This document shows, one piece after another, positions 1-64,000 of a stretch of DNA of 64,000 bases. A program made the position numbers and the translations under genes. Within the stretch, counting starts at the first letter, position 1. Every line of letters starts with the position of its first letter. The stretch is taken from assembly GCA_964467035.1 (NCBI GenBank), contig CAYXNX010000004.1, forward strand, positions 89 to 64,088. The letters run 5' to 3'. The DNA comes from Candidatus Woesearchaeota archaeon (lineage in GTDB: Archaea; Nanobdellota; Nanobdellia; Pacearchaeales; GW2011-AR1). The notes under the pieces are model-generated. The model saw only the letters and a program-made list of their open reading frames with translations, was not told where the DNA came from and did not search any database.

Positions 1-167
1 TTTTGGAGTCAAAAGAAACTATAATGAATTTGTAAATTAAGAGACATAGCTTATTTTTTATTTAAAAATAATGAATATTTTTAGTTAATTCTCGTCGGTA
101 AAATTTTTGTATATCAAATATATTAGATAAATTTAAAAAGAGAATAAATTTAAAATCGTGGAAAAAG

Positions 168-770
168 ATGATGTCACATATAATTTCTTTATTGGTTATG
201 TTGAATCCGTTTGCAATGTTTTTATACTTGAAGCCAGTGATGGAAGAATTGGACAATAAAAAATTTTCTTGGGTATTGTGGAAAGCTAGTTTGATTTCAT
301 TTTTTATATTCACTTTTTTTCTGGTATCTGGAAGTTTTCTTTTCAAGAATATTTTTCAGACAAATTTTGAATCTTTCAGAATTTTTGGAGGAATTGTTTT
401 ATTTTCATTTTCCTATATTTTTATTGTAGGGGGTAGAAAAGCGCTTTTTCAATTAAAAGAAGATTTAGATGATTTAGCTTCGGAAATTGCATTGCCTTTT
501 ATGGTTGGGGCTGGCACTATTTCAATAATTATTTTAATGGCTCATGAACTTAAATTCTTCGAAGGATTTGTTTCTCTAACAATAGTTTTGGGGGGAAATT
601 TCTTTGTTATAACCTCTTTGAAAAATATTAAAGAAAAAATAAATACTAAAAAATTTAGAGTAGCTTTTGATAAAAATATGGAAATTTTGTTGCGGTTAAA
701 TGGTTTTTTCTTAGGAGCTATTGGCATAAATATGATTGTTACAGGTTTTAAAAATCTACAAATTTTTTAG
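168..770 (+). CDS. MarC-family (UPF0056) integral membrane protein
   Basis: 200-aa ORF with multiple hydrophobic helices. N-terminal LLVMLNPFAMF motif resembles the MarC/UPF0056 family. Terminates in TAG. Confidence 0.55.
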   Translation: MMSHIISLLVMLNPFAMFLYLKPVMEELDNKKFSWVLWKASLISFFIFTFFLVSGSFLFKNIFQTNFESFRIFGGIVLFSFSYIFIVGGRKALFQLKEDLDDLASEIALPFMVGAGTISIIILMAHELKFFEGFVSLTIVLGGNFFVITSLKNIKEKINTKKFRVAFDKNMEILLRLNGFFLGAIGINMIVTGFKNLQIF

Positions 771-813
771 ATAATCTTAAAAAGAAAGAATGTTTTTATT
801 TAAAGAGGTATGA

Positions 814-1200
814 ATGAAAATTTCAAAAATTATGAGGAAGGCAATTGTAATAGATAGTTCGATAAGTGTTAAAGATGCTGCTAAAATTATGTCAAAAAAA
901 GGAATTGGATGTTTAATAGTAACAAAAAATAACAAAATAAAAGGAATAATAACAGAAAGAGATATAATAAAAAATATCCCTCATTTAAATTATAAAATTA
1001 GTAAAATTATGAGCAAAAAGGTTAGAACAATAAGTCCTGATGAGAATATTGAAAAAGGAGCTGAAATTTTATCAAAATACAACATAAAAAGATTGCCAGT
1101 TATTGAAAATAGAACATTGAAAGGGATTGTTACAATAACAGATATTTTGGGACATTGTGGCAATATTGAAGAATTAAATGAAGATTTTTTAATTAACTGA
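814..1200 (+). CDS. CBS-domain pair protein
   Basis: 128 aa with two CBS-like repeats (IMSKKGIGCLIVT..IKGIITERDIIK and LSKYNIKRLPVIEN..LKGIVTITDIL). Confidence 0.8.
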   Translation: MKISKIMRKAIVIDSSISVKDAAKIMSKKGIGCLIVTKNNKIKGIITERDIIKNIPHLNYKISKIMSKKVRTISPDENIEKGAEILSKYNIKRLPVIENRTLKGIVTITDILGHCGNIEELNEDFLIN

Positions 1201-1965
1201 TTTTGCTTGTTTTGTTTTAAAAATTGGCAAATTAAATTTTTCCAAAGTTTTTAGAGTTTGATTTTTAATTTCTAAATTTCCAAGACCCTTCCAATCAACT
1301 ATAAACAAATCGACTTTTTCTTTTGTTTTGGAAATTGCTTCTTTAACTAAATATTCTGTTAAAGGCAAATTATATTGTGGAAAGATATAGGAAATTGCGT
1401 ATTTTTTTTCTAATTGAATTTGGTTGAAATTTGGGCAGTAATGAGGTCCGCCAATTCCAATTGCTGTGAGGAAATTTTTTTCCTGAAATGAGGAGAGAGA
1501 ATCTAAGATTGTTTTAGCTATAATTTCTCCTGCTTTTTTGTCTTTCCACTGAGATAAAACTGAACCAATTTCTATAAAAAGGCAAGGGGTTTTTATCAAA
1601 GGTCCGTGGTGTGTTACCTCTAAAGAAATTTCATAATCTAATTTTTTTGAGTTTTTTGAGAGATTTTGGAAAAAATGTTTAGTTAATTTAGAACTGGCAG
1701 GACAAAGCTTTTGTTTTTGTCCTCCGAATTTTGCTTCTCCAAAGTTCCCAACTGTGTGAACTGTTAAAGAAGGAATATTTTTTATAGATTGATGTTTTGA
1801 TGCAAAAATTATAAAATCAGCTTCGAGATTTTCATCTATACTTTCTGCGTGAATTAATTCATTTTCTGTTAAATAAATTGGAATTTTGCAATTGAGTTTT
1901 TTTAAATTTTCAACTATATTCATTCCTGCAGGATCTTTTTTTGATGCAATAATAAGGGGTTTCAT
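1189..1965 (-). CDS. dtdA: D-aminoacyl-tRNA deacylase, archaeal DtdA type
   Basis: 258 aa. N-terminal IIASKKDPAGMNI, SLTVHTVGNFG, EVTHHGP and FIEIGS motifs are as recalled for the archaeal DtdA family. Confidence 0.65.
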   Translation of the reverse strand: MKPLIIASKKDPAGMNIVENLKKLNCKIPIYLTENELIHAESIDENLEADFIIFASKHQSIKNIPSLTVHTVGNFGEAKFGGQKQKLCPASSKLTKHFFQNLSKNSKKLDYEISLEVTHHGPLIKTPCLFIEIGSVLSQWKDKKAGEIIAKTILDSLSSFQEKNFLTAIGIGGPHYCPNFNQIQLEKKYAISYIFPQYNLPLTEYLVKEAISKTKEKVDLFIVDWKGLGNLEIKNQTLKTLEKFNLPIFKTKQAKSVN

Positions 1966-1998
1966 AAGGCTTTTAAATTAAGTTATTTTAAATAAATT

Positions 1999-2223
1999 AT
2001 GAAATACTTATTATCTTTAATTGTTTTATCTTTTGCAATACCTTTGGGGTTTTTTTTAAAAAAAATTACAAAAGAGGAATTAAAGCAAGGAAGAAAATAT
2101 TTTGGGGCTCTTTGGAAATTAAGTTTGATTTTAGGAATTGGAATGATGTTTTTTGAGGTTTATTTGGGTTTTGGATTTTTATTTATATCTGTTGTTAGTT
2201 TTATATCTTGGAAAAATGAATAG
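1999..2223 (+). CDS. small membrane protein (hypothetical)
   Basis: 74-aa ORF with 2-3 hydrophobic helices. No recognisable family. Confidence 0.35.
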   Translation: MKYLLSLIVLSFAIPLGFFLKKITKEELKQGRKYFGALWKLSLILGIGMMFFEVYLGFGFLFISVVSFISWKNE

Positions 2224-2830
2224 AAAAATTGCTTTGGCTCAATTTGAAGAATTGAAGAAATTGAAAAATGAAATGAGGTTGGCGGCGGAGGGGTGGGATG
2301 AAGATTGGAAAACTTTAATTGCTACATTGCTTTCTGCAAGAACAAGAGATGAAAAAACAATTTTGGTTTGTAAAAATCTTTTTGGAAAGTTCTCCTTGAG
2401 AAAATTAGCAAATGCTGATTTGAAAGAAATTGAAAAAGAGATTAGGATTATTAATTTTTACAAAAACAAATCTCGGAATGTTAAAAATTGTGCAAAGGTA
2501 TTGGTTGAAAAATACAAAAGCAGAGTTCCTGAAGAATTTGAAAAACTTATAGAACTTCCAGGAGTAGGAAGAAAAACTGCAAATGTTTTTTTAGCAGTTG
2601 TGGGAAAATCTGAAATTGGAGTAGATACACATGTAACCTATATTTCTAAAAAAATGGGTTGGAGTTCTGGGAACTCTCAAAAGGAAATTGAAAAAGATTT
2701 GAAAAGATTATTCCCAAAAAGAAAATGGAGAGAAATTAATTATGTTTTGGTAGGGTTTGGGAGGAGTTTTAAATCAAAAAAGAAAAAAGATGAAATTTTG
2801 GAAAAATTAATTTCTAGGAATTTTTCTTAA
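2216..2830 (+). CDS. nth: endonuclease III-like HhH-GPD DNA glycosylase (no Fe-S cysteine cluster)
   Basis: Helix-hairpin-helix LPGVGRKTANVFL followed by GVDTHV. Start placed at MNRKIALAQ (2216) to avoid overlap with the upstream ORF. C-terminus lacks the C-x6-C-x2-C-x5-C motif. Confidence 0.7.
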   Translation: MNRKIALAQFEELKKLKNEMRLAAEGWDEDWKTLIATLLSARTRDEKTILVCKNLFGKFSLRKLANADLKEIEKEIRIINFYKNKSRNVKNCAKVLVEKYKSRVPEEFEKLIELPGVGRKTANVFLAVVGKSEIGVDTHVTYISKKMGWSSGNSQKEIEKDLKRLFPKRKWREINYVLVGFGRSFKSKKKKDEILEKLISRNFS

Positions 2831-5182
2831 TCTTTTTTGACTAGTTGGTTTTGTTGGTTGGTAAGAAAAACTAGTATACTTTTTTTTGGGTGTCAGGGTT
2901 TTTTGAGGTGGAGATTTTGGAGGGGTTGGCGGATTTGAGGGGGTTAAAGATTGAGAACTTGAAGAAATATTGCGAGATTCATTATCTTTTTTAACACTTA
3001 AATAAACTAAATACCCAATAATTGCAATTAAGACAATTATAATTAAAATAACTAAAACAGCAATAAGGGGTTTACTTATATCTTTAATTTCTGTGGGGCT
3101 ACATCCTAATTTGTCTTCTTGTAATTCAACCCAATCATTATTGGTACATTCAAATGTTTTGTTTCCTTGACATTTTAATTCACCTTCATTACAAGTAGTA
3201 TCAGGAACTGTTTGGTTTAAAGTTTGGTTTTTAGTTTGGTTTTGAGTTTGGTTTTGAGTTTGGTTTTGGTCTGGGGCAAAAACACATTCTCCACTATAAC
3301 AAGTATAATTCTGTTTACATGTATGCAGTGTAGAATTTATTTCATTTCCTGAGCAAAAATATTCTCTTAATTGACTTCCTTCACAAGTATCTTTTGTTTC
3401 ATTATGAATTCTACCATCTACCAAATAAGTTATTGTTCCTCGTATGCTATAATTTTTCCCCCCATCATCTTCTGAGCAGGATTTTTCAGGAGTTCCTTGA
3501 CATTCTCCTTCACTACATCCTTCAGGACAATAGTATTCCCTAAAAGAGGGGGAATCTCTAATGTCACACATTGATTCATTTAAAGTTGTAGAATTTATAC
3601 AAGTATCATTCACAGCAATCCATGGTTCATTGTCCAAATCTAAAGTATAATTTATGTATCCTTTTTCATAAGCGCCTAATGTTCCTGAAGGGTTAGCATT
3701 TGTTCCTTTGGGTCCGCTATCTGTATCAATACATTTTGGGTCTGTTGAAGTTTGTTCGACACAATTTCCATCTTTACAAATATCATCACATTCTTCAATT
3801 TCAATATAATTATCTGAGGCAGAACATTTAACTTTAAAATAGATTTCATTATTGGAGTTGTCAATATCTTCTTCATGATGACAAAAATTGTCAAAAGTAT
3901 CATGATTACAATAAGGATAAATATCAATTAGTCCTGAACCAGTCCCATCATAATTATTATATAAGCGGTAAAATCCAGAATTTTTTGAGGAGTCATTATA
4001 AACTAAAAATAAATCAGATGAATCAAAAAATCCCATTGAAGGTTGTTTTTTATTTGGGTGAGGTAAATCTTCATAACTTTCATTAAAATTATTTGATATA
4101 TCTCTCAAAATTGGTGTCCCACCATCTCCTGTTCCATCAAAGTTCATTAATTTGTGACTCCCCTCAGATTCAACCCAAATGTGAATTCCTGATTTTTCTA
4201 ATCCTTTTTCTTGAGGAAGATATTCGTTTTTGGAAAAATTCAATAAAACATTTAAGTCATCTTCATTAACTGATCCATCACCATTTAAATCATACTTTGA
4301 ATAAGTTCCTCCTACCTTAGAACCATATTCATATATTAATTTACTAGTATCATTGTGTGAGCCAGATGTATTAAGTTCTAAATTTGTGCTAGGAACAGAA
4401 TACTCAAAATTTCCATATATTAAAGATTCTTTACCTCCTCCAAAATTATCATAAGAATAAACAAGTTTAGGTTCGCCATCAACAATCCCTGAATTATGAA
4501 CATATTCTTCATCATCATCTCCTTTTAATTTTCTTATTATTAAATCTCCACCAGAATTGAAAAGCCAAATTTCTCCTTCAGCAATTCCTGTAAAAGTTCC
4601 TGCAACTGGTTTGAAAGAATCTTCATTTATTTCGCTAAAACTAGATTTATAATCTGAAGTTACATTTTGAGCATCATATTTTCGAGAAGGATTGAATCTA
4701 TAAACATCTCCACTTTCGTACCAAACTTCAATAAAAGTTTCTATGTCATCACCATTGATAATTGGATAAGAATATAAAAATTTAATTTTCTCTTCAGGTA
4801 AATTATAATATTCAGCGTAACTTTCTTGTTTAAAAGTTAGAGAATCCTCTTCAGAGTTTAAAGTTGAAGAGTATATATTTTCATCGGAAAATAAAGCATA
4901 TCTTATCGTTGCAAAATCAGATGTTCTCCCATAAGCTCCAATTCCTTCATAGGGTATATCATCTAAGCGAAGTTTCTTCCAACTTTCTTGGCTATCAATT
5001 TGTTGAAAATTAATGATTCTGGGCAAGGTTTCATTCAAACCAGAAGGTGGACTTAGCGAAACAGGTTTTTCAATATTTGAAACAAAAAATAAAATTCCGA
5101 ATGCAAATACTAATAAAAATGCTAAAGGTAAAGCAGTTTTTTTTGCTAGTTTTTTGTAGTATTTCTTATCACTCTTTCTCAT
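2807..5182 (-). CDS. membrane-anchored surface protein (dockerin-like repeat, Cys-rich modules, N-glycosylation sequon tract)
   Basis: 791 aa. N-terminal TM anchor, DLNGDGSVNEDDLNVLLN, several Cys-rich modules, a QNQTQNQTQNQTKNQTLNQT tract, a C-terminal TM helix and a Pro-rich tail. Confidence 0.6.
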   Translation of the reverse strand: MRKSDKKYYKKLAKKTALPLAFLLVFAFGILFFVSNIEKPVSLSPPSGLNETLPRIINFQQIDSQESWKKLRLDDIPYEGIGAYGRTSDFATIRYALFSDENIYSSTLNSEEDSLTFKQESYAEYYNLPEEKIKFLYSYPIINGDDIETFIEVWYESGDVYRFNPSRKYDAQNVTSDYKSSFSEINEDSFKPVAGTFTGIAEGEIWLFNSGGDLIIRKLKGDDDEEYVHNSGIVDGEPKLVYSYDNFGGGKESLIYGNFEYSVPSTNLELNTSGSHNDTSKLIYEYGSKVGGTYSKYDLNGDGSVNEDDLNVLLNFSKNEYLPQEKGLEKSGIHIWVESEGSHKLMNFDGTGDGGTPILRDISNNFNESYEDLPHPNKKQPSMGFFDSSDLFLVYNDSSKNSGFYRLYNNYDGTGSGLIDIYPYCNHDTFDNFCHHEEDIDNSNNEIYFKVKCSASDNYIEIEECDDICKDGNCVEQTSTDPKCIDTDSGPKGTNANPSGTLGAYEKGYINYTLDLDNEPWIAVNDTCINSTTLNESMCDIRDSPSFREYYCPEGCSEGECQGTPEKSCSEDDGGKNYSIRGTITYLVDGRIHNETKDTCEGSQLREYFCSGNEINSTLHTCKQNYTCYSGECVFAPDQNQTQNQTQNQTKNQTLNQTVPDTTCNEGELKCQGNKTFECTNNDWVELQEDKLGCSPTEIKDISKPLIAVLVILIIIVLIAIIGYLVYLSVKKDNESRNISSSSQSLTPSNPPTPPKSPPQKTLTPKKKYTSFSYQPTKPTSQKRLRKIPRN
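3210..3269. repeat. 5 x 12-bp tandem repeat (gtttggtttNNa) encoding (Q/K/L)NQT sequons on the minus strand
   Basis: Read directly; lies inside CDS 2807..5182. Confidence 0.85.
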
Positions 5183-5232
5183 TGGAAAAATTAAGAAGAA
5201 AATACTTATAAATATTGTGATTATGAAAATAT

Positions 5233-5856
5233 ATGAGTCTTATTGAAGAAATTAATAAATTAAAGAAAACAAGGGTAAAAAATTTGGTTGAGCAAAGGTT
5301 GAGAGAATTTAGGGAGTTTGAGAATCAAGATAAAGAGGGGTGGTTTTCTGAGTTATGTTTTTGTTTGCTTACTGCAAATTCAAGGGCTGAAAGTGCTATT
5401 AAAATTCAAAATCAAATTGGGGGAAGAGGTTTTTTGTTTTCACCAAAAGAAAATATTGCTAGAATTATTAAGATGAATAAGCATAGGTTTCATAACAACA
5501 AGGCAAAGTTTATTGTTGAGGCGAGAAAATTTAGGAATATTAAATTGTGTTTGGAAGGGAAGTCGGAGATTGAAAAAAGAGAGTTTCTTGTTGAAAATAT
5601 TAAAGGATTGGGAATGAAAGAGTCCTCACATTTTTTGAGAAATGTTGGAGTGAAAAATTTGGCGATTTTGGATAGGCATATTTTAAGTGTGTTGTTTGAA
5701 AATGGATTTTTATTGGAAAAACCAAAAACATTGACAACGAAGAAGTATTTAGAGATAGAAGGGACTTTTAATAGGCTGGCTGGGAAAATGGGAATGAGTT
5801 CTGCTGAATTGGACTTGTATATGTGGTATTTGAAAACTGGGAAGGTTTTGAAGTGA
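5233..5856 (+). CDS. ogg: N-glycosylase/DNA lyase, archaeal Ogg-type (HhH-GPD)
   Basis: 207 aa. FCLLTANSRAE, GMKESSHFLRNVG and LAILDRHIL motifs resemble the Methanocaldococcus-type 8-oxoguanine glycosylase. Confidence 0.65.
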   Translation: MSLIEEINKLKKTRVKNLVEQRLREFREFENQDKEGWFSELCFCLLTANSRAESAIKIQNQIGGRGFLFSPKENIARIIKMNKHRFHNNKAKFIVEARKFRNIKLCLEGKSEIEKREFLVENIKGLGMKESSHFLRNVGVKNLAILDRHILSVLFENGFLLEKPKTLTTKKYLEIEGTFNRLAGKMGMSSAELDLYMWYLKTGKVLK

Positions 5857-5992
5857 GATTAAAATGTAAAAAAGGATTTAATAGAAAATTGGGGAAAAAT
5901 CCAAGCAATACATTCGAAAGCAAATCTTTTTTACATGGAAAAATAATTTGGACTTCCATAAATAGAACAACATTCTGAGTAATATTTCGTAT

Positions 5993-6136
5993 AACATCGA
6001 AATTTAACGAAGTCGCCGAAGGCGGTTTGGAAAACCGAAGTACAATAAGGTTTCCGTTAAATTCCTGTTATGTCTCCCGACGACTGAAAGGAGGAGAGCG
6101 CAGCGTGGTCGACCGAAGGGAGAAGCGCAGCGTCCC
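5993..6136 (+). repeat. G+C-rich modular junction element E1 (AACATCG left module, CTGTTAT core at 6065-6071, RM-1 right module)
   Basis: Positions 6060-6108 are identical over 49 nt to 32013-32061. The left part parallels 30515-30589. Hairpins cgcc-gaa-ggcg and aaaacc..ggtttc. Confidence 0.75.
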
Positions 6137-6142
6137 TTTAAG

Positions 6143-6376
6143 TTACGAGCCAGCTTTTTGTTTCCTTATTAAAGAATGTATTCCCCAACCTATGATAAAA
6201 CCTATACTTCCGAATAATACGAATAAAAATATTATTGGTAAAAAATCTGTATTGAATTTAGAAAAATCTATGTGTGTATTAGGTAGCCACAACAATGAAG
6301 ATATTCCAATTAATGCTCCAAACCAACTCCCCCACATTTTGAATGGATTGTATAATTTTTTTATTTTATCTGTCAT
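6143..6376 (-). CDS. small membrane protein (cassette cargo)
   Basis: 77 aa with two hydrophobic helices. Flanked by the perfect 11-bp inverted repeat ttacgagccag (6143-6153) / ctggctcgtaa (6425-6435). Confidence 0.45.
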   Translation of the reverse strand: MTDKIKKLYNPFKMWGSWFGALIGISSLLWLPNTHIDFSKFNTDFLPIIFLFVLFGSIGFIIGWGIHSLIRKQKAGS

Positions 6377-6424
6377 ATTATTTTATTGAATTAAATTAAT
6401 ATAAATAACTTTTTATCTTAAAAA

Positions 6425-6590
6425 CTGGCTCGTAATTTCACTTAACGTTCGCGTGTATGAGAAGTTTGCGAAGTAAATTTGGGAAAATTGCGAGCCGAGG
6501 CATTTTTTCTTTTATCCCTTGTTATATGAGGGTGAGCTTGCGAAAGCGCGTAGCGTCTCAGAGGATTTTTTTGTAGAAAAAACCGCAGAG
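6425..6590 (+). repeat. G+C-rich junction element E2 (degenerate core CTTGTTAT at 6518-6525)
   Basis: GNRA-like hairpins (ttgcgaagtaa, cttgcgaaagcg). The right part (gggtgag..gcgtagcg) resembles 33971-34010. Confidence 0.5.
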
Positions 6591-6703
6591 TTGTTTGAAG
6601 GCACTTGTATTAATTTTAAAAATGTCCATTGGGATGGTGGGTTGTTTGATGCCCATTAAATAAGAGAGATTGTCTTTTTGAAAGTTGGAGGGTGGGAAAA
6701 ATT

Positions 6704-7261
6704 CTATTTTGTATCTGTAAAAAATTCTTTTCTAATTTTTATTTTATCTTTACAAGCTTTCCATAAATGATTTGAAAGTGAAAGCCCAGATTTTCTCTTC
6801 CTATCAGTAAAATATGCAAGAATTACATTTATTCCATCTTCAAATAAATCTTTTATGATTGGAACAAAATCAGTATCAGAAGTTAGAACAATTACATCAG
6901 AAATATTTTCTTGTTTTGGAATCCTTGATAAATCAATTGTTAAAAGAGTATCAACTCCTTTTTGTTGGAAAGTATTATCTATTTTTTGACACCTTCCCTC
7001 TCTAACAATAATCCCAACTTCTTTTAATTTTGAAACAAACTTGTCATAATTTGCTTTTCTCCTATTTTCTTCTTTAGTTGGGGTTGAATCTTGATAAGGC
7101 GGAGCGGTGTAAAAATAGATTTTCTTGCACTCAAGATTTTTAGCCTTTGCAAGATTTTTTGCAAAAACTTCCATTTTGTATTTTAGAGGTTTCCCATTGC
7201 CAAAGAATTTAGAAATAAAGGATAAATAACCTGAGTCGATAAATACAATTGTTTCTGCCAT
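6704..7261 (-). CDS. NYN/LabA-like (DUF88) domain protein
   Basis: VFIDSGYL, YFYTAPP, GVDTLLTIDL and VLTSDTDFVPII motifs. Start uncertain (ATG at 7261 or 7273, GTG at 7294). Confidence 0.65.
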   Translation of the reverse strand: MAETIVFIDSGYLSFISKFFGNGKPLKYKMEVFAKNLAKAKNLECKKIYFYTAPPYQDSTPTKEENRRKANYDKFVSKLKEVGIIVREGRCQKIDNTFQQKGVDTLLTIDLSRIPKQENISDVIVLTSDTDFVPIIKDLFEDGINVILAYFTDRKRKSGLSLSNHLWKACKDKIKIRKEFFTDTK

Positions 7262-7347
7262 TATAAAAAGCATCAGGCAACCCCAAAGGATCACCTGGGA
7301 TTATGTTAATATAAGGAAATATTGGAGATTTATAATACTTTCGGTTG

Positions 7348-7884
7348 CTATTTGGTTTTCTCCCAAATTTTATCAAATACTTGTTTAAATGTTTCTGCAA
7401 AAATCTTGTCTTTTATTAAAAATCCTCTTGGTTGTTTTGTGATAATGTATTGAACATATAGGATATCATCAACAACTCCCCATTCTGCTTCATTTTTTAA
7501 ATCTGTAATTTTAGTCTTTGTATTTTTGTTTTCTCTTTTGGAAGCAAGAGATTTAAACTCTTCGGGAATTAGGATTTTTGCTTTAGCATTAAGTTTATTT
7601 CTTTGTTTATGATGTTCATCGTAAAAAGCAACAAATTTTTCAAAAGCAGGTCTTTTTGTTCCATAAATTCTTTCATTGGAGTTTTTAGTTAAAGAGGAAT
7701 TTATTTCGTGCCACATGGCTTTAATTCCAGAAAGACCTTCAAAGTATTTGTAGTTTGATTGGGGTTCTTCTTTAAGGTCTTTTGTTTTTAGTTTTTTTAC
7801 TAGTTCTTGAATCTCTTGTCTTTCTTGTTCAAGAGATTTTTGTTTTTCAATAAATATTTCGTTTAGAGTTTCAGGACTTTTCAT
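7348..7884 (-). CDS. TrmB-like regulator C-terminal part lacking an N-terminal winged helix
   Basis: Coiled-coil followed by a YFEGLSGIKAMW segment, as seen after the wHTH of TrmB-type proteins. No HTH is present; the start abuts element E3. Confidence 0.35.
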   Translation of the reverse strand: MKSPETLNEIFIEKQKSLEQERQEIQELVKKLKTKDLKEEPQSNYKYFEGLSGIKAMWHEINSSLTKNSNERIYGTKRPAFEKFVAFYDEHHKQRNKLNAKAKILIPEEFKSLASKRENKNTKTKITDLKNEAEWGVVDDILYVQYIITKQPRGFLIKDKIFAETFKQVFDKIWEKTK

Positions 7885-7934
7885 AATTATTAGGGGTATT
7901 GTGAACATTATAAAAGTTTGCCAGTAACCCAATC

Positions 7935-8037
7935 TCTTATAATCGCTGTTAGTTTCTCTGAGGATTGATTTTTAATGCAATATGTCCGAGCGGAATGAAA
8001 TGGAGCGAAGGAGTTGCCCCGAAGCGCGCATTATGGT
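7935..8037 (+). repeat. G+C-rich junction element E3 (core CTGTTAG at 7946-7952, RM-2 right module)
   Basis: The right part aligns with 30597-30650 (gagga-ttgattttta-R-tgcaa..atgYccgaRg). gaatgaaatggagcga also occurs at 33811-33826. Confidence 0.55.
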
Positions 8038-8132
8038 AAAGTTATTAAATAATAAGAATCATTTTGAATATATGGTAAATGAAAACTTCAAAAAAGAAAA
8101 AACTTTAAATAAAATTCTTTTGTAGTTTAAAA

Positions 8133-9926
8133 ATGAGGAGATTTAAAATGAGGTTTAATAATTTAATACAAAAAAGAAATTTTGGAAAAGTATTTCTCCT
8201 GCCTTTCCTGATATTTGTATCCCTTGCTTTTTTCCAATCTGGTTTAGTTTCTGCTGATTGTCCTCCTGATTTTATTAGCTACTGGTCACATGATGAGAAT
8301 TATACTGAAGGCGGAACCTCTCTTGATTTCTATCTTGAAAACGATGGAAACATAAATGGAATGAATGATGGTTCTTTAAATGGTGGAGTAACACAAGGTG
8401 TTGCTGGTAGAATTGGAAATGCTTATTCGTTTGATGGTAGTGATGATTATGTTGAAGTTCCTGATGATGCTTCTTTAAGATTTGATAATGGAGATAAATT
8501 TACAGCACAGGCTTGGGTTAATTTTGATACATTTGATACAGGAAGTATTGACCATTACACATGGATTTCAAAAGGAAATTTTGGTTTATCTAATGGGAAT
8601 TATCAATTTGGTTGGCATGGAAACGATAATGCTTTAAAATTTACACATAAAGAAGGGGGAAATTGGTATGATACTTTAGACACTTCTGGATTTACACCCT
8701 CAACTAATACTTGGTATCATATTGTCATAGTTGTTGATGCAGATAATAATGAAGTTAGTTTTTATGTTAATGGAGAATTAAAAAGCACAGTTTCAAATTC
8801 TGATTTAGATACTTTAACAAGCACAGAACAAGAGAGATTTTTAATTGGTGGGAGATTGAATAATGGATTTCAAGAAGCCGTAAATGGAAAAATAGACGAA
8901 GTAAGAATTTATGATAGGGCTTTATCTGAAGAAGAAATAGAAGGATTATACAACGCAACAGACCACACTGTTGTAAGGGATGAATTAATAGCAGAGTATA
9001 GAATGGAAGAAACTTCTGGCTCTACTGCTTATGATACAAGTTATATTCAATCAGGACAAGTGAATGAAGCTTATGATTTTGATGGAGAAGATGATTATGT
9101 AGAAATACCTGACGATGATAGTTTAGATTTTGGTTCTGGTAATTTTGCTATTTCTGTTTGGAGTAAGACTTCTTGGGAAAGCGATAATTATCAACAATTT
9201 ATAAATAAATATCTTGGAGGCCATGATGGATGGTATTTGGGATTAGACTTTAATCAAGAACCTATTTGGAAAGCAGGAGATGGTGACAATATAGCAGTTA
9301 GATATTCTCAAGATTATGCCGATGGAGAATGGCATCATTATGTAGGTATGAGGGATGGAGATGAATTAATACTTTTTATAGATGGAGAACAAGTTGGAAC
9401 AGCAGACTTTTCTGGAGTGGGAGATGTAGACACTTCAGAGGATTTAATTTTGGGAACAAATGCAGATGCATCTAAAAATTTCTATGGGGGAAAATTAGAC
9501 GAAGTAGCTATCTGGGATAGGGCATTAAGTGAAAGTGAAATTCAAAAGATTTATGATAGAAGTAATGACCCCAGTAATAAGTATTATTGCAATAGTAAAG
9601 CGAATTTAACCTGGGTGGAACCAACTGAAGACATTTATGTTGCTAAAAATAAATTCTGGAATTACAGCCTTAAAGCTACTTGTCCAGAAATAGGTCCTCC
9701 CTGCGGGAAGATAGATGTTACTCTTGACCCTGAGGAGGCTGAGAAATTAAAAGAAGGTAAGAAACTTCAGGTAAGCGGAGGAGAGGTTACAGGAGTTGCC
9801 GGGAATGAAGAAGGTACTGAGGATAAAGAAAATAAAAAAGGAAAAGAAAAAGGTTTTTGGGAGAAGATTACTGGGTTTTTTGTAAATTTATTTAAATCTG
9901 GGGAAGGAGGAAAAAATGAACAATAA
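8133..9926 (+). CDS. secreted protein with two LamG/concanavalin-like lectin domains
   Basis: N-terminal signal/TM segment. Twice repeated pattern G.AY.FDG.DDYVE.PDD ... G..DEV.I.DRALSE.EI. Confidence 0.75.
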   Translation: MRRFKMRFNNLIQKRNFGKVFLLPFLIFVSLAFFQSGLVSADCPPDFISYWSHDENYTEGGTSLDFYLENDGNINGMNDGSLNGGVTQGVAGRIGNAYSFDGSDDYVEVPDDASLRFDNGDKFTAQAWVNFDTFDTGSIDHYTWISKGNFGLSNGNYQFGWHGNDNALKFTHKEGGNWYDTLDTSGFTPSTNTWYHIVIVVDADNNEVSFYVNGELKSTVSNSDLDTLTSTEQERFLIGGRLNNGFQEAVNGKIDEVRIYDRALSEEEIEGLYNATDHTVVRDELIAEYRMEETSGSTAYDTSYIQSGQVNEAYDFDGEDDYVEIPDDDSLDFGSGNFAISVWSKTSWESDNYQQFINKYLGGHDGWYLGLDFNQEPIWKAGDGDNIAVRYSQDYADGEWHHYVGMRDGDELILFIDGEQVGTADFSGVGDVDTSEDLILGTNADASKNFYGGKLDEVAIWDRALSESEIQKIYDRSNDPSNKYYCNSKANLTWVEPTEDIYVAKNKFWNYSLKATCPEIGPPCGKIDVTLDPEEAEKLKEGKKLQVSGGEVTGVAGNEEGTEDKENKKGKEKGFWEKITGFFVNLFKSGEGGKNEQ

Positions 9927-10095
9927 GAGAATTTTTACATTTTTTCAAGTATTTTTATTAATTATGGTTATCTTGGTTTCTTTATCAGTAAGTGCAGATA
10001 TACAAAATATTTCTAATTCCTCTATAACAGGAAAATCAATAGAGGAAGGTGTTGAGGAAGAGACTAAAAAAAAACTAATTTTTCTGAAGGATTAG
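9916..10095 (+). CDS. signal-peptide fragment of the giant surface protein (out of frame with the body)
   Basis: ATG preceded by GGAGG (9906-9910). MNNKRIFTFFQVFLLIMVILVSLSVSA is a classic signal/anchor. The frame stops 21 nt after the A9 tract. Confidence 0.6.
   Translation: MNNKRIFTFFQVFLLIMVILVSLSVSADIQNISNSSITGKSIEEGVEEETKKKLIFLKD
10066..10074 (+). other. A9 homopolymer at the frame switch between the signal peptide ORF and the giant ORF
   Basis: A -1 slip (or a +1A/-2A length change) here joins frame 1 (9916..) to the frame that is open from 10068 to 24692. Confidence 0.7.
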
Positions 10096-13000
10096 TTTCA
10101 GATAATTCTACTTTAAACAAGAGTCCTAATAAAAAAACAGATTTTAATGATACTAAAAATCTAAATGAATCAAATCAAACAGGGATTGACGGAAATAATA
10201 CTCCAATTAACAATACCAATAACAATACTAATCCTAAAATAAACCAGTCCAACCAAACTCTAGGAAACAATACAGATTTTAATGAAACCACAAGTAATGA
10301 AACTCTGGATAATAAAACTCTGGATAATAAAACTCAGGATAATGGGACAATATTAAATCAGACCACTAACAATAAAACTATTGAAAACAGAACAACTGAA
10401 GATGAAACTCCTGATAAGGAAACCTATGAGAATAAGACGTTTGAGAACGAAACCTATGGGAATGAAACTTTTTCTAGAGAAAACAAGAGTCTGTTAGTAA
10501 ATATTACAGAGCCAATTCACGAAGATATTAAAATTGGAGAGAATGTTAAGTGGAATTCTAATTTAATTATTTATAATCCTTACAATCATACCTGGAATAA
10601 TTTTTCTATAAACATAACAAAAAAAATCCCTGAAGATGCTTTTAATATTTCTGTTAATGGAAGTAAAAAGGAAAAAATAATTATTTCAGAAATAGATTCT
10701 CAAGAAGAAATAAAAAAAGATATTGAATTTTACACTTCTCCTGTAAAAATTAATATAACTGAAAACAAGACTCAAACCAGTCTTTTGGATATCTTGCCTC
10801 CTGAAGCAAACAATGTTCAAATAAAAGAAATGAAGAAAGAACAAACAAATACATTAGAAAAAAATATACAGAGTTCAAAAAAAGAAAGCCTAAAACCATC
10901 AGATATAAAAGGGGAAACAATAAGAAAAAATATTGTTTTAGAGCATAATTCAAGTTTACATTATAAAAATTTCTCAATAAATATTGATACAAATTCTTCA
11001 AAAGTCAGAGTAAAGGAAAAAGGGAAAAAAGAAGTTTTGTCTGAAAACAGAAAAGGAAAAATAGAATTAAAAGTTGATAGATTATCAAAAAAAAGTTTTG
11101 TTGTTGAAGAACAAGTTGAAGGATTTTCTGTCCTAAAAAAGAAACATAAGGATATTGAGGTTGGAAAAGATGTAAACTGGAGCATGAATCTAAATTTAAC
11201 TTCTGAAAATAAAATTGTAGAAGTCACATATCAAACACCTCCCCCTGAAAAAGAAGAAGAAAGGATTCCAAATGGGAAAAAAGTTAAAGTTTATTCAAAT
11301 TCTTCAAACCATTATTATAATGTTTCTGCTTCCACAGATATTTCTGAATCAAAGATAAAGCCAAGAATCTATCATTTGATTGATGGAAAAAGGGTGGATA
11401 TTACAAATAAAGAAAAATATAATGTTAGATTTATTGATGAAAACAATAATTCAAAATACGACAGAATTGAATGGAATGTCCCAAAATTATCTGAACAGGA
11501 ATTTGAGATTATTGAAATCTCTGATGCTCTTCATTTAGATGAAAACAGGAATTTTATAAGAGATGTTTATGACAAAGTTAAGGAAAAAGACGATAATTGG
11601 GCAACAATTAATAATTCTCAATATTTAAGAGCAACTTTTGAAGAGAATCTAACAGAAGATAATGATATAACTATTTATGCTAGACCTCTTGAGAGTTCAG
11701 GCTCCATAGATATTTATAAAAAAGGAGAGAATAACATAATAGCCAGTTTTGATAATATAGACAATGAGAAAGAATATAAAACTTACTTAGAGGGAATGAC
11801 AGGTTCCTCAAAAACCTTTGATTTAAAGATGTCAGGAGATATAGAACTTGATTATATTACAGACCCTACTGAAGACCCAATGGGAAATAAAGGGGCTATC
11901 TCAACTACTCCTGGAGACACTCCTTTTTATACAATAGATTCTAATCCGCAGAGTTGCAATTTAGATAGAGGAGAAAGTTGCACATTAACTTGGAGAGTTA
12001 ATGCTACAGGCTCAGAAGACACTCCTTGGAATTTTTATGGTATAATAGATTCAATCCATGATTCAGTAAATAACATGTATTCAGAAATAGTTAATGTCAC
12101 AATAACTTCCCTAAGTATTTCAGAGAGTTTTAATCCAAACCAAAATATAGAGACCAATGAAGTTGTTACTGTTTACGGAAATATTGAAACAAGTGGAGGT
12201 GAGAGAATAGGAAATAATCCTGTTTCAATTTATGCTAATGGAAACTCGCTGGGAACTACTTCAACTGATTCAACAGGTTTTTACGAATTTGATTTTAGTT
12301 TACCCACATCAGGAACATATGATATAAATGTCACAGCTTCAAGAAATAACTTATATACAGACAACTCCAAACAAATTAAAATATGGCCTTCTATTAATGT
12401 TACAGAATCAATTAATCCAGATACTACACAAGTAAAAGAAAATGTTAGTATTTTTGGTCATGTAGAACTTTATAATGGAACTATCTTAGAAAATCATGAC
12501 ATAAGTATTTATATGGGCGAAGATGAATTAAAATACAATTCTTCTTCAGGAATGCTTGAAAAAGACGCTACAGGAGATCTAACTACAGATTCATCAGGAA
12601 ATTACAATTACACTTATCAAATACCTTCAGAAGCAGGAGGAGCATATATTGTAAAAACAAACACTTCATATCACCATGAAAGGACAGGAGAAAGTACAAA
12701 AACCCTCTATGTCCAGTCAGGAGATGAAAAACTGGGAGCTATTCCTGAAACAGAAGGAGCAAAACCTTTCTATACAATAGATTCTAATCCGCAGAGTTGC
12801 AATTTAGATAGAGGAGAAAGTTGCACATTAACTTGGAGAGTTAATGCTACAGGACACCAACATGTGGGATTTTCTTTTTATGGAATTATAGAATCAATCC
12901 ATGATTCAGTTAGTGATGTGGAAAGTTCAAAAAACGATATAACAATAGCAGGAATGAATCTAAGCGAGGATTTCAATAAAGTAAGTGTTGATGAAAACGA

Positions 13001-16000
13001 GAGTACAGTGGAAGTTTACGGTTATTTAAACACTACAGATGGAGAGCCAGTAAAGGACCACAATATTTCAATTTATATTGATGGGAATAGATATTATTAT
13101 AATTCGGGAACAGATAAAATTGAACAAGGAGCTTCAGGACAAACTAAAACAGATTCAAATGGTTTTTATAATTACACATTTACTGTTCCAACAGCCAAAC
13201 ATACAGTTTTTATTAACTCAACACTAAATAATATTTATGCAGAAGAAAATAAAACCTTATTGATGCGTCCTGAGTGGAACTTAACATTAAATGGTGTTTC
13301 GGATAATATAACTATAAGTTCAGGAGAAGAGGTAGATGCAGAGATATCTGTTACAGATCCTTCAGTAGCTAACATGAGCATCTATAGAGAAGGAGTTCTT
13401 AGAGCAGAAGTATATGGAGGAGGAAACTTAACTTACATTGATTCAGATTACATTGAAGACAAATACTATAATATCACTGCTTTTTTTCCTGAACAAGAAG
13501 GTTATCTAAGCGACTCTATAACATATTTCGTTATTGTAGGGCCTGATGCGACAAATCCCGATGTTACTCTCCTCTCTCCCGAGAATAATTCAGAACTATA
13601 CGGAACTACAGAATTCAGGTTTCATGTAAGTGATAACTTCCTTAGACCATTAGACTGTTCTTTATACCTAAATGGAACTAAACAAGAAAATAAGTCAGTC
13701 AGTCCTAACAGCAACCATTCTTTCAATATTAGCTCAGTTCCAACAGGTTTTCCTGGAGAATGGTATGTTAATTGTACAGACGAGGCAGGTAATTCAGATA
13801 AAAGCGAGGTTAGAAATTACAATTTTGATAGTACTAAACCATTCATTAATATAACTTCTCCTTCAAACGGAACACTCTTTTACACTCCTACACCTGAATT
13901 AACTGTTTTTGTAAATGACTCTTATTCTTCAAATTTCAATTATTCCATTTTTATAGAAGGAGAGGTTAATAAAGAGGGTGGCGGTCTTACTACAGGAAGC
14001 AACAATATAACAACAAATCAATTGGAAAATGGAACTTATGAAGTAATAGTACAAGCAATTGATGAGTACGGTAATAAGGCTAATTCAACTCCTAAGTATA
14101 TTGAGGTTGATAATGCTTATGTATCTCTAATCTCCCCGGAGGATAACTTTGTTACCACCAGCCCTACAATTAATTTTGATTACAAATACATAGATGATGA
14201 TTATTCTACAGCTGATTGTTCTTTATATGTAAATGGTGCTCTGGAAGATAGTGAAAGTGATGTGTTAGAAGGCACTGAATCTACATTAACTTATGACCAT
14301 GGACAACAAGGGAGGGATATTAACTGGCTTATTGAGTGTGAAACTCCGAACTACGATAGGTCTAGTGAAAGGGCTATTTCAATAGATTATAAGAATCCAT
14401 GGTATAGTGACATCTCTGAGAATCCTGAAAGTGTTGCTAACTATACAGAAGAAAATAATACATTCAGCATAACTGCTAAAGATAATATTGAAATAGGTTC
14501 TGTTGTAATTGAGCATAATTTTTCAGGAACTCCAGAAAATAAAACCCTTGATTGTAGTGGCAGTGATACAGAAAGAGATTGTTCTTTCAGTAAGCAACTA
14601 TCTCCTGGAAATTATTATTATAAGTATTACATCAATGATAGTTTTGGATTAAAAAACTCTACAGAAGAAATCTCGTACATTGTTCAAAGAGAAACTCCTT
14701 CTTTAACTTTAAATTCAGACCCTTCATGGAATGAAGAACTAGGTACAGAAACAAATATAACCTGTTCTGTTGAGGAAAATGTCAATATTTCTTTGTATAG
14801 GGATGGTGTTTTGATGGGCTCTTCTGTTGGAGGGAGTATCTCTGACATACAATCCTTAGATATTGGAACTTACAATTATGTATGTAATAGTTCTGAGACA
14901 TCTCAATACAGGCCCAACTCGATAAGCAATACTTTAAATATAACTAAGAAAGAAGATAACATAGGTTTATTCCTCAATGGAAATCAAAATAATTTGACTA
15001 TTGCCTATGGAGAAGAAAGTAATGCTACTGCAATTTCCGATTCAGGAACTGAACAATTGTTTAGAGATGGTATTGAGATAAGTAATCCAGATATAAACAA
15101 TTTAGGAGTTGGTTATTATGAGTATTTGGCTAATTCTACAGGAAATTCCAATTATTCTTCTGGCGGTCCTGTTGGATATTATCTAAATGTTACGAGAGCT
15201 CAGACCAATATCAATCTAAGTATAGAACCAGATCATATCTACACTGGACAACAAGCAAATTTTACCTGTAATGTTAATCATAACCAATCTCAAATTACTT
15301 TATATGAAGATGGAGCAGAATTGATTTCAGGTTTTGGGAATATTAGTTACTCAAAAACTTATAGCTCTGAAGATAATTATACAATAACATGTAATACTTC
15401 TGAAAGTCAGAACTATACTTCTTATTCAGAAAGTCAGTTATTGGGTGTTGGGCCTAAATCAAATACAACTCTGGATTTAACAGCTAACCCTTCATGGAAT
15501 GAAGTGTATGGAACTGAAACAACTGTAGATTGTTCTGCGAACCATAATGAAGCAGAACCCAATCTTTTTGTAGGGGGAGAAAGTGTTTCGATACCTCACA
15601 CAACAAAACATCCTGCAGGAGAATATAACTATACTTGTAATATAAGTGAAACTGCAAACTATCAACCTGAAGAGGCATCAAATATAATGAATATAACCAA
15701 GACAGAAGATAACATAGGTTTATTCCTCAATGGAAATCAAAATAATTTGACTATTGCCTATGGAGAAGAAAGTAATGCTACTGCAATTTCCGATTCAGGA
15801 ACTGAACAATTGTTTAGAGATGGTATTGAGATAAGTAATCCAGATATAAACAATTTAGGAGTTGGTTATTATGAGTATTTGGCTAATTCTACAGGAAATT
15901 CCAATTATTCTTCTGGCGGTCCTGTTGGATATTATCTAAATGTTACTAGGGCCACCCCAAACATAACCTTAAATTCAGACCCTTCGTGGAATGAAGAACT

Positions 16001-19000
16001 AGATACAGAAACAAACATAACATGTTCTGTTGAGGAAAATGTCAATATTTCTTTGTATAGGGATGGTGTTTTGATGGGCTCTTCTGTTGGAGGGAGTATC
16101 TCTGACATACAATCCTTAGATATTGGAACTTACAATTATGTATGTAATAGTTCTGAGACATCTCAATACAGGCCCAACTCGATAAGCAATACTTTAAATA
16201 TAACTAAGAAAGAAGATAACATAGGTTTATTCCTCAATGGAAATCAAAATAATTTGACTATTGCCTATGGAGAAGAAAGTAATGCTACTGCAATTTCCGA
16301 TTCAGGAACTGAACAATTGTTTAGAGATGGTATTGAGATAAGTAATCCAGATATAAACAATTTAGGAGTTGGTTATTATGAGTATTTGGCTAATTCTACA
16401 GGAAATTCCAATTATTCTTCTGGCGGTCCTGTTGGATATTATCTAAATGTTACTAGGGCAAGTCCTGGCCTTGAGTTTTCCAGTGAAAATGGATTCAAAA
16501 TATATAAAGGCCAAAATACAACTATTGTATGTAATTCTTCAGATGAAAACCTTCTTGTTAATCTTTATAGGGATGGTTCTTTAGTAAATACATCTAATGG
16601 AAGTGTAAGCGAGTTTGTTGATTTTTCAAGTGGAAGTTATGATTATAAGTGTAACACTACAGGAAATAATAATTATTCTAAAGAGGAGATATCTCAAAAT
16701 CTTAATGTCTCAAATAAAACAGAAACTAAATTAGTCCTTGATTCTAGTGAAGGATGGACCATATCTGAAAAGGAGGAAACTACTCTTTCCTGTGAAATTG
16801 AAAATCATGATGAAACAAATGCCTCTTTATTTATAGATGACACTCTGGTTTCAAGTCCTTATAATTTTAATGATTCTCTAGGAGATTATAGCATAAAGTG
16901 TAATTCAAGTGAAACAGAAAATTATAGTTCAGAAACAAAAACTAAAGAATTAAATGTTAGAGAAGAAGGAAGTTGTAATTTAAGTTTTAGTAAGGATTCT
17001 GCATATAGAAAAGAAAATTTTACTGTTTATTGTAATTGCTTAGGCAATAGCCAAGAGCAATTGTTTAGAGAAGGCAATAATGTAACAGAAGAAATTGGCA
17101 AAAATGTTTCATTGGATAGTGCAGGAACATATGGCTATTTATGTTATGCTAATCAAAGTTCTCAATATCTTTATGCTGAAAATACTTCTTCCTTTACAAT
17201 AACTAAAACTCCTTCGGATATAAATTTAACACTTAATGGGGCAGAAAACAATATAACTGTTAGCCAGGAAGAGAATGTAGATATTGTATCCAGTATGGTT
17301 AACCCCTCTGAAGGAAGTATAACTGTTTTTGAAGACGGAAGTATAATACGGGAAGGAGAAAATAGAGTCTCTTTCCTTAAGGAGTTTAATAATCCAGGCA
17401 AGTATAAAATAACATCAAAATTTTCAGGAAACTCTGACTATAGTTCTACTAATGAAAGTTATTATGTAAATGTTCTTAATACAGAAGCTCCTGAAATTAA
17501 TTTGATTTCTCCTGAAGATAATTCCTGGATTTCCACAACAAGCAAAAATTTCAAATTTTCAGCAGATGATGAAGATGATGAAGTCAATTGTTCTTTATAC
17601 ATTAATGGAGGTGAAATTTCAAGTAAACAGGTTTCAACAGGAACTGAGCAACAATTTAGTTTTAATGGTTTAGATGAAGGAGAGAATCAAAAATGGAGTA
17701 TAGATTGTAAGGATTCTGCAGGAAATTATGCAAATAAATCCAGGAATTTCAATGTTGATTTAACAAAACCAAATGCCACTATTCTTTCTGAGGATATGAA
17801 TGTATCAGACAGTACCCCTACAATAGAAGTAGTTATGGAAGATAACTATGCTTCTAATTTATCCTATGAAATTTATGTGGACGATTTGGATAACACACAA
17901 GGTTTTAAATTAAACAAAGAAGGCTCTGGAATTGAAAACGGAACACCCACAAACATTACTCTAGACCAATTATCAAAAGGGACTTATAAAGTATATGTAA
18001 AAGCTATTGATAACGCAGGCAATACTTTTTCTTCTGAAACAATTACTATAGACATTTCCGGAAGTGTGATGTTCCTATTAAGTCCTGATAATAATTACCA
18101 TAGCAGTGACGATGATATAAACTTTACATTCAGGTTCTCATCTGAAACCCCTGAAATGAACTGCAGTCTTTACATTAACGATACAATTGTTGCTAATAAC
18201 GAATCTACAGAAGAGGGTGTAAATACTACTTTTGAGATATTTGATATTCCTGATTATTTTTCAACAAAATGGAGTGTAAAATGTTTCAAACCCTCGGATC
18301 CAGAAGTTAATGCAAATGATACTTATAATCTAAGAGTTGATACAGAAAAGCCCAAGTGGAAAAATCATAGTAGATACTATAATGCAAGTGAAACAGGTAT
18401 AACATACATTAATGTGACATTTACAGATAATTATGAAGTTGGAGATATTATAATGGAGAATGATTTTGATGGTGGGTGGAAAAACACTACTTTAAATTGT
18501 GAAGGAAACAGGACTTATAAGAAATGTAGCTATTCAGAAAGACTTCATGGAGGAAACCATACATATAGGTTTATTGGAAATGATTCAACAGGACAAGTAA
18601 ATAAAACACCTTACTTTAATCATCTTATTATAGAAAAATACGAATTCCTGTTAAATGATAAGGATTCGGATATTTGGGTGCAACCAGGAGCAGTAGTGAA
18701 GGTATATTCAAATTTTGTAGAGCCGGAATCAGGGGATGTTCATGTTTATAGAGAAGATACAAAAATAGGGACATGCAGTAATGCTAACGGATGTAGTTAT
18801 TATCCTTCTTTTGAAGAACCAGGAGTTTATAACATGACAGCTAATTTTTATAGCAATTATACTGATAAAACATATAAGAGAAACCATCTTGTTTATGTTA
18901 ATGGTACTCCACCTAAAACTAATATCTATAAGAATACATCCCATGTAGAGCAAGGGTATGAAAATATCTACATTAACTGGACAGCCAGTGATTCATTTTT

Positions 19001-22000
19001 AAACAATTCAGAATTTAATATAACTGATCCTGATGGAAATTTAATTTATAATTCTTTTAATAGTGCTGGAGAAGTTATTTTACAGCTTGATAATTTAACT
19101 CGTGAAGGGACCTATGATATAAGATTATATGCAGATGATTATTCAGGTAATAAGAATGAATCGCAGGATACTTTTGAAGTTACAGACTCTATGTCTCCTT
19201 CTCTTTCAATTTTTAAGAACCAATCAGAAGTTGAATATAACGAAGAGTCTATATATATTAACTGGACTTCTACAGACCTTAATCTAGATACAACTGAATT
19301 TAATGTGACTTATCCTAATGGAACTCTTATTTATGAAAGCACTTCAGAAACAGGAGAAATAAATTTAACTCCAGGGGATATTACAGAACTAGGAGATTAT
19401 GAAATTAATTTATGGGCAAATGATACCGCGGGTAATGAAAATTCAATTAGTGAAATTTTTGAGGTGGTAGATTTAGGATCTCCTGAAGTAAATATTCATT
19501 CTCCAGAAAATAAAACTTATGGTATTGAGGAATTGTTAGTTAATATTACTGCTAATGATGAACATGGGATTGACCAAATTTGGTATAATTGGAATGGAAC
19601 AAATGTAACTTATACAAATCCAACTAACGTAACATTTAATCAAGGATTGAACACTCTAAAAGCATGGACAAATGACACTTCGGGAAATATAGCTAAGGAT
19701 AATGTTACATTTACTATAGATACAGTTCCTCTTAATATAAGTATATTAAACCCTGGAAATAATTCTAAATTCAACTATTCTAATATCATTTTCAATGTTT
19801 CTTCAAACAAGGAAATGGAATGGTGTGGAATATCCATTGATGATGGAGATAATATTACAATGGAATTAAATAATTCGGGGACAGGAGCAAATTATTCAGA
19901 TACTTTCGAGGATAGAGAGCATTACTTTGAAGTAAGTTGTAATGATAGTGTTGGGAACACAGACACCTCTGGGAAATATTTCTTCTTAGTTGATACAATA
20001 AATCCTAATCTTTCAATTTTTAAGAATGAAACAGAAGTTGAATATAACGAAGAGTCTATATATATTAACTGGACTTCTACAGACCTTAATCTAGATACAA
20101 CTGAATTTAATGTGACTTATCCTAATGGAAGTGTAGTTTATTCCTCAGGTAATAGTGATGGGGAATTCGGTTTATCTCCTGCAAATCTAACTTCGGTGGG
20201 ATATTATAATGTTAGCTTGTGGGCCAATGACACAACAGGCAATGAAAATTCAATCAACGATAGCTTTGAAGTTTTTGCAGAAGTTGAACTGAATATATCA
20301 AAAACAAGCAATCTTGAAACAATTGATCCTACTGGAGGAGAGTTTAATTATATAATAAATATCTCAAATATTGGTTATGGGGATGCAAAAAATATAACTT
20401 TAGTTGAAAACTATCCTGAAAATGTAACATTTATTAATTCTACCCCTACGCCTGATTCAGGAAACAATACTTGGAATTTTAGTGTTGTGGAAGAAGGAGA
20501 AAATAAAATCATAGATATAATAGTGGATGCAAATTATGGTATTGAAAATGGAACTGAATTAGTAAACATAGTGAACCTTACCTATCTTGGAAGAGATAAA
20601 ACTGAAAAAAATATTAGTGCTATAGAAATAACAAAAATTATTGATGAAAATCTCCCAAGTGCTTTATTAATATCTCCTTCAAATGCTTCCATATTTAATG
20701 AGTCTAATGTTGAATTCATTTGCTCAGGAATGGATAGTGAATCTGTGCAAAAGATAAAGTTGTATGGTAGTTGGGGAAGCGGATGGGAAGTTAAATCTGA
20801 AGAAGAAGTTAATGGAACCTCTACTTCTGCAACATTTAATGAGGATGTTTTAGATGAGGGGAAATATATTTGGAGTTGCGAGGTTATAGATATTGGCGGA
20901 AATAAAGTTATGGCTTCTCAAAATAGAACATTTACAGTAGATGAAACTCCTCCAACAGTAGATTTAATAGACCCTGTAGGAAATAAAACAGTAGGTGATA
21001 AAAATATAGAGCTTACCTATAATGTTAGTGATAATCTTTCGAATGTTGAATCGTGTGAATTGTTTATTGATAATTCTTCTGTTAAATCAAGCAACAATAT
21101 AAATGAAAATTCTGAAAATAATTTCAATGTAAGTTTAAATAACAGGGTATACGAATGGAAAGTATCTTGTATAGATGAAACAGATAATGAAGGATTTTCT
21201 GATACTGAGACATTTAATGTAGAACTTTTGTTAGATGTTACCTTGAACACCCCAAAAAATAATTCTTATCTTAATGATAGTAATGTAGAATTGAATTGTT
21301 CTGCAGAGTCAGGATATCAACTAAGTAATATGACTATTTTTCTGAAAAATGGGACATGGACTAATAAAACATTTAATGTTTCAGGATATACCAACACTTC
21401 AATCTGGGAGGTAGAAAACCTTTCAGAAGGAGAATCTGAATGGTATTGTTCTGCAAGCAATATTGAAGGAAATGAGTCTACCTCTATTAACAAAAATACC
21501 TTTTATGTTGATTTGACAAATCCTTATATTGAGTTAATTGAACCTGGAAATAATAGTATAAAGAATGAAGAAGAAACCACTTTTAAGTATAATGTGACTG
21601 ATAATATATCCCTTATACCAAGATGTGATTTTTATTTGGATGGAGCAAAAAACGAGAGCTTTTTCAATGTAAGTAAGAATACAGTCCAGGAGTTTGGTAA
21701 GGAGGTATCTGAGGGTAGGCATAACTGGAGTATAAATTGTAATGATACTTCAGGCAGGTTAGGTTCTTCTCCTGTATTTTATTTCAATTATACTGGTGCT
21801 AGGTATACTGTTAATATAACCAATCCTTACACAGATATATATGAATCGCATTTCCATCTCCCTCCAACCGAATCCTGGTTTAGTAATTATACAGAAGCAT
21901 ATTTTAACAAAACCTATGATGTTAATGCTACAATAGATGTATTCAAATCAATATATGGTTGTTCCGCAAGTCTTATTATTAAACCAGACAATTTAACATA

Positions 22001-24692
22001 TATTAATAAAACAAAATATATTGGAGATATAGCAAAGGGTGAAGAAGAGGTTGTTTCTTGGGATGTAAACATCACTGATGCAGGAGTCTATAATAAAAGA
22101 TATAATTTTTCAGTTAATGTTTCTTGTAGTAATGCAGAAAAAAGAAATGACACTCTAAAAATATTTGCTTTACATAATTGGAAATCTCAATGTAATCATT
22201 CAAGAGAACATCCTGAAAACATCAATGAAACTTTTTATCAATATGAAGAAATTCCTGTAGATTGTTGGTTTTATAAAAACGGTAAATTAGCAGATCCTTA
22301 TGATATTACAATCCAATTGATGGGTACAGATACCTCTAAAGAGAGAAATGTTTGGAGAATTCATAGTTATGATAATAAAACTGATGAAGAAGTTAATGAA
22401 ATGATGCATAATGTGGCAAATATGTATTTGCCTGATGCGTTTTTTCAACCTCAACGGAAAGATCAGTTTTTTATTATAGAAAATTCTTCAGGCAATTTTG
22501 AGAGAGAAGGCGTTGGACATTACAAGACAGCGTTTTCCACTGATTATTTTAGTAACCCTAATAATTATTTTGTTCATTTTCAGGCAAATATATATGATGA
22601 TGAAGGAAATTGGTTAGATTATGCACCTCATGAAGACTTTTGGTTATTACCTCCAAAACCTTGTGTTTTTAGAGGAAACGGAACTATTGGTGAAAGAACA
22701 CTAAGATCCGGAGATGTAATTTCTGCTTATGATGCTAATGGAACTAAATGCGGAAACACTACAGTAACAGAGGAAAATAAATATGAATTATATTGTAGTG
22801 GAGACAACCAGGATTCTTCAGAAGATGAAGGAGCCAGACCAGGAGACAATATTAGTTTTGAAGTAAATGGTATGTCAGCTGAAACAGAAGGAGACGCAAT
22901 ATGGGAAACTAAGGAGATTAAGAATGTAAACTTATCTGTTGGTGCAATCTTTGATTTAGTCTCTCCCCCGAACAATACTTTTACCCAGAACAGAACATTT
23001 AATTTTAATTGGATGCATCCAAACACCACAGAGAGGAAGTTTGATTTATTGGTAGCAAATGATAGTTCTTTTAATGATATTGTTTTAAATGAACCTGCAA
23101 ATGAAACAGAATATCAAACAAACAGTTCTCAAAACTTATCTGATGGATATTATTTCTGGAGAGTGGATGCTTTTGATAATTCGTGGAATTTCTTAAACAA
23201 AACTGAATATTGGCATTTGATTGTTGACAATGTTGCTCCAGATATAATTTCTATTAATGTAACTCCTAAAATCGTAGAACCATTAAACCCTATTAATGTG
23301 AGTGCTAATATATCTGACAACAGAAAAATGGACAGAGTTGTTTTAAATATGACTTCTCCTGAAGGTTTGATAAAGAGATCCTGGGAGATGAATATTTCTG
23401 AAGGTCTTTATAAATTTATTATCCCGGAGGATGAAGTAGATAGGTTCGGACAATTTAACCTTACTATTTCTGCTTATGATAAAGCAGATAATTTGAACAG
23501 AACTAACTCTAGCTTTACTGTTGCAGAAGAAGGAGTTGCAGATGTTAATATTACCAACCCTGAAGATGATTCTGCAGTTGAACCAAATACTTCTTTTAAT
23601 TTAACTGCTAATATAACAGCTCTTCTAAAAAATATAAATGGATGTAATGCAACCTTGTTAATATCAAATCAATCTCTAATAAACAAAACACCAAATGAAA
23701 ATTACACAAAATCTATTGGCAGTTTGTCTAAAGATGAATCTATATCAGAATTATGGAATCTTTCAACTGAGAATAAAACCGGAAAAACTGAATTAACTGT
23801 AGAAACATCCTGCACTGATGGAGTTAGCGATAGTGAAACTATAACTCTTCATTTGATTAGAGATAAAATTTCTTACCCTTTTAATCTTAGTGCAGAAGTT
23901 CTTCCTAACCAGAAAGATATAAAAGTTAATTGGAGTGAAGTTCCTGGAGCAGATAGCTATAATATCTACCTGTCTCAGGATATAGACAATTTCGATTCTA
24001 GCCCTAATGTAACAGGAATTTCAGGAACTGCATGGAACCATACTTCTGCTGAACAAGATCAATACTATTTCTATAAAGTAGGGGCTGTAAGAAACACTTT
24101 TGTTAATATCTCTGAAGAAACAGTAGGAAAATTTACTTTTGAATATATTGCAAGCCAAGATGGAACTAAAGGATACAATTTTATAAGCCTCCCACTTAAT
24201 GTAAGTTATGATTCAGAAACTTTTTTGGAAGATATACCTTCTGATTATAATCCTGTAATATCAGAGTTAGATAGAAGTGATCCTGAAAAAGAAGAATGGA
24301 CTCCTCATGTTAAAGGTACAGAAAAGAATATGTTTAATCTAAGTTTAGGAGAAGGTTATATGATTAATGTGAATCATAATTATAGTCATACAATTGCAGG
24401 AGATGCAATAAATACTCCAACAAATCTTAGTTTAATTTCAAGTTCAGATGGAACTAAAGGATACAATGCTATTGGAATACAATATCATGCAGAGAATTAT
24501 GATTCAGAAACTTTTTTGGAAGATATACCTTCTGATTATAATCCTGTAATATCAGAGTTAGATAGAAGTGATCCTGAAAAAGAAGAATGGACTCCTCATG
24601 TTAAAGGTACAGAAAAGAATATGTTTAATCTAAGTTTAGGAGAAGGTTATATGATTAATGTGAATCATAATCATTCAATGATAATAGAATAA
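10068..24692 (+). CDS. giant cell-surface protein body (Ig-like/adhesin repeats, N-X-S/T rich); frame open from 10068, no ATG until far downstream
   Basis: I translated 10077-10800 codon by codon and found no stop, so the frame continues into the 4,635-aa track ORF. Many repeats of about 85-100 aa. No N-terminal signal of its own. Confidence 0.8.
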   Translation, partial: KKTNFSEGLVSDNSTLNKSPNKKTDFNDTKNLNESNQTGIDGNNTPINNTNNNTNPKINQSNQTLGNNTDFNETTSNETLDNKTLDNKTQDNGTILNQTTNNKTIENRTTEDETPDKETYENKTFENETYGNETFSRENKSLLVNITEPIHEDIKIGENVKWNSNLIIYNPYNHTWNNFSINITKKIPEDAFNISVNGSKKEKIIISEIDSQEEIKKDIEFYTSPVKINITENKTQTSLLDILPPEANNVQIKEMKKEQTNTLEKNIQSSKKESLKPSDIKGETIRKNIVLEHNSSLHYKNFSINIDTNSSKVRVKEKGKKEVLSENRKGKIELKVDRLSKKSFVVEEQVEGFSVLKKKHKDIEVGKDVNWSMNLNLTSENKIVEVTYQTPPPEKEEERIPNGKKVKVYSNSSNHYYNVSASTDISESKIKPRIYHLIDGKRVDITNKEKYNVRFIDENNNSKYDRIEWNVPKLSEQEFEIIEISDALHLDENRNFIRDVYDKVKEKDDNWATINNSQYLRATFEENLTEDNDITIYARPLESSGSIDIYKKGENNIIASFDNIDNEKEYKTYLEGMTGSSKTFDLKMSGDIELDYITDPTEDPMGNKGAISTTPGDTPFYTIDSNPQSCNLDRGESCTLTWRVNATGSEDTPWNFYGIIDSIHDSVNNMYSEIVNVTITSLSISESFNPNQNIETNEVVTVYGNIETSGGERIGNNPVSIYANGNSLGTTSTDSTGFYEFDFSLPTSGTYDINVTASRNNLYTDNSKQIKIWPSINVTESINPDTTQVKENVSIFGHVELYNGTILENHDISIYMGEDELKYNSSSGMLEKDATGDLTTDSSGNYNYTYQIPSEAGGAYIVKTNTSYHHERTGESTKTLYVQSGDEKLGAIPETEGAKPFYTIDSNPQSCNLDRGESCTLTWRVNATGHQHVGFSFYGIIESIHDSVSDVESSKNDITIAGMNLSEDFNKVSVDENESTVEVYGYLNTTDGEPVKDHNISIYIDGNRYYYNSGTDKIEQGASGQTKTDSNGFYNYTFTVPTAKHTVFINSTLNNIYAEENKTLLMRPEWNLTLNGVSDNITISSGEEVDAEISVTDPSVANMSIYREGVLRAEVYGGGNLTYIDSDYIEDKYYNITAFFPEQEGYLSDSITYFVIVGPDATNPDVTLLSPENNSELYGTTEFRFHVSDNFLRPLDCSLYLNGTKQENKSVSPNSNHSFNISSVPTGFPGEWYVNCTDEAGNSDKSEVRNYNFDSTKPFINITSPSNGTLFYTPTPELTVFVNDSYSSNFNYSIFIEGEVNKEGGGLTTGSNNITTNQLENGTYEVIVQAIDEYGNKANSTPKYIEVDNAYVSLISPEDNFVTTSPTINFDYKYIDDDYSTADCSLYVNGALEDSESDVLEGTESTLTYDHGQQGRDINWLIECETPNYDRSSERAISIDYKNPWYSDISENPESVANYTEENNTFSITAKDNIEIGSVVIEHNFSGTPENKTLDCSGSDTERDCSFSKQLSPGNYYYKYYINDSFGLKNSTEEISYIVQRETPSLTLNSDPSWNEELGTETNITCSVEENVNISLYRDGVLMGSSVGGSISDIQSLDIGTYNYVCNSSETSQYRPNSISNTLNITKKEDNIGLFLNGNQNNLTIAYGEESNATAISDSGTEQLFRDGIEISNPDINNLGVGYYEYLANSTGNSNYSSGGPVGYYLNVTRAQTNINLSIEPDHIYTGQQANFTCNVNHNQSQITLYEDGAELISGFGNISYSKTYSSEDNYTITCNTSESQNYTSYSESQLLGVGPKSNTTLDLTANPSWNEVYGTETTVDCSANHNEAEPNLFVGGESVSIPHTTKHPAGEYNYTCNISETANYQPEEASNIMNITKTEDNIGLFLNGNQNNLTIAYGEESNATAISDSGTEQLFRDGIEISNPDINNLGVGYYEYLANSTGNSNYSSGGPVGYYLNVTRATPNITLNSDPSWNEELDTETNITCSVEENVNISLYRDGVLMGSSVGGSISDIQSLDIGTYNYVCNSSETSQYRPNSISNTLNITKKEDNIGLFLNGNQNNLTIAYGEESNATAISDSGTEQLFRDGIEISNPDINNLGVGYYEYLANSTGNSNYSSGGPVGYYLNVTRASPGLEFSSENGFKIYKGQNTTIVCNSSDENLLVNLYRDGSLVNTSNGSVSEFVDFSSGSYDYKCNTTGNNNYSKEEISQNLNVSNKTETKLVLDSSEGWTISEKEETTLSCEIENHDETNASLFIDDTLVSSPYNFNDSLGDYSIKCNSSETENYSSETKTKELNVREEGSCNLSFSKDSAYRKENFTVYCNCLGNSQEQLFREGNNVTEEIGKNVSLDSAGTYGYLCYANQSSQYLYAENTSSFTITKTPSDINLTLNGAENNITVSQEENVDIVSSMVNPSEGSITVFEDGSIIREGENRVSFLKEFNNPGKYKITSKFSGNSDYSSTNESYYVNVLNTEAPEINLISPEDNSWISTTSKNFKFSADDEDDEVNCSLYINGGEISSKQVSTGTEQQFSFNGLDEGENQKWSIDCKDSAGNYANKSRNFNVDLTKPNATILSEDMNVSDSTPTIEVVMEDNYASNLSYEIYVDDLDNTQGFKLNKEGSGIENGTPTNITLDQLSKGTYKVYVKAIDNAGNTFSSETITIDISGSVMFLLSPDNNYHSSDDDINFTFRFSSETPEMNCSLYINDTIVANNESTEEGVNTTFEIFDIPDYFSTKWSVKCFKPSDPEVNANDTYNLRVDTEKPKWKNHSRYYNASETGITYINVTFTDNYEVGDIIMENDFDGGWKNTTLNCEGNRTYKKCSYSERLHGGNHTYRFIGNDSTGQVNKTPYFNHLIIEKYEFLLNDKDSDIWVQPGAVVKVYSNFVEPESGDVHVYREDTKIGTCSNANGCSYYPSFEEPGVYNMTANFYSNYTDKTYKRNHLVYVNGTPPKTNIYKNTSHVEQGYENIYINWTASDSFLNNSEFNITDPDGNLIYNSFNSAGEVILQLDNLTREGTYDIRLYADDYSGNKNESQDTFEVTDSMSPSLSIFKNQSEVEYNEESIYINWTSTDLNLDTTEFNVTYPNGTLIYESTSETGEINLTPGDITELGDYEINLWANDTAGNENSISEIFEVVDLGSPEVNIHSPENKTYGIEELLVNITANDEHGIDQIWYNWNGTNVTYTNPTNVTFNQGLNTLKAWTNDTSGNIAKDNVTFTIDTVPLNISILNPGNNSKFNYSNIIFNVSSNKEMEWCGISIDDGDNITMELNNSGTGANYSDTFEDREHYFEVSCNDSVGNTDTSGKYFFLVDTINPNLSIFKNETEVEYNEESIYINWTSTDLNLDTTEFNVTYPNGSVVYSSGNSDGEFGLSPANLTSVGYYNVSLWANDTTGNENSINDSFEVFAEVELNISKTSNLETIDPTGGEFNYIINISNIGYGDAKNITLVENYPENVTFINSTPTPDSGNNTWNFSVVEEGENKIIDIIVDANYGIENGTELVNIVNLTYLGRDKTEKNISAIEITKIIDENLPSALLISPSNASIFNESNVEFICSGMDSESVQKIKLYGSWGSGWEVKSEEEVNGTSTSATFNEDVLDEGKYIWSCEVIDIGGNKVMASQNRTFTVDETPPTVDLIDPVGNKTVGDKNIELTYNVSDNLSNVESCELFIDNSSVKSSNNINENSENNFNVSLNNRVYEWKVSCIDETDNEGFSDTETFNVELLLDVTLNTPKNNSYLNDSNVELNCSAESGYQLSNMTIFLKNGTWTNKTFNVSGYTNTSIWEVENLSEGESEWYCSASNIEGNESTSINKNTFYVDLTNPYIELIEPGNNSIKNEEETTFKYNVTDNISLIPRCDFYLDGAKNESFFNVSKNTVQEFGKEVSEGRHNWSINCNDTSGRLGSSPVFYFNYTGARYTVNITNPYTDIYESHFHLPPTESWFSNYTEAYFNKTYDVNATIDVFKSIYGCSASLIIKPDNLTYINKTKYIGDIAKGEEEVVSWDVNITDAGVYNKRYNFSVNVSCSNAEKRNDTLKIFALHNWKSQCNHSREHPENINETFYQYEEIPVDCWFYKNGKLADPYDITIQLMGTDTSKERNVWRIHSYDNKTDEEVNEMMHNVANMYLPDAFFQPQRKDQFFIIENSSGNFEREGVGHYKTAFSTDYFSNPNNYFVHFQANIYDDEGNWLDYAPHEDFWLLPPKPCVFRGNGTIGERTLRSGDVISAYDANGTKCGNTTVTEENKYELYCSGDNQDSSEDEGARPGDNISFEVNGMSAETEGDAIWETKEIKNVNLSVGAIFDLVSPPNNTFTQNRTFNFNWMHPNTTERKFDLLVANDSSFNDIVLNEPANETEYQTNSSQNLSDGYYFWRVDAFDNSWNFLNKTEYWHLIVDNVAPDIISINVTPKIVEPLNPINVSANISDNRKMDRVVLNMTSPEGLIKRSWEMNISEGLYKFIIPEDEVDRFGQFNLTISAYDKADNLNRTNSSFTVAEEGVADVNITNPEDDSAVEPNTSFNLTANITALLKNINGCNATLLISNQSLINKTPNENYTKSIGSLSKDESISELWNLSTENKTGKTELTVETSCTDGVSDSETITLHLIRDKISYPFNLSAEVLPNQKDIKVNWSEVPGADSYNIYLSQDIDNFDSSPNVTGISGTAWNHTSAEQDQYYFYKVGAVRNTFVNISEETVGKFTFEYIASQDGTKGYNFISLPLNVSYDSETFLEDIPSDYNPVISELDRSDPEKEEWTPHVKGTEKNMFNLSLGEGYMINVNHNYSHTIAGDAINTPTNLSLISSSDGTKGYNAIGIQYHAENYDSETFLEDIPSDYNPVISELDRSDPEKEEWTPHVKGTEKNMFNLSLGEGYMINVNHNHSMIIE
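11928..12010 (+). repeat. 83-nt exact repeat, copy 1 (copy 2 at 12771-12853), inside the giant gene
   Basis: Encodes YTIDSNPQSCNLDRGESCTLTWRVNATG in both copies. Confidence 0.9.
14709..16453 (+). repeat. near-identical intragenic repeats: 485-nt copies at 14709-15193 and 15969-16453, plus a third 243-nt copy at 15704-15946
   Basis: The 243-nt unit starts at 14951, 15704 and 16211 (agaagataacataggtttattcc...). The flanking 240 nt is shared only by copies 1 and 3, with a few substitutions. Confidence 0.9.
24206..24671 (+). repeat. C-terminal tandem duplication (period 291 nt); 175 nt identical at 24206-24380 and 24497-24671
   Basis: Encodes YDSETFLEDIPSDYNPVISELDRSDPEKEEWTPHVKGTEKNMFNLSLGEGYMINVNHN twice. 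Confidence 0.9.
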
Positions 24693-24734
24693 AAATAATA
24701 AATTTATAAATAATGATAAATAAGAATAAATAAG

Positions 24735-27700
24735 ATGCCAAGGGTAAAAAAAGGGGAATACAATAGAATAAAAAAGAAACTACTTTTAAATATATTTACT
24801 TTGATGTTTTTTATTATTATTTTATCAGGTCTTGTTTTAGCTGGAGGGAATAAGGCTGTTTGGACTTATGTAAACAAACCAAATGGAGACCCTGCTGAAG
24901 GAGCTAATGCAACCTACCGTGTTTTTTTAGAAGGCGATACAGGAGGATTCCCCGAATCTGAACAGTGTTACTGTGTTTCTTATCCAGGTGAAACTGCTTC
25001 TGATGGAAGTATGGTGGATGATCTAAGAAATTTAAAATATGAATCAACTTGTGCTTTTGGAGGAAGAGAAAAAGGAGATAGCTGTGGCTTACATTGGTCA
25101 GAAGGAGATCCAATATGGATTTTAGCAGATGGAAGTACAATGGATCCCCCGTTAGGAACAGGCAATGTTTCAGATACAATAGATGCATTTGGAACACAAA
25201 AGCTAGACAACATAACTCTTAGCTCAGGGCCAAATAATCCTCCGAATATTGACAGTGTTTCTCCTGGTTCGGGAAATTGGTATAATGAGTCTTCTTCCCA
25301 AGGTATTTCAGTAGAGGTTAATACTAATGAAGATTCAACATGTAGATGGAGTAAAAGCCCTATGGACTATTCATCAAAACCATATGATTTTACAGGAACA
25401 CAGTTAACTCATAATTATATCCTGGATTTGTGGCAAGAAAATGCAAATAATATTTACATAACTTGTCAGGATTCAGAAGGAGCTAATAGTGATGAGTATC
25501 ATTTAATACTGAACAAGGATACTACTTCTCCTGTTACTGATGATGATTATTCTTATAATGGGGGTTGGTATAATCAAAATGCAATTATTAATTTGAATGA
25601 GCAAGATTCTGGCTCAGGTGTAGATACTACCTATTATTGCATTGATGACTCAGATACATGTTCTCCTTCTCAAATATATAGTGATTCAGTTAATATCTCT
25701 GATGAGGGAACGAGTTACTTAAGATATTATTCAATAGACAATGTTGGAAATATCCAGGAAACCCAGTCTGTTGAAGTAAAAATAGAAAAAAATGCTCCGA
25801 TTACAGAAACAAACTTTACTAATAATAATACATGGGTGAATACAACCCAGTATGTCTGGCTGAACTATACTGATTCTGGCAATGTTTCAGGAAAAGATTG
25901 GACAAAGTATTGCACAGATGCTGGTTGTGATCCTTCAAGTGGAACAGATTATACAAGCCAGGTAGAATTTTCATCTGATCAAGAAACTAGCTTCAGGTAT
26001 GCAAGTAAAGATAATGCAGGAAATATTGAGACAACAAACGAATTAATTATAAAAATAGATAAAACACCTCCTACTACATCAGACGATTACACTCATGATG
26101 GAAGTTGGTATAACGACAATGCAGATATAACTCTTAATGAAAATTGTGATATTTCAGGATGTGAGTGGACAAAATACTGCACAGGAGAAGAATGTAATCC
26201 AAACACTGATTATACAGGAGAAACTATTGACTTTTCTGAAAATGGAACTCTAAGATATTATTCAAAAGATAATGCAGGCAATATCCAAGATGTTAGAGAG
26301 ACAACCATACTTATAGATAAAAAAGCTCCAGATATAAATGACGATTATGCCTATGATGATTTTTGGATAAATCATTCAACAGGAACAATAACATTAACCC
26401 CGAGTGATGCCGGAGGAAGTGGGTTAGAAAATGATCCTGATGCTGTTAAAATATGTGGGGGAGATGGGTGTGACCCTGAATCAACAAGTGGAATAAATTC
26501 TCCTTATGAATTAGATTATAGTTCTGAACAAGAAACTGTTTATAGATATCAATCATATGATAAAGCAGGAAGTGGCTCAGAAATAGGGAATTTTACAGTA
26601 AAAATAGATAAAACACCTCCAAATACCTATGATGATTATGCCTATAATGATACTTGGAATAATAAAAATGCTTCAATAAATTTAATTGAATCAGACCTTC
26701 CAGATCCTGCAAATTCAGGAATAAATATTACTTATTATTGTACTACAGATAATCTCAATGATTCCTGTGTTCTTGAAACAAAATATATAGGAGAAAAAAT
26801 AAATTTTTTTGAAAGCGGAGTTCTTAGGTACTATTCAAAAGATAATGCAGGCAATACTCAGAATGCTAAAGAAGCAATCATTAAAATTGATAAACAGAAT
26901 ATCTCAATTGCAAATGCCTCTGTTTTAATAGAAAATGGTTCAACTTATTCTACAGAAACAACTCTCCATTTTGATTATTTTGGATTTGAAGATCAAGCGC
27001 AACTTTCAGGAATAGATGGTTATTATTATAATTTTTCAAACAATGAAGGAACAACTTCAGGAAGCTGGGATACAGACCAAAATGGAGTTCTATCCGGAGC
27101 TAGCCAAGGGAATGTGAGTGTTTATGTATGGGGTAAGGATAAAGCAGGGAATATAGGTCCTGCAGTAAGTGATTCTATTATAGTAGATTCTGTCAATCCG
27201 GTTTTTTCTAATTGGAATAATTCTCAAATAAAAATGTCTGATTCAGGACCAATGAATATCAATGTAACTATAACAGATGAAACTTCTGGGGTAAAAGGAA
27301 TGCCTTCTATAAGATATAAATATGGAGAAGATAGTTGGTCTGAATGGAAAAATATAAGTTTGGTTTCCGGACAAAACTACACTTATGATATACCTGACCC
27401 AAATGGATGGTATGATTATTACAATGAAAACGTTTCTTGGCAGGTTAGAGCTAGAGATAATGCAGGAAATGAAGTAGATTCATCTATACATACTTTTCTT
27501 ATAGGCAGTGATGAACCAGCACCCATTGTAATACAAAAGAAACTAGAGTTTTTGAATGAAACAAAAGATTTTGTAAGATATAAAATAACAGATAAGGTAC
27601 ATAATACATTAAACAATACAGATATGTCTGATGTCCAGTTTGGAGATGGAGATATAATTCAGAATATAACACCGCCTGAAGACACATTTGACATAATTAA

Positions 27701-29000
27701 AGGAGAAGTTAAGATAAAAGAGAATAATGTTAAAATAGAGAAAGATTCTAAAAATAAAAACCATACATTTGAAACTGCTTATGCAGAATGGAATGGACAC
27801 ACATACAGATCTGTTATCCATGAAGTCGTTATCCCGGGTTATGGTGGTCCTTTTGATATAGGTGTAGATACTCCTCCTTCAGTCAAGCCTTCTGATGATG
27901 TAAGGGGAGACATAAACCTCATTAATATGAATCTAGATATTGGTAAAGATGTGGAAGTTAATTATTGGATAACTGATACAGAAAATAATGTAATAAACGG
28001 GTTAGAAGGGCAGAAAATGGTTTTTGCGGGGTCATTAGAAAATACATCTACTTTTGGGAAATTGAACTCTCCGTCTATTGAAGGAAATTATAGATTTTGG
28101 GCAGCAGTTACCTGGGCAGATGGGCATAATGCTAGTGCTTTTGATAGTTTTAAGGTAGAATCTGGAGGAGATGAAGGGGGTGGAGGCGGAGGTAGTGCAG
28201 GAGGAATTATAGGGAGTGTGGTGGAAGAACCGGAAAAAGAAACAGAAAAGAAAAAATACTTTGAGTTTGATATAAGTTTACCTCTTAAGAGAATAGAAAG
28301 AAATGAAATATTGTCGATATTAACAGGAATAGAAAATTTAGAACATAATACTTCTAGAGAAGTATCTATTGATTATACTATTGTAGATGAAAATAACAAT
28401 AGTATAATTAATGAAGGGGAAACAAAAACAGTAAATATTTCGAAATGTTTTTCTAAAAATATTTTGATTACCAATCAAACAGAAATAGGAGAATATACTG
28501 TTATAGCAGAATTGAATTATGGAGATTTTTCAACAATTTCAAGGGCAACTTTTGAAATAGTACCTGAAAAGACAAAAAATGTCATTAAAGAAAGTAAAAA
28601 TGTATCCTGTTGTCTTTGGTGTATAATAAGTGTCATATTGCTTTTGATAATAATCATTTATTATTTGTGGAGAATAAACAGGAATAACAACCAGATGGAT
28701 GATTCAGAAATTAAAGAGATTTTAAAAGAATCCATATCTGAAGTAAAATCTAAAATAGATCAAATCAAACCAAATAAACAAATATTAGAGAGGATGTTAT
28801 TAATAGAAAAAGAGGGTAAAAACAGAAAAAATATGAAGAAGACTTTAAAGAAATATATGCAAGAATCCATTTATACAAAACATAATAAAAAAATAGAGAT
28901 CATTTGTTTAATAGCTATAATTGCATTTATAATTTTAGGTTTTATATTATTCTGTTTAAGACCTGAAACATTATGTATTGGAGAAATTATATGGAATTAA
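24735..29000 (+). CDS. large surface protein with repeated Ig-like modules of about 95 aa and C-terminal TM helices
   Basis: N-terminal anchor LLLNIFTLMFFIIILSGLVLAGG. At least 5 modules DDY..(D/N)G.WYN...(Y/K)YC...LRYYS(K/I)DNAGN. A Gly-rich linker and two C-terminal hydrophobic helices. Confidence 0.65.
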   Translation: MPRVKKGEYNRIKKKLLLNIFTLMFFIIILSGLVLAGGNKAVWTYVNKPNGDPAEGANATYRVFLEGDTGGFPESEQCYCVSYPGETASDGSMVDDLRNLKYESTCAFGGREKGDSCGLHWSEGDPIWILADGSTMDPPLGTGNVSDTIDAFGTQKLDNITLSSGPNNPPNIDSVSPGSGNWYNESSSQGISVEVNTNEDSTCRWSKSPMDYSSKPYDFTGTQLTHNYILDLWQENANNIYITCQDSEGANSDEYHLILNKDTTSPVTDDDYSYNGGWYNQNAIINLNEQDSGSGVDTTYYCIDDSDTCSPSQIYSDSVNISDEGTSYLRYYSIDNVGNIQETQSVEVKIEKNAPITETNFTNNNTWVNTTQYVWLNYTDSGNVSGKDWTKYCTDAGCDPSSGTDYTSQVEFSSDQETSFRYASKDNAGNIETTNELIIKIDKTPPTTSDDYTHDGSWYNDNADITLNENCDISGCEWTKYCTGEECNPNTDYTGETIDFSENGTLRYYSKDNAGNIQDVRETTILIDKKAPDINDDYAYDDFWINHSTGTITLTPSDAGGSGLENDPDAVKICGGDGCDPESTSGINSPYELDYSSEQETVYRYQSYDKAGSGSEIGNFTVKIDKTPPNTYDDYAYNDTWNNKNASINLIESDLPDPANSGINITYYCTTDNLNDSCVLETKYIGEKINFFESGVLRYYSKDNAGNTQNAKEAIIKIDKQNISIANASVLIENGSTYSTETTLHFDYFGFEDQAQLSGIDGYYYNFSNNEGTTSGSWDTDQNGVLSGASQGNVSVYVWGKDKAGNIGPAVSDSIIVDSVNPVFSNWNNSQIKMSDSGPMNINVTITDETSGVKGMPSIRYKYGEDSWSEWKNISLVSGQNYTYDIPDPNGWYDYYNENVSWQVRARDNAGNEVDSSIHTFLIGSDEPAPIVIQKKLEFLNETKDFVRYKITDKVHNTLNNTDMSDVQFGDGDIIQNITPPEDTFDIIKGEVKIKENNVKIEKDSKNKNHTFETAYAEWNGHTYRSVIHEVVIPGYGGPFDIGVDTPPSVKPSDDVRGDINLINMNLDIGKDVEVNYWITDTENNVINGLEGQKMVFAGSLENTSTFGKLNSPSIEGNYRFWAAVTWADGHNASAFDSFKVESGGDEGGGGGGSAGGIIGSVVEEPEKETEKKKYFEFDISLPLKRIERNEILSILTGIENLEHNTSREVSIDYTIVDENNNSIINEGETKTVNISKCFSKNILITNQTEIGEYTVIAELNYGDFSTISRATFEIVPEKTKNVIKESKNVSCCLWCIISVILLLIIIIYYLWRINRNNNQMDDSEIKEILKESISEVKSKIDQIKPNKQILERMLLIEKEGKNRKNMKKTLKKYMQESIYTKHNKKIEIICLIAIIAFIILGFILFCLRPETLCIGEIIWN

Positions 29001-29443
29001 AATTTGTATATTCAAGAGTTTATTTCAGACATCTGACTAAATACAAAAAAGCAAATAAAGATTGGAAAGAAGTCAGAAAAATAGGAAAAGAATTTGAAGA
29101 AAAATATAAATCTGAGATAAACAAAATTATAAAAATAATTCCAAAAATTGTTAGAAAGCCTTGGAGAAAAAAAGAAATAGATGTTTATATTGTTGATTGG
29201 GTAGGTCCAAGTTTTTCTCATCCATTAACATTAAAAGTTCGTGAAGATTTATTATTAATGTTAGTTATTTTAACTCACGAACTTTTACATCAATTCTATA
29301 TGGAGGATTTTTATTTAGATGAAGAAGGAAATGAAGCTAAAATCAATGAGGATGTGAAAGAAGTTTTTGAAAAACTTGGACTTGATGTAAAAAAACAATT
29401 AAAAATATTGCAAAGTTATCACAATAAAAGGTTTTCCAAATAG
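28991..29443 (+). CDS. hypothetical protein with HExxH motif
   Basis: About 150 aa with an LTHELLHQF motif. No other recognisable feature. Start uncertain (28973 or 28991). Confidence 0.35.
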   Translation: MELKFVYSRVYFRHLTKYKKANKDWKEVRKIGKEFEEKYKSEINKIIKIIPKIVRKPWRKKEIDVYIVDWVGPSFSHPLTLKVREDLLLMLVILTHELLHQFYMEDFYLDEEGNEAKINEDVKEVFEKLGLDVKKQLKILQSYHNKRFSK

Positions 29444-29469
29444 GTGCACAGAAAATTGATTTTATTATA

Positions 29470-29540
29470 TTAAGCCCTGTTAAATCCGCCGACGAACGAA
29501 GTGAGGAGAATGACATACTCCCTGGCCTAAAGGCAGGGGT
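29470..29540 (+). repeat. junction element E4 (core CTGTTAA at 29477-29483, RM-1-like cgacgaacgaagtgaggaga, bulged hairpin 29518-29539)
   Basis: aagccCTGTTAAATCC is shared with 33626-33641. The RM-1 motif is shared with 34978-34997. Confidence 0.6.
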
Positions 29541-30170
29541 ATCTCTTTAAGAAGTTACAAAGTTGTTTGTCTTAAATCTTTAAATTCAAAATTCCATTCT
29601 TCTTGGGAATACTTAATGTATTGTTCAATTACTTCAGCAGTTACTGCTCCAACACTTCGGAAAAATTTTCCAGGGCTCCATAAATGAGGTTTAACTGTTC
29701 CGTCTCTACTAAAAAAAGCATACCATTGAGTACACTTTTTGAAAAAAATTCTCGCGCTTCCTCCTTTCAAAAATTGTAAAGTCATACTCACCGAAATTGT
29801 CGACGGAACTTGTGCAAAACAATGCACATGGTCTGGCATAACTTTTAACTCAATAATTTCTATTTTATGTTTTTTTGCAACTTGTTTGATTGCATCTTCA
29901 CAAATTTTCCGAGGGTATTCTTTTTTGAAAACCGATACATTGTATTTTGGTCTCCAAACAAAGTGATAAGCACTTTGTCCTATTGCGTGTTTTGTATGTT
30001 TTAATTCCATTTTTCTCCATAGCTTTCGCGCACGAAAGCAAACATTTATTTAGTTTGAGAAAGTTTCAACTAGGCAATTTTATGGCGGTTTAACCGCCTT
30101 CTTTCTCGTAATAAATAAGTTTTTTAGAAATAAATACATTTGCACCTCGTCTTAAAAGACGAGGCAGCAG
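29500..30170 (-). mobile_element. IS200-like element (tnpA only); ends approximate
   Basis: Y1 transposase ORF flanked by subterminal hairpins: 29518-29539 downstream, and 30022-30039, 30084-30098 and 30145-30164 upstream. No tnpB/iscB. Confidence 0.5.
29555..30010 (-). CDS. tnpA: IS200/IS605-family Y1 (HUH) transposase TnpA
   Basis: 151 aa. YHFVWRPKY start, HUH motif PDHVHCF, LKGGSARIF, LWSPGKFFRSVG and the catalytic-Tyr region VIEQYIKYS. Confidence 0.85.
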   Translation of the reverse strand: MELKHTKHAIGQSAYHFVWRPKYNVSVFKKEYPRKICEDAIKQVAKKHKIEIIELKVMPDHVHCFAQVPSTISVSMTLQFLKGGSARIFFKKCTQWYAFFSRDGTVKPHLWSPGKFFRSVGAVTAEVIEQYIKYSQEEWNFEFKDLRQTTL

Positions 30171-30241
30171 ATATATTGTAGCGCAGCGGAGTGCGGAGTG
30201 AAACGGAGCAAGTTTTTCCTTTGGCGTTTTGAATACAAAAT

Positions 30242-30249
30242 TTTAAATA
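30242..30249 (+). promoter_or_regulatory. TATA-box-like element about 30 nt upstream of ATG 30272 (leaderless layout)
   Basis: tttaaata. The same spacing is seen at four other cassette genes. Confidence 0.4.
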
Positions 30250-30271
30250 TAACTTAGAATTCTTTAATACC

Positions 30272-30487
30272 ATGGCATTATTAACAGAAACTTCTGCAAA
30301 ATTATTGGAGGAAATGTGCGAAGATAGAACGGGAAAATCATTACAAGAATTTTCAGAACAAGATTTTCCAAGAGATTACTCTCCCGAATTAGAACAGAAA
30401 AGAGCAGAAGTTTCAAAATACAGATTAACCAAACCATCTACAACGCCATGGTATAATCCTCAAAGAATTCTAAGACATTTTAGATAG
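30272..30487 (+). CDS. hypothetical small protein
   Basis: 71-aa ORF with a TATA at -30. Terminates in TAG. No recognisable family. Confidence 0.4.
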   Translation: MALLTETSAKLLEEMCEDRTGKSLQEFSEQDFPRDYSPELEQKRAEVSKYRLTKPSTTPWYNPQRILRHFR

Positions 30488-30514
30488 TTTATAGCCAAAT
30501 GAAAAATTTCGTTG

Positions 30515-30660
30515 AACATCGCGATTAAACGAAGTCGCCTAAGGCGATTTGGGTGGAGAAACCTGCAAGGTTTCGGAACCGTTAAATTCCTGTTAGTTTC
30601 GTCCGAATATTTAGAGGACTTGATTTTTAGTGCAACGATGCCGAAGGCAAAAAATCAAAG
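30515..30660 (+). repeat. junction element E5 (AACATCG left module, core CTGTTAG at 30590-30596, RM-2 right module with hairpin 30620-30660)
   Basis: The left part parallels E1 and 33533-33630. The hairpin is repeated in inverse orientation at 56190-56229. Confidence 0.7.
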
Positions 30661-30796
30661 TTTTTGGATTACTGATAAATTTCGACCGCAGAGAGTATAT
30701 ATGTCCAAAGGAAGAGAGAGTAGGGTGTCTTGTTTTGGTTCTTTTCTAAAAGAACATTTAGGGTCGTCATTTGTCATTTTCTGGGCTACCAAAAGA

Positions 30797-30804
30797 TTTA
30801 TATA
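30797..30804 (+). promoter_or_regulatory. TATA-box-like element about 30 nt upstream of ATG 30829
   Basis: tttatata. Overlaps the left inverted-repeat arm at 30788-30800. Confidence 0.4.
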
Positions 30805-30828
30805 GTAATTGTATTATTGATTATACAT

Positions 30829-31419
30829 ATGTATAAAAAGATAAGATTTACAGAAAATACCTTGCAAGTATTATCTTTATTTACGAACGATTTTAATAGA
30901 GAATATTATATTCGAGAAGTTGAAAAATTACTAAAAATTAGTCCGAGAACATCACAGCTTATTCTTGAGGATTTGGAAAATAAAGGAGTGATAGAATCAA
31001 AAACTAAGGGCAAGATTAAAACATTTAAATTAAATCCAAGCGAGTTCACTAAAAGGTATCTTGCTTTCGTAGAACAATATAAAGCGATTGCATTTTTAGA
31101 AAAGAAACTTTTGATTAAAGAAATAATAGAAAAGATCATTCCCAATATTAAAGGAATCGGCATAATTTTTGGAAGTTATGTTAAAGGATTAGAAAAAGAA
31201 GGTTCTGATTTGGATATTTTTATTGTAGGAAGTTATAACAATGACGAAATAAAAAAAATTTCAAAAAATTTAGGTATAGAGATAAGTATTAAATGTTATC
31301 CTCTGAAAACATTTGAGAAGAATCTAAAAAAAGATATCCTTCTGAAAGAAGTTTTAAAAAATCATGTAGTTTTTCTAAATGTAGAACAATTTATACAGAA
31401 GGTCTTCAAAAATGGATAA
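30829..31419 (+). CDS. nucleotidyltransferase (MNT-like) with N-terminal winged helix
   Basis: GSYVKGLEKEGSDLDIFIVGS matches the minimal nucleotidyltransferase signature. N-terminal wHTH-like segment. Overlaps the HEPN gene by 8 nt. Confidence 0.75.
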   Translation: MYKKIRFTENTLQVLSLFTNDFNREYYIREVEKLLKISPRTSQLILEDLENKGVIESKTKGKIKTFKLNPSEFTKRYLAFVEQYKAIAFLEKKLLIKEIIEKIIPNIKGIGIIFGSYVKGLEKEGSDLDIFIVGSYNNDEIKKISKNLGIEISIKCYPLKTFEKNLKKDILLKEVLKNHVVFLNVEQFIQKVFKNG

Positions 31420-31894
31420 AATAAAATGGTGTGCTGAGAAAAAAGGAGGATTAAGTTTAGTTGAGCCAAACTCTGATCTCGCAAATGCTTATATCAAGAA
31501 AGCGGAAGAAGCACTTGAATCAATGAGGGTAAACATAATTAAAGATTGGAAAATCTCAACAGCATACTATACAATCTATTTCTCATTATACGCTGTCTTG
31601 ATGAAATTGGGTATAAAATGTAAGATTCATTCTTGTACTATTGAATTTGCAAAAAGATTCCTCGAAGAATATTTTGAAGAAGCAGAGTTAAATTTTACTG
31701 AGGACTCATTAAAAGCTAGAGTCGATTCCCAATATTATATAGACCGAACTGTTCCAGATGAGCAATATAACAAAATGATTCAAAAAGCTCCTGAATTTCT
31801 AGTTAAGTGCAAATCTGTTATTATCAAATTAAACGAGAAAAAGGTTAATGAGATAAGAGATAAATTTCAAAAGGAAATAAGCAAGAGGAGATAA
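31412..31894 (+). CDS. HEPN-domain protein (partner of the MNT)
   Basis: 160 aa, helical. N-terminal AYIKKAEEALESMR is typical of HEPN. Translationally coupled to the upstream nucleotidyltransferase. Confidence 0.7.
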   Translation: MDKIKWCAEKKGGLSLVEPNSDLANAYIKKAEEALESMRVNIIKDWKISTAYYTIYFSLYAVLMKLGIKCKIHSCTIEFAKRFLEEYFEEAELNFTEDSLKARVDSQYYIDRTVPDEQYNKMIQKAPEFLVKCKSVIIKLNEKKVNEIRDKFQKEISKRR

Positions 31895-31956
31895 TTAAAT
31901 GAATACTAAACAGATAATTAACAAGAAAGCTGAATATTGGAAAAAGTGATTACCAG

Positions 31957-32141
31957 TAAATCTTTTGGTTTCAAATTATATTTCTATTTAGCCCGAATTC
32001 TGAATTAGACATAATTCCTGTTATGTCTCCCGACGACTGAAAGGAGGAGAGCGCAGCGTGGCAAAATCCGAAGGATTTTGAGTTCAGAATTCGGGCGTAT
32101 TTGATATTAACTTCAGAGTAGTAAAAGAACCGAAAGATTTA
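31957..32141 (+). repeat. junction element E6: nested-stem structure with core CTGTTAT at 32018-32024
   Basis: Stems 31957-31970/32128-32141 (13 of 14), 31991-32004/32083-32096 (14/14), 32007-32014/32021-32028 (8/8) and 32062-32069/32073-32080 (8/8). Confidence 0.8.
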
Positions 32142-32145
32142 TAAA
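32138..32145 (+). promoter_or_regulatory. TATA-box-like element 30 nt upstream of ATG 32168
   Basis: tttataaa. Overlaps the inverted-repeat arm at 32128-32141. Confidence 0.4.
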
Positions 32146-32167
32146 GATTAGACTTATTCTAAAATAC

Positions 32168-32461
32168 ATGAAAAAAGAAATAATCCCAAGGTATAATATT
32201 GAAGTTCCAACACTAGAGGAACAGCTAAAAGAAGAAGGATTCAAAAGAGTAGCTGAACTTGAAGCAAGAGCTGATGGAAGAGTGGAACTTCCAATTGATT
32301 TAGTCCCAAATACAAAGGGCGGAAAAAATATTTTTGGTAAACCTTACGCGGAATTGAGAATTGTAAATGCGAGAGAAGTTAGCCCATTTGAAAAGAGCGA
32401 TAGAAAATATTTTGTTTACCAAAAAATAGAAGAAAGCCCATATGTATTTGAACAAGAATAA
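32168..32461 (+). CDS. hypothetical protein (cassette cargo)
   Basis: 97-aa ORF with a TATA at -30. Bracketed by perfect inverted repeats. Confidence 0.5.
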   Translation: MKKEIIPRYNIEVPTLEEQLKEEGFKRVAELEARADGRVELPIDLVPNTKGGKNIFGKPYAELRIVNAREVSPFEKSDRKYFVYQKIEESPYVFEQE

Positions 32462-32600
32462 ATCTTTCGGTTTCTATCTTTTAGCCCGAATTCTGATTAG
32501 ACATAATCGCTGTTATACGCCCCGACGAGTGAAACGAGGAGAGCCTGCAAGGCGTGGTCGGAGCGAAGCGACGAAGAAGTGGTGTGAGTTTTCGTTAAAT
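32459..32600 (+). repeat. junction element E7 (core CTGTTAT at 32510-32516)
   Basis: The left part gcccgaattctga-ttagacataat equals the E6 left part. Positions 32539-32570 are identical over 32 nt to 33666-33697. Confidence 0.75.
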
Positions 32601-32603
32601 GAT

Positions 32604-33062
32604 TTAGAGTAGCCTTCGTTTTATTTTTATTAATAAAAAAGTTAATACTATATAAAAAAATCCGATGCAAATTATATAGTAATTTGGAAATGTTTTAAAA
32701 AAAAGAAAAAATCCAAAAGCGTAAGCTATTCCTAAAAAGATTCCTGAAGATGTCCTTAAAATATTATTGCCTTTGGATTTTTTAAAAGCAGATATTGACC
32801 AATCAATTAAAGCAAATATGGGGAAAAAAGCAATTACAAAATAATATAAATTTTTATTTGGTATTTGAAAAGTTAATAACACTATTCCTAAGAGAATTCC
32901 TAAATATACTCCAAGACAACGAGAACAAAAAGCAATTTGTTTATTTTTAATTTTAAATAAATAGCATTTATAATAATCTTCTTTTTTATGATGAGAAAGA
33001 ATATACTTAGAGACTTCACTTAATCCCCTTTTTAATTCTTTTAGTAAATAATTTAGTCCCAT
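32604..33062 (-). CDS. DUF2085-like membrane protein
   Basis: 152 aa with CSRCLGVYLG followed by 4 hydrophobic helices. Confidence 0.5.
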   Translation of the reverse strand: MGLNYLLKELKRGLSEVSKYILSHHKKEDYYKCYLFKIKNKQIAFCSRCLGVYLGILLGIVLLTFQIPNKNLYYFVIAFFPIFALIDWSISAFKKSKGNNILRTSSGIFLGIAYAFGFFLFFKTFPNYYIICIGFFYIVLTFLLIKIKRRLL

Positions 33063-33093
33063 ATTATTAACTAAATATAAGTAGAATAAAAAT

Positions 33094-33432
33094 TTATCCG
33101 TATTTTGCTTTAAATGCAGAATCGGTCATTGTTAAATAAATTATTCCTTCAATTAAACCAATTATTGCAGGAATGAAAGTCCAAAAAAAACACAAATACA
33201 AAATTCCCATTCCAATATCTTCTAAATAAAATTTGTGTGCACCGATTCCGCCAAGTAAAATTCCTAAAAGGCCTGCGGCAACTTTGTTTTTTTCCCTTCC
33301 AGAAAATGAATGATGACTTCTTTGTCTAACGCCACATTTTGGGCATATTTCTGCTTCTTTTTTTATAACTTCTCCACAAGAAGAGCAATAAGCTTCATCG
33401 GATTTTTTTTCTTTCTTGTCTTTTTGAACCAT
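33094..33432 (-). CDS. zinc-ribbon plus TM2-domain membrane protein
   Basis: CSSCG..x..CPKCG zinc ribbon, then AGLLGILLGGIGAHKFYL, which is typical of the TM2 domain. Confidence 0.7.
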   Translation of the reverse strand: MVQKDKKEKKSDEAYCSSCGEVIKKEAEICPKCGVRQRSHHSFSGREKNKVAAGLLGILLGGIGAHKFYLEDIGMGILYLCFFWTFIPAIIGLIEGIIYLTMTDSAFKAKYG

Positions 33433-33532
33433 ATTTATATTTAAAGAAATATAGAACTTTATAAACTTTTTTATTTTTTAAGGGGGCTACTCTTCTAACG
33501 AAGATGTCTAGAAAATTCACACTATTGCAATT

Positions 33533-33720
33533 AACATCGCGATTAAGGAAAGTTAATTTCTCCCGCGAGTGTAACGAGCTGGCTGAGAAATTAATTTAGG
33601 AAAATCCTGCAAGGATTTTCTGTTTAAGCCCTGTTAAATCCTCTGAACAAAATCTTTGATTTTGTGAGAGCCTGCAAGGCGTGGTCGGAGCGAAGCGGAG
33701 GGCGTAAGTCCCAATCTCCA
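33533..33720 (+). repeat. junction element E8 (AACATCG left module, core CTGTTAA at 33631-33637)
   Basis: Hairpins 33553-33562/33585-33594 (10 bp) and 33599-33620 (gaaaatcc-tgcaa-ggattttc). Shares a 32-nt block with E7. Confidence 0.7.
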
Positions 33721-33832
33721 TTATATTCTCAAACTTCCAAAAAATAGAATCTTTGATTCGTCATTTTTTGAGGATGTTTGGCGAGCATCTTTTCGATGCG
33801 AAGAGTCGCGAAATGAAATGGAGCGATTGGAT

Positions 33833-33960
33833 ATAAGGGGTGTTAATCGACCCCAAATACTTGGAGAGGCACGAGTTCTTCAGATATTTGTTGGAAGTGA
33901 GTTTTGCGTTGGGCGGGGTCTTGATAATAGAAGGGTTGTGGGGAGCAAAATTTTGATTAA
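33833..33960 (+). repeat. L repeat copy 1 (noncoding element of about 125 nt)
   Basis: About 90% identical by eye to 34840-34964 and 36134-36259. Indels between copies break any reading frame. Confidence 0.9.
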
Positions 33961-34015
33961 CCCCTGTTATACAGGGGGTGAGGAGCGTAGCGACGAAAGC
34001 GTAGCGTTCCATTGC
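33961..34015 (+). repeat. junction element E9 (core CTGTTAT at 33964-33970 inside the hairpin cccctgt-tat-acagggg)
   Basis: Followed by gtgaggagcgtagcgacgaaagcgtagcg, a gcgtagcg..cgaaag..gcgtagcg hairpin-like tract. Confidence 0.6.
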
Positions 34016-34031
34016 GTCAAGAAATTGGGCA

Positions 34032-34775
34032 TTACTTCTTCTTAAACTTGAACAAAATAAAAGTTGGCAAAGTTGTTGTTAATCTATATTTTTCAGAATC
34101 ATATTTTTTAGATATTTTAGTTGGCTCAGCATCTTTATAATCGATTAATTCAAATCCATTATTTATTCCTGCTTTAATCAGTGTTTCATAGGTAAAATTA
34201 CAAAGTTCCACTTTTCCTAAACTTCCTAAATCATTTGGTTTTGGGGTTTCATCAAAATAATTGCCAAAAATTATTCTTTTTCTATAAGATTGTTTTTTTA
34301 CACCAATCATGTGTTCCTTAGTTTGATTGATTAGATTAAAAATTGGGTGGCCTGTTGAAAAACAAAAAATCCCTTTTTTCTTTAAAACACGATTTACTTC
34401 TTTGAATAATTTGTTAATGTCTTTGATGTAATGTATTGCTAAACTTGAATAAACAATATCAAAAGTTGAATCTTCATGTTTTAACTTTTTACTCATATCT
34501 CCAACATAGAAATTAGAATCAGGAATTTTTTGTTGATTTGCAAATTTGACTAATTCTTTACTAATGTCAAATCCAACCAATTTTTTATAATTTTGCTTAG
34601 ATAATTTTTGAGCATGATCCCCAAAACCACAACCCATATCTAGAATAACTTTGTTTTTTACATCACCAATGATTTTAATTAAAGCAGGAACTTCAATATC
34701 TCGATTATAATCAAATCGCGTTTTATCTTTTCTTCGCTCTAAATAATGCTGAGCCAATTTATCATATTCTGCCAT
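34032..34775 (-). CDS. class I SAM-dependent methyltransferase
   Basis: VILDMGCGFGDH (motif I), DIVYSSLAIHY and KKGIFCFS motifs. Confidence 0.85.
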   Translation of the reverse strand: MAEYDKLAQHYLERRKDKTRFDYNRDIEVPALIKIIGDVKNKVILDMGCGFGDHAQKLSKQNYKKLVGFDISKELVKFANQQKIPDSNFYVGDMSKKLKHEDSTFDIVYSSLAIHYIKDINKLFKEVNRVLKKKGIFCFSTGHPIFNLINQTKEHMIGVKKQSYRKRIIFGNYFDETPKPNDLGSLGKVELCNFTYETLIKAGINNGFELIDYKDAEPTKISKKYDSEKYRLTTTLPTFILFKFKKK

Positions 34776-34839
34776 ATATATAGACTACTTTGCCAACAAT
34801 ATAAATCTTTTTGTTCTGAGCCCAATTTCTTGATTTCGT

Positions 34840-34964
34840 ATAAGGGTGTTAATCGACCCCAAATACTTGGAGAGGCACGAGTTTTTCAGATATTTGTTTG
34901 AGTGAGTTTTGCATTGGGGGTGTCTTGACAATAGAAGGGTTGTGGGAAGCAAAATTTTGATTAA
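34840..34964 (+). repeat. L repeat copy 2
   Basis: See copy 1. Immediately followed by tcgCTGTTAT (core at 34968-34974). Confidence 0.9.
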
Positions 34965-35042
34965 TCGCTGTTATCTGTCCCGAACGAAGTGAGGAGAGTG
35001 CAACGTGCCCGAGCCGAAGGCGAAAGAGTTTTTGAAAATGCC
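34965..35042 (+). repeat. junction element E10 (core plus RM-1-like cgaacgaagtgaggagag; gagccgaaggc hairpin)
   Basis: Read directly. Ends in the inverted-repeat arm at 35029-35042. Confidence 0.6.
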
Positions 35043-35105
35043 GTTCATCAAGGACGAAGTCCCATTAGTTTAAAGAATCAAGGTGTAAACTCAAGAAGCA
35101 CAATG

Positions 35106-35113
35106 TTTATAAT
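35106..35113 (+). promoter_or_regulatory. TATA-box-like element 30 nt upstream of ATG 35136
   Basis: tttataat. Confidence 0.4.
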
Positions 35114-35135
35114 AATTCATAATTTCCACTAATTT

Positions 35136-35801
35136 ATGGCTTCAAATTTAGAGAATCTTCATCAGTGGGCATCTTCAAAATATGAGAATTATCTATCTAT
35201 GATAGCTATTGGTTCAATTGCGGTGGGAGATGCTTGGATTGAGGGAAGAAGCGATCATGACATTCTTCTTGTTTTTGAAGAATATCCTCAAAGCATTGCT
35301 TCAGATTTAGAAGGATATCTTCAAAATTCTGAATTTGATGAAACTTACCTATTCACACCATTACCAAAATCTGTGTTAATAGGCCCAAAAAATCATAGTC
35401 ATGATTTCTCAAACAAATTCAGAAGTAAGACTCTCTATGGAATTGATTTAATCCCTGAAGTTAAATTACCAACAGATGAAGTGATTAAATCATTGTATGA
35501 AAGTGGTTTAGAGAGTGTTACGAGAAGAATGTCGCATAGAATTGCCCACGCTTCTTTATGGACTGATGAAAAAGCCAGAAATGTTTTTTGGAAATTATTC
35601 AAGCATTCATTTATGAATTTAGCAATAAGAGCTTATGCAACATCTGGAAATTATCCAAGAAAAAGGGAAGATGTTGTAAAACATTATGATTCTGATGAAT
35701 TAAAAGTCGTATTAGAAACATTGAATACAATTAATGAACAACCAAGAGAAAATATTGTTTCTGCTGCGAAAGGATTGGTTGGCTATATTAAGCGACTTTG
35801 A
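35136..35801 (+). CDS. putative nucleotidyltransferase-fold protein
   Basis: GSIAVGDAWIEGRSDHDILLVF matches the G-S-x(9-11)-D-x-D nucleotidyltransferase pattern. The rest is helical. Confidence 0.5.
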   Translation: MASNLENLHQWASSKYENYLSMIAIGSIAVGDAWIEGRSDHDILLVFEEYPQSIASDLEGYLQNSEFDETYLFTPLPKSVLIGPKNHSHDFSNKFRSKTLYGIDLIPEVKLPTDEVIKSLYESGLESVTRRMSHRIAHASLWTDEKARNVFWKLFKHSFMNLAIRAYATSGNYPRKREDVVKHYDSDELKVVLETLNTINEQPRENIVSAAKGLVGYIKRL

Positions 35802-35821
35802 GTTTACCTCATTCTATTTTA

Positions 35822-35915
35822 GGCATTTTCAAAAATTGGATTTAATGCCTGTTATAATCTCCCGTTAGTGACGAGGGATAGCTGCAAGCGGTTTTTTGCG
35901 AAGCAAAAAAATCCT
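35822..35915 (+). repeat. junction element E11 (core CTGTTAT at 35849-35855)
   Basis: Hairpins gctgcaagc and ttttttgcgaagcaaaaaa. Begins with the inverted-repeat arm at 35822-35835. Confidence 0.6.
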
Positions 35916-35935
35916 GAAGAGTTGAATTTAGAAAC

Positions 35936-36082
35936 TTACTTCTTTTTTAATGAGAAGAAAGCGAAGAATGCAAAAAATCCGAAGAATCCGAAAAGCTCGT
36001 AATTTTGAGTAGGTATGCCTAGCAATCCTAATAATCCAAAGATACCAAAATATCCAGCTTTCCATTTATTATCATCTTTCAT
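35936..36082 (-). CDS. small hydrophobic protein (48 aa; below the ORF-track cutoff)
   Basis: My translation is MKDDNKWKAGYFGIFGLLGLLGIPTQNYELFGFFGFFAFFAFFSLKKK. Bracketed by the perfect 14-bp inverted repeat 35922-35935/36114-36127. Confidence 0.4.
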   Translation of the reverse strand: MKDDNKWKAGYFGIFGLLGLLGIPTQNYELFGFFGFFAFFAFFSLKKK

Positions 36083-36133
36083 AATATTTCTGAGGTTCTA
36101 TTTGTTTATTAAAGTTTCTAAATTCAATTGATT

Positions 36134-36259
36134 ATAAGGGGTGTTAATCGACTTCGAATACTTGGAGAGGCACGAGTTCTTCAGATATTTGTTTGAGTGA
36201 GTTTTGCATTGGGGGTGTCTTGACAATAGAGGGGTTGTGGGGAGCAAAATTTTGATTAA
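36134..36259 (+). repeat. L repeat copy 3 (adjacent to the recombinase gene; not followed by CTGTTA)
   Basis: Ends gattaaCAG, so TTAACAG (the reverse complement of CTGTTAA) sits at 36256-36262. Confidence 0.9.
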
Positions 36260-36304
36260 CAGACTTTTAACGAACTCAGTTAATATTTGATAGTTAAAAG
36301 TCTG
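36260..36304. repeat. perfect 12-bp inverted repeat cagacttttaac-N21-gttaaaagtctg upstream of the recombinase gene
   Basis: Arms at 36260-36271 and 36293-36304, read directly. Confidence 0.85.
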
Positions 36305-36367
36305 AAAGAAGCAAAATTAGGTTCAGGGTCTAGAAAAAATTACTATTGTTGAATTGTAAAATATATT

Positions 36368-36377
36368 TTTAAATATA
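36368..36377 (+). promoter_or_regulatory. TATA-box-like element about 27 nt upstream of ATG 36395
   Basis: tttaaatata. Confidence 0.4.
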
Positions 36378-36394
36378 TAGTGTTTAGTGTTATA

Positions 36395-37234
36395 ATGGTT
36401 TATATTCCTTATGACTGGGAAACTTGTTTAAGGAGAAAATGTAAAAGATATAGGTATTCTGACAAAAATGTGAAAAATTATAGTTACTGGATTCAAAGAT
36501 TTTTGAAATGGAATGGGAAGGAATTGAAGTATATTTCAAAAAAAGATGTTAGTGCTTTTTTGCAAAAATTAGATAATCAAAATCTTTCAGGAAATACCTT
36601 AAATCAATGTCATATGACGCTTAAATTCTTATTTGAAGATGTTATGGATAAAAAGATGTAGATAAATATTAAGTATGCAAAAGTGCCTAAAAGAATTCAA
36701 AAAGTTTTGAAAAAAGAAGAAATAAAATTATTAATTAAAAACATTAAAAATTCTAAACACAAAATTATGATTGCTTTGATGTACTCAGCAGGTTTAAGAG
36801 TAAGTGAGTTAATTAATTTAAAAGTTGAAGATTTAGAATTAAAAAATAGATATGGATTTGTGAGAAATGGAAAGGAAGGAAAAGATAGATTATTTATTAT
36901 TTCTGAAAGACTGGCACCTGTTTTAAAACAAATTATTTTAGATAATAATTTGGGAAAAGAAGATTATTTATTTTTAAGTAGAAGAAATAAAAAATATAGT
37001 GTAAGAACAATACAGAAAATTGTTAAGGATGCAAGTAAAAAAGCTGGTCTTGATTTTAAAGAAATTCACCCACATACATTAAGACATAGTTTTGCAACTC
37101 ATTTAATTGAACAAGGAGATTGTGTTGGAGATGTGCAAGCAATGTTAGGACATAAATCTCAGGAAACTTCTTTAAACTATATCCATTCATCAGGGAAAAT
37201 GTTAAATATAAAAAGTCCTTTTGACAGATTATAA
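36395..37234 (+). pseudogene. Xer-like tyrosine recombinase interrupted by one in-frame TAG (36659-36661)
   Basis: The N-terminal SAM-like domain (36395-36658) and the catalytic domain (36662-37234) are in the same frame. Catalytic signature: R in GLRVSEL, HPHTLRH, LGH and Y in LNYIH. No IntI-type insertion. Confidence 0.75.
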
Positions 37235-37235
37235 A

Positions 37236-37928
37236 ATGGTATTTTATTTAATTGGATTGGGATTGGATGAGCGAGGAATTTCAATTCATGGCAAGAGTTT
37301 GATAAGAAATTGTAAAAATGTTTATTTGGAAAATTATACAGTGGATTTTCCCTACACAAAGAAAAAGTTAGAGAAGCAATTAAAAATTAAACTAAAAGAT
37401 GCGCCTCGAGAACTTGTTGAAAGTGAGGAGTTAATTAAATTAGCTAAAAAAGAAAATGTTTGTTTGTTAGTTTATGGAGCTCCCATGAGTGCGACAACAC
37501 ATATTTCTTTGATAGATGATTGTAAAAAAAATAAAGTGAAGTATAAAATTGTTTATGCTGGGAGTATTTTTGATGCTGTTGCTGAAAGTGGGTTAAGTTT
37601 GTATAAATTTGGAAAAACAACATCTTTACCAAAATGGGAAAAAAATTTTGAGCCTAAAAGTTTTATGGAAGTAATAGAGAATAATCAAAAAATTGGAGCA
37701 CACACTTTATTACTTGTGGATATTGGTTTAGAGTTTGAGAAGGCAAGAGATGAAATGGAAAAGGCAGGATTTCAAGGAAAAGTGGTAGTATGTTCAAGAA
37801 TAGGGATTAGAAGTAGATTTTATTTTGGAGAATTAAATGAAATTAAAAGTGAAAAAGTGAAACAACCGTATTGTTTTATTGTTCTTGGAAAACTAAGTAA
37901 AGATGAAGAAGAGAATTTAATTAAGTAA
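37236..37928 (+). CDS. dph5: diphthine synthase
   Basis: MVFYLIGLGLDERGISIHG, VYLENYT and LVYGAPMSATTH motifs. The start lies 1 nt after the recombinase stop. Confidence 0.8.
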   Translation: MVFYLIGLGLDERGISIHGKSLIRNCKNVYLENYTVDFPYTKKKLEKQLKIKLKDAPRELVESEELIKLAKKENVCLLVYGAPMSATTHISLIDDCKKNKVKYKIVYAGSIFDAVAESGLSLYKFGKTTSLPKWEKNFEPKSFMEVIENNQKIGAHTLLLVDIGLEFEKARDEMEKAGFQGKVVVCSRIGIRSRFYFGELNEIKSEKVKQPYCFIVLGKLSKDEEENLIK

Positions 37929-38021
37929 AACTTAAAAACCCATTTTTTCTTAAATAAAGATGGCTATAAACCAAACGAATAAGATTGGAATTATTTCTAT
38001 TATAGCTATTATTATTTGATT

Positions 38022-38043
38022 GCGCAAATTTTTAAATTTGCGC
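38022..38043. promoter_or_regulatory. perfect 10-bp palindrome gcgcaaattt-tt-aaatttgcgc upstream of ORF 38056
   Basis: Read directly. G+C-clamped and 12 nt upstream of the ATG. Could be an operator or a terminator hairpin. Confidence 0.4.
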
Positions 38044-38055
38044 GCAGGAGTTTAA

Positions 38056-38319
38056 ATGAGTTATAGATTTATTGCGCAAGATGAAGGAGAATTATATAGT
38101 GAAGCTTGTGCTAGGGTTTTGAGAAATTATATTGAAAGCAATGGAAGAAGAGAGGAAATATTGAAAAAAGATGATGTTAAAGAAGCAATAGAATTTTTTT
38201 TTAGTTGGCATTGTCCAATCCAGCAAAGAACATTGTTTGGGCAGGAAATCTGTGAAGAAATGTATAATTCGGAAAACAGAAATTTAATAAATAGAGTTTT
38301 GTACAAAGATAAATGCTAG
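38056..38319 (+). CDS. hypothetical protein
   Basis: 87-aa ORF with GGAG upstream. Overlaps the ileS start by 7 nt. Confidence 0.4.
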   Translation: MSYRFIAQDEGELYSEACARVLRNYIESNGRREEILKKDDVKEAIEFFFSWHCPIQQRTLFGQEICEEMYNSENRNLINRVLYKDKC

Positions 38320-41204
38320 ATTTAAAACAAATTGAGAAAGATACGAGAAAGTTTTGGAAAGAAAACAAAATAGAAGAAAAATTACTTAATAAAAATAAAA
38401 AAAAGGAACCATATTTTCTCTTAGATGGGCCCCCATATGCTAATTTTACACCTCATGTTGGACATATAAAAAATACAGTTTTCAAAGATTTGTTAATAAG
38501 AATTGCTTTGATGAAGGGATATAATACATTTTTCCAACCAGGGTTTGATACTCACGGACTTCCTGTGGAAAATATGGTTGAACATAAACTTAATTTGAAA
38601 AGTAAAAAAGATATTGAAAAATTGGGGATTAAAAAGTTTATGAAAGAGTGTAAGAAAAGTGCTGTTGAAAATAAAGATAATTGGATGAAAGCTTATAAAA
38701 AATTAGGTAGCTTATATGATGGAAAAGAACCTTATTTAACATATGAAAATTATTATATTGATAGTGCTTGGTGGGCTTTTTCTCAAATGTATAATAAAGA
38801 AATGGTTTATGAAGGTGAAAAACCACTTATGTGGTGTCCGCATTGTGAAACAAGTTTAGCAGGTTATGAAGTAACTGATAGTTATAAAGAAGTTACAGAT
38901 CCAGGAGTTTATGTTTTGTTTAATTTAAAAGATAGTGATGAGAGTTTATTAGTTTATACAACAACTCCTTGGACCCTTCCTGCAAATGTTGCTATTGCAA
39001 TTGCTCCTAAAGAAGATTATGCAACAGTAGAGGTAACTGGAAAAAATATAATTATTGCTAAAAATCTTTTGAAAAAATTAAGTGATAATGAAATGGGTTA
39101 TTTAATAAAAAGAGAGTTTAAAGGAAAAGAATTAGTTGGAAAAAAATATGAACCTTTGTTAGATGTTCCATTGCAAAAAGAATTGGGAAAGGGGGAATTA
39201 GGAAAGGCGCATAAGGTTATTTCTTCTATACCTTTGTTGAAGGAGAGAGTTGCAAGTAAGATGAGGACAAAAAAAGGTTCTGAGGGGGAAGATGTGTTTG
39301 AAGAATTTGTAACTGTGGAAGAAGGAACTGGTTTGGTTCATTGTGCTCCAGGACATGGTAAAACTGATTATGAAGTAGGACAACACTATGGATTAGCTTG
39401 TGTTTCTCCATTAGATGAAAAGTGCAAATTTAAAGAAGAGGCAGGATTTCAAGGTTTTGTTAAATATGCGGATAAAGATATCATAGAATATCTTGAAAAT
39501 GAAGGAAAACTTTTGTTTAAAGAAAAAGTAAATCACAATTATCCTTTATGTTGGAGATGTAAAAATCCTTTGATTTTTAGATTAAGCAATCAATTATTTT
39601 TCAAAGTTAGCAAAGTTAAAAAAACAATACAAAGGGAAAACAAGAAAGTTACATGGTATCCTGAATTTGCTAGAGAAAGATTTGATAATTGGGTAGCTAA
39701 TGCTGAGGATTGGAATATTTCAAGACAAAGATATTGGGGAATCCCAATTCCAATTTGGAAAAGTGAAGATGGGGAGAAAATTGTGATTTCAAATTCCAAA
39801 GAATTAGAAAAACTTTATGGAAAAAAGATAAAAGATTTGCATGTTGTTGAGAATGTTAGTTTTAAGAAAAATGGAAAGGAGTTTAAGAAAGTAAAGGGAA
39901 TTTTGGATGTTTGGTTTGATTCTGGAGTTGCTCCTTTTGCAAGCTGGGGTTATCCTCACAAGAATAAAGAATTGTTTGAGAAAAATTTTCCTGTTTCAAG
40001 GATTAATGAAGCACAGGATCAGATTAGAGGGTGGTTTTATTCTTTGATGTTTTCATCAGCAGCTGTTTTTGAAAAACCTGCGTATAAAGAAGTTTCAATG
40101 ACTGGATGGGTTTTAGATAAAAACGGGAACAAAATGTCAAAATCTTTGGGAAATGTAACTACTGGAAATGAAGCGTTAGATACATATGGGGGTGATATGT
40201 TAAGATTTTATTATTGCTGGGATGTTGCGCCTTATGAAACTCAAAAATTTAATGGAGACATTATGCAAAAAGAAGTTGGGAAAATTTTCAATGTTTTGTG
40301 GAATATGAGAAATCTTTGTGAAAAGGGAAAAGTTATTGCAAAAGACAAAGGAGATGAATGGATTTTATCAAAACTTGAAAGTATGACAAAAAAGTATGAA
40401 AAAAATATGGACGAATTTGAATTTAGTGAAGCTTTTAGAGAATTAACTGATTTTATTCTTAATAGTTTATCGAGACAGTATATTCAAATGAATAGAGAGA
40501 AAAACAAAGGAGCAATTATTGGGCATTGTATTAAAAGAATTGTGAATTTGCTTGCCCCGGTATCTCTTTTTATTAGTGAAATGATTTGGCAAGATTTAAG
40601 AGAAAAAGAAATTGTAAAAGAAAAAAGTGTTCATCTTTGTGATTGGCCAAAAGCTAATGAGAAAAAAATTGATGTTTCCTTAGAAAGCAAATTTGAATTT
40701 GTTTTTAAGATAATTGAAAAAGGACTTTATGAAAGGGATAAAAATAAAATTGGTTTAAAATGGCCTTTAACAAAAATTACTGTTTATTCGAATAATGAAG
40801 AAAGTGTTTTTGAATTAAAGGATATAATTAAAAATCAACTAAATGTAAAAGAAATTATTTTTGAAAATTCAACAAACAAGGAAATAGAAGTTAATCTTGA
40901 TACTGAAATAACTCCTGAACTTGAAACCGAGGGTTTTGTGAGAAATATTGCAAGAGCTGTTCAATCATTAAGGAAAAAGAAAAAACTTGTTAAGGAAAAT
41001 AAGATTGCTTTGGTGATTGTTTGCGAAAAAGAAATGGCACTAAGATTAACTGACTTTAAAGAAAATTTGAAAGAAAAAACTAATGCAAAAGAACTTGAAA
41101 TTTTAACAGAAAAAAAAGAATTAAAAGATTTTGCTGAAGATGAAATTAAAATTAAAGGGATAAAATTTAATTTATTTTTAAAAAAATTGAGTATTAACTA
41201 TTGA
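38313..41204 (+). CDS. ileS: isoleucyl-tRNA synthetase
   Basis: GPPYANFTPHVGH (HIGH region), WCPHCETSLAGYEV, GTGLVHCAPGHG and KMSKSLGN motifs. Confidence 0.8.
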   Translation: MLDLKQIEKDTRKFWKENKIEEKLLNKNKKKEPYFLLDGPPYANFTPHVGHIKNTVFKDLLIRIALMKGYNTFFQPGFDTHGLPVENMVEHKLNLKSKKDIEKLGIKKFMKECKKSAVENKDNWMKAYKKLGSLYDGKEPYLTYENYYIDSAWWAFSQMYNKEMVYEGEKPLMWCPHCETSLAGYEVTDSYKEVTDPGVYVLFNLKDSDESLLVYTTTPWTLPANVAIAIAPKEDYATVEVTGKNIIIAKNLLKKLSDNEMGYLIKREFKGKELVGKKYEPLLDVPLQKELGKGELGKAHKVISSIPLLKERVASKMRTKKGSEGEDVFEEFVTVEEGTGLVHCAPGHGKTDYEVGQHYGLACVSPLDEKCKFKEEAGFQGFVKYADKDIIEYLENEGKLLFKEKVNHNYPLCWRCKNPLIFRLSNQLFFKVSKVKKTIQRENKKVTWYPEFARERFDNWVANAEDWNISRQRYWGIPIPIWKSEDGEKIVISNSKELEKLYGKKIKDLHVVENVSFKKNGKEFKKVKGILDVWFDSGVAPFASWGYPHKNKELFEKNFPVSRINEAQDQIRGWFYSLMFSSAAVFEKPAYKEVSMTGWVLDKNGNKMSKSLGNVTTGNEALDTYGGDMLRFYYCWDVAPYETQKFNGDIMQKEVGKIFNVLWNMRNLCEKGKVIAKDKGDEWILSKLESMTKKYEKNMDEFEFSEAFRELTDFILNSLSRQYIQMNREKNKGAIIGHCIKRIVNLLAPVSLFISEMIWQDLREKEIVKEKSVHLCDWPKANEKKIDVSLESKFEFVFKIIEKGLYERDKNKIGLKWPLTKITVYSNNEESVFELKDIIKNQLNVKEIIFENSTNKEIEVNLDTEITPELETEGFVRNIARAVQSLRKKKKLVKENKIALVIVCEKEMALRLTDFKENLKEKTNAKELEILTEKKELKDFAEDEIKIKGIKFNLFLKKLSINY

Positions 41205-41273
41205 TAAAAAGTAAAAACTATTCATTATAAATAAATGAAATACAAAAAGATTTAAATACTCAAACTATTTAAT

Positions 41274-42113
41274 ATGATTAATAAAATGATAGTTAAAGAG
41301 GAATTTTTAAGTCGGTTAAGAAAGATTTTTGATCTAAACCTTTACGAGGTTAAAGTGTGGACAGCTCTCTTGTCAAGAGGTGTTTCAACAGCAGGAGAGT
41401 TAAGCAATATTTCAGATGTCCCTCGTTCAAGAACATATGATATTTTGGAAAGTTTGGAGAAAAAAGGATTTATTGTTATGAAGTTGGGAAAACCAATCAA
41501 GTTTGTTGCTTTAAAACCTGAAGAGGTTATTGAAAGAGTTAAGAAAAATTTAATGAGTGGTGCAAAAGAAAAAACAAAGAGGCTTGAAAGTTTAAAGGGG
41601 GATGAAGTTCTTGAAGAATTAAGTTCTTTATTTAGCCGAGGAGTTAAATATGTTGAACCTAGTGATTTATCAGGGAGTTTAAGGGGACGAAGCAATCTTT
41701 ATAATCATTTAGATATGTTGATTAATAGTGCTGAAAAAACAATAACTATTGTTACAACAACAGAAGGGTTAAATAGAAAAATGGAAGTTTTAATGCCTTC
41801 ATTTAATAAAGCAAGAAAAAAAGGTGTTAAAGTTAGAATTGCAGCTCCTATTGATTCTTCTAATGAAAATGTTGCAAAAGAACTTGCAAATGTTGCTGAA
41901 GTGAGAAGTATGAAAAGTTTTAGTGGAAGGTTTACAATTATTGATAGCGAACAAATAATGTTTATGTTATTGGATGATAAAGAGGTTCATCCAAATTATG
42001 ATGTGGGTGTTTGGATTAATACTCCTTTTTTTGCCCAATCGTTGGAACAAATGTTTGAACTTGCTTGGAAAAGTTTTAAGCCAATAAAACCTTCAAAAAT
42101 CAAAAAGAAATAA
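41274..42113 (+). CDS. TrmB-family transcriptional regulator
   Basis: N-terminal wHTH YEVKVWTALLSRGVSTAGELSNISDVPRSRTYDILESLEKKGF plus a TrmB-type C-terminal domain. Confidence 0.8.
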   Translation: MINKMIVKEEFLSRLRKIFDLNLYEVKVWTALLSRGVSTAGELSNISDVPRSRTYDILESLEKKGFIVMKLGKPIKFVALKPEEVIERVKKNLMSGAKEKTKRLESLKGDEVLEELSSLFSRGVKYVEPSDLSGSLRGRSNLYNHLDMLINSAEKTITIVTTTEGLNRKMEVLMPSFNKARKKGVKVRIAAPIDSSNENVAKELANVAEVRSMKSFSGRFTIIDSEQIMFMLLDDKEVHPNYDVGVWINTPFFAQSLEQMFELAWKSFKPIKPSKIKKK

Positions 42114-42333
42114 TTCTTAAAATAATTTATTTGGGGAATAAAGATTTGAACATGCAAATATCAAGAGGCCTTGTTAAACTTTTTTATTGCAAGTGAGTTG
42201 AATTTGAAAAGACAGTAATTCTAAAAATTTTTATGAGAAAATTGATTGAAAAATAAAAAAAATTTTACAACAAAATTTTTATTGCAAAATTTGAAAAATT
42301 AATAAATAAAAAATAAAATAAATAAATTTAAGT

Positions 42334-42558
42334 TTAACTTAGTGAATCTACAATAGCAAGGATTGCTCCAACAATTGTTGCAATAATAACTACCCATCCT
42401 GCAATTTGATTAACTACGCCTAAGTAAGGTACAGACAATGTTCCTCCAGTAAGTGCAAAACCTACAGCTAAAGAAACAATCACACCTGTTAACCAAGCAA
42501 CAAAAGTAACTAGTTTGCTTAAAGCTCCTGTATTATTTTTAGCTTTCTTTTTTTTCAT
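42334..42558 (-). CDS. small membrane protein
   Basis: 74 aa with two hydrophobic helices. Confidence 0.4.
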   Translation of the reverse strand: MKKKKAKNNTGALSKLVTFVAWLTGVIVSLAVGFALTGGTLSVPYLGVVNQIAGWVVIIATIVGAILAIVDSLS

Positions 42559-42642
42559 AAAGACCTCCTTTCACCTCTTTAATAATATTTGAATATAGAT
42601 AGCCCAGTATATAAATGTTTTCTTTGTAGGAAAATTTATTGA

Positions 42643-44295
42643 TTACATTTCTTCCATTACTTCAATACCCAGAAGATATAAAGAATTTTTTATTGTGTTT
42701 CGAAACGACTGCACTAATTTTAATCTAAATTTTTCTTCGGGTGTATCAAGAACTTTGGAGTTATGATAAAATTCGTTAAAAATTTTTGATAAATTAAAAG
42801 AGTAGTTTGCGATTAAACTTGGGGAAAATTTTTTTCCTGCTTGTTCCACTATGTCTGGAAACTCTGCTAATTTTTTAATTAGTTGAAATTCTGAGGAAGA
42901 AATATCTTCGGGAAATTCGAGAGCGGGAGAAAATTTTGATTTTTTTAAAATTGAAGATGCTCGGGCGTAAGAATATTGTAAATAAGGTCCGGAATTTCCT
43001 TCGAAGTTTAAACTTTGTTCCCAAGAGAAGATTATGTTTTTTTCGTTGTCATTTCTTAGCATTGCGTATTTAATTGCCCCAACTGCTATTTTTTTAGGGT
43101 CACCTTTAGTTTTTCTTTTTTCAATTTCTTGTTTTGCTTTTTTTATTGTTTCTTCGAAAAATTGTTCTAACAAAACCAGTTCTCCACGACGAGTTGACAT
43201 TTTTGTTGCTTTTTTTTCAGTTTGCAAAAGAACAAAAGAATAGTGAACAACATTTGGAGATTCGTGACCCAAAAGTTTTAGAGCTTCGGAAATTTGTTCA
43301 AAGTAATTTTTTTGGTCTTCACCCAAAACAATTATGTTTTTTCCGTGTTTCATTTTTTCTATTGTATAAGCTATATCTCTTAAACCATAAAGTCCTGTGC
43401 CATTACTTCTTGCAAGAACAAAATAAGGGGCTTTCATTTTTTTGATTAAGGGTGTTGTTGATTGGTCTAAAACTAAACGATTATCTTTGTCTTCAAACAG
43501 CCTGCCTGTTTTTTCAAATTTTTTTAAAAGCTCTTGGGAGGATTTTCCAATATATTTTGATTCATAATCAAAATAGTCAAAATCAATTCCAAACTGGTTG
43601 AATATTTTCTTTTGCCCTTCAACAGCTGTGTCAACTATTTTTCTGAAAAGTTTAGTTGTTTGTTTATCTTTATTTTCAAATTTTTCTAATAATTCAAAAA
43701 TTTTTTTTTCAAGTTTGGGATTTTTTTCTATTTTTTGTGAAATTTCTATATATTTTTTTAGTAAATCGTTAAAAGTATCTTCTTCATTGAAGTTGAGAGC
43801 GAGCATTGCGATTTGTTTGCTGACATCATTAATATAATAATGAGTCTCAACTTTATTTCCTTGAAATTTTAAAATTCTTACAATTGAATCTCCAACTATT
43901 GCATTTCTTGCTCTTCCGACATGGGGTGAAGCATTGGGGTTTACTGAAGTGTGTTCTACTAAAATTTTTTCCCCTTTTTTTGAACTGCCATAGTTTTCAT
44001 TTGAAGCATGAGTTAAAACTTCTTTTGCAAAATGTTTTTTTGAAACAAAGAAATTTATGTAAGGTCCATTTTGTTGAATTGAAGAAATTTTACTGAGGGG
44101 TTCTTTTTTTAATTTTCTTGTAATTTCTAAAGCAATTTCTTGAGGTGGTTTTTTGTAAGATTTAGATAAAATAAAACAAGGAAATGCATAATCCCCCATT
44201 TCTTGGGAAGGAGGTATTTCTAAATTTTGCTCAATATCTTTTATTGGAAATTTGGTTTCTTTATGTAATAATTCTATTATTGTTTTTTTCATCAA
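42643..44295 (-). CDS. argS: arginyl-tRNA synthetase
   Basis: 550 aa. HTSVNPNASPHVGRARN (HIGH-like region) and a DALR-type anticodon-binding C-terminus ending in M. Confidence 0.8.
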   Translation of the reverse strand: MMKKTIIELLHKETKFPIKDIEQNLEIPPSQEMGDYAFPCFILSKSYKKPPQEIALEITRKLKKEPLSKISSIQQNGPYINFFVSKKHFAKEVLTHASNENYGSSKKGEKILVEHTSVNPNASPHVGRARNAIVGDSIVRILKFQGNKVETHYYINDVSKQIAMLALNFNEEDTFNDLLKKYIEISQKIEKNPKLEKKIFELLEKFENKDKQTTKLFRKIVDTAVEGQKKIFNQFGIDFDYFDYESKYIGKSSQELLKKFEKTGRLFEDKDNRLVLDQSTTPLIKKMKAPYFVLARSNGTGLYGLRDIAYTIEKMKHGKNIIVLGEDQKNYFEQISEALKLLGHESPNVVHYSFVLLQTEKKATKMSTRRGELVLLEQFFEETIKKAKQEIEKRKTKGDPKKIAVGAIKYAMLRNDNEKNIIFSWEQSLNFEGNSGPYLQYSYARASSILKKSKFSPALEFPEDISSSEFQLIKKLAEFPDIVEQAGKKFSPSLIANYSFNLSKIFNEFYHNSKVLDTPEEKFRLKLVQSFRNTIKNSLYLLGIEVMEEM

Positions 44296-44435
44296 AATAG
44301 TAAAATTAAGAAGTTAATAAATTTATTGAAAAAAACTACAAATTTGTTCAGATTTATATTTAACAAATCTTGCAAATGAAGTAAGTTGAATCAATAATAA
44401 AAATATAAAAATTAATAGAAAATTGGAACTGTTAA

Positions 44436-44693
44436 TTATTCTTTCTTTTTTCTAAAACATTCATTACAATAGACTGGTCTGTCTTGAGATGGTTTAAAGG
44501 GAACTTCGCATTCCTTACCACATTCTGCACAAACTGCTTTATGCATTTTACGTGGACCAAAGCTTTTTCTAAATCCTCTTCCGCCTTCACTAAAACTTTT
44601 GTTTCCAGGTCTGTTTCCAGGTCTGTTTCCAGGTCTGTTTCCTTGAAACTTTTTTCTCGGCCTTTCAGAACCATGTTCTGTATTTTCTTTCAT
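44436..44693 (-). CDS. CxxC-x17-CxxC zinc-binding protein with (GNRP)3 repeat
   Basis: C-terminal MHKAVCAECGKECEVPFKPSQDRPVYCNECF. The repeat is encoded by a 3 x 12-nt tandem at 44601-44636. Confidence 0.6.
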   Translation of the reverse strand: MKENTEHGSERPRKKFQGNRPGNRPGNRPGNKSFSEGGRGFRKSFGPRKMHKAVCAECGKECEVPFKPSQDRPVYCNECFRKKKE

Positions 44694-45203
44694 TTATTTA
44701 CTCCTTTGCCCTGAGGCATTCCTAAAATAAATAAAGAGGGTTTATAAATGATTGGAATAAAATTAACAAAGTTTAGGATTATACATTTAGGGTAAAAATA
44801 GGGAGTTTATAAAAAACTAAAGATTTGAATATTGTAGAAAATTATTGGAAGTGTATTTGTTTAAATTCAGAATTAAAGAAATTTCAAGCAGTATAATTAT
44901 ATGAAAAAGGGTGTTTAAATTTTATTAAAGTAGAATAATTTGAAAATAATTTTAAGAATAGGATGTAGAGAGTAGCAAGGTTTTGATGTTTTGGGATTAA
45001 GGTGCAGAGTTTAAAAAATGATAGGGATTATACAAGAGTTAATTGATAGTGTTGATAAGATAAAGAAATTATTAATAGTAACTTTTAAAACCCCTTTATA
45101 ATTCTATGAAATATACTAGATAGGAAGAAATGCCTAAAAATAAATGCTTTGCGATTTTCATTCGTCTAAAATTCCGGTTTCGAATGAGTAATCGAACAAT
45201 TAT

Positions 45204-45287
45204 GTGGGAGTGCCGGAGTGGTCAAACGGGACGGACTTAAGATCCGTTAGCTTAGTGCTTACGCAGGTTCGAATCCTGCCTCCCACA
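45204..45287 (+). tRNA. tRNA-Leu (anticodon UAA)
   Basis: Cloverleaf folded by hand. Acceptor GUGGGAG/CUCCCAC, anticodon stem ACGGA/UCCGU with loop CUUAAGA, long variable arm, T arm GCAGG-UUCGAAU-CCUGC, discriminator A, no encoded CCA. Confidence 0.9.
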
Positions 45288-45339
45288 TTTTTAGAAAGTT
45301 TTATAATAGATTCTATCTTTTATTTCAAAAGAGGCAAAT

Positions 45340-45993
45340 ATGTCAGATTTCGGTGAAATTATAAATGTTGTATTCCAAGAAACAATTGTTAAAGGACTTA
45401 ATATTGTTTCAAGTGCAATTCCTGAAGAATATAGAGTTTATATTAATCTAGGGTTAATATTAATTGCTATTACTTTGTATGGAATTTTTGTTTGGAATTT
45501 TTATAGGTTTTTAGCAAAAAGAGATTTGCTTGATTTAAATTTAAACCAATATAATAAAACAAACGACCCGAGTTTCTATAAATTACTTGCTACTTTGTTG
45601 TTTATTTTAGAGTATATTATTATTTTGCCAGTAGTGGTGTTTTTTTGGTTTGTTATAATGGCAAGTTTAATTTTTGTTTTAGCTGAAGATTTACAAAATG
45701 ACCCTTCTACAATTCTTTTAATTTCTACTGGAATTATCGGAGCTGTAAGAATTACTGCTTATTATAACGAAGATTTGTCAAAAGATATTGCAAAAACTTT
45801 TCCATTTACACTTTTAGCTATTGCACTAACCGCGCCAGGATTTTTTAAATTTGACACTATAAGAAGTATTGGACATTTAGGAGATTTATTACCAAATATT
45901 TTTGTTTATTTATTGGTTGTTATAATTGTTGAATTTATATTAAGAATGTTGTATTTAGTTTCGCCAAAAGCTAAAAATAAAGAGAAGGCTTAA
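45340..45993 (+). CDS. integral membrane protein (hypothetical)
   Basis: 217 aa with about 6 hydrophobic helices. Confidence 0.45.
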   Translation: MSDFGEIINVVFQETIVKGLNIVSSAIPEEYRVYINLGLILIAITLYGIFVWNFYRFLAKRDLLDLNLNQYNKTNDPSFYKLLATLLFILEYIIILPVVVFFWFVIMASLIFVLAEDLQNDPSTILLISTGIIGAVRITAYYNEDLSKDIAKTFPFTLLAIALTAPGFFKFDTIRSIGHLGDLLPNIFVYLLVVIIVEFILRMLYLVSPKAKNKEKA

Positions 45994-46130
45994 TGAGGTT
46001 CATTGGTTTTGGGTGGTTACAAAAAATGTTTTCTCGACGACAAAAATACTTTTAAAGAGCAAAGCTTTAAGATTATAATCAATAACAAATAATTTTCAAT
46101 ATTGAGTGAAAGGAGGTATAAAAAAAAGAA

Positions 46131-48041
46131 ATGAAATTAAAAAATTTAACATTGATTTTGATGTTAGGAGTTATTTTAGCTACAGGTTTTGTTAGTGCTA
46201 TAGGATGCAATATTGATATTACAAACCCAAATAATGATTTCGTTGATGACAGCTTGAATATTACTTGGGAAGTTAGTGGAGAGAGTTGTGTTTCAATAGA
46301 TTATGATATCTATTTATTAGATAAAGATGAATACAATTGTAACGATTTGGATGATCGGAGAAATTACTCTGAAGAAATTGGCAATGATGTTCCTTTCAGT
46401 GAACAACCTGTTTCTTTAAATTTGGAAGAAAAAGAGGAAGGAGATTATTGTGTCTTAGTTTCTTCTGAAAACGATATTATTTCTCCAGATTCAGAGGTAA
46501 GTGATTTTACTGTAGACCATACTGCACCAGAGATTAATTACTTTGAGGAAAATTTACCAGAATCAAAGAGTATTGAAAGTGATACTTGGAGTTCTGATAC
46601 AAGAACCCTAGTAAATATTGATGCAGAAGACAATGAAGGAATTGTTTTTTGTGAAATAGAGTGGGGAGATGGAAAAACAAAAAATTGTTCAGAAGATTAC
46701 TCGGAGAAAAATTATGGACACCAATACAAAGACAGCGGAGAATATGAACTAACTTTAACTGTAAGAGATGCTGTAGGACATGAGGCAACTGAAACAACAA
46801 ATGTTGAGGTAGAAAATGTTAATCCAGAGGTTGAACAAGAAATAGAAGCTCCAAATCAAGAAGACGATAATGGAAATGGACTAAAAGAAGCATCAGTTGG
46901 AGAAGTAGTTAAATTTACTGCTAAGGGTTCAGATGTTAAAGCAGATGTTGAAGCAGGTTTAACTTGTATTTGGACATTTGATAATGGAACAGAAGAAACA
47001 ACTGCTGATGAAAATGGAAATTGCGAAGTTAATCACACTTGGAGTGAAGCAAGTATTCACACTGTTGATTTAACAATTGAAGACAAAGATGGCGGTTCTG
47101 TAGATGCAGAGATTTTTGAACTTGAAATTTTGGAACCAATACTTATGACACCTACACAAAAAGGAGTTATAAATCAAGTTTTCAAATTTGATTTAGATGA
47201 ACCTTGGGATGTACCAAGTAAAAAGAGATTCAAAACAGATTTTTCAAAGCTTGTAGAATGTCAAGAAACTGTGACTCCTAATGGAATGAATGTAACTCAA
47301 CAAGGACCTGAGAATAGATGTCAAGTTGATTGGACTCCTTCTGAAGAGCAAAAAGGAAAACATTTAACAATCATAAAAGTGATGAATAAAACTTCTAATG
47401 AAATTGAATATTATTCATTTGAAACAATTGTTTACAGCTGGGGTATTGAATTAGAAGAAGGATGGAACTTGATTTCAATTCCTTATATGCCTACAGATAC
47501 AAGTATTGATTCTGTATTTGGAGGAATTGTTGAAAATATTGTCTATGACAGTGAGGTTTGGAGTGTTTTCCAATATGATGCAGTTGAAGGAAAATGGCTG
47601 AAAAATAGACCTTATTCAAACCACGATGGATTTTACTCAAGTAGAAGTTTGCAAAAAATTGTTCCAGGATACGGATATTGGGTAAAAATGGAAAATGAAG
47701 ACACTCTTTATGGAGTTGAAGAAAACTTCCCAATAGATACAACACCTGGAGAAACTGGAATTGATTTAGCTACTGAAAGTTGGAATTTAGTTGGAAGATA
47801 TGGTGCAAAAAATGAATCACTTGATTGGGAGATAGCTTTTAAATCATTAAGACATCCATTCTATGATGATAACTATGTAGGTTCTGATTTAGGAATTTAT
47901 GAATTAGATTCTGTTACTGCAAATGGAGATACTACATGGAGTAGTGCCTCAAACATAGTTGTTGCACAAGGATACTGGGTTAGAACTGCTGCAGGAAGTG
48001 AAGGAAGAGAAAAGGTATTTTACGAGCCTAACACAATTTAA
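46131..48041 (+). CDS. secreted protein with PKD-like domains
   Basis: Signal peptide. WGDGKT...YGHQYKDSGEYELTLTVRDAVGHE and WTFDNGTE...HTWSEASIHTVDLTIEDKDGG resemble PKD repeats. Confidence 0.65.
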   Translation: MKLKNLTLILMLGVILATGFVSAIGCNIDITNPNNDFVDDSLNITWEVSGESCVSIDYDIYLLDKDEYNCNDLDDRRNYSEEIGNDVPFSEQPVSLNLEEKEEGDYCVLVSSENDIISPDSEVSDFTVDHTAPEINYFEENLPESKSIESDTWSSDTRTLVNIDAEDNEGIVFCEIEWGDGKTKNCSEDYSEKNYGHQYKDSGEYELTLTVRDAVGHEATETTNVEVENVNPEVEQEIEAPNQEDDNGNGLKEASVGEVVKFTAKGSDVKADVEAGLTCIWTFDNGTEETTADENGNCEVNHTWSEASIHTVDLTIEDKDGGSVDAEIFELEILEPILMTPTQKGVINQVFKFDLDEPWDVPSKKRFKTDFSKLVECQETVTPNGMNVTQQGPENRCQVDWTPSEEQKGKHLTIIKVMNKTSNEIEYYSFETIVYSWGIELEEGWNLISIPYMPTDTSIDSVFGGIVENIVYDSEVWSVFQYDAVEGKWLKNRPYSNHDGFYSSRSLQKIVPGYGYWVKMENEDTLYGVEENFPIDTTPGETGIDLATESWNLVGRYGAKNESLDWEIAFKSLRHPFYDDNYVGSDLGIYELDSVTANGDTTWSSASNIVVAQGYWVRTAAGSEGREKVFYEPNTI

Positions 48042-48121
48042 TTTTTCAAAAATTTATTTTTATTTCTTTGTTTTTTTATTTTTTTCATTAATTTATTAAA
48101 TATCTCTTTTCTAATTATTTT

Positions 48122-48688
48122 ATGAAAATTGTGATTACAGGTCCAAGGTCTGTTGGAAAAACAACAATTTCCAAAATTCTTGCAAAAAAATTGAATTTAA
48201 AGTATATTTCTACTGATGAAATAGGCGAAAAATACACCCAAGAATATGAGGGATTAGATAAAGCAATAAAATCAGGAAAAATAAATGAATTCATTAGGGA
48301 AAAAGGATTTACATTAATTATTTCTACTTTTGAAAGCAATAAAGATTTTGTTTTAGATTTATTAGGAGGTTCAATTACTTCAAGAAAATTTAAAGAACAA
48401 AGCAGAAAATTAAGAAACAAAATTAAAAGAGATGCCATAATTGTTGGACTTCTCCCTTCTAAAAATTCAAAAGAATCAATAGAATTTTTATTTAATAGAG
48501 AAAAAAATAGAAAACATTTTAGAAAAACAAACGAAAAGGAATTATTTGAAAAAGTAAAGAAAGATTATCTAAAATTTCCAAAGATATTAAAACAATTTTG
48601 CAATAAAATAATTTATGTTCAAGATAAAAATAAGGAAGAAATTATGAAAGAAATAGGAGAGTTTTTAAATGCCCCTCCTAATTCATAA
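48122..48688 (+). CDS. P-loop NTPase / small-molecule kinase-like protein
   Basis: Walker A ITGPRSVGKTT at the N-terminus. Size and layout resemble shikimate or adenylate kinase-type proteins. Confidence 0.5.
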   Translation: MKIVITGPRSVGKTTISKILAKKLNLKYISTDEIGEKYTQEYEGLDKAIKSGKINEFIREKGFTLIISTFESNKDFVLDLLGGSITSRKFKEQSRKLRNKIKRDAIIVGLLPSKNSKESIEFLFNREKNRKHFRKTNEKELFEKVKKDYLKFPKILKQFCNKIIYVQDKNKEEIMKEIGEFLNAPPNS

Positions 48689-48770
48689 TTTTTCACTAAA
48701 TATAAATAATAACAAAAATCATTTCCTCGACGACAACAATATTTTTAAATAATGCAAATTTGAAGAGAAT

Positions 48771-49694
48771 ATGAAAAAGGCAATTATTTTGATATTTAGT
48801 ATTTTTGTTGTAAGTTTTGTATTCGGATTATCTTGTCCTATGAACCCTCCAGTTTATTACCAAGGGAATATTTCATACAATGATTCTTTATTAGAGGGAA
48901 ATTACAATTTAAATGCAATTTTAAATGGAGATATAAATGGAAGTATTATTGGACAAACAGAATTATCTGCTGGAGAATATTATATAGAAGTCTCTCCCTG
49001 CCAAGGTGTAACTTCTGGAACAATAAGTTTTGTTGTTAATGGGATTGAGGCAAATGAACAAACAAACTATAATGGCGAAGATTTTGGGGGGGAATTTAAT
49101 CAAAGTTTAACATTGAACGAGTTGCCACCTGAAGAAAATGTTTGCGGGAATGGAGAAATTAATGTAGGGGAGGAGTGTGATGATGGGAATACAAATAGTT
49201 CTGATGGATGTTCAGAAATGTGTGAAGTAGAATTTGGATATTCTTGTACTGGTCAACCAAGCGTATGTAATGAAACAGGATTTTGTGGAGATAATCAATG
49301 TAGGGGGGATGAAACATGTGAAACATGCCCTCAAGATTGTGGAAAATGCAAAGATGATGGAGATGATAATAACAATGGGAGAGGGAGTAGTGGAGGCGGA
49401 GGTGGGGGTGAAGGAGAAGGTGAAGGTGAAGGAGAAAGCGAAGATGAAGTAGAAAATTTAACAATTAAATCAACAACTGAAAATATAACTGAAAATACAA
49501 CCAAAAATACAAAAGTTGATGAAAATAAAGAAGAAAGTTTTTTCCCAAGAATTACAGGAGCAGTTACAGGATTTACAAAATCGAAACAGGGCATAGGGAT
49601 TATATCTTTGATTGCTATATTGGTGGGAGGATTATTTGTAATCAAAACTTTGAATAATAAAAAAATAAATAAAAATAATAAAAATGAAGAATAA
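48771..49694 (+). CDS. secreted Cys-rich-repeat protein with C-terminal TM anchor
   Basis: Signal peptide, CGNGEINVGEECDDGNTNSSDGCSEMCEVE (Cys-rich repeat), a GGGGGEGEGEGEGE linker and a C-terminal helix. Confidence 0.6.
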   Translation: MKKAIILIFSIFVVSFVFGLSCPMNPPVYYQGNISYNDSLLEGNYNLNAILNGDINGSIIGQTELSAGEYYIEVSPCQGVTSGTISFVVNGIEANEQTNYNGEDFGGEFNQSLTLNELPPEENVCGNGEINVGEECDDGNTNSSDGCSEMCEVEFGYSCTGQPSVCNETGFCGDNQCRGDETCETCPQDCGKCKDDGDDNNNGRGSSGGGGGGEGEGEGEGESEDEVENLTIKSTTENITENTTKNTKVDENKEESFFPRITGAVTGFTKSKQGIGIISLIAILVGGLFVIKTLNNKKINKNNKNEE

Positions 49695-51063
49695 AAAAAT
49701 ATGGGGTTTGATATTAATTCTTCTTTTAGTTACTCCGGTTTTTGCTTTGTTAAATAATCCTCAAGGAGATTATGATAATGATGGGGTAAAAAATAAAGAT
49801 GATAATTGTTATTTTGTTTACAATCCTTTTCAAACAGATTCAGATGGTGATGGGGTAGGAAATTGTTGTGATGCTGATTATATAATGGGAGATAATAGTG
49901 GATGGTGTGATTCTCCGGATAACGACTCAGAGGAACCACCAGAAAGTATTTGTGAAAATGGGATTATTGAAGGAGATGAAGTTTGTGATGATGGGAATTT
50001 AAATGGAAAAACTTGTGAAACACAGGGTTTTGATGGGGGAAGTTTGAGTTGTGCCGATGATTGTTTATCTTTTGATACAAGTAATTGTTTTAATGATGAA
50101 GAGGATGAGGAAATGTTTAAAGATGCTTCTCAGTGTGATTCAAAAAATGAAAATATTGAAATTAAAATTAGAGAGCCAGATGATAGAGATTCTTTTGAAG
50201 TGGGAGAAAAGATTGATGTAGAAGTTGAGATTGAGAATGAATTTGAAGAAGATAGGGATTTTAATATTGAAGCAGTTTTATATGATTTAGATGAGGAAGA
50301 AAATTTAGAAGAAAAAAGTGATGAAAAAGAGATTGATGAAGGGGAAGAAGAAACTTTTGAATTTGGGATTGAAATACCTGAAGATGTTGAGAATAATGAT
50401 TTTGTTGTTTATGTTTATGTTGAATCTGAGGATGAATGCAACAGTGATTATGTTGAAATAGAAATTGAAAGGATTAATAATAAAGTTGTGATTAAAAATT
50501 TTGAGATAAATCCTTCTGAATTGAAAGTAGAAGATTATGCAAATTTTGAAGTTGATATTGAAAACTGGGGAGAGGAAGAACAAGATTGTGTGGTGAAAAT
50601 TTTTAATGAGGAGTTGAGATTAGATATTGAAAGTGAAGAATTTGAGATTGAGGAATATGGAGAGGATGATTCTGAAACAAAAAGATTTGATTTTAAAATT
50701 CCAAATGTTGAAGAAGATATTTATGATGTGAAAGCTGAATTGAATTGTGATGGGGAAATTGAGGAAGAAACTCAAAGCTTGACTGTTAAAAAAAGAGGTG
50801 TTTTAATTAGTTCTAATAAGACTATAAATTTAAATGAAGAAAGAAAAGATTATACAGGGGAAATTGAAGAGATTAATTTGAATAAAGAGTTTGTTAAAGA
50901 TGCTAAGGAAGAAAAAGAAGATGAGAAAGTAAGTAAAAAAGGATTTAAAGATATTAGATTTGACCTTGGAAATTATTTTCTTCTCCATGTTTTAAACGGG
51001 GTTATGTTTTTAGCCATTGTTGTTTTTATTTGGAGGATTATTTTTATGTTAAAATTTTGGTAA
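49684..51063 (+). CDS. secreted protein with thrombospondin-type-3-like Ca-binding repeats, a Cys-rich repeat, an acidic region and a C-terminal TM anchor
   Basis: DNDGVKNKDDNC..NPFQTDSDGDGVGNCCD, CENGIIEGDEVCDDGNLNGKTCE, long D/E-rich repeats and a C-terminal helix. Confidence 0.6.
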   Translation: MKNKKIWGLILILLLVTPVFALLNNPQGDYDNDGVKNKDDNCYFVYNPFQTDSDGDGVGNCCDADYIMGDNSGWCDSPDNDSEEPPESICENGIIEGDEVCDDGNLNGKTCETQGFDGGSLSCADDCLSFDTSNCFNDEEDEEMFKDASQCDSKNENIEIKIREPDDRDSFEVGEKIDVEVEIENEFEEDRDFNIEAVLYDLDEEENLEEKSDEKEIDEGEEETFEFGIEIPEDVENNDFVVYVYVESEDECNSDYVEIEIERINNKVVIKNFEINPSELKVEDYANFEVDIENWGEEEQDCVVKIFNEELRLDIESEEFEIEEYGEDDSETKRFDFKIPNVEEDIYDVKAELNCDGEIEEETQSLTVKKRGVLISSNKTINLNEERKDYTGEIEEINLNKEFVKDAKEEKEDEKVSKKGFKDIRFDLGNYFLLHVLNGVMFLAIVVFIWRIIFMLKFW

Positions 51064-51099
51064 GAAAAAACTTAAAAACTTGCTAATTTTAGTGTAATT

Positions 51100-51358
51100 G
51101 TAGACCAGACCGGCGCGTTAGCTCTGCGCCATTTGCAAGTGAGCTCTAGGCAGGTCGCAAGGGGGTAAGTGATTCTTTTTACAAAGAGTCTTTGCCTGGA
51201 CTGTGATATTTTGTCCTATTTGACCTTGCTCCTGCAAACCGGGTCAGACCTTGATCGGAGCAGCCCTAAACAGGAAACAAGGTGCTTATAGGGTAGCAAA
51301 ATTGAGAAAGGGTAGAGGTAGCTTTTTGTGGAAAGGAGAGCAAACCCCTGTGGTCTAC
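51100..51358 (+). ncRNA. probable SRP (7S) RNA
   Basis: G+C-rich noncoding island. The 5' GUAGACCA pairs with the 3' UGGUCUAC. Alu-like hairpin 51112-51130 has loop AGCUC complementary to GAGCU at 51141-51145. GGGUCAGACC..GGAGCAGCC (51241-51265) resembles the helix-8 motif GGUCAGGUCCGGAAGGAAGCAGCC. A T-rich tract follows. Confidence 0.65.
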
Positions 51359-51573
51359 ACTGTAATGTTTCTTTTTGGGGTTTTCTCGTTTCGTCGTAAA
51401 CTCCGAAGGAGCAAACCCCTGTGGTCTACACTGTAATGTTTCTTTTTGAGGTTTTCTCGTTTCGTCGTAAACTCCGAAGGAGCAAACCCCTGTGGTCTAC
51501 ACTGTAATGTTTCTTTTTGAGGTTTTCTCGTTTCGTCGTAAACTCCGAAGGAGCAAACCCCTGTGGTCTACAT
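51338..51573 (+). repeat. 71-bp tandem repeat: three full units plus a partial fourth unit of about 23 nt
   Basis: Units start at 51338, 51409, 51480 and 51551. Each unit is the last 21 nt of the putative SRP RNA plus a T-rich tract and a spacer. There is one substitution between unit 1 and units 2-3. Confidence 0.9.
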
Positions 51574-51594
51574 TGTAAAAAGAACCTAAGGTTC

Positions 51595-51720
51595 TCTTTA
51601 CGAACTCTCCTCAGATAGGACAGCAAAGCTGTCTTGTTATTGGAATTATAAAAAGAGTTACTTTGGTTTTCTTTACGAACTCTCCTCAAATAGGACAGCA
51701 AAGCTGTCTTGTTATTGGGA
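51595..51720 (+). repeat. 2 x ~51-nt direct repeat (period 75) with hairpin gacagc-aaa-gctgtc followed by CTTGTTAT
   Basis: Copies at 51595-51645 and 51670-51720, with 2 substitutions. Confidence 0.85.
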
Positions 51721-51785
51721 TTTTTTATTAAAAATATATTTTGATTTATAACAAATGTTAAAAAGGAAATTCCATTTTTTGGGGA

Positions 51786-52070
51786 ATGAGAGATGAAATA
51801 AAAATTAGCAATATAAATTTGAAAACATATGCAAGGACTAAAGGATTTGATGAACAATCTATTGAATATGGGGGTTTATTTGTGGAGGGAGGTAGTTATA
51901 GCCAAGCAAATTTAAAATTAAAAGAAGAAGCAAAAAGAAAAGGATATGAAGAAGTTATTAATGTTACAGATATTCCTCCTTATGAAATTCAGTGCAGAAA
52001 TAACCCAGAAAAAAGAAAAGTTTTTGGGGTGCGGGCACTTGGAGTTAGAATAAAAAGAGAAAAAGAATAA
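51786..52070 (+). CDS. hypothetical protein
   Basis: 94-aa ORF with no recognisable family. Confidence 0.4.
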   Translation: MRDEIKISNINLKTYARTKGFDEQSIEYGGLFVEGGSYSQANLKLKEEAKRKGYEEVINVTDIPPYEIQCRNNPEKRKVFGVRALGVRIKREKE

Positions 52071-52179
52071 ACTATTTATAATCTGATTTCTATTATTATT
52101 TGAGGTGTTATTATACCCAATATGCCGATGTCATCCCATCACTTGAAATTAAATAAGGAAAAAATAGCCAAGTAATAAA

Positions 52180-52572
52180 ATGCCACACCAATGCGTTCAT
52201 TGTAGCAAAGTTTATCCAGATGGTTCAAAAGAATTATTGGAAGGTTGTAGTTGTGGAAGTCATTTTTTCTTTTATATAAGAGAAGAACAAATTGAAAAGA
52301 TGAAAGAAAAATCCGAAGAGATGGATTTAAGTGATGAAGAAAAAAAGAAAATTGAGCAAGATGTTAGAGAAATTATAAAATCAGAGGGAGATGATACTCC
52401 TGTTGTTCTTGATTTGGAGAGTATTAGAATTCTAAAACCAGGTAAATTTGAAATTGATATTACAAACCTTTTTAATGAAAAAAAACCAGTCATATATAAA
52501 TTAGAAGAAGGCAAATATGTTATTGATATTGCTTCAACGATGAAGAAAAGAAAAAATGAAAAAAATACTTGA
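52180..52572 (+). CDS. Zn-ribbon-containing protein
   Basis: N-terminal CVHC..x..CSCG zinc ribbon followed by an acidic helical region. Confidence 0.5.
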   Translation: MPHQCVHCSKVYPDGSKELLEGCSCGSHFFFYIREEQIEKMKEKSEEMDLSDEEKKKIEQDVREIIKSEGDDTPVVLDLESIRILKPGKFEIDITNLFNEKKPVIYKLEEGKYVIDIASTMKKRKNEKNT

Positions 52573-53845
52573 ACAAGAATTTAATAAAATTGATATTTCA
52601 GATAAAAGTGAAGAATATTTGAAAGGAATTGCAAAAAAAACAATTGATAATTTGAAAATTAAATTAAATAAGAAAAATATTGATGCTACACCTTTTATTG
52701 GCGGGAGTTTGGCTAAAGGGACTTTAATTAGAAAAAAGAAACAAGATATTGATATTTTTGTTAGATTTAATCAAAAATATTCAGAAGAGGAGATAGGATA
52801 TTTATTTAAGAAAATATTTTTTTGGTTTAGGATTCCGGGTGAGAGAATTAAAGTAAAAAGACACCATGGTTCAAGAGATTACTATAAAATAATATTTAAA
52901 AAAAGCGGAGTTATTGTAGAAATTGTGCCTACTGTTAGAATTTCAAAACCTGAAAATGCGAGAAATTTAACAGATTTGTCTTATTTTCATGTAAATTATG
53001 TAAAGAATAAAATTAACCAAGGCAAAAATCTTGATAAAGAAATTAAAATTGCAAAATCCTTTGTGCATGGACAAAATTGTTATGGTGCTGAATCATATAT
53101 TAAAGGATTTTCAGGTTATTTGATTGAACTTTTAGTTATACATTATAAAAGTTTTAGGAGGTTTTTGACTGAGATTTCAAAAGCAAAAACCCAAATTGTT
53201 TTAGATCCTGAAAAACATTACAAAAATAAAGAAGATATTTTTAAAAAAATGAATAAAACGAAAATCAGTTCTCCAATTGTTTTTATTGATCCAACTTATA
53301 AAGACCGGAATGCTGCACGAGCTCTTTCTGGGGAAACTTTAAGAAAATTTCAAAAAAAGGCAAAGGAATTTTTAGAAAAACCTGATGAGGAATTTTTTTA
53401 TCCTAAAAAAATAGATATTTATAGAATAAGAGAAAAGGCGTATGAAAGCAAAGGAATTTTTGTGATTTTTGAAATTTCAACAAAAAAACAGCCAGGAGAT
53501 ATTGCTGGAACAAAATTATTCAAATTTTCCAATTTTTTGAAAAAAGAAGTTAGCAAATATTATGGGGTTGAAGAATGGCAGTTTGATTATCCGGGGCTGA
53601 AAAAAGCAAGAGTTTATGGAGTTTTGAAAAGAAAAAAAGAAATTGTTTTTGAAGGTCCAAGAATTGAAATGGAAGATGCTGTGAAAAATTTTAAAAAAGT
53701 CCACCCTATTTGGTATGTTGAAGAGGGCAAAATAAAAAGTGCTATGCCTACTGATATTCCTGTTAAAAGATTTTTGAAAGAATTTAAGAAAGCTCATAAA
53801 AAAACTATGAAACAAATGGGGACTAAAAAAATCAAGATTGTGTAG
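52556..53845 (+). CDS. cca: CCA-adding tRNA nucleotidyltransferase, archaeal class I
   Basis: 429 aa. IGGSLAKGTLIRKKKQDIDIFVRF signature near the N-terminus; size and layout are typical. Confidence 0.65.
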   Translation: MKKILEQEFNKIDISDKSEEYLKGIAKKTIDNLKIKLNKKNIDATPFIGGSLAKGTLIRKKKQDIDIFVRFNQKYSEEEIGYLFKKIFFWFRIPGERIKVKRHHGSRDYYKIIFKKSGVIVEIVPTVRISKPENARNLTDLSYFHVNYVKNKINQGKNLDKEIKIAKSFVHGQNCYGAESYIKGFSGYLIELLVIHYKSFRRFLTEISKAKTQIVLDPEKHYKNKEDIFKKMNKTKISSPIVFIDPTYKDRNAARALSGETLRKFQKKAKEFLEKPDEEFFYPKKIDIYRIREKAYESKGIFVIFEISTKKQPGDIAGTKLFKFSNFLKKEVSKYYGVEEWQFDYPGLKKARVYGVLKRKKEIVFEGPRIEMEDAVKNFKKVHPIWYVEEGKIKSAMPTDIPVKRFLKEFKKAHKKTMKQMGTKKIKIV

Positions 53846-54461
53846 TCCAAATTTTTGAGGTTAAATTACTAATCTTATTTCTAAGGCCTGATTTTGCAGA
53901 ATTTGCAATTCTTTTTAGAGATGCAAGATTGTATTTATCTAAAGATTTAGGGTTTATTGAATCTACTAATTCTTCCGAAGATTTATTAAGAAACTGATAA
54001 CCATTTATTTCATCTCTTTCTTCGAAACCATATGCTTTTCTTTCTAATTCATAAATCATCCTGTCATCTTTTTCCCATTGTTTTCTGTCTGAAGTAGAAT
54101 TTTTTCCAGGATAGGGAAAAGAATGTTTTTCTTTATTTATATCTTCTCTTTTATCTTCAGAGAGTTTAAGCAAAGCATAATGTTGGTTCCTTAAATAAGT
54201 TGTTAAAATTCTCCCTACTTTGTCTGCTTTTGACTTATCAATAGTGTTAGATTTAACAGATTTAGAGATTAAACATTTGTAAGAGTTATTATGGGAGCCA
54301 TCTACCAAGTTTCTTATTCTTTTATATTCTGAAAGAGTTAAATTTTCTGATTCGTTGTTTAAATAATCTAATAATTTGTCCAAAATTTGATTTGTATCTG
54401 GGTCAGAACTATTTAATTGGTTTAAAATTTTTTCAAGTTCTGAGGAGTTATTATTTTTCAT
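53832..54461 (-). CDS. hypothetical protein
   Basis: 209-aa ORF with no recognisable family. Confidence 0.4.
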   Translation of the reverse strand: MKNNNSSELEKILNQLNSSDPDTNQILDKLLDYLNNESENLTLSEYKRIRNLVDGSHNNSYKCLISKSVKSNTIDKSKADKVGRILTTYLRNQHYALLKLSEDKREDINKEKHSFPYPGKNSTSDRKQWEKDDRMIYELERKAYGFEERDEINGYQFLNKSSEELVDSINPKSLDKYNLASLKRIANSAKSGLRNKISNLTSKIWTTQS

Positions 54462-54684
54462 TTTTTGAATAATATGATTCTATTTCCTCAAAAACATCAT
54501 CTGGGAAATTGCTTAATGCTCTTTCATTTTCATTTATTGAATCCCGGACTCCTTGATTTGGATTTTTTGTTAAATATGGTCTTTTTAAGTTTAGTTCAAA
54601 ACCAAAAAAATCAAAAGGAGTGTAAACTTTTGATTTGTAAGCACCTAGCAAAGTTCTTTTTGTAATAGTTCTAATTCTTGGCAT
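54451..54684 (-). CDS. hypothetical protein
   Basis: 77-aa ORF overlapping the downstream gene by 11 nt (operon-like). Confidence 0.35.
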   Translation of the reverse strand: MPRIRTITKRTLLGAYKSKVYTPFDFFGFELNLKRPYLTKNPNQGVRDSINENERALSNFPDDVFEEIESYYSKNEK

Positions 54685-54735
54685 TGTTCATTAATATAAT
54701 GTAAATACATTGATAATGTTTTTTTAAATATATTG

Positions 54736-55518
54736 TTAATATTTTTTTGTTGCTAAGTCAAATAAACTTGTGAAAGTTTGAACAAAAAATGGAGATGAAA
54801 ACCAAATAGCAAGTTGTTCATTTTTATCTTCTGATTGGTTTAACATAAAAACGATTTCATTTTTGTCTGCAATATAAAAATGAGATTTTAAATCTACTTT
54901 TTTTGCTTTGATTCCTAATTTTTCATTTAATTCATTTATTTCTTCATCTGAACCATTGACTGCTATTAATTTTTTTACTCCTTTTTTATCTAATTCTTGG
55001 AAAAGAGGGGCAAATAATTTTTGCTTTTTATTTAACTCTTGAGCAGAAGTGCAGATTATTGCTTCTTTTTGAGCTAAACTTAAAGTGTCTGAAATTTGGG
55101 AGTTAATATTTAATTTTCCCTTAATTGTTCCAGAGATATCTTGTTTTTTAATTAAATCATTGTTTGATTTATGAAGTAATTCAAGTTCTTTGTATTCTTG
55201 TGTGTCTTTAATATTTGAAAGAGTTTTTACTTTTTCGTTCATTTGCTCCATTGCATTTTTCTTTAGTTTATCTACAACTTGGATAGGTTTAACTGCAAGA
55301 TATTTTACTGGCTTGCCAATTTTTTGAACAGCAAAACCTTGTTTTTCTAAAGATTCTAAAACATCATAAGTTCTTGATCTTGGAACTCCTGAAATTTCTG
55401 CTATTTCGCCTGCTGAAGCCATTCCTTTTTGAAGTAGGGCTACCCAAACTTTTGTTTCGTAAATATTTAAATTAAAATAATTCTTTACCTTATCTATTGT
55501 ATCTTGTTTAATATTCAT
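54736..55518 (-). CDS. TrmB-family transcriptional regulator
   Basis: wHTH YETKVWVALLQKGMASAGEIAEISGVPRSRTYDVLESLEKQGF. Start placed at MNIKQDT. Confidence 0.8.
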   Translation of the reverse strand: MNIKQDTIDKVKNYFNLNIYETKVWVALLQKGMASAGEIAEISGVPRSRTYDVLESLEKQGFAVQKIGKPVKYLAVKPIQVVDKLKKNAMEQMNEKVKTLSNIKDTQEYKELELLHKSNNDLIKKQDISGTIKGKLNINSQISDTLSLAQKEAIICTSAQELNKKQKLFAPLFQELDKKGVKKLIAVNGSDEEINELNEKLGIKAKKVDLKSHFYIADKNEIVFMLNQSEDKNEQLAIWFSSPFFVQTFTSLFDLATKKY

Positions 55519-55909
55519 TTTTATCCTTAACCTCTGGTAGAGCATCAAAATCTGAAGAATCAAATTGACTGAAATGAGAATCAAGAACATTGTATTTTCC
55601 AGATAATGTATTTAGAATTTCTGTAGGATTTCTTGCTTTTGGACCATAAATTTTTATCTCTGAATTTTCAAAATCGATAGCAAAGATATTTCCATCAGAA
55701 TCTTCGTTACTAAAGTAAAATTCTCTTGTAGATTGATATCCTCCGGGTAGAGAAACTTTTGAAGTAGCTCTTTGTAATCTTTTAGCTGTTTGTTCATTAA
55801 ATCCTAAGGAGTTAGTTATATCATAAAATTCCTCATTAGTTAAACTCCGAGGTTTTCCAAATGTTACTGGTTTTCCCAATTTGATTGTATATGATTGATT
55901 TTGTGTCAT
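55508..55909 (-). CDS. hypothetical protein
   Basis: 133-aa ORF overlapping the start of the TrmB gene. Confidence 0.4.
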   Translation of the reverse strand: MTQNQSYTIKLGKPVTFGKPRSLTNEEFYDITNSLGFNEQTAKRLQRATSKVSLPGGYQSTREFYFSNEDSDGNIFAIDFENSEIKIYGPKARNPTEILNTLSGKYNVLDSHFSQFDSSDFDALPEVKDKNEY

Positions 55910-56189
55910 TACTTCAAAATGAATTAAGCATTTATAAATGTTGCGGTTGTGTTATTCTTTAATAGTAGGCACAAAGATAAGAAAGAATAATCTCGCGAAG
56001 TTAGTTTAATTAAAATTCTTTTTTTCAATTCGGAAATTCATTGTTTTTATTTTAACTAATTTCTCAAAATTTCTTACTTAATGATATAGATGATGTTTTC
56101 CTTTCTAGGAAGAAGAAAGCGTGCGTCTCTCTAACCCATCTCCCCCAAAAAAATATTATTTCAAAATACTAAAACAGCATTCTCAAAAA

Positions 56190-56229
56190 CTTTGATTTTT
56201 TGCCTTCGGCATCGTTGCACTAAAAATCA
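56190..56229 (-). repeat. solitary inverse copy of the RM-2 hairpin (40 nt identical to the reverse complement of 30621-30660)
   Basis: ctttgattttttgccttcggcatcgttgcactaaaaatca, read directly. Confidence 0.85.
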
Positions 56230-56374
56230 GCCAATATCGAAGCAATTATTATTAATTAAAAACTCAAAACATTTTTAATTTTTCTATTAAGATTTTTTCT
56301 GATTTTACTCAAAAATTCTAAAACAAATAAGCTTATAAATAATAAAAAACATTTTATTTAATAAAAGAGGAAAA

Positions 56375-56662
56375 ATGGAAAAAAAGAATAAGGGGTATGA
56401 GAATATTAATTTAAAAAATAAATTAATTAGTCATAAAAAATTAGCACAAGAAAGAACAAACTTAGCTAATGAAAGAAACACTCTTGCTTATATACGAACT
56501 GGTTTTTCTTCTTTTGTTTTGGGAATTGCTTTAATAAAATTATTTGAAGAACACATCAGATATGTTTACGCAGGTTATAGTGCATTAAGTATTGGGATAA
56601 TTTTAATAATATTTGGGATAATTTATTATCCATTAAGAAAAAGGAAAATTTTATCTTATTAA
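56375..56662 (+). CDS. DUF202/YidH-like membrane protein
   Basis: LAQERTNLANERNTLAYIRTG motif followed by two helices. Confidence 0.65.
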   Translation: MEKKNKGYENINLKNKLISHKKLAQERTNLANERNTLAYIRTGFSSFVLGIALIKLFEEHIRYVYAGYSALSIGIILIIFGIIYYPLRKRKILSY

Positions 56663-56711
56663 TTAAAGACCAAAAAATTTAAAAAAGTGTGTTTTTTGGT
56701 TTTAGAATAAA

Positions 56712-57467
56712 ATGGAAAAATCAGAGGATAAACAAAAAGAATTGGATAAAAACAACCAGAGTTTTTGGAAGTATGGGGTTATTTTGGTTTTAGCTGTTTT
56801 GATCGTTGGAAGTTTTATAATTTTTTCTGATAAAGATAATAATTCTAGTTTAACAGGAAATACTGTTGCAACAATAAATGGAGAAGAAATAACTTCTGGA
56901 GAAGTTGAAAATATTCAACAGATAATTGGACAACAAGGTCAACAAATCTCTGAGGAAGATGCTTTAGAGCAAATCATAAATCAAAAGTTGATTTCGCAAG
57001 AAGTAGAAAAAGGAGATTATTCTATTTCAAATGAGGAAGTAGAATCAATAATTGAACAGCAAATTTCAATGCAAAACATGTCTTTAGAAGATTTTAAAGA
57101 ACAACTTTCTCAACAAGGAATTTCTTATGAAGAACAAAAAGATTCTATTAAAGAAGAATTAGCAATTCAAAAATATTTAGAAACCCAACTTGAAGAAGAA
57201 TCTTTTGAAGTTAGCGAAGAAGAAGCTCAAGAATTTTATGAAATGAATAAAGAACAATCTCCTGAAGAAATTCCTCCCTATGAAGAATCAAAATCTCAAA
57301 TAATTTCATTATTAGAGCAACAAAAACAACAAGAATTAATTAGTTCTTTAATTCAAGAACTTCGGGCAAATGCTGAAATAGAGTATTTGCAAGAGTTAGA
57401 ATCTGAAGCAACACAAATAGAGGGAATGCCTACGGGTGAAGAAATTCCTGTTGAAATTGAGGAATAA
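56712..57467 (+). CDS. membrane-anchored SurA-N-like chaperone-domain protein
   Basis: N-terminal TM helix, VATINGEEITSGEV... and Q/E-rich helical repeats. No obvious PPIase domain. Confidence 0.4.
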   Translation: MEKSEDKQKELDKNNQSFWKYGVILVLAVLIVGSFIIFSDKDNNSSLTGNTVATINGEEITSGEVENIQQIIGQQGQQISEEDALEQIINQKLISQEVEKGDYSISNEEVESIIEQQISMQNMSLEDFKEQLSQQGISYEEQKDSIKEELAIQKYLETQLEEESFEVSEEEAQEFYEMNKEQSPEEIPPYEESKSQIISLLEQQKQQELISSLIQELRANAEIEYLQELESEATQIEGMPTGEEIPVEIEE

Positions 57468-57692
57468 AAAATCCAATATAAAGCGCATAATTTTATTTGA
57501 AGTTAGTTTTCTTTTTATGAATTTGTAATATTTTAGTGTATGGCTGAAAGACAAAATAATGTAAGCAGACAATGACGCAAGGTAGCACACTATCTTTAAA
57601 CATTGTGAAAAACAAATTAGAAACTAGGAGTTATTTATTAAATAAATACAGAAGTATTTCTTTTTTAGGTTATAATTATATTAAAAATATTG

Positions 57693-58658
57693 TTAAACAT
57701 AAAGATGCAAAAGATAACCAGCTAAAATTCCAATAAATAATCCTGATGAAATGAAAGGCATTGCAGGGTAAAATTTTCCTTTTTTTGACATCATAAATAG
57801 CCCAAAAAGAGCAAGAGTTCCTCCAACAATAACAGCGATAGAAGGAATTAATCCCCAAAGTCTAAAAATAATTCCTGCAGTAATTATTGGAAAAACAACA
57901 TCTCCTCCTCCGAGAATCGCCATATTAACCCTCATTGAAACTTTTTTATCAGATTTTTCTTTAGATTCTTTAGATTTTTCACGAAGTTTTTTTAATTTAT
58001 TTTTTTGATATTTTGAAAGATAAGGCACTAAAAATCCCCCAAAAACTTTCATCTCTTTCATTTGAAATTTAGCCATCTTTTGCATAATTCCAGAGTGCCA
58101 AACAGCCCACATGTCATAAATTGAGATTAGTATTAGTAAAATGATTATAGAAATCAATCCTAAAAGAGGAATAAAAACTGCTGCAATTCCAGGGTAAATT
58201 AAAAGTTCTGTAAAGTTGTGAGCGATTATACTTCCTTTAAAAATTTTCAAATATGCTAAAGGAAGAGCTATTAAAACAGGGATGATTAAGGCAAGATTAT
58301 AAGGAATTTCCCAAGGAATCAAAATTTCAAATGCATAAAAACTCACTGACAAAACCAAAATTACAACTAAAAAAAACCAGATTTTTAGAAAATTAACTGA
58401 TTGGAATTTCATTAAAAGAAAAATTACTGCTATTGCAATTATAAAAGAAATAAGTATTGAAAATAAAGAAACATTTTGGTCTGATTCAGAGGTTTCAAGA
58501 CCATAAGGCAGAGGGTTAGTCGTGATGTTTTGAACAGTTCCATTAACCTCAATTTGTTGGATATTTGGGGTATAAGCATGAACAACTAGAAGACCTATAA
58601 ACTGGGTTAATAAAAACATAGATATTAAAATTGCTGTAATTTTTAGATTATGTTTCAC
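57693..58658 (-). CDS. presenilin / signal-peptide-peptidase homologue (GxGD aspartyl protease)
   Basis: Polytopic membrane protein with a YD motif (ISIYDMW), a GxGD motif (LGGGDVVFP) and a PAL-like PAMP motif. Confidence 0.75.
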   Translation of the reverse strand: MKHNLKITAILISMFLLTQFIGLLVVHAYTPNIQQIEVNGTVQNITTNPLPYGLETSESDQNVSLFSILISFIIAIAVIFLLMKFQSVNFLKIWFFLVVILVLSVSFYAFEILIPWEIPYNLALIIPVLIALPLAYLKIFKGSIIAHNFTELLIYPGIAAVFIPLLGLISIIILLILISIYDMWAVWHSGIMQKMAKFQMKEMKVFGGFLVPYLSKYQKNKLKKLREKSKESKEKSDKKVSMRVNMAILGGGDVVFPIITAGIIFRLWGLIPSIAVIVGGTLALFGLFMMSKKGKFYPAMPFISSGLFIGILAGYLLHLYV

Positions 58659-58708
58659 TTTCTAAGACCTCTCTTTAATATGATGGGAAAATTAGTTTTT
58701 AAAATATT

Positions 58709-60586
58709 TTATTTCAACCTCAATGTTTCTAAATTCCTTGGAACATTTGTTTCAATATGTTGGTTTTTGTAAATTGTGCTAGCTAAGTCCAAAGATTTTG
58801 AAACTTCTCCGTGATTGATAACAACTCTTTTTGGTTTTGGTTTTGAATTTTTTATAAAGTTTAATAGTTCGTTCCTTCCTGCATGGGCTGAAAAACCATC
58901 TATTTTACTTACTTCTAAATTTATTTCTATTGTTTCTCCTGCTTCTGTTTGATAATGTTTAGCTCCCTCTGAAACCTCTCTTCCCAAAGAACCCACTCCT
59001 TGATAACAGACAAAAATTACTGAATTATCTTTATAAGGGGCAAAATATTTGAAATATTCTGTTGATGCTCCACCTACCAACATTCCAGAAGTTGCAAGAA
59101 CTACGCAAGGTCCTCCGTCGATAACTTCTTTTCTTTCAAGAGTTGAGCCAACTCTTTTAAAAGTATCTGAAACAAAAGGATTATTGTCTTGAAAAATTTG
59201 AGCTCGAACAGAGTGTGAAAGAAAATCTGGATAAGCTGTATGGATTGCGTTGATATCCCAAATCATCCCATCTATGTAAACAGGGATTTTTGGCAATTTT
59301 CCTGATTTTATTGCATCATCTATTATTAACATTGTTTCTTGAGCTCGCCCCAAACCCAATTCTGGAATGAGAACCTTCCCCCCCCTATCAATTGTCTTTT
59401 TTATTTTTTCAAGCAAATCATTTTCTGATTCAATTCTTGGAGGCAAGACATCATTTTTGCTTCCATAAGTTGATTCCACAATAGTTGTTTCAATACGTGG
59501 AAAACTTGTAACTGCTTGATTAAGTAAACGAGTTTTTGTATATTTAATATCTCCAGAATAAAGAAGATTATGTGCCCCATTACCAATGTTTATATGAGCC
59601 ATTGCTGAACCAAGAGCATGTCCAGAATTATAAAGAGTTAATCTTATATCAGGAGTTATATCTGTTACTTCATTAAAATTTAGGGAGATACTATGTTTAA
59701 CCATTTCCTTTACATCTGTTGAGCTAAAAAGTGGGGAGGATGCTTGTTTATATGCAACACCAATAAAATCCAAAGCTAAAAGAGAGGCAATATCTCTTGT
59801 TGGCGAAGTCATATAAACTGGGCCCTTGTAACCCATTTTATAAAGATAAGGAACTAAGGCACAATGATCTAGGTGGGCGTGAGAAAGAATTATTGCGTCA
59901 ATAGTTGACAAGTCAAATTCTGGAATGTTGAAATAAGGAAATTTATCATCTCCTTGAGAAGCAACATCTACCCCACAATCAAGCAGTATTTTGGATTGAG
60001 GTGTTTGAAGCAAAAAGGCACTTCGACCAACTTGTCTACCTGAACCAAGAACAGTTAATCTTACCCAAATGTCTTGTTTTTCAGGAGACCAATCTTTGTA
60101 AATTTTCTTACCTACTTCGTTTAAAAATTTTCTTCTGTAATTATTATTTGCATAAAGAACACTCCTTATATTATCAGTTATTTTGCTTTCTAGGGAAGCA
60201 CTTCTTTGAACTTGGGGTGTCCAAAAAACCTTGCTTTTTATTTCTTTTAACAAAGAACCTTGTTTCCCAATTACTAGTCCTGGTTTTTTGGCTTCAATTA
60301 CTACAATACTTCTTTGAACATCAAAAAGAATATTTTGCACATCTGCTTCAGCTGGAACAATTTCCTTTATAATTTTGCGAACCTTATCTTCAGATTCTAG
60401 TATTTTTTTATCTGCCCTGAGTTCAATACGTTTTTTGAATTGATTCACAAGTTCTTTAATTTGAGATTCTCCTGAAAGAAAAAACTCAGGACTATCAGTG
60501 TAGAGAACTATATTTGCTCCTTCAAAATACGATTCACTTACAACCTTTGGTAAGGCGTCAGTCACTTGTTTTAGAATGTCTGCCAT
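58709..60586 (-). CDS. fttA: aCPSF1/FttA beta-CASP ribonuclease (KH + metallo-beta-lactamase + beta-CASP)
   Basis: 625 aa. N-terminal KH-like domains, HAHLDHCALVPYL, and beta-CASP motifs downstream. Confidence 0.85.
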   Translation of the reverse strand: MADILKQVTDALPKVVSESYFEGANIVLYTDSPEFFLSGESQIKELVNQFKKRIELRADKKILESEDKVRKIIKEIVPAEADVQNILFDVQRSIVVIEAKKPGLVIGKQGSLLKEIKSKVFWTPQVQRSASLESKITDNIRSVLYANNNYRRKFLNEVGKKIYKDWSPEKQDIWVRLTVLGSGRQVGRSAFLLQTPQSKILLDCGVDVASQGDDKFPYFNIPEFDLSTIDAIILSHAHLDHCALVPYLYKMGYKGPVYMTSPTRDIASLLALDFIGVAYKQASSPLFSSTDVKEMVKHSISLNFNEVTDITPDIRLTLYNSGHALGSAMAHINIGNGAHNLLYSGDIKYTKTRLLNQAVTSFPRIETTIVESTYGSKNDVLPPRIESENDLLEKIKKTIDRGGKVLIPELGLGRAQETMLIIDDAIKSGKLPKIPVYIDGMIWDINAIHTAYPDFLSHSVRAQIFQDNNPFVSDTFKRVGSTLERKEVIDGGPCVVLATSGMLVGGASTEYFKYFAPYKDNSVIFVCYQGVGSLGREVSEGAKHYQTEAGETIEINLEVSKIDGFSAHAGRNELLNFIKNSKPKPKRVVINHGEVSKSLDLASTIYKNQHIETNVPRNLETLRLK

Positions 60587-60595
60587 TTTCTTAAA

Positions 60596-61252
60596 TTATT
60601 TTAGAATAGACTCAATTTCTTGACTTACTTCTTTTTTAATTCCATCTTTTGTTAAAGTAAATACATCTATCCCGTATCCGCTTCCAACATCTCTTTGTGT
60701 GGATGCCTTTAAACAATCAATTGCTAATTGAACACCTTCTTTAACAGAAATGTCTTTTTTCCAACTTTTTTCCAATACTCCCAAAATATAAGGAACTCCA
60801 CTTGAAAAATTTGCATCATAATCTTTAACTTCTGATACAGCTCCTGCAGGCTCTATTGAAAATAGTTTTGCTGAACCATCTTCATCAACTCCTGCGATTA
60901 AAGTTCCTACGATAGAAGGAATCATTGTTGGTTGACGAATATTTCTGAAGGTAATTGAGGAAATTAAATTTGAAGATTCTTTAACTGTTGAAGGCCTATG
61001 TGCTTTTAATTCTTTGAGTTTAAGTTCTGCTGCTGCGATTTTTAACAAATATTGGGCATCTGAAACACCACCTGTGAAAGCAACTAACAGATTATCTCTT
61101 ACTGGGAATATTTTGTTGAATGCTTTTCCAACTACCAAATTTCCTGCTGTGACTTGACGGTCTGCAGCAAGAACTACCCCATCACTACAAACAATCCCAA
61201 CAAGACTTGTGCTGGATTTTAACATGGACTTATTTAAATCTTCGGAGTTCAT
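60596..61252 (-). CDS. psmB: proteasome subunit beta
   Basis: Propeptide then TSLVGIVCSDGVVLAADRQVT. Length is typical. Confidence 0.85.
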   Translation of the reverse strand: MNSEDLNKSMLKSSTSLVGIVCSDGVVLAADRQVTAGNLVVGKAFNKIFPVRDNLLVAFTGGVSDAQYLLKIAAAELKLKELKAHRPSTVKESSNLISSITFRNIRQPTMIPSIVGTLIAGVDEDGSAKLFSIEPAGAVSEVKDYDANFSSGVPYILGVLEKSWKKDISVKEGVQLAIDCLKASTQRDVGSGYGIDVFTLTKDGIKKEVSQEIESILK

Positions 61253-61395
61253 TTAACCTCTAAATTCTTTTAGAACTTATTTTAATAAATTTAGTATGTT
61301 GAGAGGTTTTATAAAGTTTTCGGGGTTATATTTTTAGTATTCTTAATCTAATTTTAAAGCAATAGATTTATAACTGATATAAAAATTGAAAAATT

Positions 61396-61965
61396 ATGGC
61401 AAGAAAAATTCCAGAAGAAGTTAAAGAGGAGATTGTTAGATTATATGATAATGGAAATGGGTTAAATCCTAGGCAGATCTCTGAAAGAATTGATGTTTCA
61501 TATTCTACTGTCTATAAATTAACAAGATTAAAAGAAAGAATGAACCCTTTTACTTTAAAGATTTTTGAATCAGATAAAGAATACAAAGAATTTTTTGCAC
61601 ATACAAATGGATTTAAAAGTTATAAAGAATATGAAAATTATAGGGCAAGGGCAAATGGATTTAGGTCACGCGCTTCATATAATCGGGCGATTGAAAAAGG
61701 TAGAAAACTTAAAATTAAAAATGAAAAAAGAAAGCAAGAAGAAGAAAAGAGGAAAATAATAAAACAGAATTTAGGGGATTTAATTTTGAAAAGATTGGAA
61801 GAATTTGGTAAGACTAAAACTTGGTTGGCTAAAGAAGTAGGGGTTACAAGGGAGGCAATTTCTAAATACTCTCGAGGAATTTACTTGCCAGGTGATGAGG
61901 ACATTTTACAAAATCTTTTTTCTGCTTTAGATGTTGATTATAAAAATTTAGATGATTTATTGTGA
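61396..61965 (+). CDS. DNA-binding protein with two HTH motifs
   Basis: N-terminal LNPRQISERIDVSYSTVYKL and C-terminal KTWLAKEVGVTREAISKYSRG, separated by a basic linker. Confidence 0.45.
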   Translation: MARKIPEEVKEEIVRLYDNGNGLNPRQISERIDVSYSTVYKLTRLKERMNPFTLKIFESDKEYKEFFAHTNGFKSYKEYENYRARANGFRSRASYNRAIEKGRKLKIKNEKRKQEEEKRKIIKQNLGDLILKRLEEFGKTKTWLAKEVGVTREAISKYSRGIYLPGDEDILQNLFSALDVDYKNLDDLL

Positions 61966-62006
61966 ATAATAAAAATGTTTAAATAATATATTTGATTTAA
62001 AAAGAG

Positions 62007-62270
62007 ATGAAAGATTATATGATTAAAAGAAGTATTTATTATGTTTTTTTTAACGAAAATGATGTTACAATACAATCTCTGGGGGAAAAAGATGTTTGGG
62101 GATTGGGGAACATAATGTCAAGAAGAATAGTTGAAAAGGGATTTAATGCAGAAGAGTTTTTTCCAGAATTTAAGGAGCGTATAGAAGAAATTAGAAAAAT
62201 ACAGGAAGAACCGAATTATAGAATAATTGGAATGGATTCAATAACCTGCAATTCTCACTATACTTTATAA
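62007..62270 (+). CDS. hypothetical protein
   Basis: 87-aa ORF. Confidence 0.35.
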   Translation: MKDYMIKRSIYYVFFNENDVTIQSLGEKDVWGLGNIMSRRIVEKGFNAEEFFPEFKERIEEIRKIQEEPNYRIIGMDSITCNSHYTL

Positions 62271-62274
62271 ATTA

Positions 62275-64000
62275 TTAAACAATTTTTGAAACATTATTTT
62301 GTTTTTCCAATTTTATTACATTTTCTACAAAAGTTTCGATTTTTGGGTCGTGAGAAACTATTATTAATTGTTCAACCTCTAACTGAGATAAAACGTCGCG
62401 CATTTTGTCTAGTTGTTTTTGGGAAAAACCATCAGTGGGTTCATCTAAGATTACAACTCCTTTTGTTTTTATTTCACTTAAAACTGAGTTAATTGTTTGA
62501 TTCAAAGCTAATCGATAAGCTAAAGCTACTGCTGTTTTTTCTCCTCCTGAAAGAAAAGAGTAATCAAGTTGATAATCCTTTTGTTCAATTATCGGGGTAA
62601 ATTCTTCATCTAATCGAACATTAAAAGTATCTGGAACTAAGGTTGAAAACCATTGATTAAAAAGTCTTGAGAATTCATGGCGAAGTTTAGACAAAACATT
62701 TTTTTCAATAAGGGTAATTGAAGGAAGAAACATCGAACTTATCCAATTATTCAATTCTGTTAAGTAATGTACTTGTTTTTTAATTTGTTCTTTTTGTTTA
62801 ATTTTTTCATTCAAGGAATTTATTTCCTTTTTTGTCATATCTGATTCTTTTTCTGTTTGAGCTTTTTTTATTTCCAAATCCTTATTTTGAGATTTTAGTT
62901 CAGAAAGTTCTTTTTCTTTTATAGAATAAGTGTTTTCATATTTTTTCAAAGAAAAAAGAGATTGTTTAATCCTTTTTATTTGTTCATCCAATAAATAAGA
63001 ATCATTTTCTAAAGAAATTTTTTCTTTTTCTAAATTCGAGGTTTTCTCAGATTCTGATTTCAAAGAATCTATTTTAAATTTAAGAGAATCAAAAAATTTT
63101 GTCCTATCTGTCAATATTTTTATTTGCTCTTCTAAATAATTTAATTTATTTTGTAAAGAGGATTTTTCTGATAAATGGCTATTTTTTTCAAAAGTTAACT
63201 TTGCTATTTCTTTTTCTGTTTGATCAAATAAATTGTTTTTATGAAAAGAACTTACTTGTTGAAGACAAGTAGGGCATTTTTTTAAATTAGAAATTTTACC
63301 TACTAAAGAGTTTAGTTCAACAATTCTTTTAGTTAACGAATCAATCTTCAAAGATAGTTCTATTACTTTATTGTTTTTTTGGTTTTTGTCTACTAAAAAA
63401 TTCTCTAAATCAGAATTTATTTTATCAAACTCTTTTTGGTCAAAATTATTTTTAGTTTCTTCAATATTTTTGTTTATTTCATTTATTTGTTTAGTTATTT
63501 CTTGTATTCTTTGTCTTTTTGTAGATAATAAAATATTTATCTTTTCAATCTCATTTTCCAATTTGTTTTTTTCATCAATTTTTGATTTTATTTCAGAAAG
63601 TTCTTTGTCTTTTTTTAAAATTTGAGAATTTGAATTTGAAAGATTTGAATTTAATTCCCTGATTTTTATTTTTAATTCTTTTATATAACTTTGTTTTTCA
63701 GAAATATTTTCTTTCAAATAATCTAAATCTAAAATTTCTCCTTGTTTTAATTTTGAAATTTCTTTAATTTTAGAGATTAAAATTTGGGAGTTTTCTTTTA
63801 TTCTTTTATATTTGTCAATTCCAAAAACATGACGCAATGTGTTGAGTCTTGTTTCAGAGTTTTCCAAAATAATCTGTTTCATTTCTTCTTGAGGAGTGTA
63901 AACTGTGAATTTGTATAAAAGGTTTATTTTTTTGGAAAATTCCTTAGGATAATTTATTAAATTTAAAATTTTATTTTTTATTTCAGTTACAGATTTTTCT
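62275..64000 (-). CDS. rad50: Rad50-type SMC ATPase (N-terminus runs off the window)
   Basis: Long coiled coil with a CPTC zinc hook, signature LSGGEKTAVALAYRLAL, Walker B VVILDEPT and SHD. The frame stays open from 63883 to 64000. Confidence 0.8.
   Translation of the reverse strand, partial: EKSVTEIKNKILNLINYPKEFSKKINLLYKFTVYTPQEEMKQIILENSETRLNTLRHVFGIDKYKRIKENSQILISKIKEISKLKQGEILDLDYLKENISEKQSYIKELKIKIRELNSNLSNSNSQILKKDKELSEIKSKIDEKNKLENEIEKINILLSTKRQRIQEITKQINEINKNIEETKNNFDQKEFDKINSDLENFLVDKNQKNNKVIELSLKIDSLTKRIVELNSLVGKISNLKKCPTCLQQVSSFHKNNLFDQTEKEIAKLTFEKNSHLSEKSSLQNKLNYLEEQIKILTDRTKFFDSLKFKIDSLKSESEKTSNLEKEKISLENDSYLLDEQIKRIKQSLFSLKKYENTYSIKEKELSELKSQNKDLEIKKAQTEKESDMTKKEINSLNEKIKQKEQIKKQVHYLTELNNWISSMFLPSITLIEKNVLSKLRHEFSRLFNQWFSTLVPDTFNVRLDEEFTPIIEQKDYQLDYSFLSGGEKTAVALAYRLALNQTINSVLSEIKTKGVVILDEPTDGFSQKQLDKMRDVLSQLEVEQLIIVSHDPKIETFVENVIKLEKQNNVSKIV

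Follow-up and report, generated by a model that had tools for sequence, protein, structure and literature searches.

The Acinetobacter pdif modules are small gene modules, often carrying toxin-antitoxin or resistance genes, with Xer-type sites at their bounds; these sites are plain double-stranded, alternate in orientation and lie on plasmids. In XerS/difSL-type modules, the dif site adjoins the recombinase gene. CTX-phi-type elements reportedly exploit Xer by means of a folded single-stranded attP, which is used by XerCD at dif (Val et al. 2005). The archaeal XerA/dif system was described by Cortez et al. 2010 (PMC2958812); dif and xerA are not neighbours in Thermococcales. Archaeal integron attC sites and cassette arrays have been reported by Ghaly et al. 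2022 (PMC9668308). No description of an integron-like gene-capture system with a XerA-type enzyme was found in the literature. The window studied here, the whole stretch of 64,000 nucleotides analysed from a Candidatus Woesearchaeota archaeon, contains a recurrent element that runs from AACATCG to CTGTTA. With a probability of about 0.65, this element may be regarded as a folded single-stranded DNA recombination site of an integron-like, XerA-associated gene-cassette system of DPANN archaea; the basis for recombination, circular cassettes and single-stranded intermediates is comparative throughout.

The element, an attC-like three-way-junction hairpin hereafter called the A module, was searched for with a covariance model trained on the copies of relatives and then run on the window. 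Copies 1 to 3 are located at 5992-6070, 30514-30595 and 33532-33636 (71.6, 78.6 and 60.2 bits, respectively; E values 1e-11 to 1e-16). A preliminary description of the window had placed these three copies and their starts correctly, but their 3' ends lie a few bases further than it stated, at 6070, 30595 and 33636; the starts read AACATCG-NN-ATT(T)AA, the ends TTAA-N3-4-CTGTTA, and the hairpins that it described are present. It overlooked a fourth, degenerate copy (AACGTTCG...CTTGTTA) found by the model at 6441-6527 (32.8 bits, E 5e-5) and delimited as 6443-6524, which brings the total in the window to four, every one on the + strand. Copy 1 is laid out as T-AACA[TC]G, closing stem, CTGTT-A, with CGCC-GAA-GGCG as hairpin 1 and GAAAACC/GGTTTCC as hairpin 2. 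The closing stem of copy 2 is mismatched, with a 5' arm of the CG-ATTAAACG type and a 3' arm of the CGTTAAAT-TC type, and in copy 3 a 10-11 bp A/T stem stands in place of hairpin 1. About 185 further copies occur in about 105 other genomes, mainly DPANN archaea. The Bacteroidales, Desulfobacterales and other MAG labels among the carriers may correspond to binning errors and not to a true spread.

Each copy forms a three-way junction made up of a closing stem of 16 bp, interrupted by a 2-nt TC bulge, and two swappable hairpins; hairpins 1 and 2 are swapped as wholes between copies. Because three window copies are too few, the proof of covariation needs the whole family. In 81 distinct copies from other genomes, all six free pairs of the closing stem vary on both sides and the stem is 92.9% paired, a value matched by none of 500 shuffles, slid controls remaining at 29-45%. 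In a set of 120 copies, 61 of which lie outside the search pattern, the closing stem and hairpin 1 covary (18 of 24 pairs vary on both sides), and 94.3% of 483 cells are paired (slid controls 29-52%; 0/500 shuffles on all five measures). The "invariant" G7:C pair is itself replaced by A:T in some copies. On this large independent set, the claim of the preliminary description that the helices covary and that sequence is less conserved than structure is fully upheld; what it observed is genuine, and the case is stronger than it had stated. A G.T pair is kept in 110 of the 120 copies, and the junction bases AAGT / ATTTGG are conserved. The spacers measure 8 nt in the 5' arm and 6 nt in the 3' arm, so that the bulge arises only in the folded strand.

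The loops had been called often GNRA-like or UGCAA; they are mainly GNA triloops, namely T(GCA)A, C(GAA)G and C(GTA)G, and not GNRA, triloops making up 112 of 218 loops. The + strand outfolds the - strand in 103 of 106 copies with RNA parameters and in 93 of 105 with DNA parameters. The mini-hairpin motif GCGNAGC occurs in the loci 252 times on the folded strand versus 50 on the other, the corresponding counts in the window being 11 and 0. Mini-hairpins of this type are far more stable in DNA than in RNA form, with a melting temperature of 76.5 C for d(GCGAAGC) versus 39 C for r(GCGAAAGC) (PMC13037366).

The element was surveyed in 105 loci, 42 of which have at least two copies; strands are never mixed and the median spacing is about 1 kb. 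With respect to neighbouring genes the elements lie either way round, but among themselves, and with regard to the tyrosine recombinase gene located downstream, their orientation is constant. Across 68 cassettes, the five nucleotides located 3' of CTGTTA (x) pair with the cassette's own far end (x') and not with the neighbouring flank: the five positions form 47, 52, 59, 49 and 42 Watson-Crick pairs with the own end, versus 28, 27, 33, 28 and 27 with the array neighbour, and the mean own-end total is 4.93 versus 3.27 +/- 0.16 in shuffles. The outer stem thus becomes complete only once the cassette is circular, as in integron attC sites, and such pairing makes sense only for a circularising DNA unit. 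Within the window this rule holds in only two or three cassettes; in the cassette 32024-32506, the start TGTCT pairs 5/5 with its own end AGACA.

The preliminary description had treated the A module as a stand-alone "left module"; it is really the hairpin portion of a more extended site, to which 5 nt on each side, a right module further downstream and a partner site by the recombinase also belong. The right module that follows copy 2 (30596-30810, + strand) contains G+C hairpins whose loops are GNA, as well as GGGGCGTC-like repeats and a TATA-like box, and every CTGTTA in the window has a similar module on its 3' side (e.g. 6071-6150, 32024-32100 and 33637-33720). In other genomes the right module is inherited together with the A module, both being conserved between genomes as a block of up to about 300-430 nt while the genes differ, which could mean that the block has a function of its own. 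Blocks of homology shared by different genomes break off precisely at the 5' end of the element (T|AAC). Identity begins at T|AACATCG in two pairs of loci (L026/L072 and L109/L110), while a third pair (L048/L051) has the upstream body in common and diverges at TAAC. The common block of L033 and L096 (734 bp) extends from the 5' end of an A module up to TAACAT in the site that follows; in one genome this following site is another A module, in the other it is the terminal site described below. The same cassette is found in different contexts, and cassette content varies between the window and L139 at a conserved locus.

Among the other explanations of these data, the one that survives best, though unlikely, is that the elements encode a structured non-coding RNA, a + strand transcript whose covarying three-way junction acts as RNA. 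The strong covariation of the 81- and 120-copy sets would suit such a transcript, as would the far better folding of the + strand with RNA parameters, the TATA-like box inside the right module and the fact that the elements are G+C-rich islands in a genome of 30% G+C; the conserved G.U-type pair and junction nucleotides are also typical of RNAs. Nevertheless, no Rfam family matches the elements, even at E<=1, and the triloops are GNA, not GNRA or UNCG. Two thirds of the cassette ORFs would be antisense to the transcript, the longest ORF being on the strand opposite the folded one in 42 cassettes and on the folded strand in 22. An RNA would also leave unexplained the pairing of cassette start and end across about 1 kb and the homology breaks at T|AAC, and it is at odds with the fixed position and orientation of the elements relative to a DNA recombinase and with the precise hairpin deletions and one inversion that map to recombinase-type core positions. 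Of the options first listed (RNA, folded single-stranded DNA or both), folded single-stranded DNA is the favoured one; the RNA reading is not favoured, and the initial emphasis on an expressed RNA is not supported, in view of Rfam, orientation, boundaries, pairing and loops.

The top gene family common to the element loci is that of a XerA-like tyrosine recombinase. In the window its gene is located at 36395-37234 (+ strand) and is interrupted in frame by TAG (36659-36661), at a position occupied by Trp in a 76%-identical homologue. The protein aligns colinearly with P. abyssi XerA and is devoid of the IntI-specific domain or insertion; with its housekeeping neighbours, the gene looks like the genome's ordinary xerA. 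It was found in 17 of 109 loci, in all 17 downstream and on the same (folded) strand. A modules are absent from 4/4 independently sampled recombinase loci with 10 kb of upstream sequence, and these array-free regions indicate that arrays are facultative and that the link with the enzyme is one of position only. A conserved terminal dif/attI-like site precedes the recombinase gene by 80-250 nt in the loci with the element, and it is present in 8/8 independently sampled homologue loci and in L139. In the window (36246-36304, + strand), its imperfect inverted arms of about 11 bp (left arm ending in TTTTGATTAA, right arm TTTAACGAAC) surround the 6-bp spacer CAGACT (36260-36265), and CAGACTTTTAAC (36260-36271) forms a perfect 12-bp hairpin with GTTAAAAGTCTG (36293-36304). 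Its right arm TTTAACGAA matches an arm of the A module.

Seven more junctions of the window, all on the + strand, carry the 3' motif TAA-N3-CTGTTA without a hairpin: 7940-7951 (TAA-TCGCTG-TTA), 29471-29482 (TAA-GCCCTG-TTA), 32012-32023 (ACATAA-TTCCTG-TTATGT), 32504-32515 at the end of the cassette 32024-32506, 33958-33969 and 34962-34973 at the ends of the first and second copies of a 121-nt repeat, and 35843-35854 (TAA-TGCCTG-TTA). The upstream flank of 32012-32023 is identical in L075, where it adjoins a full A module, so that the hairpin was deleted exactly between two TAA positions. The hairpin is lost in 7 of 11 window junctions, and the system of the window is decaying, judging from the nonsense codon in the recombinase and the precise TAA/TAA deletions. 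Alternatively, though this is quite improbable, recombination would take place on double-stranded dif-like cores (TAA-N6-TTA), as in pdif modules or Xer-exploiting elements; folding would then be unneeded, and the hairpin would only provide two binding sites in inverted orientation or have an accessory or regulatory role. The seven junctions reduced to a simple core, the XerA-like recombinase and the inverted arms and 6-bp spacer of the terminal site, which resemble archaeal dif (PMC2958812), agree with this possibility. Yet, two protein-binding half-sites cannot explain base-by-base covariation and the swapping of hairpins 1 and 2, and the use of G.T versus A.C and of mini-hairpin motifs is strongly asymmetric between strands. 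Moreover, the unequal arm spacers make a bulge only if the strand folds, and the x/x' pairing extends the stem and is no binding site.

It is still harder to believe that the elements are ordinary integron attC sites in CALINs, on which a true IntI encoded elsewhere acts, the adjoining XerA-like gene being irrelevant. Their geometry is indeed attC-like (AAC...GTT ends, two paired boxes, a bulge and a variable tip), their spacing is cassette-sized, their outer box is complete only in the circular form, and archaeal integrons and CALINs are known, some of them in Nanoarchaeota (PMC9668308). Nevertheless, no other recombinase family common to the roughly 110 loci was found, every locus with the XerA-like gene has it downstream and on the same strand, and the conserved site upstream of this gene has the arm sequence of the A module. 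The conserved junction is also unlike a freely variable terminal structure, and the archaeal survey has only six Woesearchaeales genomes with few attCs in each (PMC9668308), whereas the element family is present in more than 100 species-level genomes. Finally, the mobilisation of REP/MITE-like hairpins as single strands by an IS200/IS605 TnpA is close to refuted: the hairpins are strand-specific, as at IS200/IS605 ends, and a Y1 transposase gene (Y1_Tnp, 29555-30010) lies inside the array, but it sits in one cassette like other cargo genes, a TnpA homologue is present in only 1 of 109 other loci, and the elements bracket diverse genes at about 1 kb spacing and end at the recombinase-linked site.

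With the elements taken as folded recombination sites, a cassette reads, on the + strand, CA-(A module hairpin)-CTGTTA-x(5 nt)-right module-gene(s)-ATT-x'(5 nt)-TAA, and the head-to-tail stack of cassettes ends at the dif/attI-like site just upstream of the XerA-family gene, on the same strand. The hairpin would form once the + strand becomes single-stranded, for example as lagging-strand template; the recombinase would then cleave near TAA|C in the 5' arm, and one strand would be exchanged between two sites. This would release a circular cassette in which the outer stem x'TAACA/TGTTAx (10 bp) is complete. The circle could re-enter at the terminal site, and replication would resolve the junction, as happens in integrons and with the CTX phage. 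The TC bulge, together with the conserved G.T pair and the GNA mini-hairpins, would determine which strand is used and hold the site in its folded state.

The proposed system shares features with several known ones. Like pdif modules, it consists of small gene modules bounded by Xer-type sites, but these are all direct, chromosomal and endowed with covarying hairpins. Its recombinase and the arms and spacer of its terminal site recall archaeal XerA/dif; yet this site lies close upstream of the gene, in contrast to Thermococcales, is part of a hairpin and is the end point of cassette arrays. As in CTX-phi, the folded single strand would imitate a Xer core whose central region is mismatched, a host Xer-family enzyme would serve, and successive insertions at one chromosomal site would give tandem arrays. 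However, the units are here single-gene cassettes without replication or virion genes, the stem has one long arm and a short outer box instead of two full arms, and the host is an archaeon with a single XerA enzyme. With integrons, the system has in common imperfect hairpins with conserved AAC...GTT ends, outer and inner paired boxes with a bulged region between them and a variable tip, and an outer box that is complementary only within one cassette. The strand that folds is the one coding for the recombinase, a relation also seen between the attC bottom strand and intI, the sites are co-oriented about 1 kb apart with the majority of ORFs on the opposite strand, and a simple site adjoins the recombinase gene, like attI, the crossover probably lying in TAA|C. 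It departs from integrons in its XerA-like recombinase, which is devoid of the IntI-specific domain of about 40 residues, in the structured right module after every site and in its many hairpin-less junctions. The extrahelical bases of attC are also placed differently, since the 2-nt bulge sits here on the 5' arm, the one presumably cleaved, which counts against the attC-like reading; the tip, for its part, is a three-way junction in which the junction bases and a G.T pair are conserved.

The preliminary description had placed three copies of the A module (the AACATCG...CTGTTA element, also called the left module) at 5993-6064, 30515-30589 and 33533-33630, and all three were recovered there with common ends, AACATCG-NN-ATT(T)AA on the 5' side and TTAA-N3-4-CTGTTA on the 3' side. 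Each of them folds into a closing stem and two hairpins. They respectively score 71.6, 78.6 and 60.2 bits with a covariance model built from relatives of the window copies, a model that also found a fourth, degenerate copy on the same strand (6441-6527). The 3' motif TAA-N3-CTGTTA is present at ten intergenic sites of the window, all on the + strand and all followed by a right module, the G+C-rich structured segment that lies 3' of every CTGTTA. The window has about 30% G+C and a GC skew that is positive throughout, it encodes a diphthine synthase, and its closest relatives are MAGs of Woese-, Pace- and Nanoarchaeota; it is therefore DNA of a DPANN archaeon. Look-ups of its proteins returned only Logan unitigs of about 1 kb that end inside the repeats. 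Directly adjoining the array on its upstream side is a pair of very long ORFs (4635 and 1421 aa; 10785-29000), which are rich in internal repeats and have Laminin_G-like neighbours.

When one genome per species was scanned with the exact pattern, at least 119 loci were retrieved, about 109 of them genuine; among the matches listed, nearly all come from DPANN archaea. The loci compared span 8-20 kb each. After the covariance-model search, the family comprises about 185 copies in 105 loci and spans more than 100 species-level genomes. Its consensus is T-AACA[TC]G-NN-ATT(T)AA-NNG, AAGT-hairpin 1-ATTT, GG(G), hairpin 2, CNN-TT(A)AAT-NN-C-TGTT-A. The outer box (T-AACA paired with TGTT-A) is present in all copies; a 2-nt TC bulge sets it apart from an inner 11-bp box (G-NN-ATTNAA-NNG) that covaries at every free position. 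At the tip, the two hairpins are freely swapped while the sequence of the junction is conserved (AAGT...ATTTGG(G)), and a G.T pair is kept in 110 of 120 copies. In 81 distinct copies, the closing stem shows changes on both sides at all six free pairs and is 92.9% paired, a result matched by none of 500 shuffles and to be compared with 29-45% in slid controls. A wider set of 120 copies, 61 of which had not been picked by the search pattern, has changes on both sides at 18 of 24 pairs, with 94.3% of 483 cells paired (0/500 shuffles on all measures; slid controls 29-52%). Even positions fixed by the pattern covary, as ATT/AAT is replaced by CTT/AAG or GTT/AAC and G7:C by A:T. The covariation in both sets is strong, and the earlier claim of covarying helices, with structure better conserved than sequence, is therefore correct. 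In one locus of another genome (L113, 2722-2808), the interior of the module, with both hairpins and the junction, is inverted inside an unchanged closing stem, the outcome expected from recombination between its two inverted arms.

Folding favours the + strand over its complement in 103 of 106 copies with RNA parameters and in 93 of 105 with DNA parameters. Triloops make up half of the hairpin loops of the A module, with T(GCA)A, C(GAA)G and C(GTA)G as the main types, and these correspond to the "mini-hairpin DNA" motifs GCGNAGC and CCGAAGG. Such motifs melt near 76 C as DNA versus 39 C as RNA (PMC13037366) and have been found at single-strand replication origins (PMC13037366; PMC3201870). 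GCGNAGC is strongly biased to the folded strand, with 252 occurrences versus 50 on the other strand in the loci and 11 versus 0 in the window. The preliminary description had emphasized an expressed structured RNA while also offering folded single-stranded DNA, or both. A function of the A modules as RNA now seems unlikely: Rfam 15 has no match in the array at E<=1 and, at gathering score, the whole window contains just one tRNA and one SRP RNA, with none for the elements. This SRP match (51207-51305) is to the bacterial small-SRP model, odd for an archaeon, at 40.2 bits versus a threshold of 40. Immediately after it comes a 71-nt tandem repeat (51338-51578; 3.4 units, 98-100% identical) with a CCGAAGG mini-hairpin in every unit.

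Multi-copy arrays are found in 42 loci, each with 2-6 A modules on strands that are never mixed and at a median spacing of about 1 kb. In 42 cassettes the longest ORF runs opposite to the folded strand, and in 22 it has the orientation of that strand; toxin-antitoxin pairs, methyltransferases and a transposase are among the cargo. The limits of the cassettes can be read from blocks shared between genomes. L033 and L096 have in common a block of 734 bp (93.6% identity) that runs from the 5' end of one A module as far as TAACAT in the site that follows, this being another A module in L096 and, in L033, the terminal site with the recombinase. Identity begins exactly between T and AACATCG in two other pairs (L026/L072, 99% identity, and L109/L110), and in L048 and L051 it is the upstream body that is shared, up to TAAC, beyond which each has a different A module. 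The crossover is therefore placed in the T-AAC of the 5' arm. Read in this way, the cassette on the folded strand consists of the A module, the right module and the genes, in that order. A boundary between CTG and TTA or between TTAA and N3CTG, within the motif common to all junctions, had been considered and was overturned by the ends of the shared blocks and by the pairing of the cassette with its own end.

This pairing joins the 5 nt that follow CTGTTA (x) to the 5 nt that precede the T-AAC of the next site (x'). Among 68 cassettes between consecutive A modules, Watson-Crick pairs occur in 47, 52, 59, 49 and 42 at the five positions, and the mean total is 4.93 versus 3.27 +/- 0.16 in shuffles. 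The adjacent upstream flank does not pair with the same nucleotides (28, 27, 33, 28 and 27 of 68). With the cassette's own end, the outer box reaches about 10 bp (x'TAACA/TGTTAx), and the outer stem is thus complete only in the circularised cassette. In the window, the rule holds only for the cassettes 32024-32506 (5/5) and 6525-7942 (4/5), and seven junctions have lost the hairpin. At one of these (32011), the sequence on the upstream side is that found in front of a full A module in L075, a locus of another genome, and the deletion runs exactly from the end of the TAA of the 5' arm to the end of the TAA of the 3' arm.

Several units of the window deserve a description of their own. A cassette-like unit (29483-30516) carries an IS200/IS605 TnpA (Y1 transposase, 151 aa; 29555-30010, - strand) and a 71-aa ORF, and a Logan unitig from SRR11308339 spans exactly 29480-30570. 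In a small-ORF cassette, a 97-aa ORF is bracketed by a second, long-range inverted repeat, also kept in another genome (ttcagaattcgggc...aaccgaaagatttat versus ataaatctttcggtt...gcccgaattctgaa), located at 32085-32165 and 32465-32500 in the window and at 1880-1950 and 2400-2470 in L075. The right module (30660-30810; also in L025, L026, L072 and L089) continues for about 200 nt with three GGGGCGTC-like boxes between A/T-rich hairpins, followed by a BRE/TATA-like "aaagatttata"; it is 99% identical over 304 nt between L026 and L072, both flanks being unrelated. Its role could be that of a promoter, of accessory binding sites or of a priming signal. An isolated right module lies in opposite orientation outside the arrays (56113-56229, - strand): it matches its counterpart in L004 at 89%, and 46 nt of another right module (30621-30666), 25 kb away, recur in it as a perfect inverted copy. 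Outside cellular genomes, BLAST of the unit formed by both modules found no match in plasmid and phage collections, and a pattern scan of viral_contigs gave four matches, all of them chance ones without hairpins.

A tyrosine recombinase is the only protein family that the loci clearly have in common; 17 of the 109 listed loci carry it. In 17/17 of these its gene lies downstream of the A module and shares the strand of the module, as it does in the window (36395-37234, + strand). Its best solved relatives are the XerA of P. abyssi (5e-38) and that of T. acidophilum, and its best family is NF040815 recomb_XerA_Arch (195.9 bits, under the cutoff of 220). The protein aligns colinearly with that of P. 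abyssi (4a8e). Its alignment to VchIntIA (2a3v) breaks where residues 181-202 face 181-243 of IntI4, with about 41 residues missing; it has no IntI-specific domain around patch III and scores 163 bits versus a cutoff of 265 with TIGR02249, in two stretches. The closest intact relative (L139) has the same recombinase-Dph5 synteny and a single cassette, and the housekeeping neighbours of the recombinase make it probable that this is the XerA of the genome itself. Homologous recombinase genes were also sampled without regard to the hairpin (eight loci). None of the four with 10 kb of upstream sequence has A modules there, and the arrays are therefore facultative. The window gene has a TGG-to-TAG change (36659-36661) where a 76%-identical homologue has Trp. 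In three related genomes the recombinase is damaged near the boundary of its N-terminal and catalytic domains, the other two besides that of the window being L075, with a frameshift (4656-5506), and L122 (9926-10498), the sole useful relative from a metagenome scan with the recombinase, in which the N-terminal domain is lost and the gene lies behind a scar junction, that is, a hairpin-less TAA-N3-CTGTTA. This could be a coincidence, repeated decay or a recoding signal.

Upstream of the window recombinase lies the terminal site (36246-36304), which reads TTGATTAA-CAGACT-TTTAACGAAC, then a loop and then GTTAAAAGTCTG. It is conserved 80-250 nt upstream of the gene in all eight sampled loci and in L139, as exemplified by AATTTCGTTGAA-CAGACT-TTTAACGAAGT in L136. 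Its imperfect inverted arms of about 11 bp around a 6-bp spacer reproduce the layout of archaeal dif (PMC2958812), and its right arm has the sequence of the A-module arm. In Xer/dif systems, dimers are resolved at one such site, located at the terminus of replication. A purely double-stranded recombination of dif modules could be envisaged from this layout; set beside the good fold of a single strand of the A module and the pairing of cassettes with their own ends, it appears quite improbable. A 121-nt repeat with three copies (33838-33958, 34844-34964 and 36139-36259; 64-95% identity) has the core's left arm (..TTTTGATTAA) at its end. Since the third copy bears the terminal site and the other two bear scar junctions, this suggests that the region beside the recombinase was copied into the array. 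Upstream of the recombinase gene, four of the eight independently sampled contigs (L131, L132, L134 and L135) extend for only 190-500 nt, to a point just past the terminal site. These ends fit assembly breaks at repeated modules, and the repetition of A and right modules would explain why assemblies break just there.

Taken together, these data are best read as an integron-like cassette system associated with XerA, the A module being an attC-like site of folded DNA; we give this reading a probability of roughly 65%. The single strand of the A module would fold in vivo and be cleaved between TAA and C, the cassettes would pass through circular intermediates, and they would be re-inserted at the terminal site. 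A broader proposition, about evenly balanced in our opinion, is that DPANN archaea capture gene cassettes with a XerA-type recombinase alone, by means of self-folding single-stranded sites, excision as circles and stacking at a dif/attI-like site before the recombinase gene. Such a system would do the work of an integron while lacking the IntI-specific domain, and it would either have been invented independently or show the origin of integrons from Xer systems. If the cassette reading is right, folded-DNA capture of cassettes is not bound to the specialised integron integrase, and an ordinary enzyme of the Xer type would be enough, together with a hairpin site; this would bear on the origin of integrons and provide a route of gene exchange for DPANN archaea, whose small genomes lean heavily on acquired genes. 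The rules are clear (the boundary between TAA and C, the own-end pairing and the conserved partner site), so the model is directly testable in vitro.

Two known systems could be held responsible instead. Archaeal integrons with a true IntI have been published (PMC9668308), and the A modules might be true attC sites served by an IntI encoded elsewhere; the enzyme at a fixed position beside the arrays is XerA-like, and we consider this very unlikely. That the modules are REP-like or IS200/IS605 elements driven by TnpA is hardly credible, a TnpA homologue being present in only one of the 109 listed loci besides the window, and TnpA is thus cargo rather than partner. The archaeal integron survey lists few Woesearchaeales genomes, and neither the motif strings nor the contig accessions of our loci were found in the accessible part of its supplements (PMC9668308). 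A literature search found no prior description of the A-module family or of XerA-linked cassette arrays, the motif strings leading to unrelated papers only; some arrays may have been scored as CALINs in earlier surveys.

The comparison with integron attC sites reveals both likenesses and differences. The R''/R' boxes follow the same logic, with an outer stem that is complete only in the circular cassette, and the AAC...GTT pairing of the attC core ends is also present in the A module, where the 7-mer before the crossover (R-N-N-T-A-A-C) is close to RYYYAAC. To the second box (L''/L') and imperfectly paired region of attC correspond the inner box and the TC bulge. The terminal structure of attC is variable and free of sequence constraint; the A-module junction is instead conserved in sequence. 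The A module combines a conserved 2-nt bulge on the 5' arm, the one that would be cleaved, with a G.T pair and a good fold on the + strand only, and the extrahelical bases that set strand choice in attC seem to be placed differently from this bulge. The integron integrase IntI has an extra domain, in contrast to the XerA-like recombinase described here. Nevertheless, the array is laid out as in an integron platform with its divergently oriented integrase: it is co-oriented, has ORFs mostly in the opposite direction and ends at a simple site beside the recombinase.

Follow-up and report, generated by a model that had tools for sequence, protein, structure and literature searches.

A giant surface-protein gene of a Pacearchaeota archaeon is broken at a nine-adenine tract behind its signal peptide

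The 59-aa open reading frame (ORF) at 9916-10095 and the giant ORF that overlaps its 3' end constitute a single secreted-protein gene, broken at a tract of nine adenines (A9). Positions are counted in the window, i.e., the whole 64-kb stretch of DNA that was analysed. The locus should be annotated as one frameshifted CDS rather than split into a 59-aa peptide and a 4,635-aa protein that begins at a TTG and is devoid of signal peptide. Annotated as two ORFs, the largest secreted protein of the genome would be mis-localised.

The DNA has a GC content of ~30% and carries archaeal genes, i.e., FttA/aCPSF1 with a KH domain, an archaeal CCA-adding enzyme, OapC and TrmB regulators. FttA is 82% identical to the FttA of a Pacearchaeota MAG, and nearly all of its best 80 matches are labelled Pacearchaeota, Woesearchaeota, Nanoarchaeota or unclassified archaeon. 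Judged by its gene content, the host is a Pacearchaeota (DPANN) archaeon. The giant gene is located on the plus strand, in a cluster of surface-protein genes. Upstream, positions 8133-9926 (plus strand) encode a secreted protein with two LamG domains. This gene overlaps the ATG at 9916 by 11 nt, which suggests that the LamG gene and the giant gene belong to the same operon. Downstream, positions 24735-29000 (plus strand) encode a 1,421-aa secreted protein with OmpL47-type beta-barrel domains, which belongs to the same cluster.

The 59-codon ORF (9916-10095, plus strand) is the true 5' end of the giant gene: it comprises a start codon, a signal peptide, ~23 mature residues, 7 out-of-frame codons and a TAG. 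The first-pass annotation had described a strong GGAGG, a textbook signal peptide and a stop at 10093-10095, and all three are found. The Shine-Dalgarno sequence GGAGG (9906-9910) is located 5 nt before the ATG, inside the 3' end of the LamG gene. The predicted signal peptide (Kyte-Doolittle heuristic) covers aa 1-27 (9916-9996), with K4 and R5 in the n-region, a hydrophobic core of ~17 residues and a c-region SVSA before DIQ. The TAG at 10093-10095 follows after 59 codons. The translation reads MNNKRIFTFFQVFLLIMVILVSLSVSA followed by DIQNISNSSITGKSIEEGVEEETKKKLIFLKD, the division being placed before DIQ. In the 4,925-aa fusion of the two ORFs, TM-like hydrophobicity (Kyte-Doolittle) is seen at residues 3-32 only, i.e., in the signal peptide.

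The giant frame is closed by a TAA at 10065-10067, then open from 10068 to the TAA at 24690-24692. This gene body (10068-24692, plus strand) has 4,874 codons with no stop and contains Ig-like/Big_7, Big_13, DUF11 and OmpL47-type beta-sandwich domains. The whole 4,925-aa fusion contains 294 N-X-S/T sequons. A predicted peptide encoded 3' of the junction in the giant frame is TNFSEGLVSDNSTLNK. It had been claimed that this frame is open from 10068 and stop-free over 10077-10800, that it has no ATG near its 5' end and that the M at 10785 is a TTG. The computed frame stays open up to 24692, and its first ATG, GTG or TTG is indeed the TTG at 10785, with no Shine-Dalgarno sequence upstream. Over the 239 codons that precede this TTG (10068-10784), there are 0 stops, vs. 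a mean of 21.3 and a minimum of 6 in 20,000 shuffles; the other two frames contain 16 and 48. The same stretch contains 32 sequons in the giant frame vs. 1 and 1 in the other frames. The absence of stops together with the 32 sequons means that it is coding and extracellular-looking, yet it is devoid of a start codon.

These 239 codons weigh heavily on the reading of the locus as two genes, i.e., a small secreted peptide and a giant protein initiated at a non-canonical codon or at the TTG 10785. Gene callers do give the ORFs separately, the 59-aa ORF being called on the source contig, which measures 64,212 nt, and also on a Logan contig of run SRR11308339 (L001). However, independent initiation of the giant ORF was rejected: the 239 codons, although clearly coding, include neither ATG nor GTG nor TTG, and no near-cognate codon within 10068-10784 has a Shine-Dalgarno sequence. 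In addition, the downstream part has no hydrophobic segment, yet is dense in sequons and Ig-like domains. The existence of two genes is thus hardly credible. An alternative genetic code was also rejected as the cause of the break, because the break is a change of frame and not a stop; TAA, TAG and TGA end 28, 8 and 8 genes, respectively.

The two frames are open together over a single stretch of 25 nt (10068-10092, plus strand), so the frame change must occur there. The A9 tract (10066-10074, plus strand) encodes Lys-Lys-Lys at codons 51-53, and the break is located 150 nt into the giant gene. It had been proposed that the frames overlap at this run and that an A10, an A7 or a -1 slip would give one secreted protein of ~4,925 aa. 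The reconstruction bears this out: one A inserted at the tract gives a 4,925-aa ORF without internal stop, and A7 likewise restores the frame. This A9 is the only one on the plus strand of the 64-kb window; two T9 runs are found elsewhere (e.g., at 38194-38202), and no homopolymer of 10 nt or more is present in the window. The chance that one of only three A/T runs of at least 9 nt in 64 kb falls in the 25-nt overlap is ~1e-3, and a coincidence of this order places the indel in the A9 tract itself.

Twelve distant relatives (Pacearchaeota/Woesearchaeota MAGs and metagenomes) are 36-51% identical to the giant protein over a domain at aa ~380-600. All twelve are continuous ORFs, and in 11 of them an N-terminal hydrophobic anchor is encoded in the same ORF. 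This domain (~11200-11900) has no Pfam match and contains the motifs ALHLDE, VKEKDDNW, ITIYAR and FDLK. It is common to giant surface proteins of Pacearchaeota/Woesearchaeota MAGs (P0001, P0002, L002-L013) and may be a lineage-specific module.

A decaying pseudogene was considered and rejected, since there is a single frame break and the downstream frame is stop-free. Further disabling mutations are absent over the 4,874 codons that follow the break, vs. a stop density of 0.07-0.15 per codon off-frame. With so long a stop-free frame past the break, the gene is not an old pseudogene; the break is either recent or the gene still selected.

The A9 itself is probably genuine, since an independent Logan assembly is identical and the ~90 other in-gene runs are in frame; the two assemblies agree, though they were probably built from the same reads. 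Logan contig SRR11308339_29652 (2,830 nt) is 100% identical to positions 7987-10816, A9 included, and a second Logan contig of SRR11308339 encodes exactly the downstream 1,421-aa protein. The competing view is that the organism has A10 and an intact gene, one A having been dropped in the consensus. Homopolymer length errors grow with tract length, and the tract at 10066-10074 is the longest A run on the plus strand. Frameshifts in draft genomes are commonly errors; e.g., a frameshift case in Sulfolobus aIF1 vanished on resequencing (PMC8211752). Moreover, both assemblies likely derive from one run, and a platform-systematic undercall of A10 would hit both. Against this view, the k-mer assembler, which is independent of the source assembly, yields the same A9 over 2,830 identical nucleotides, and if the platform or the assembler were error-prone at homopolymers, frame breaks would be expected at several of the ~90 in-gene runs of 7-9 nt. 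The window contains 123 A/T runs of at least 7 nt, of which 89 are well inside long intact ORFs and three more are in the giant frame (10131-10718). None of the ~90 other in-gene runs is associated with a frame break, and an A9 in the catalytic domain of ArgRS (43701-43709, minus strand) leaves the frame intact. A sequencing or assembly artefact is thus unlikely, without being far-fetched.

Homopolymers were counted on both strands of 502 kb of Pacearchaeota-type DNA, i.e., the window plus the fetched loci L002-L093. A/T runs of 7, 8 and 9 nt number 597, 133 and 6, respectively, and none reaches 10 nt. This abrupt drop suggests a strong selection against A/T runs of at least 9 nt in Pacearchaeota-type genomes. 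In many prokaryotes, selection against slippage-prone runs becomes visible at nine nucleotides (PMC1088944). With the run count cut at nine, an in-frame A10 would be exceptional and highly unstable.

We give somewhat more than even weight to an interpretation that overlaps with adaptive switching: the hypermutable tract would carry a genuine OFF allele of recent origin, which could in principle revert and probably lets some full-length product through. Positions 9916-24692 form one gene, whose product would be a Sec-exported, adhesin-like surface protein of ~4,925 aa, probably heavily N-glycosylated. In the genotype that appears to dominate the sample, the frame is broken at the Lys-coding poly(A) run, which has nine adenines instead of the ten (or seven) that an open frame requires. 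Replication slippage from A10 to A9, at the longest homopolymer of the region, most likely caused the break, and a +1 slippage would reverse this contraction. From the ATG at 9916, translation would mostly end at the TAG at 10093 and give a 59-aa signal-peptide stub. Slippage of the RNA polymerase, making an A10 mRNA from the A9 template, or a -1 slip of the ribosome on A_AAA_AAA would yield a full-length minority. As the tract is slippery at both the transcription and the ribosome levels, some full-length protein is likely even from an A9 genome. Against a reversible OFF allele, it must be said that no homopolymer in 0.5 Mb of related DNA attains the ten nucleotides that the ON allele (A10) would have.

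As regards transcription, a sense-strand run of at least 9 A/T is present at the frame junction (A9), and transcriptional slippage could plausibly rescue the giant gene in a leaky manner. We know of no measurement of RNA-polymerase slippage in DPANN or other archaea. Tamas and colleagues reportedly described in 2008, by sequencing transcripts, the rescue of poly(A)-tract frameshifts by polymerase infidelity in the AT-rich endosymbionts Buchnera and Blochmannia. The resemblance lies in a small AT-rich symbiont-type genome and in a long poly(A) frameshift within an otherwise intact gene. The difference is that those are bacteria with sequenced transcripts, whereas the Pacearchaeota case is known from DNA alone. 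In Thermus dnaX, a nine-A run leads to ~50% transcriptional slippage (PMC1088944). T. thermophilus dnaX and the 9A/9T sites of IS elements (PMC1088944) have in common with the giant gene nine sense-strand A's at a frame junction. In dnaX, however, the templated frame is the full-length one, the slippage product is shorter and the site is conserved, whereas in the giant gene the templated frame is the truncated one. Besides, dnaX is bacterial, while the giant gene would depend on an archaeal RNA polymerase and has been read only as genomic DNA.

Programmed recoding would imply that A9 is the normal state and that the cell makes a fixed, low amount of full-length protein, via -1 frameshifting or productive transcriptional slippage. 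Several features of the site point in this direction: (i) a perfect X_XXY_YYZ heptamer, A_AAA_AAA, lies in the 0 frame within the ORF overlap, and the 0-frame stop is 7 codons downstream; (ii) a 7-bp hairpin (10083-10102, plus strand, -6.5 kcal/mol) begins 8 nt past the A9 tract; (iii) a GAGGA is located 8-12 nt upstream of the tract, in a Glu-rich stretch. There are also archaeal precedents (fucA1, Mg-chelatase and a halovirus), besides the nine-A slippage of Thermus dnaX. Sulfolobus fucA1 uses -1 frameshifting at A-AAA-AAT, which was demonstrated in Sulfolobus and reaches ~5% in E. coli (PMC1616953); A_AAA_AAR in Mg-chelatase and A_AAA_AAC in a halovirus are archaeal slippery sites (PMC5009743). 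Sulfolobus solfataricus fucA1 (PMC1616953) and archaeal Mg-chelatase (PMC5009743) have the same arrangement as the giant gene, i.e., a short ORF, a long -1 ORF and an overlap with an A-rich heptamer. However, the frameshift product of fucA1 was demonstrated and was abolished by mutation of the site, and the Mg-chelatase site is conserved across genera by purifying selection, whereas the flanking stimulators of the giant gene are weak. A strong frameshift stimulator was in fact rejected: the hairpin, at just -6.5 kcal/mol, is at the 5th percentile of equal-sized windows of the same gene, and the downstream folds (z-scores of 0.16 and -1.0) do not differ significantly from shuffles. Rfam gave no known RNA element around the site at E up to 1. 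Furthermore, the split arrangement is found in 0 of the 12 distant relatives, and the 59-aa 0-frame product has no evident function. Programmed recoding is thus held to be improbable.

A tract just after the signal peptide is the classic layout of an ON/OFF contingency locus, but it is not diagnostic. A host-attached lifestyle is presumed for DPANN archaea, and giant surface proteins are prime candidates for the contact. Adaptive phase variation would mean that the tract is maintained for its random changes between A9 and A10, by which a giant surface protein (host-contact or antigenic) is turned ON or OFF in the population. It is consistent with a 5' tract whose length sets the frame (A9 being present, and A10 or A7 restoring the frame), with its position at codons 51-53 just past the signal peptide, with an OFF product reduced to a short stub and with the integrity of the remaining 14.6-kb ORF. 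On the other hand, a single allele is on record, and the surface-protein genes of the window show no enrichment in long tracts. The giant gene, which occupies 23% of the window, contains 3 of the 15 A8+ runs of the plus strand, i.e., no over-representation. The A7-A8 runs that other surface genes have close to their 5' ends simply specify Lys-rich n-regions, which a GC content of 30% would lead one to expect. Runs of at least 9 nt are depleted, not enriched, the six runs in 502 kb being the whole count. Adaptive phase variation is consequently regarded as doubtful. It is also rather unlikely that the A9/A10 tract acts as a contingency switch, or as a slippage-dependent throttle, on the ~4,925-aa host-contact surface protein.

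We know of no homopolymer-controlled surface-protein switch documented in an episymbiotic archaeon; if true, the present one would be, to our knowledge, the first. If the tract switches or throttles, minimal archaea would share with bacterial pathogens a cheap stochastic control of surface proteins, and the locus is concrete and testable. If it is a mutation or an error only, the case is routine, a frameshift at a slippery homopolymer being of a familiar type.

Poly(A)/poly(T) tracts are reported to be enriched at gene 5' ends in bacteria and archaea, which is not diagnostic, and the A7/A6 tract of inlA is a reversible switch (PMC2831843). As in the giant gene, the tract of Listeria monocytogenes inlA (A7 to A6; PMC2831843) is a poly(A) near the 5' end of a large gene for a secreted surface adhesin, a contraction by one base leaves only a short stub of the protein, and the tract can revert through replication slippage. 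The cases differ in that both alleles and the reversion frequency were measured for inlA, whereas one allele of the giant gene is known. The giant gene also differs by its DPANN host, its A9 tract and a protein ~six times larger.

Public data contain no second allele of the tract: both assemblies, which probably stem from a single run, have A9. A protein of the fused allele is absent from 5.8e9 clustered proteins, and the fused junction peptide, used as a query, matched only the 59-aa ORF of the window. For the 59-aa ORF and a 592-aa form of the LamG protein, Logan contig SRR11308339_29652 is the sole record. No exact entry was retrieved for the giant protein as started at the TTG, for FttA, for the integrase fragment or for a LamG form of 597 aa. 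Protein-guided scans gave no orthologue of the giant protein, the only relatives being those 36-51% identical over one internal domain, and no close relative of the upstream LamG protein was found. There is no exact match to the flanking DNA in GTDB representative genomes or JGI metagenomes. No mention of run SRR11308339 was found in the literature.

Repeats are present in the giant gene. Two identical copies of a 55-aa module are found at the C-terminus (24216-24380 and 24507-24671), and two identical copies of the 30-aa motif PFYTIDSNPQSCNLDRGESCTLTWRVNATG near the N-terminus (11922 and 12765). LDNKT is encoded by a 15-nt tandem repeat of 3.3 copies (10295-10343). The Logan pipeline left the repeat-rich interior of the giant gene unassembled, its contigs breaking at 10816 and near 24642.

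Elsewhere in the window, a Xer/phage-type integrase (36380-37234, plus strand) is split by an in-frame TAG at 36659-36661 (DVMDKKM, stop, INIKYAKVPKR). The ORF for the N-terminal SAM-like domain (36380-36661) and the catalytic ORF (36683-37234, i.e., positions 1-169 of the 172 of PF00589) are in the same frame. The split corresponds to a nonsense mutation or to readthrough and not to a homopolymer error; TAG otherwise ends 8 genes of the window.

In the gene of a secreted PKD-domain protein, an A8 run (46120-46127) separates the Shine-Dalgarno sequence AGGAGG from the ATG (46131); a change in the length of this run would shift the spacing between the Shine-Dalgarno sequence and the start. GC-rich repeats occupy intergenic gaps of this AT-rich genome: a 121-nt element in three copies (33838-33958, 34844-34964 and 36139-36259), two of them 95% identical; an exact 32-nt repeat (32539-32570 and 33666-33697); and a 49-nt element in three copies (29463, 32004 and 32496). 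They have no Rfam match at the gathering score and may be MITE-like elements or small RNAs. Finally, a 360-nt ORF-free gap contains a match to the Rfam Bacteria_small_SRP model (51207-51305, plus strand; score 40.2 vs. a gathering score of 40), which is probably part of the archaeal SRP RNA.

Follow-up and report, generated by a model that had tools for sequence, protein, structure and literature searches.

The 64,000-nucleotide window analysed here contains an island at 29.4–36.3 kb in which units of one or two genes alternate with G+C-rich noncoding elements, and it raises the question of what these elements are and how the units were joined. We propose, with moderate confidence, that the island is a partly decayed integron-like cassette array, with the Xer/IntI-type recombinase encoded at its end as the likely enzyme. 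A smaller array at 5.97–8.03 kb would likewise have arisen by site-specific recombination and is part of the same reading.

The initial annotation described the elements as hairpin-dense mosaics around a fixed core. Their contrast with the AT-rich surroundings is clear, with G+C peaks of 0.40–0.465 against a background of 0.21–0.30. The motif TAANNNCTGTTA (TAA-N3-CTGTTA) has eight matches in the window, all on the + strand (7940, 29471, 32012, 32504, 33625, 33958, 34962 and 35843); the expectation is 1.09 ± 1.06, and none of 100 shuffles reached eight. With N3-4 spacing, a scan of the window finds the core ten times on the + strand and once on the − strand. The cores reported at 29477, 30590, 32018, 32510, 33631, 33964, 34968, 35849, 6065 and 7946 were all recovered, together with the degenerate one at 6518, which reads CTTGTTA. 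Four junctions can be added to these: GTG↓TTA at 33843, 34849 and 36144 (the arrow marks the exchange point) and a terminal site at 36249–36276. The orientation of the elements is independent of gene strand, and one junction hairpin has a 46-nt exact copy on the − strand at 56184–56229. GNA-triloop mini-hairpins at the window junctions number 14 on the + strand and 0 on the − strand, with 2.3 expected. The hairpin-dense character holds for some of the elements, which fold better than shuffled sequence, but only for some.

The core marks the point of exchange, TG↓TTA, in a site for a tyrosine recombinase, and this site occurs in two forms. The first is an attC-like module of ~100 nt (L-module), which combines an R box with an unpaired spacer, an L box that covaries and a pair of inner hairpins linked by conserved GAAGTT and ATTTGGG linkers. 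The second is a short dif-like site, ATT-N5-TAA followed by 6 nt and TTA, with 11-nt arms; as a duplex it resembles dif, at which archaea resolve chromosome dimers. TG↓TTA is the counterpart of the G↓TTRRRY R' box of integron attC, and the (T)TAA preceding it forms the inner end of the left binding arm. Across 50 diverse L-modules, the R box TAAC/GTTA is invariant (50/50) and 85% of cells are base-paired, compared with 66.5% in shuffles. The covariation score in this set is 0.468 versus 0.166 for shuffled alignments (0/500 attain it) and at most 0.107 with slid partners, and compensatory changes occur at 10 of the 11 L-box pairs. Canonical GCCTAAC...GTTAGGC copies exist among the L-modules. 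An ORF on the − strand ends just right of the site in 107 of 134 modules, which matches the gene arrangement of integron cassettes. L boxes that do not pair, found in ~20% of L-modules, count against a strict folded-attC mechanism, which would not tolerate them; the L''/L' covariation could alternatively stem from palindromic duplex arms split on integration. The left-arm logo, built from 171 unique copies, is ATT-N5-TAAC, with ATT conserved at 80–85%. The dif site of P. abyssi is ATTGGATATAA TCGGCC TTATATCTAAA (PMC2958812), and its left arm is found letter for letter at 33826–33836 of the window and in one locus elsewhere (L032). In ssDNA folding, most right modules, which lie past the exchange point, fold no better than shuffles.

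The island elements and units, all taken on the + strand, start with a junction at 29463–29509, TATTATATTAA GCCCTG↓TTAAATCCGCC, in which the beginning of the right module is cut by an IS200; a Logan contig with this sequence begins exactly at 29480, at CTG↓TTA. The L-module at 30506–30603 (nhmmer match at 30498–30595) has a chimeric L box and ends TTCCTG↓TTAGTTT, with the exchange point at 30593; only its inner hairpins are predicted to fold. The cassette after it (30593–32020; Pfam) carries an MNT-type nucleotidyltransferase/HEPN pair in addition to a right module. The two genes recur in other contexts, with 88% identity in L005, where they follow another core and right module, and with 86% in L192. 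The complete 107-nt palindromic element at 31991–32097 has an outer stem, GCCCGAATTCTGAA/TTCAGAATTCGGGC, that encloses the dif-like core ATTAGACATAA TTCCTG TTATGTCTCCC; the arms of this core are inverted repeats at 8 of 11 positions, and the predicted ssDNA fold has −29.5 kcal/mol (z −7.3).

The cassette at 32021–32512 carries a 97-aa ORF in a conserved frame, whose 5' part (130 nt) and 3' part (55 nt) elsewhere flank inserts of other lengths. Both of its ends are 84–98% identical in L106, L121, L170, L188, L108, L222 and L104, with 210–500 nt between them. The next cassette (32513–33633; Pfam) holds a right module, DUF2085 and TM2/zinc-ribbon genes on the − strand, and a chimeric L-module at 33536–33640 (nhmmer, folding). 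The ORF-less unit at 33634–33842 consists of a right module alone and ends ATTGGATATAA GGGGTG↓TTAATCG. Another type of ORF-less unit is present in three copies, recognised by repeat family comparison. Copy 1 (33843–33966; 124 nt, repeat family D3) is 92% identical to copy 2 (34849–34970), and its ends, TTAATCGA... and ...TTGATTAA, are mutual inverted repeats; copy 3 lies at 36144–36265. Interspersed with them are a SAM-dependent methyltransferase cassette, its gene on the − strand (33967–34848; Pfam Methyltransf_11, E 3e-22), and two cassettes that contain right modules. One of these (34971–35851) carries a 221-aa ORF without a family match in Pfam/NCBIfam-type profile searches and stands as a separate 955-nt Logan contig. 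The other (35852–36143) has a small − strand ORF and a right module that is 84–95% identical in L119, L171 and L243. Pfam agrees with the cargo annotations (NTase and HEPN, SAM methyltransferase, DUF2085 and TM2), and the identification of the housekeeping neighbour dph5 is also correct.

The small array is likewise on the + strand. Its L-module at 5988–6073, a member of alignment A1, shows the anatomy R'' = TATAAC, L'' = GAAATTTAACG, two inner hairpins, L' = CGTTAAATTC and R' = G↓TTATGT. Together with its right module it scores 97.5 bits in nhmmer, and as ssDNA it is predicted to form the R/L-box hairpin (−11.8 kcal/mol, z −2.1). The right (R) module past the exchange point, at 6068–6150 (TTATGTCTCCC GACGACTGAAAGGAGGAGAGC GCAGC GTGG...), fits a pattern that retrieved at least 120 metagenome contigs. 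The second junction (6437–6600; nhmmer 49.6 bits) has a chimeric L-module in which L'' and L' are unpaired, and ssDNA folding predicts no R/L-box fold for it (z −0.02). Its exchange point, CTTG↓TTATAT at 6522, is followed by a GAGGGTGAGC-type right module that is also present in L128 and L198. The last junction (7932–8035) is a short (type 2) site, ATCTCTTATAA TCGCTG TTAGTTTCTCT, with a right module showing 87–92% identity over ~40 nt to L252, L205, L194 and L189.

Independent assortment of sequence to the left and right of the core, claimed in the initial annotation, is largely borne out. The left sides at 32021 and 32513 match over 17 nt up to a 1-nt indel, and their right sides part after 4 nt. 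The 49-nt exact block is real (6060–6108 = 32013–32061; family D17), and the left sides at 6068 and 30593 share 14 nt. The three 122–124-nt units are 92–95% identical and have different right sides. A 32-nt exact block assigned to two right sides (32539–32570 = 33666–33697) is also real, but it sits inside the right module, 26–32 nt from the core, and therefore marks a different breakpoint. The claim that homology breaks at a single fixed point does not stand: each attC-like module has at least two exchange points, and there are breaks inside the right module. The additional fixed breaks coincide with the left boundary of the attC-like module and with linkers within the right module. Inside the window, homology breaks fall at most 8 nt from TG↓TTA.

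The initial annotation likened the junctions to integron attC or Xer dif-module junctions and proposed that reciprocal site-specific recombination takes place there. This is supported by cassettes common to independent loci, which lose homology at TG↓TTA, by the co-orientation of the arrays, and by a recombinase at a fixed end. L105 and L178, as well as L179 and L192, have 1.2–1.35 kb in common from G↓TTA onward, with unrelated left sides. In L198, the junction ATTTCGTTTAA-CCCTTG-TTATACGAGGG fuses an L093-type cassette to an L128-type cassette and lacks the entire L-module. Two exchange points are observed, on the R'' side and the R' side. Exchange on the R'' side is favoured by array geometry and gene orientation, and the R' side holds most of the shared-cassette breakpoints; we could not reconcile the two with one simple mechanism. 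Neither a recombination product, a circular junction nor an empty site was observed; these exact proteins occur in a single sample, SRR11308339, and repeats partly account for its contig breaks.

The same elements occur in co-oriented arrays, ~1 kb apart, in more than 180 metagenome and genome loci. The family HMM (nhmmer) detects 253 elements in 130 loci with a median spacing of 982 nt, and the array is confined to a single strand in 30 of the 31 loci with at least three elements. An identical 30-nt stretch is present in the genomes of 53 species, with labels that include CPR bacteria and DPANN archaea. The elements are apparently a large, undescribed family in bins labelled ultra-small bacteria and archaea. 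The term undescribed, used in the initial annotation, does not apply to the site architecture, known from integron attC and archaeal dif, nor to cassette arrays in Archaea, where CALINs have been reported (PMC9668308). It applies to a particular combination that we did not find described in the literature: linkage to a recombinase without the IntI domain, a dif-like 11-nt arm, an extra right module and a spread across genomes labelled CPR and DPANN.

The tyrosine recombinase with an in-frame TAG at the island end was correctly annotated. This Xer/IntI-type gene (36395–37234, + strand) has 279 codons, with the TAG at codon 89. Among PDB entries it matches P. abyssi XerA best (4a8e, E 5e-38), and it scores 195.9 bits against NCBIfam recomb_XerA_Arch (cut-off 220). 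The TAG is also present in the Logan assembly, and TAG terminates five other long ORFs in the window; the gene is probably a recent pseudogene. The terminal (anchor) site at 36249–36310 (+ strand), ATTTTGATTAA CAGACT TTTAACGAACT, lies in a hairpin with a 12-bp stem (fold z −3.7). The start codon of the recombinase comes 86 nt after the end of the element and ~130–140 nt downstream of its ATT-N5-TAAC arm. In 14 loci an ATT-N5-TAAC arm precedes the start of the recombinase by ~90–140 nt. Some observations count against a role of this enzyme in building the arrays: the eight XerA-homologue loci fetched separately contain no arrays, the five of these in which the upstream region was read (L081–L084 and L086) have no anchor either, and in a rough NJ tree the array-adjacent recombinases are not one clade.

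We propose that each unit is a gene cassette or short ORF-less unit joined to the next at a TG↓TTA site. The attC-like module would fold as a single strand, if the substrate is not duplex, and the enzyme acting on it would be the recombinase encoded at the array end, just beyond the conserved anchor. The system is probably driven by such a Xer-type enzyme. As for the direction of insertion, new cassettes may enter at the anchor, as at attI or dif. Site-to-site exchange would reshuffle left and right halves, giving rise to the mosaic junctions. In the window the system looks inactive because of the nonsense codon in the recombinase, the chimeric state of three of the four attC-like modules and the IS200 inside one junction.

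Alternatively, the island could be a classical integron remnant (CALIN): a canonical integrase encoded elsewhere would act in trans on the L-modules as on any attC site, and the Xer-type gene would be a mere frequent neighbour, for example of arrays near dif. The L-module does have the attC layout, canonical copies included, and the arrays, cassette sizes and toxin-antitoxin/methyltransferase cargo fit integrons. Additionally, CALINs are the commonest integron form reported in Archaea, and IntegronFinder calls IntI only with the extra domain (PMC9668308). We nevertheless consider this explanation unlikely. In the 17 loci where a recombinase adjoins the array, it occupies the same array end and strand in 15, with the conserved anchor at a set distance from its start. 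These recombinases (~270 aa, Xer/IntI-like) lack the extra domain of integron integrases: TIGR02249 gives 199–220 bits (cut-off 265) with profile positions 178–237 unmatched, IntI4 residues 182–245 are unmatched as well, and none of the fetched loci holds a recombinase with that domain. Features foreign to attC are the 11-nt ATT...TAA arm and the existence of short duplex sites, and precise loss or exchange of entire L-modules is unexpected from IntI chemistry.

It is very improbable that the elements are structured non-coding RNAs or transcript 3' structures, with variable helices, conserved linkers and mosaicism as a by-product. Four helices covary strongly between conserved linkers such as GAAGTT and ATTTGGG, and the loop bias is strand-specific. 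However, neither window nor canonical copies match Rfam at E up to 10, and the folding strand is mostly antisense to flanking genes, with orientation in the window independent of gene strand. Kilobase homology ending at TG↓TTA and the adjacency of a recombinase would also be left unexplained.

The IS200-type insertion sequence (~670 nt; 29510–30181, − strand; tnpA 29555–30010) lies inside a right module, between GAGGAGA and GCGCAGCGGAGTG. Its TnpA matches Pfam Y1_Tnp (E 5.6e-28) and NCBIfam transpos_IS200 (102 bits, cut-off 55). Of the two enzymes said to bound the island, the tyrosine recombinase does stand at a fixed array end, but the Y1 TnpA is the transposase of an ordinary IS200 that interrupts one right module. 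It is hardly credible that a Y1 transposase (IS200/IS605 or RAYT, ssDNA) mobilises the elements as palindrome-associated or REP-like repeats. In favour of this reading, a Y1 TnpA lies within the island, the repeats are co-oriented hairpins and TnpA relatives are often at contig ends in DPANN bins. Against it, the IS end hairpins are its own, distinct from the junction elements and kept in three other loci (L005, L006 and L032), the IS breaks into a right module, REP_Tyr_transpos gives only 36 bits (cut-off 80), TnpA is missing from most arrays elsewhere, and cores occur only in the closest TnpA loci, away from the IS ends.

Cassette arrays without an integrase (CALINs) are already known in Archaea (Ghaly et al. 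2022, PMC9668308). The arrays described here resemble integrons and CALINs in their co-orientation, in cassettes of ~0.5–1.5 kb, and in junctions that combine an R''(..AAC)/R'(G↓TT...) box with a covarying L box and a variable inner structure. They also share a divergent tyrosine recombinase and attI-like site at one array end, toxin-antitoxin pairs and methyltransferases as cargo, ORF-less cassettes, and near-identical sites in bins from different domains. Unlike in integrons, the recombinase next to the array is missing the domain that is specific to IntI and by which integron integrases are defined, conservation of the left arm extends over 11 nt in the fashion of a Xer arm, and many junctions consist of a short duplex site that has no L box. 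Further differences are the extra structured right module past the exchange point, the gain, loss or swapping of whole attC-like modules, and an inner part made of two hairpins with the conserved linkers.

With the archaeal XerA/dif system of P. abyssi (Cortez et al. 2010, PMC2958812), the arrays share a recombinase closest to XerA (4a8e) and sites with two 11-nt arms, a 6-nt spacer and inner ends that read ..ATAA / TTAT..; their left arm matches that of P. abyssi dif at up to 11/11 positions. Conversely, a genome region here has many sites instead of a single one at the terminus, right and left arms do not mirror each other, accessory genes are flanked by the sites, and the dif of Thermococcales does not adjoin xerA. 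In the single-recombinase Xer systems XerS and XerH the site adjoins the recombinase gene, as it does here.

In IMEX such as CTX-phi, the single-stranded genome folds to form its site. Like these elements, which exploit Xer (reviewed in PMC5357621), the units here have no recombinase of their own, and integration is in tandem at a dif-like site; a duplex-like site can form when two inverted half-sites ~90 nt apart fold together, as can the L-module. Unlike IMEX, which are phages or genomic islands, the units are single-gene cassettes, have dozens of site variants and are known from sequence alone. The pdif sites of plasmids alternate in orientation around each module, whereas all sites here are direct repeats (30/31 arrays), and the hosts here are archaea and bins labelled CPR. 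The pdif modules of Acinetobacter plasmids (PMC6449649) are similar in being small accessory-gene modules with Xer-type sites at their ends in varied contexts.

An integron-like cassette system with a Xer-type enzyme appears, from its DNA, to be the account best backed by the evidence for the island at 29.4-36.3 kb and the smaller upstream array at 5.97-8.03 kb. The copy in the window is decaying and inactive, with a pseudogene recombinase, mostly chimeric attC-like modules and an inserted IS200, and its value lies in being an entry point to a family. The junction core put forward in the initial annotation, TAA-N3-4-CTGTTA, proved real and non-random. The pattern TAANNNCTGTTA has 8 matches in the window, all on the + strand, while dinucleotide shuffles gave a mean of 1.09 and none of 100 reached 8. 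With the N3-4 spacing, ten copies lie on + and one on −, and the window sites are on the + strand in 15 of 15 cases. The junctions were also correctly described as G+C-rich (0.40-0.465 vs 0.21-0.30 elsewhere in the window). The same holds for the 49-nt exact block (6060-6108 = 32013-32061), the 122-124-nt unit present in three copies at 33843, 34849 and 36144, and the gene calls (Y1 transposase, NTase-HEPN pair, SAM methyltransferase, DUF2085, TM2 and a tyrosine recombinase with an in-frame TAG). The window is archaeal, with diphthine synthase and aCPSF1 each exceeding curated cut-offs.

Most array junctions contain a left module of about 100 nt. It runs 5' to 3' as ATT-N5-TAAC (R''), 3-4 unpaired nt, a 10-12-nt L'', GAAGTT, hairpin 1, ATTTGGG, hairpin 2, L', 1-2 nt and G/TTA (R'), where the slash marks the exchange point; some copies can be read as GCCTAAC...GTTAGGC. 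TAAC and GTTA are the same in all of 50 diverse copies, compensatory changes occur in 10 of the 11 L-box pairs, and pairing is found in 85% of cells, compared with 66.5% in shuffles and 32-47% when the partners are slid. Across the family, R'' pairs with R' and L'' with L' around a variable inner structure, so that the predicted layout is that of an integron attC. L'' and L' do not pair in about one fifth of left modules, including three of the four in the window, where just one retains a pairing L box. The arrays go beyond attC in three features. The left arm is conserved over 11 nt (A80 T85 T80 ... T88 A100 A100 C100, in %, n = 171), many family junctions are entirely without an L box, and a structured right module, TTAnnnnnCCC GACGA-NN-GAA-NN-GAGGAGAGC ..., often follows 3' of the exchange point.

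GNA triloops dominate the hairpin loops of both modules; as d(C-GNA-G), such loops have an unusual stability in DNA. Because these triloops are restricted to the + strand (14 on + and 0 on − at the window junctions, with 2.3 expected), the + strand is suggested to be the folding strand. The search for a known RNA that the initial annotation had called for, run on the island and canonical copies, gave no gathering-score match in Rfam 15 and no hit with an E value below about 1. The long right-module hairpin at 30621-30666 (GATTTTTAGTGCAACGATGCCGAAGGCAAAAAATC) has an exact 46-nt copy at 56184-56229 on the − strand, which is solitary, in the opposite orientation, intergenic and without the core; this hairpin may spread or act alone.

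When the junctions are aligned on TG/TTA, every one consists of an 11-nt left arm with a (T)TAA end, 6 nt and TTA.... Several are near-palindromic, and two 11-bp inverted arms around a 6-bp spacer are found in short junctions such as ATTAGACATAA TTCCTG TTATGTCTCCC and, in comparison locus L006, ATTGAACTTAA TCGCTG TTAAGTTCGTT. The experimentally used dif site of P. abyssi is ATTGGATATAA TCGGCC TTATATCTAAA (PMC2958812). Its left arm occurs exactly at 33826-33836 of the window and in L032. The left-arm logo fits a dif-like layout; the right arms at most sites are no mirror image of the left arms.

The initial annotation placed all breaks in homology at one fixed point. Within the window, homology between junction pairs ends no more than 8 nt from TG/TTA. 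Among the comparison loci, L105 and L178, and likewise L179 and L192, have 1.2-1.35 kb in common that starts exactly at G/TTA, with unrelated left sides. The restriction to a single point does not stand. Locus L198 fuses a cassette also present in L093 to one also present in L128 through ATTTCGTTTAA-CCCTTG-TTATACGAGGG, and at the positions of this junction L093 and L128 carry a full left module. Therefore, the left-module end TAA/C is a second exchange point, and the module behaves as a separable unit without an ORF; both of its ends act as breakpoints. The MNT-HEPN pair does not map the exchange point because its cassette homology in L005 and L192 ends 70-125 nt inside the cores. One Logan contig of the window sequence begins at CTG/TTA. 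When six window proteins were looked up by exact match, one had no record and the others gave no more than fragments from a single Logan sample. Contig ends in that sample coincide in part with repeats and are therefore no firm guide to alternative arrangements.

A second kind of variation was observed inside cassettes. The 97-aa cassette has a conserved frame made of a 130-nt 5' part (32021-32150) and a 55-nt 3' part (32456-32512), with the inverted repeat CCGAAAGATTT / AAATCTTTCGG immediately flanking the ORF. The frame recurs in L106, L121, L170, L188, L108, L222 and L104 with inserts of 210-500 nt, and in L188 a different ORF lies inside it. It is possible that the ORF is exchangeable within cassettes of this type.

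Searching with the right-module pattern returned at least 120 metagenome contigs and one viral contig, and a family HMM built from the copies found in this way gave 253 elements in 130 loci. Arrays with at least three elements occur in 31 loci, are oriented on a single strand in 30 of them and have a median spacing of 982 nt. A − strand ORF ends just right of the site in 107 of 134 modules. The array genes mostly point away from the recombinase, and each is followed by its own site, which is the integron layout; such co-oriented arrays of ORF and site are found across the family, and in the window the gene strands are mixed. Across the exchange point, 53 species-level genomes have one and the same 30-nt stretch; they are labelled as many CPR lineages, Woese-, Pace- and Nanoarchaeota, Altiarchaeota and others, with binning errors possible for individual records. 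This identity points to a pool of cassettes shared, in groundwater and sediment communities, by the smallest and host-dependent cells. The canonical element gave no match in plasmid and phage collections.

In the commonest element type (copies among loci L092-L265), conservation extends about 300 nt past the right module, for example at 4030-4170 of L103. Within it are the A/T palindrome TTCAAAAAATATTTTTCG and, on the opposite strand, an 11-codon ORF (MKFTPNPSFIF) preceded by a Shine-Dalgarno-like AAGGAG. The stretch resembles a conserved cassette, either non-coding or encoding a leader peptide, that is spread over genome bins of many phyla.

Seventeen loci have a Xer/IntI-type gene next to the array, and its side and strand with respect to the elements are constant in 15 of these. 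In 14 loci the recombinase start is preceded, at a distance of about 90-140 nt, by a conserved ATT-N5-TAAC arm, the anchor, a candidate counterpart of attI; one recombinase clade has two TTATACGAAGT repeats after it. The arrays adjoin recombinases of two different clades, and in a rough tree the array-adjacent enzymes spread over several groups. The window protein (36395-37234, +) and its array-adjacent homologues are 268-285 aa long. With TIGR02249 (integron integrase; cut-off 265) they reach 163-220 bits; the match is split in two, with profile positions 178-237 not covered, and residues 182-245 of IntI4 (2a3v) are likewise unmatched. The additional IntI-specific domain around patch III is thus absent from the window and array-adjacent recombinases, and by the accepted definition these predicted proteins are not IntI. 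The window recombinase is nearest to P. abyssi XerA (4a8e, E 5e-38), and its best model is NCBIfam recomb_XerA_Arch at 195.9 bits, under the cut-off of 220; among the homologues, that of L188 scores 233.8 bits, over the cut-off, and those of L155 and L159 score 210-215 bits. TAG is a normal stop codon in the window, and the window recombinase is therefore a pseudogene. Eight XerA-homologue loci found with the window recombinase lack arrays, and five of these lack the anchor upstream of the gene. Because such close relatives occur without arrays or anchor, adjacency to arrays is not a general property of XerA.

We propose that an enzyme without the IntI domain captures cassettes at a dif-like anchor beside its own gene, using both duplex dif-like and folded attC-like sites, and that the same cassettes and sites circulate between CPR bacteria and DPANN archaea. 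We regard this "proto-integron" as a tentative proposal, somewhat short of probable. The main rival of the integron-like account with a Xer-type enzyme is an ordinary CALIN, a cassette array without integrase, served in trans by a canonical IntI. It has to be weighed with the attC-like left modules and the integron order of genes and sites on one side, and with the recombinases and anchors beside the arrays on the other. A plain 11-6-11 dif/Xer reading of the core, which the near-palindromic short junctions fit, is too narrow. In the metagenome copies, what it takes for left arm plus spacer is frequently the L' half of a hairpin of attC type, and the reading was therefore widened.

The Y1 TnpA, which the initial annotation took for one of two candidate strand-transfer enzymes bounding the island, is a bystander. 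Set against L005, L006 and L032, it falls within a standard IS200 at 29510-30181, whose end hairpins are its own and are kept across these loci. Its ends, CCCTGGCCTAAAGGCAGGGG and CACCTCGTCTTAAAAGACGAGG, are unlike the junction modules, and one right module is interrupted by the element; the flanks, GAGGAGA and GCGCAGCGGAGTG, rejoin into the usual right-module sequence ...GGAGGAGAGCGCAGCGTGG. NCBIfam assigns the transposase to IS200, not to the REP-associated type, with the RAYT model under its cut-off. The IS carries ends of its own and is inserted, and on these grounds we reject its transposase as the cassette enzyme. A self-cleaving ribozyme or other known RNA was ruled out by the Rfam searches, and a group II intron domain V, suggested by GAACCGTAT..., had no Rfam match and the wrong hairpin geometry.

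Further copies of this IS200 family were seen within G+C-rich junction modules (L005 about 4480-4540 and 3830-3900; L032 about 2050-2110), flanked by ...GGAGAGCGAA on one side and GAGCGGAGG... on the other, and the family may target structured junction modules. Many contigs in several DPANN genome bins end within the same IS200-type tnpA (L066-L070, L074, L075 and other TnpA loci), which points to high-copy IS200 families fragmenting these assemblies.

Other features were noted around the island. Directly upstream are very large ORFs of 4635 aa (10785-24692) and 1421 aa (24735-29000) with many internal repeats of 270-300 nt; Pfam is blank for the 1421-aa ORF, and both are probably repetitive surface proteins. 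Downstream, a 71-nt unit occurs in three to four tandem copies, 98-99% identical, at 51338-51578. The 99 nt directly before it (51207-51305) score 40.2 against a gathering score of 40 with the bacterial small SRP RNA model, an odd match for an archaeal window.

Acinetobacter pdif sites alternate in orientation around each module, whereas here the sites share one orientation (15 of 15 on + in the window; 30 of 31 arrays). Repeats of the IS200/IS605 PATE or REP-RAYT kind have end hairpins and cleavage sites in common with their Y1 element, which the repeats here do not. Integrons and CALINs have been published in Archaea, and their IntIs have the extra domain (PMC9668308). Our literature searches by sequence string and topic found no cassette arrays tied to a recombinase without the IntI domain, no such arrays in CPR and no paper with these sequences. 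Integron detection that requires this domain would call such systems orphan arrays. Integron integrases are thought to descend from Xer-type recombinases, and we know of no intermediate system between the two. The present family joins attC-like sites, a recombinase without the defining IntI domain and arms resembling archaeal dif; if confirmed, it would open the origin of integrons to tests that need only a few purified proteins and oligonucleotides. If the proto-integron proposal is true, the family would stand, as a living intermediate, between chromosome-dimer resolution and integrons, and would be a direct vehicle of gene flow between the two domains.
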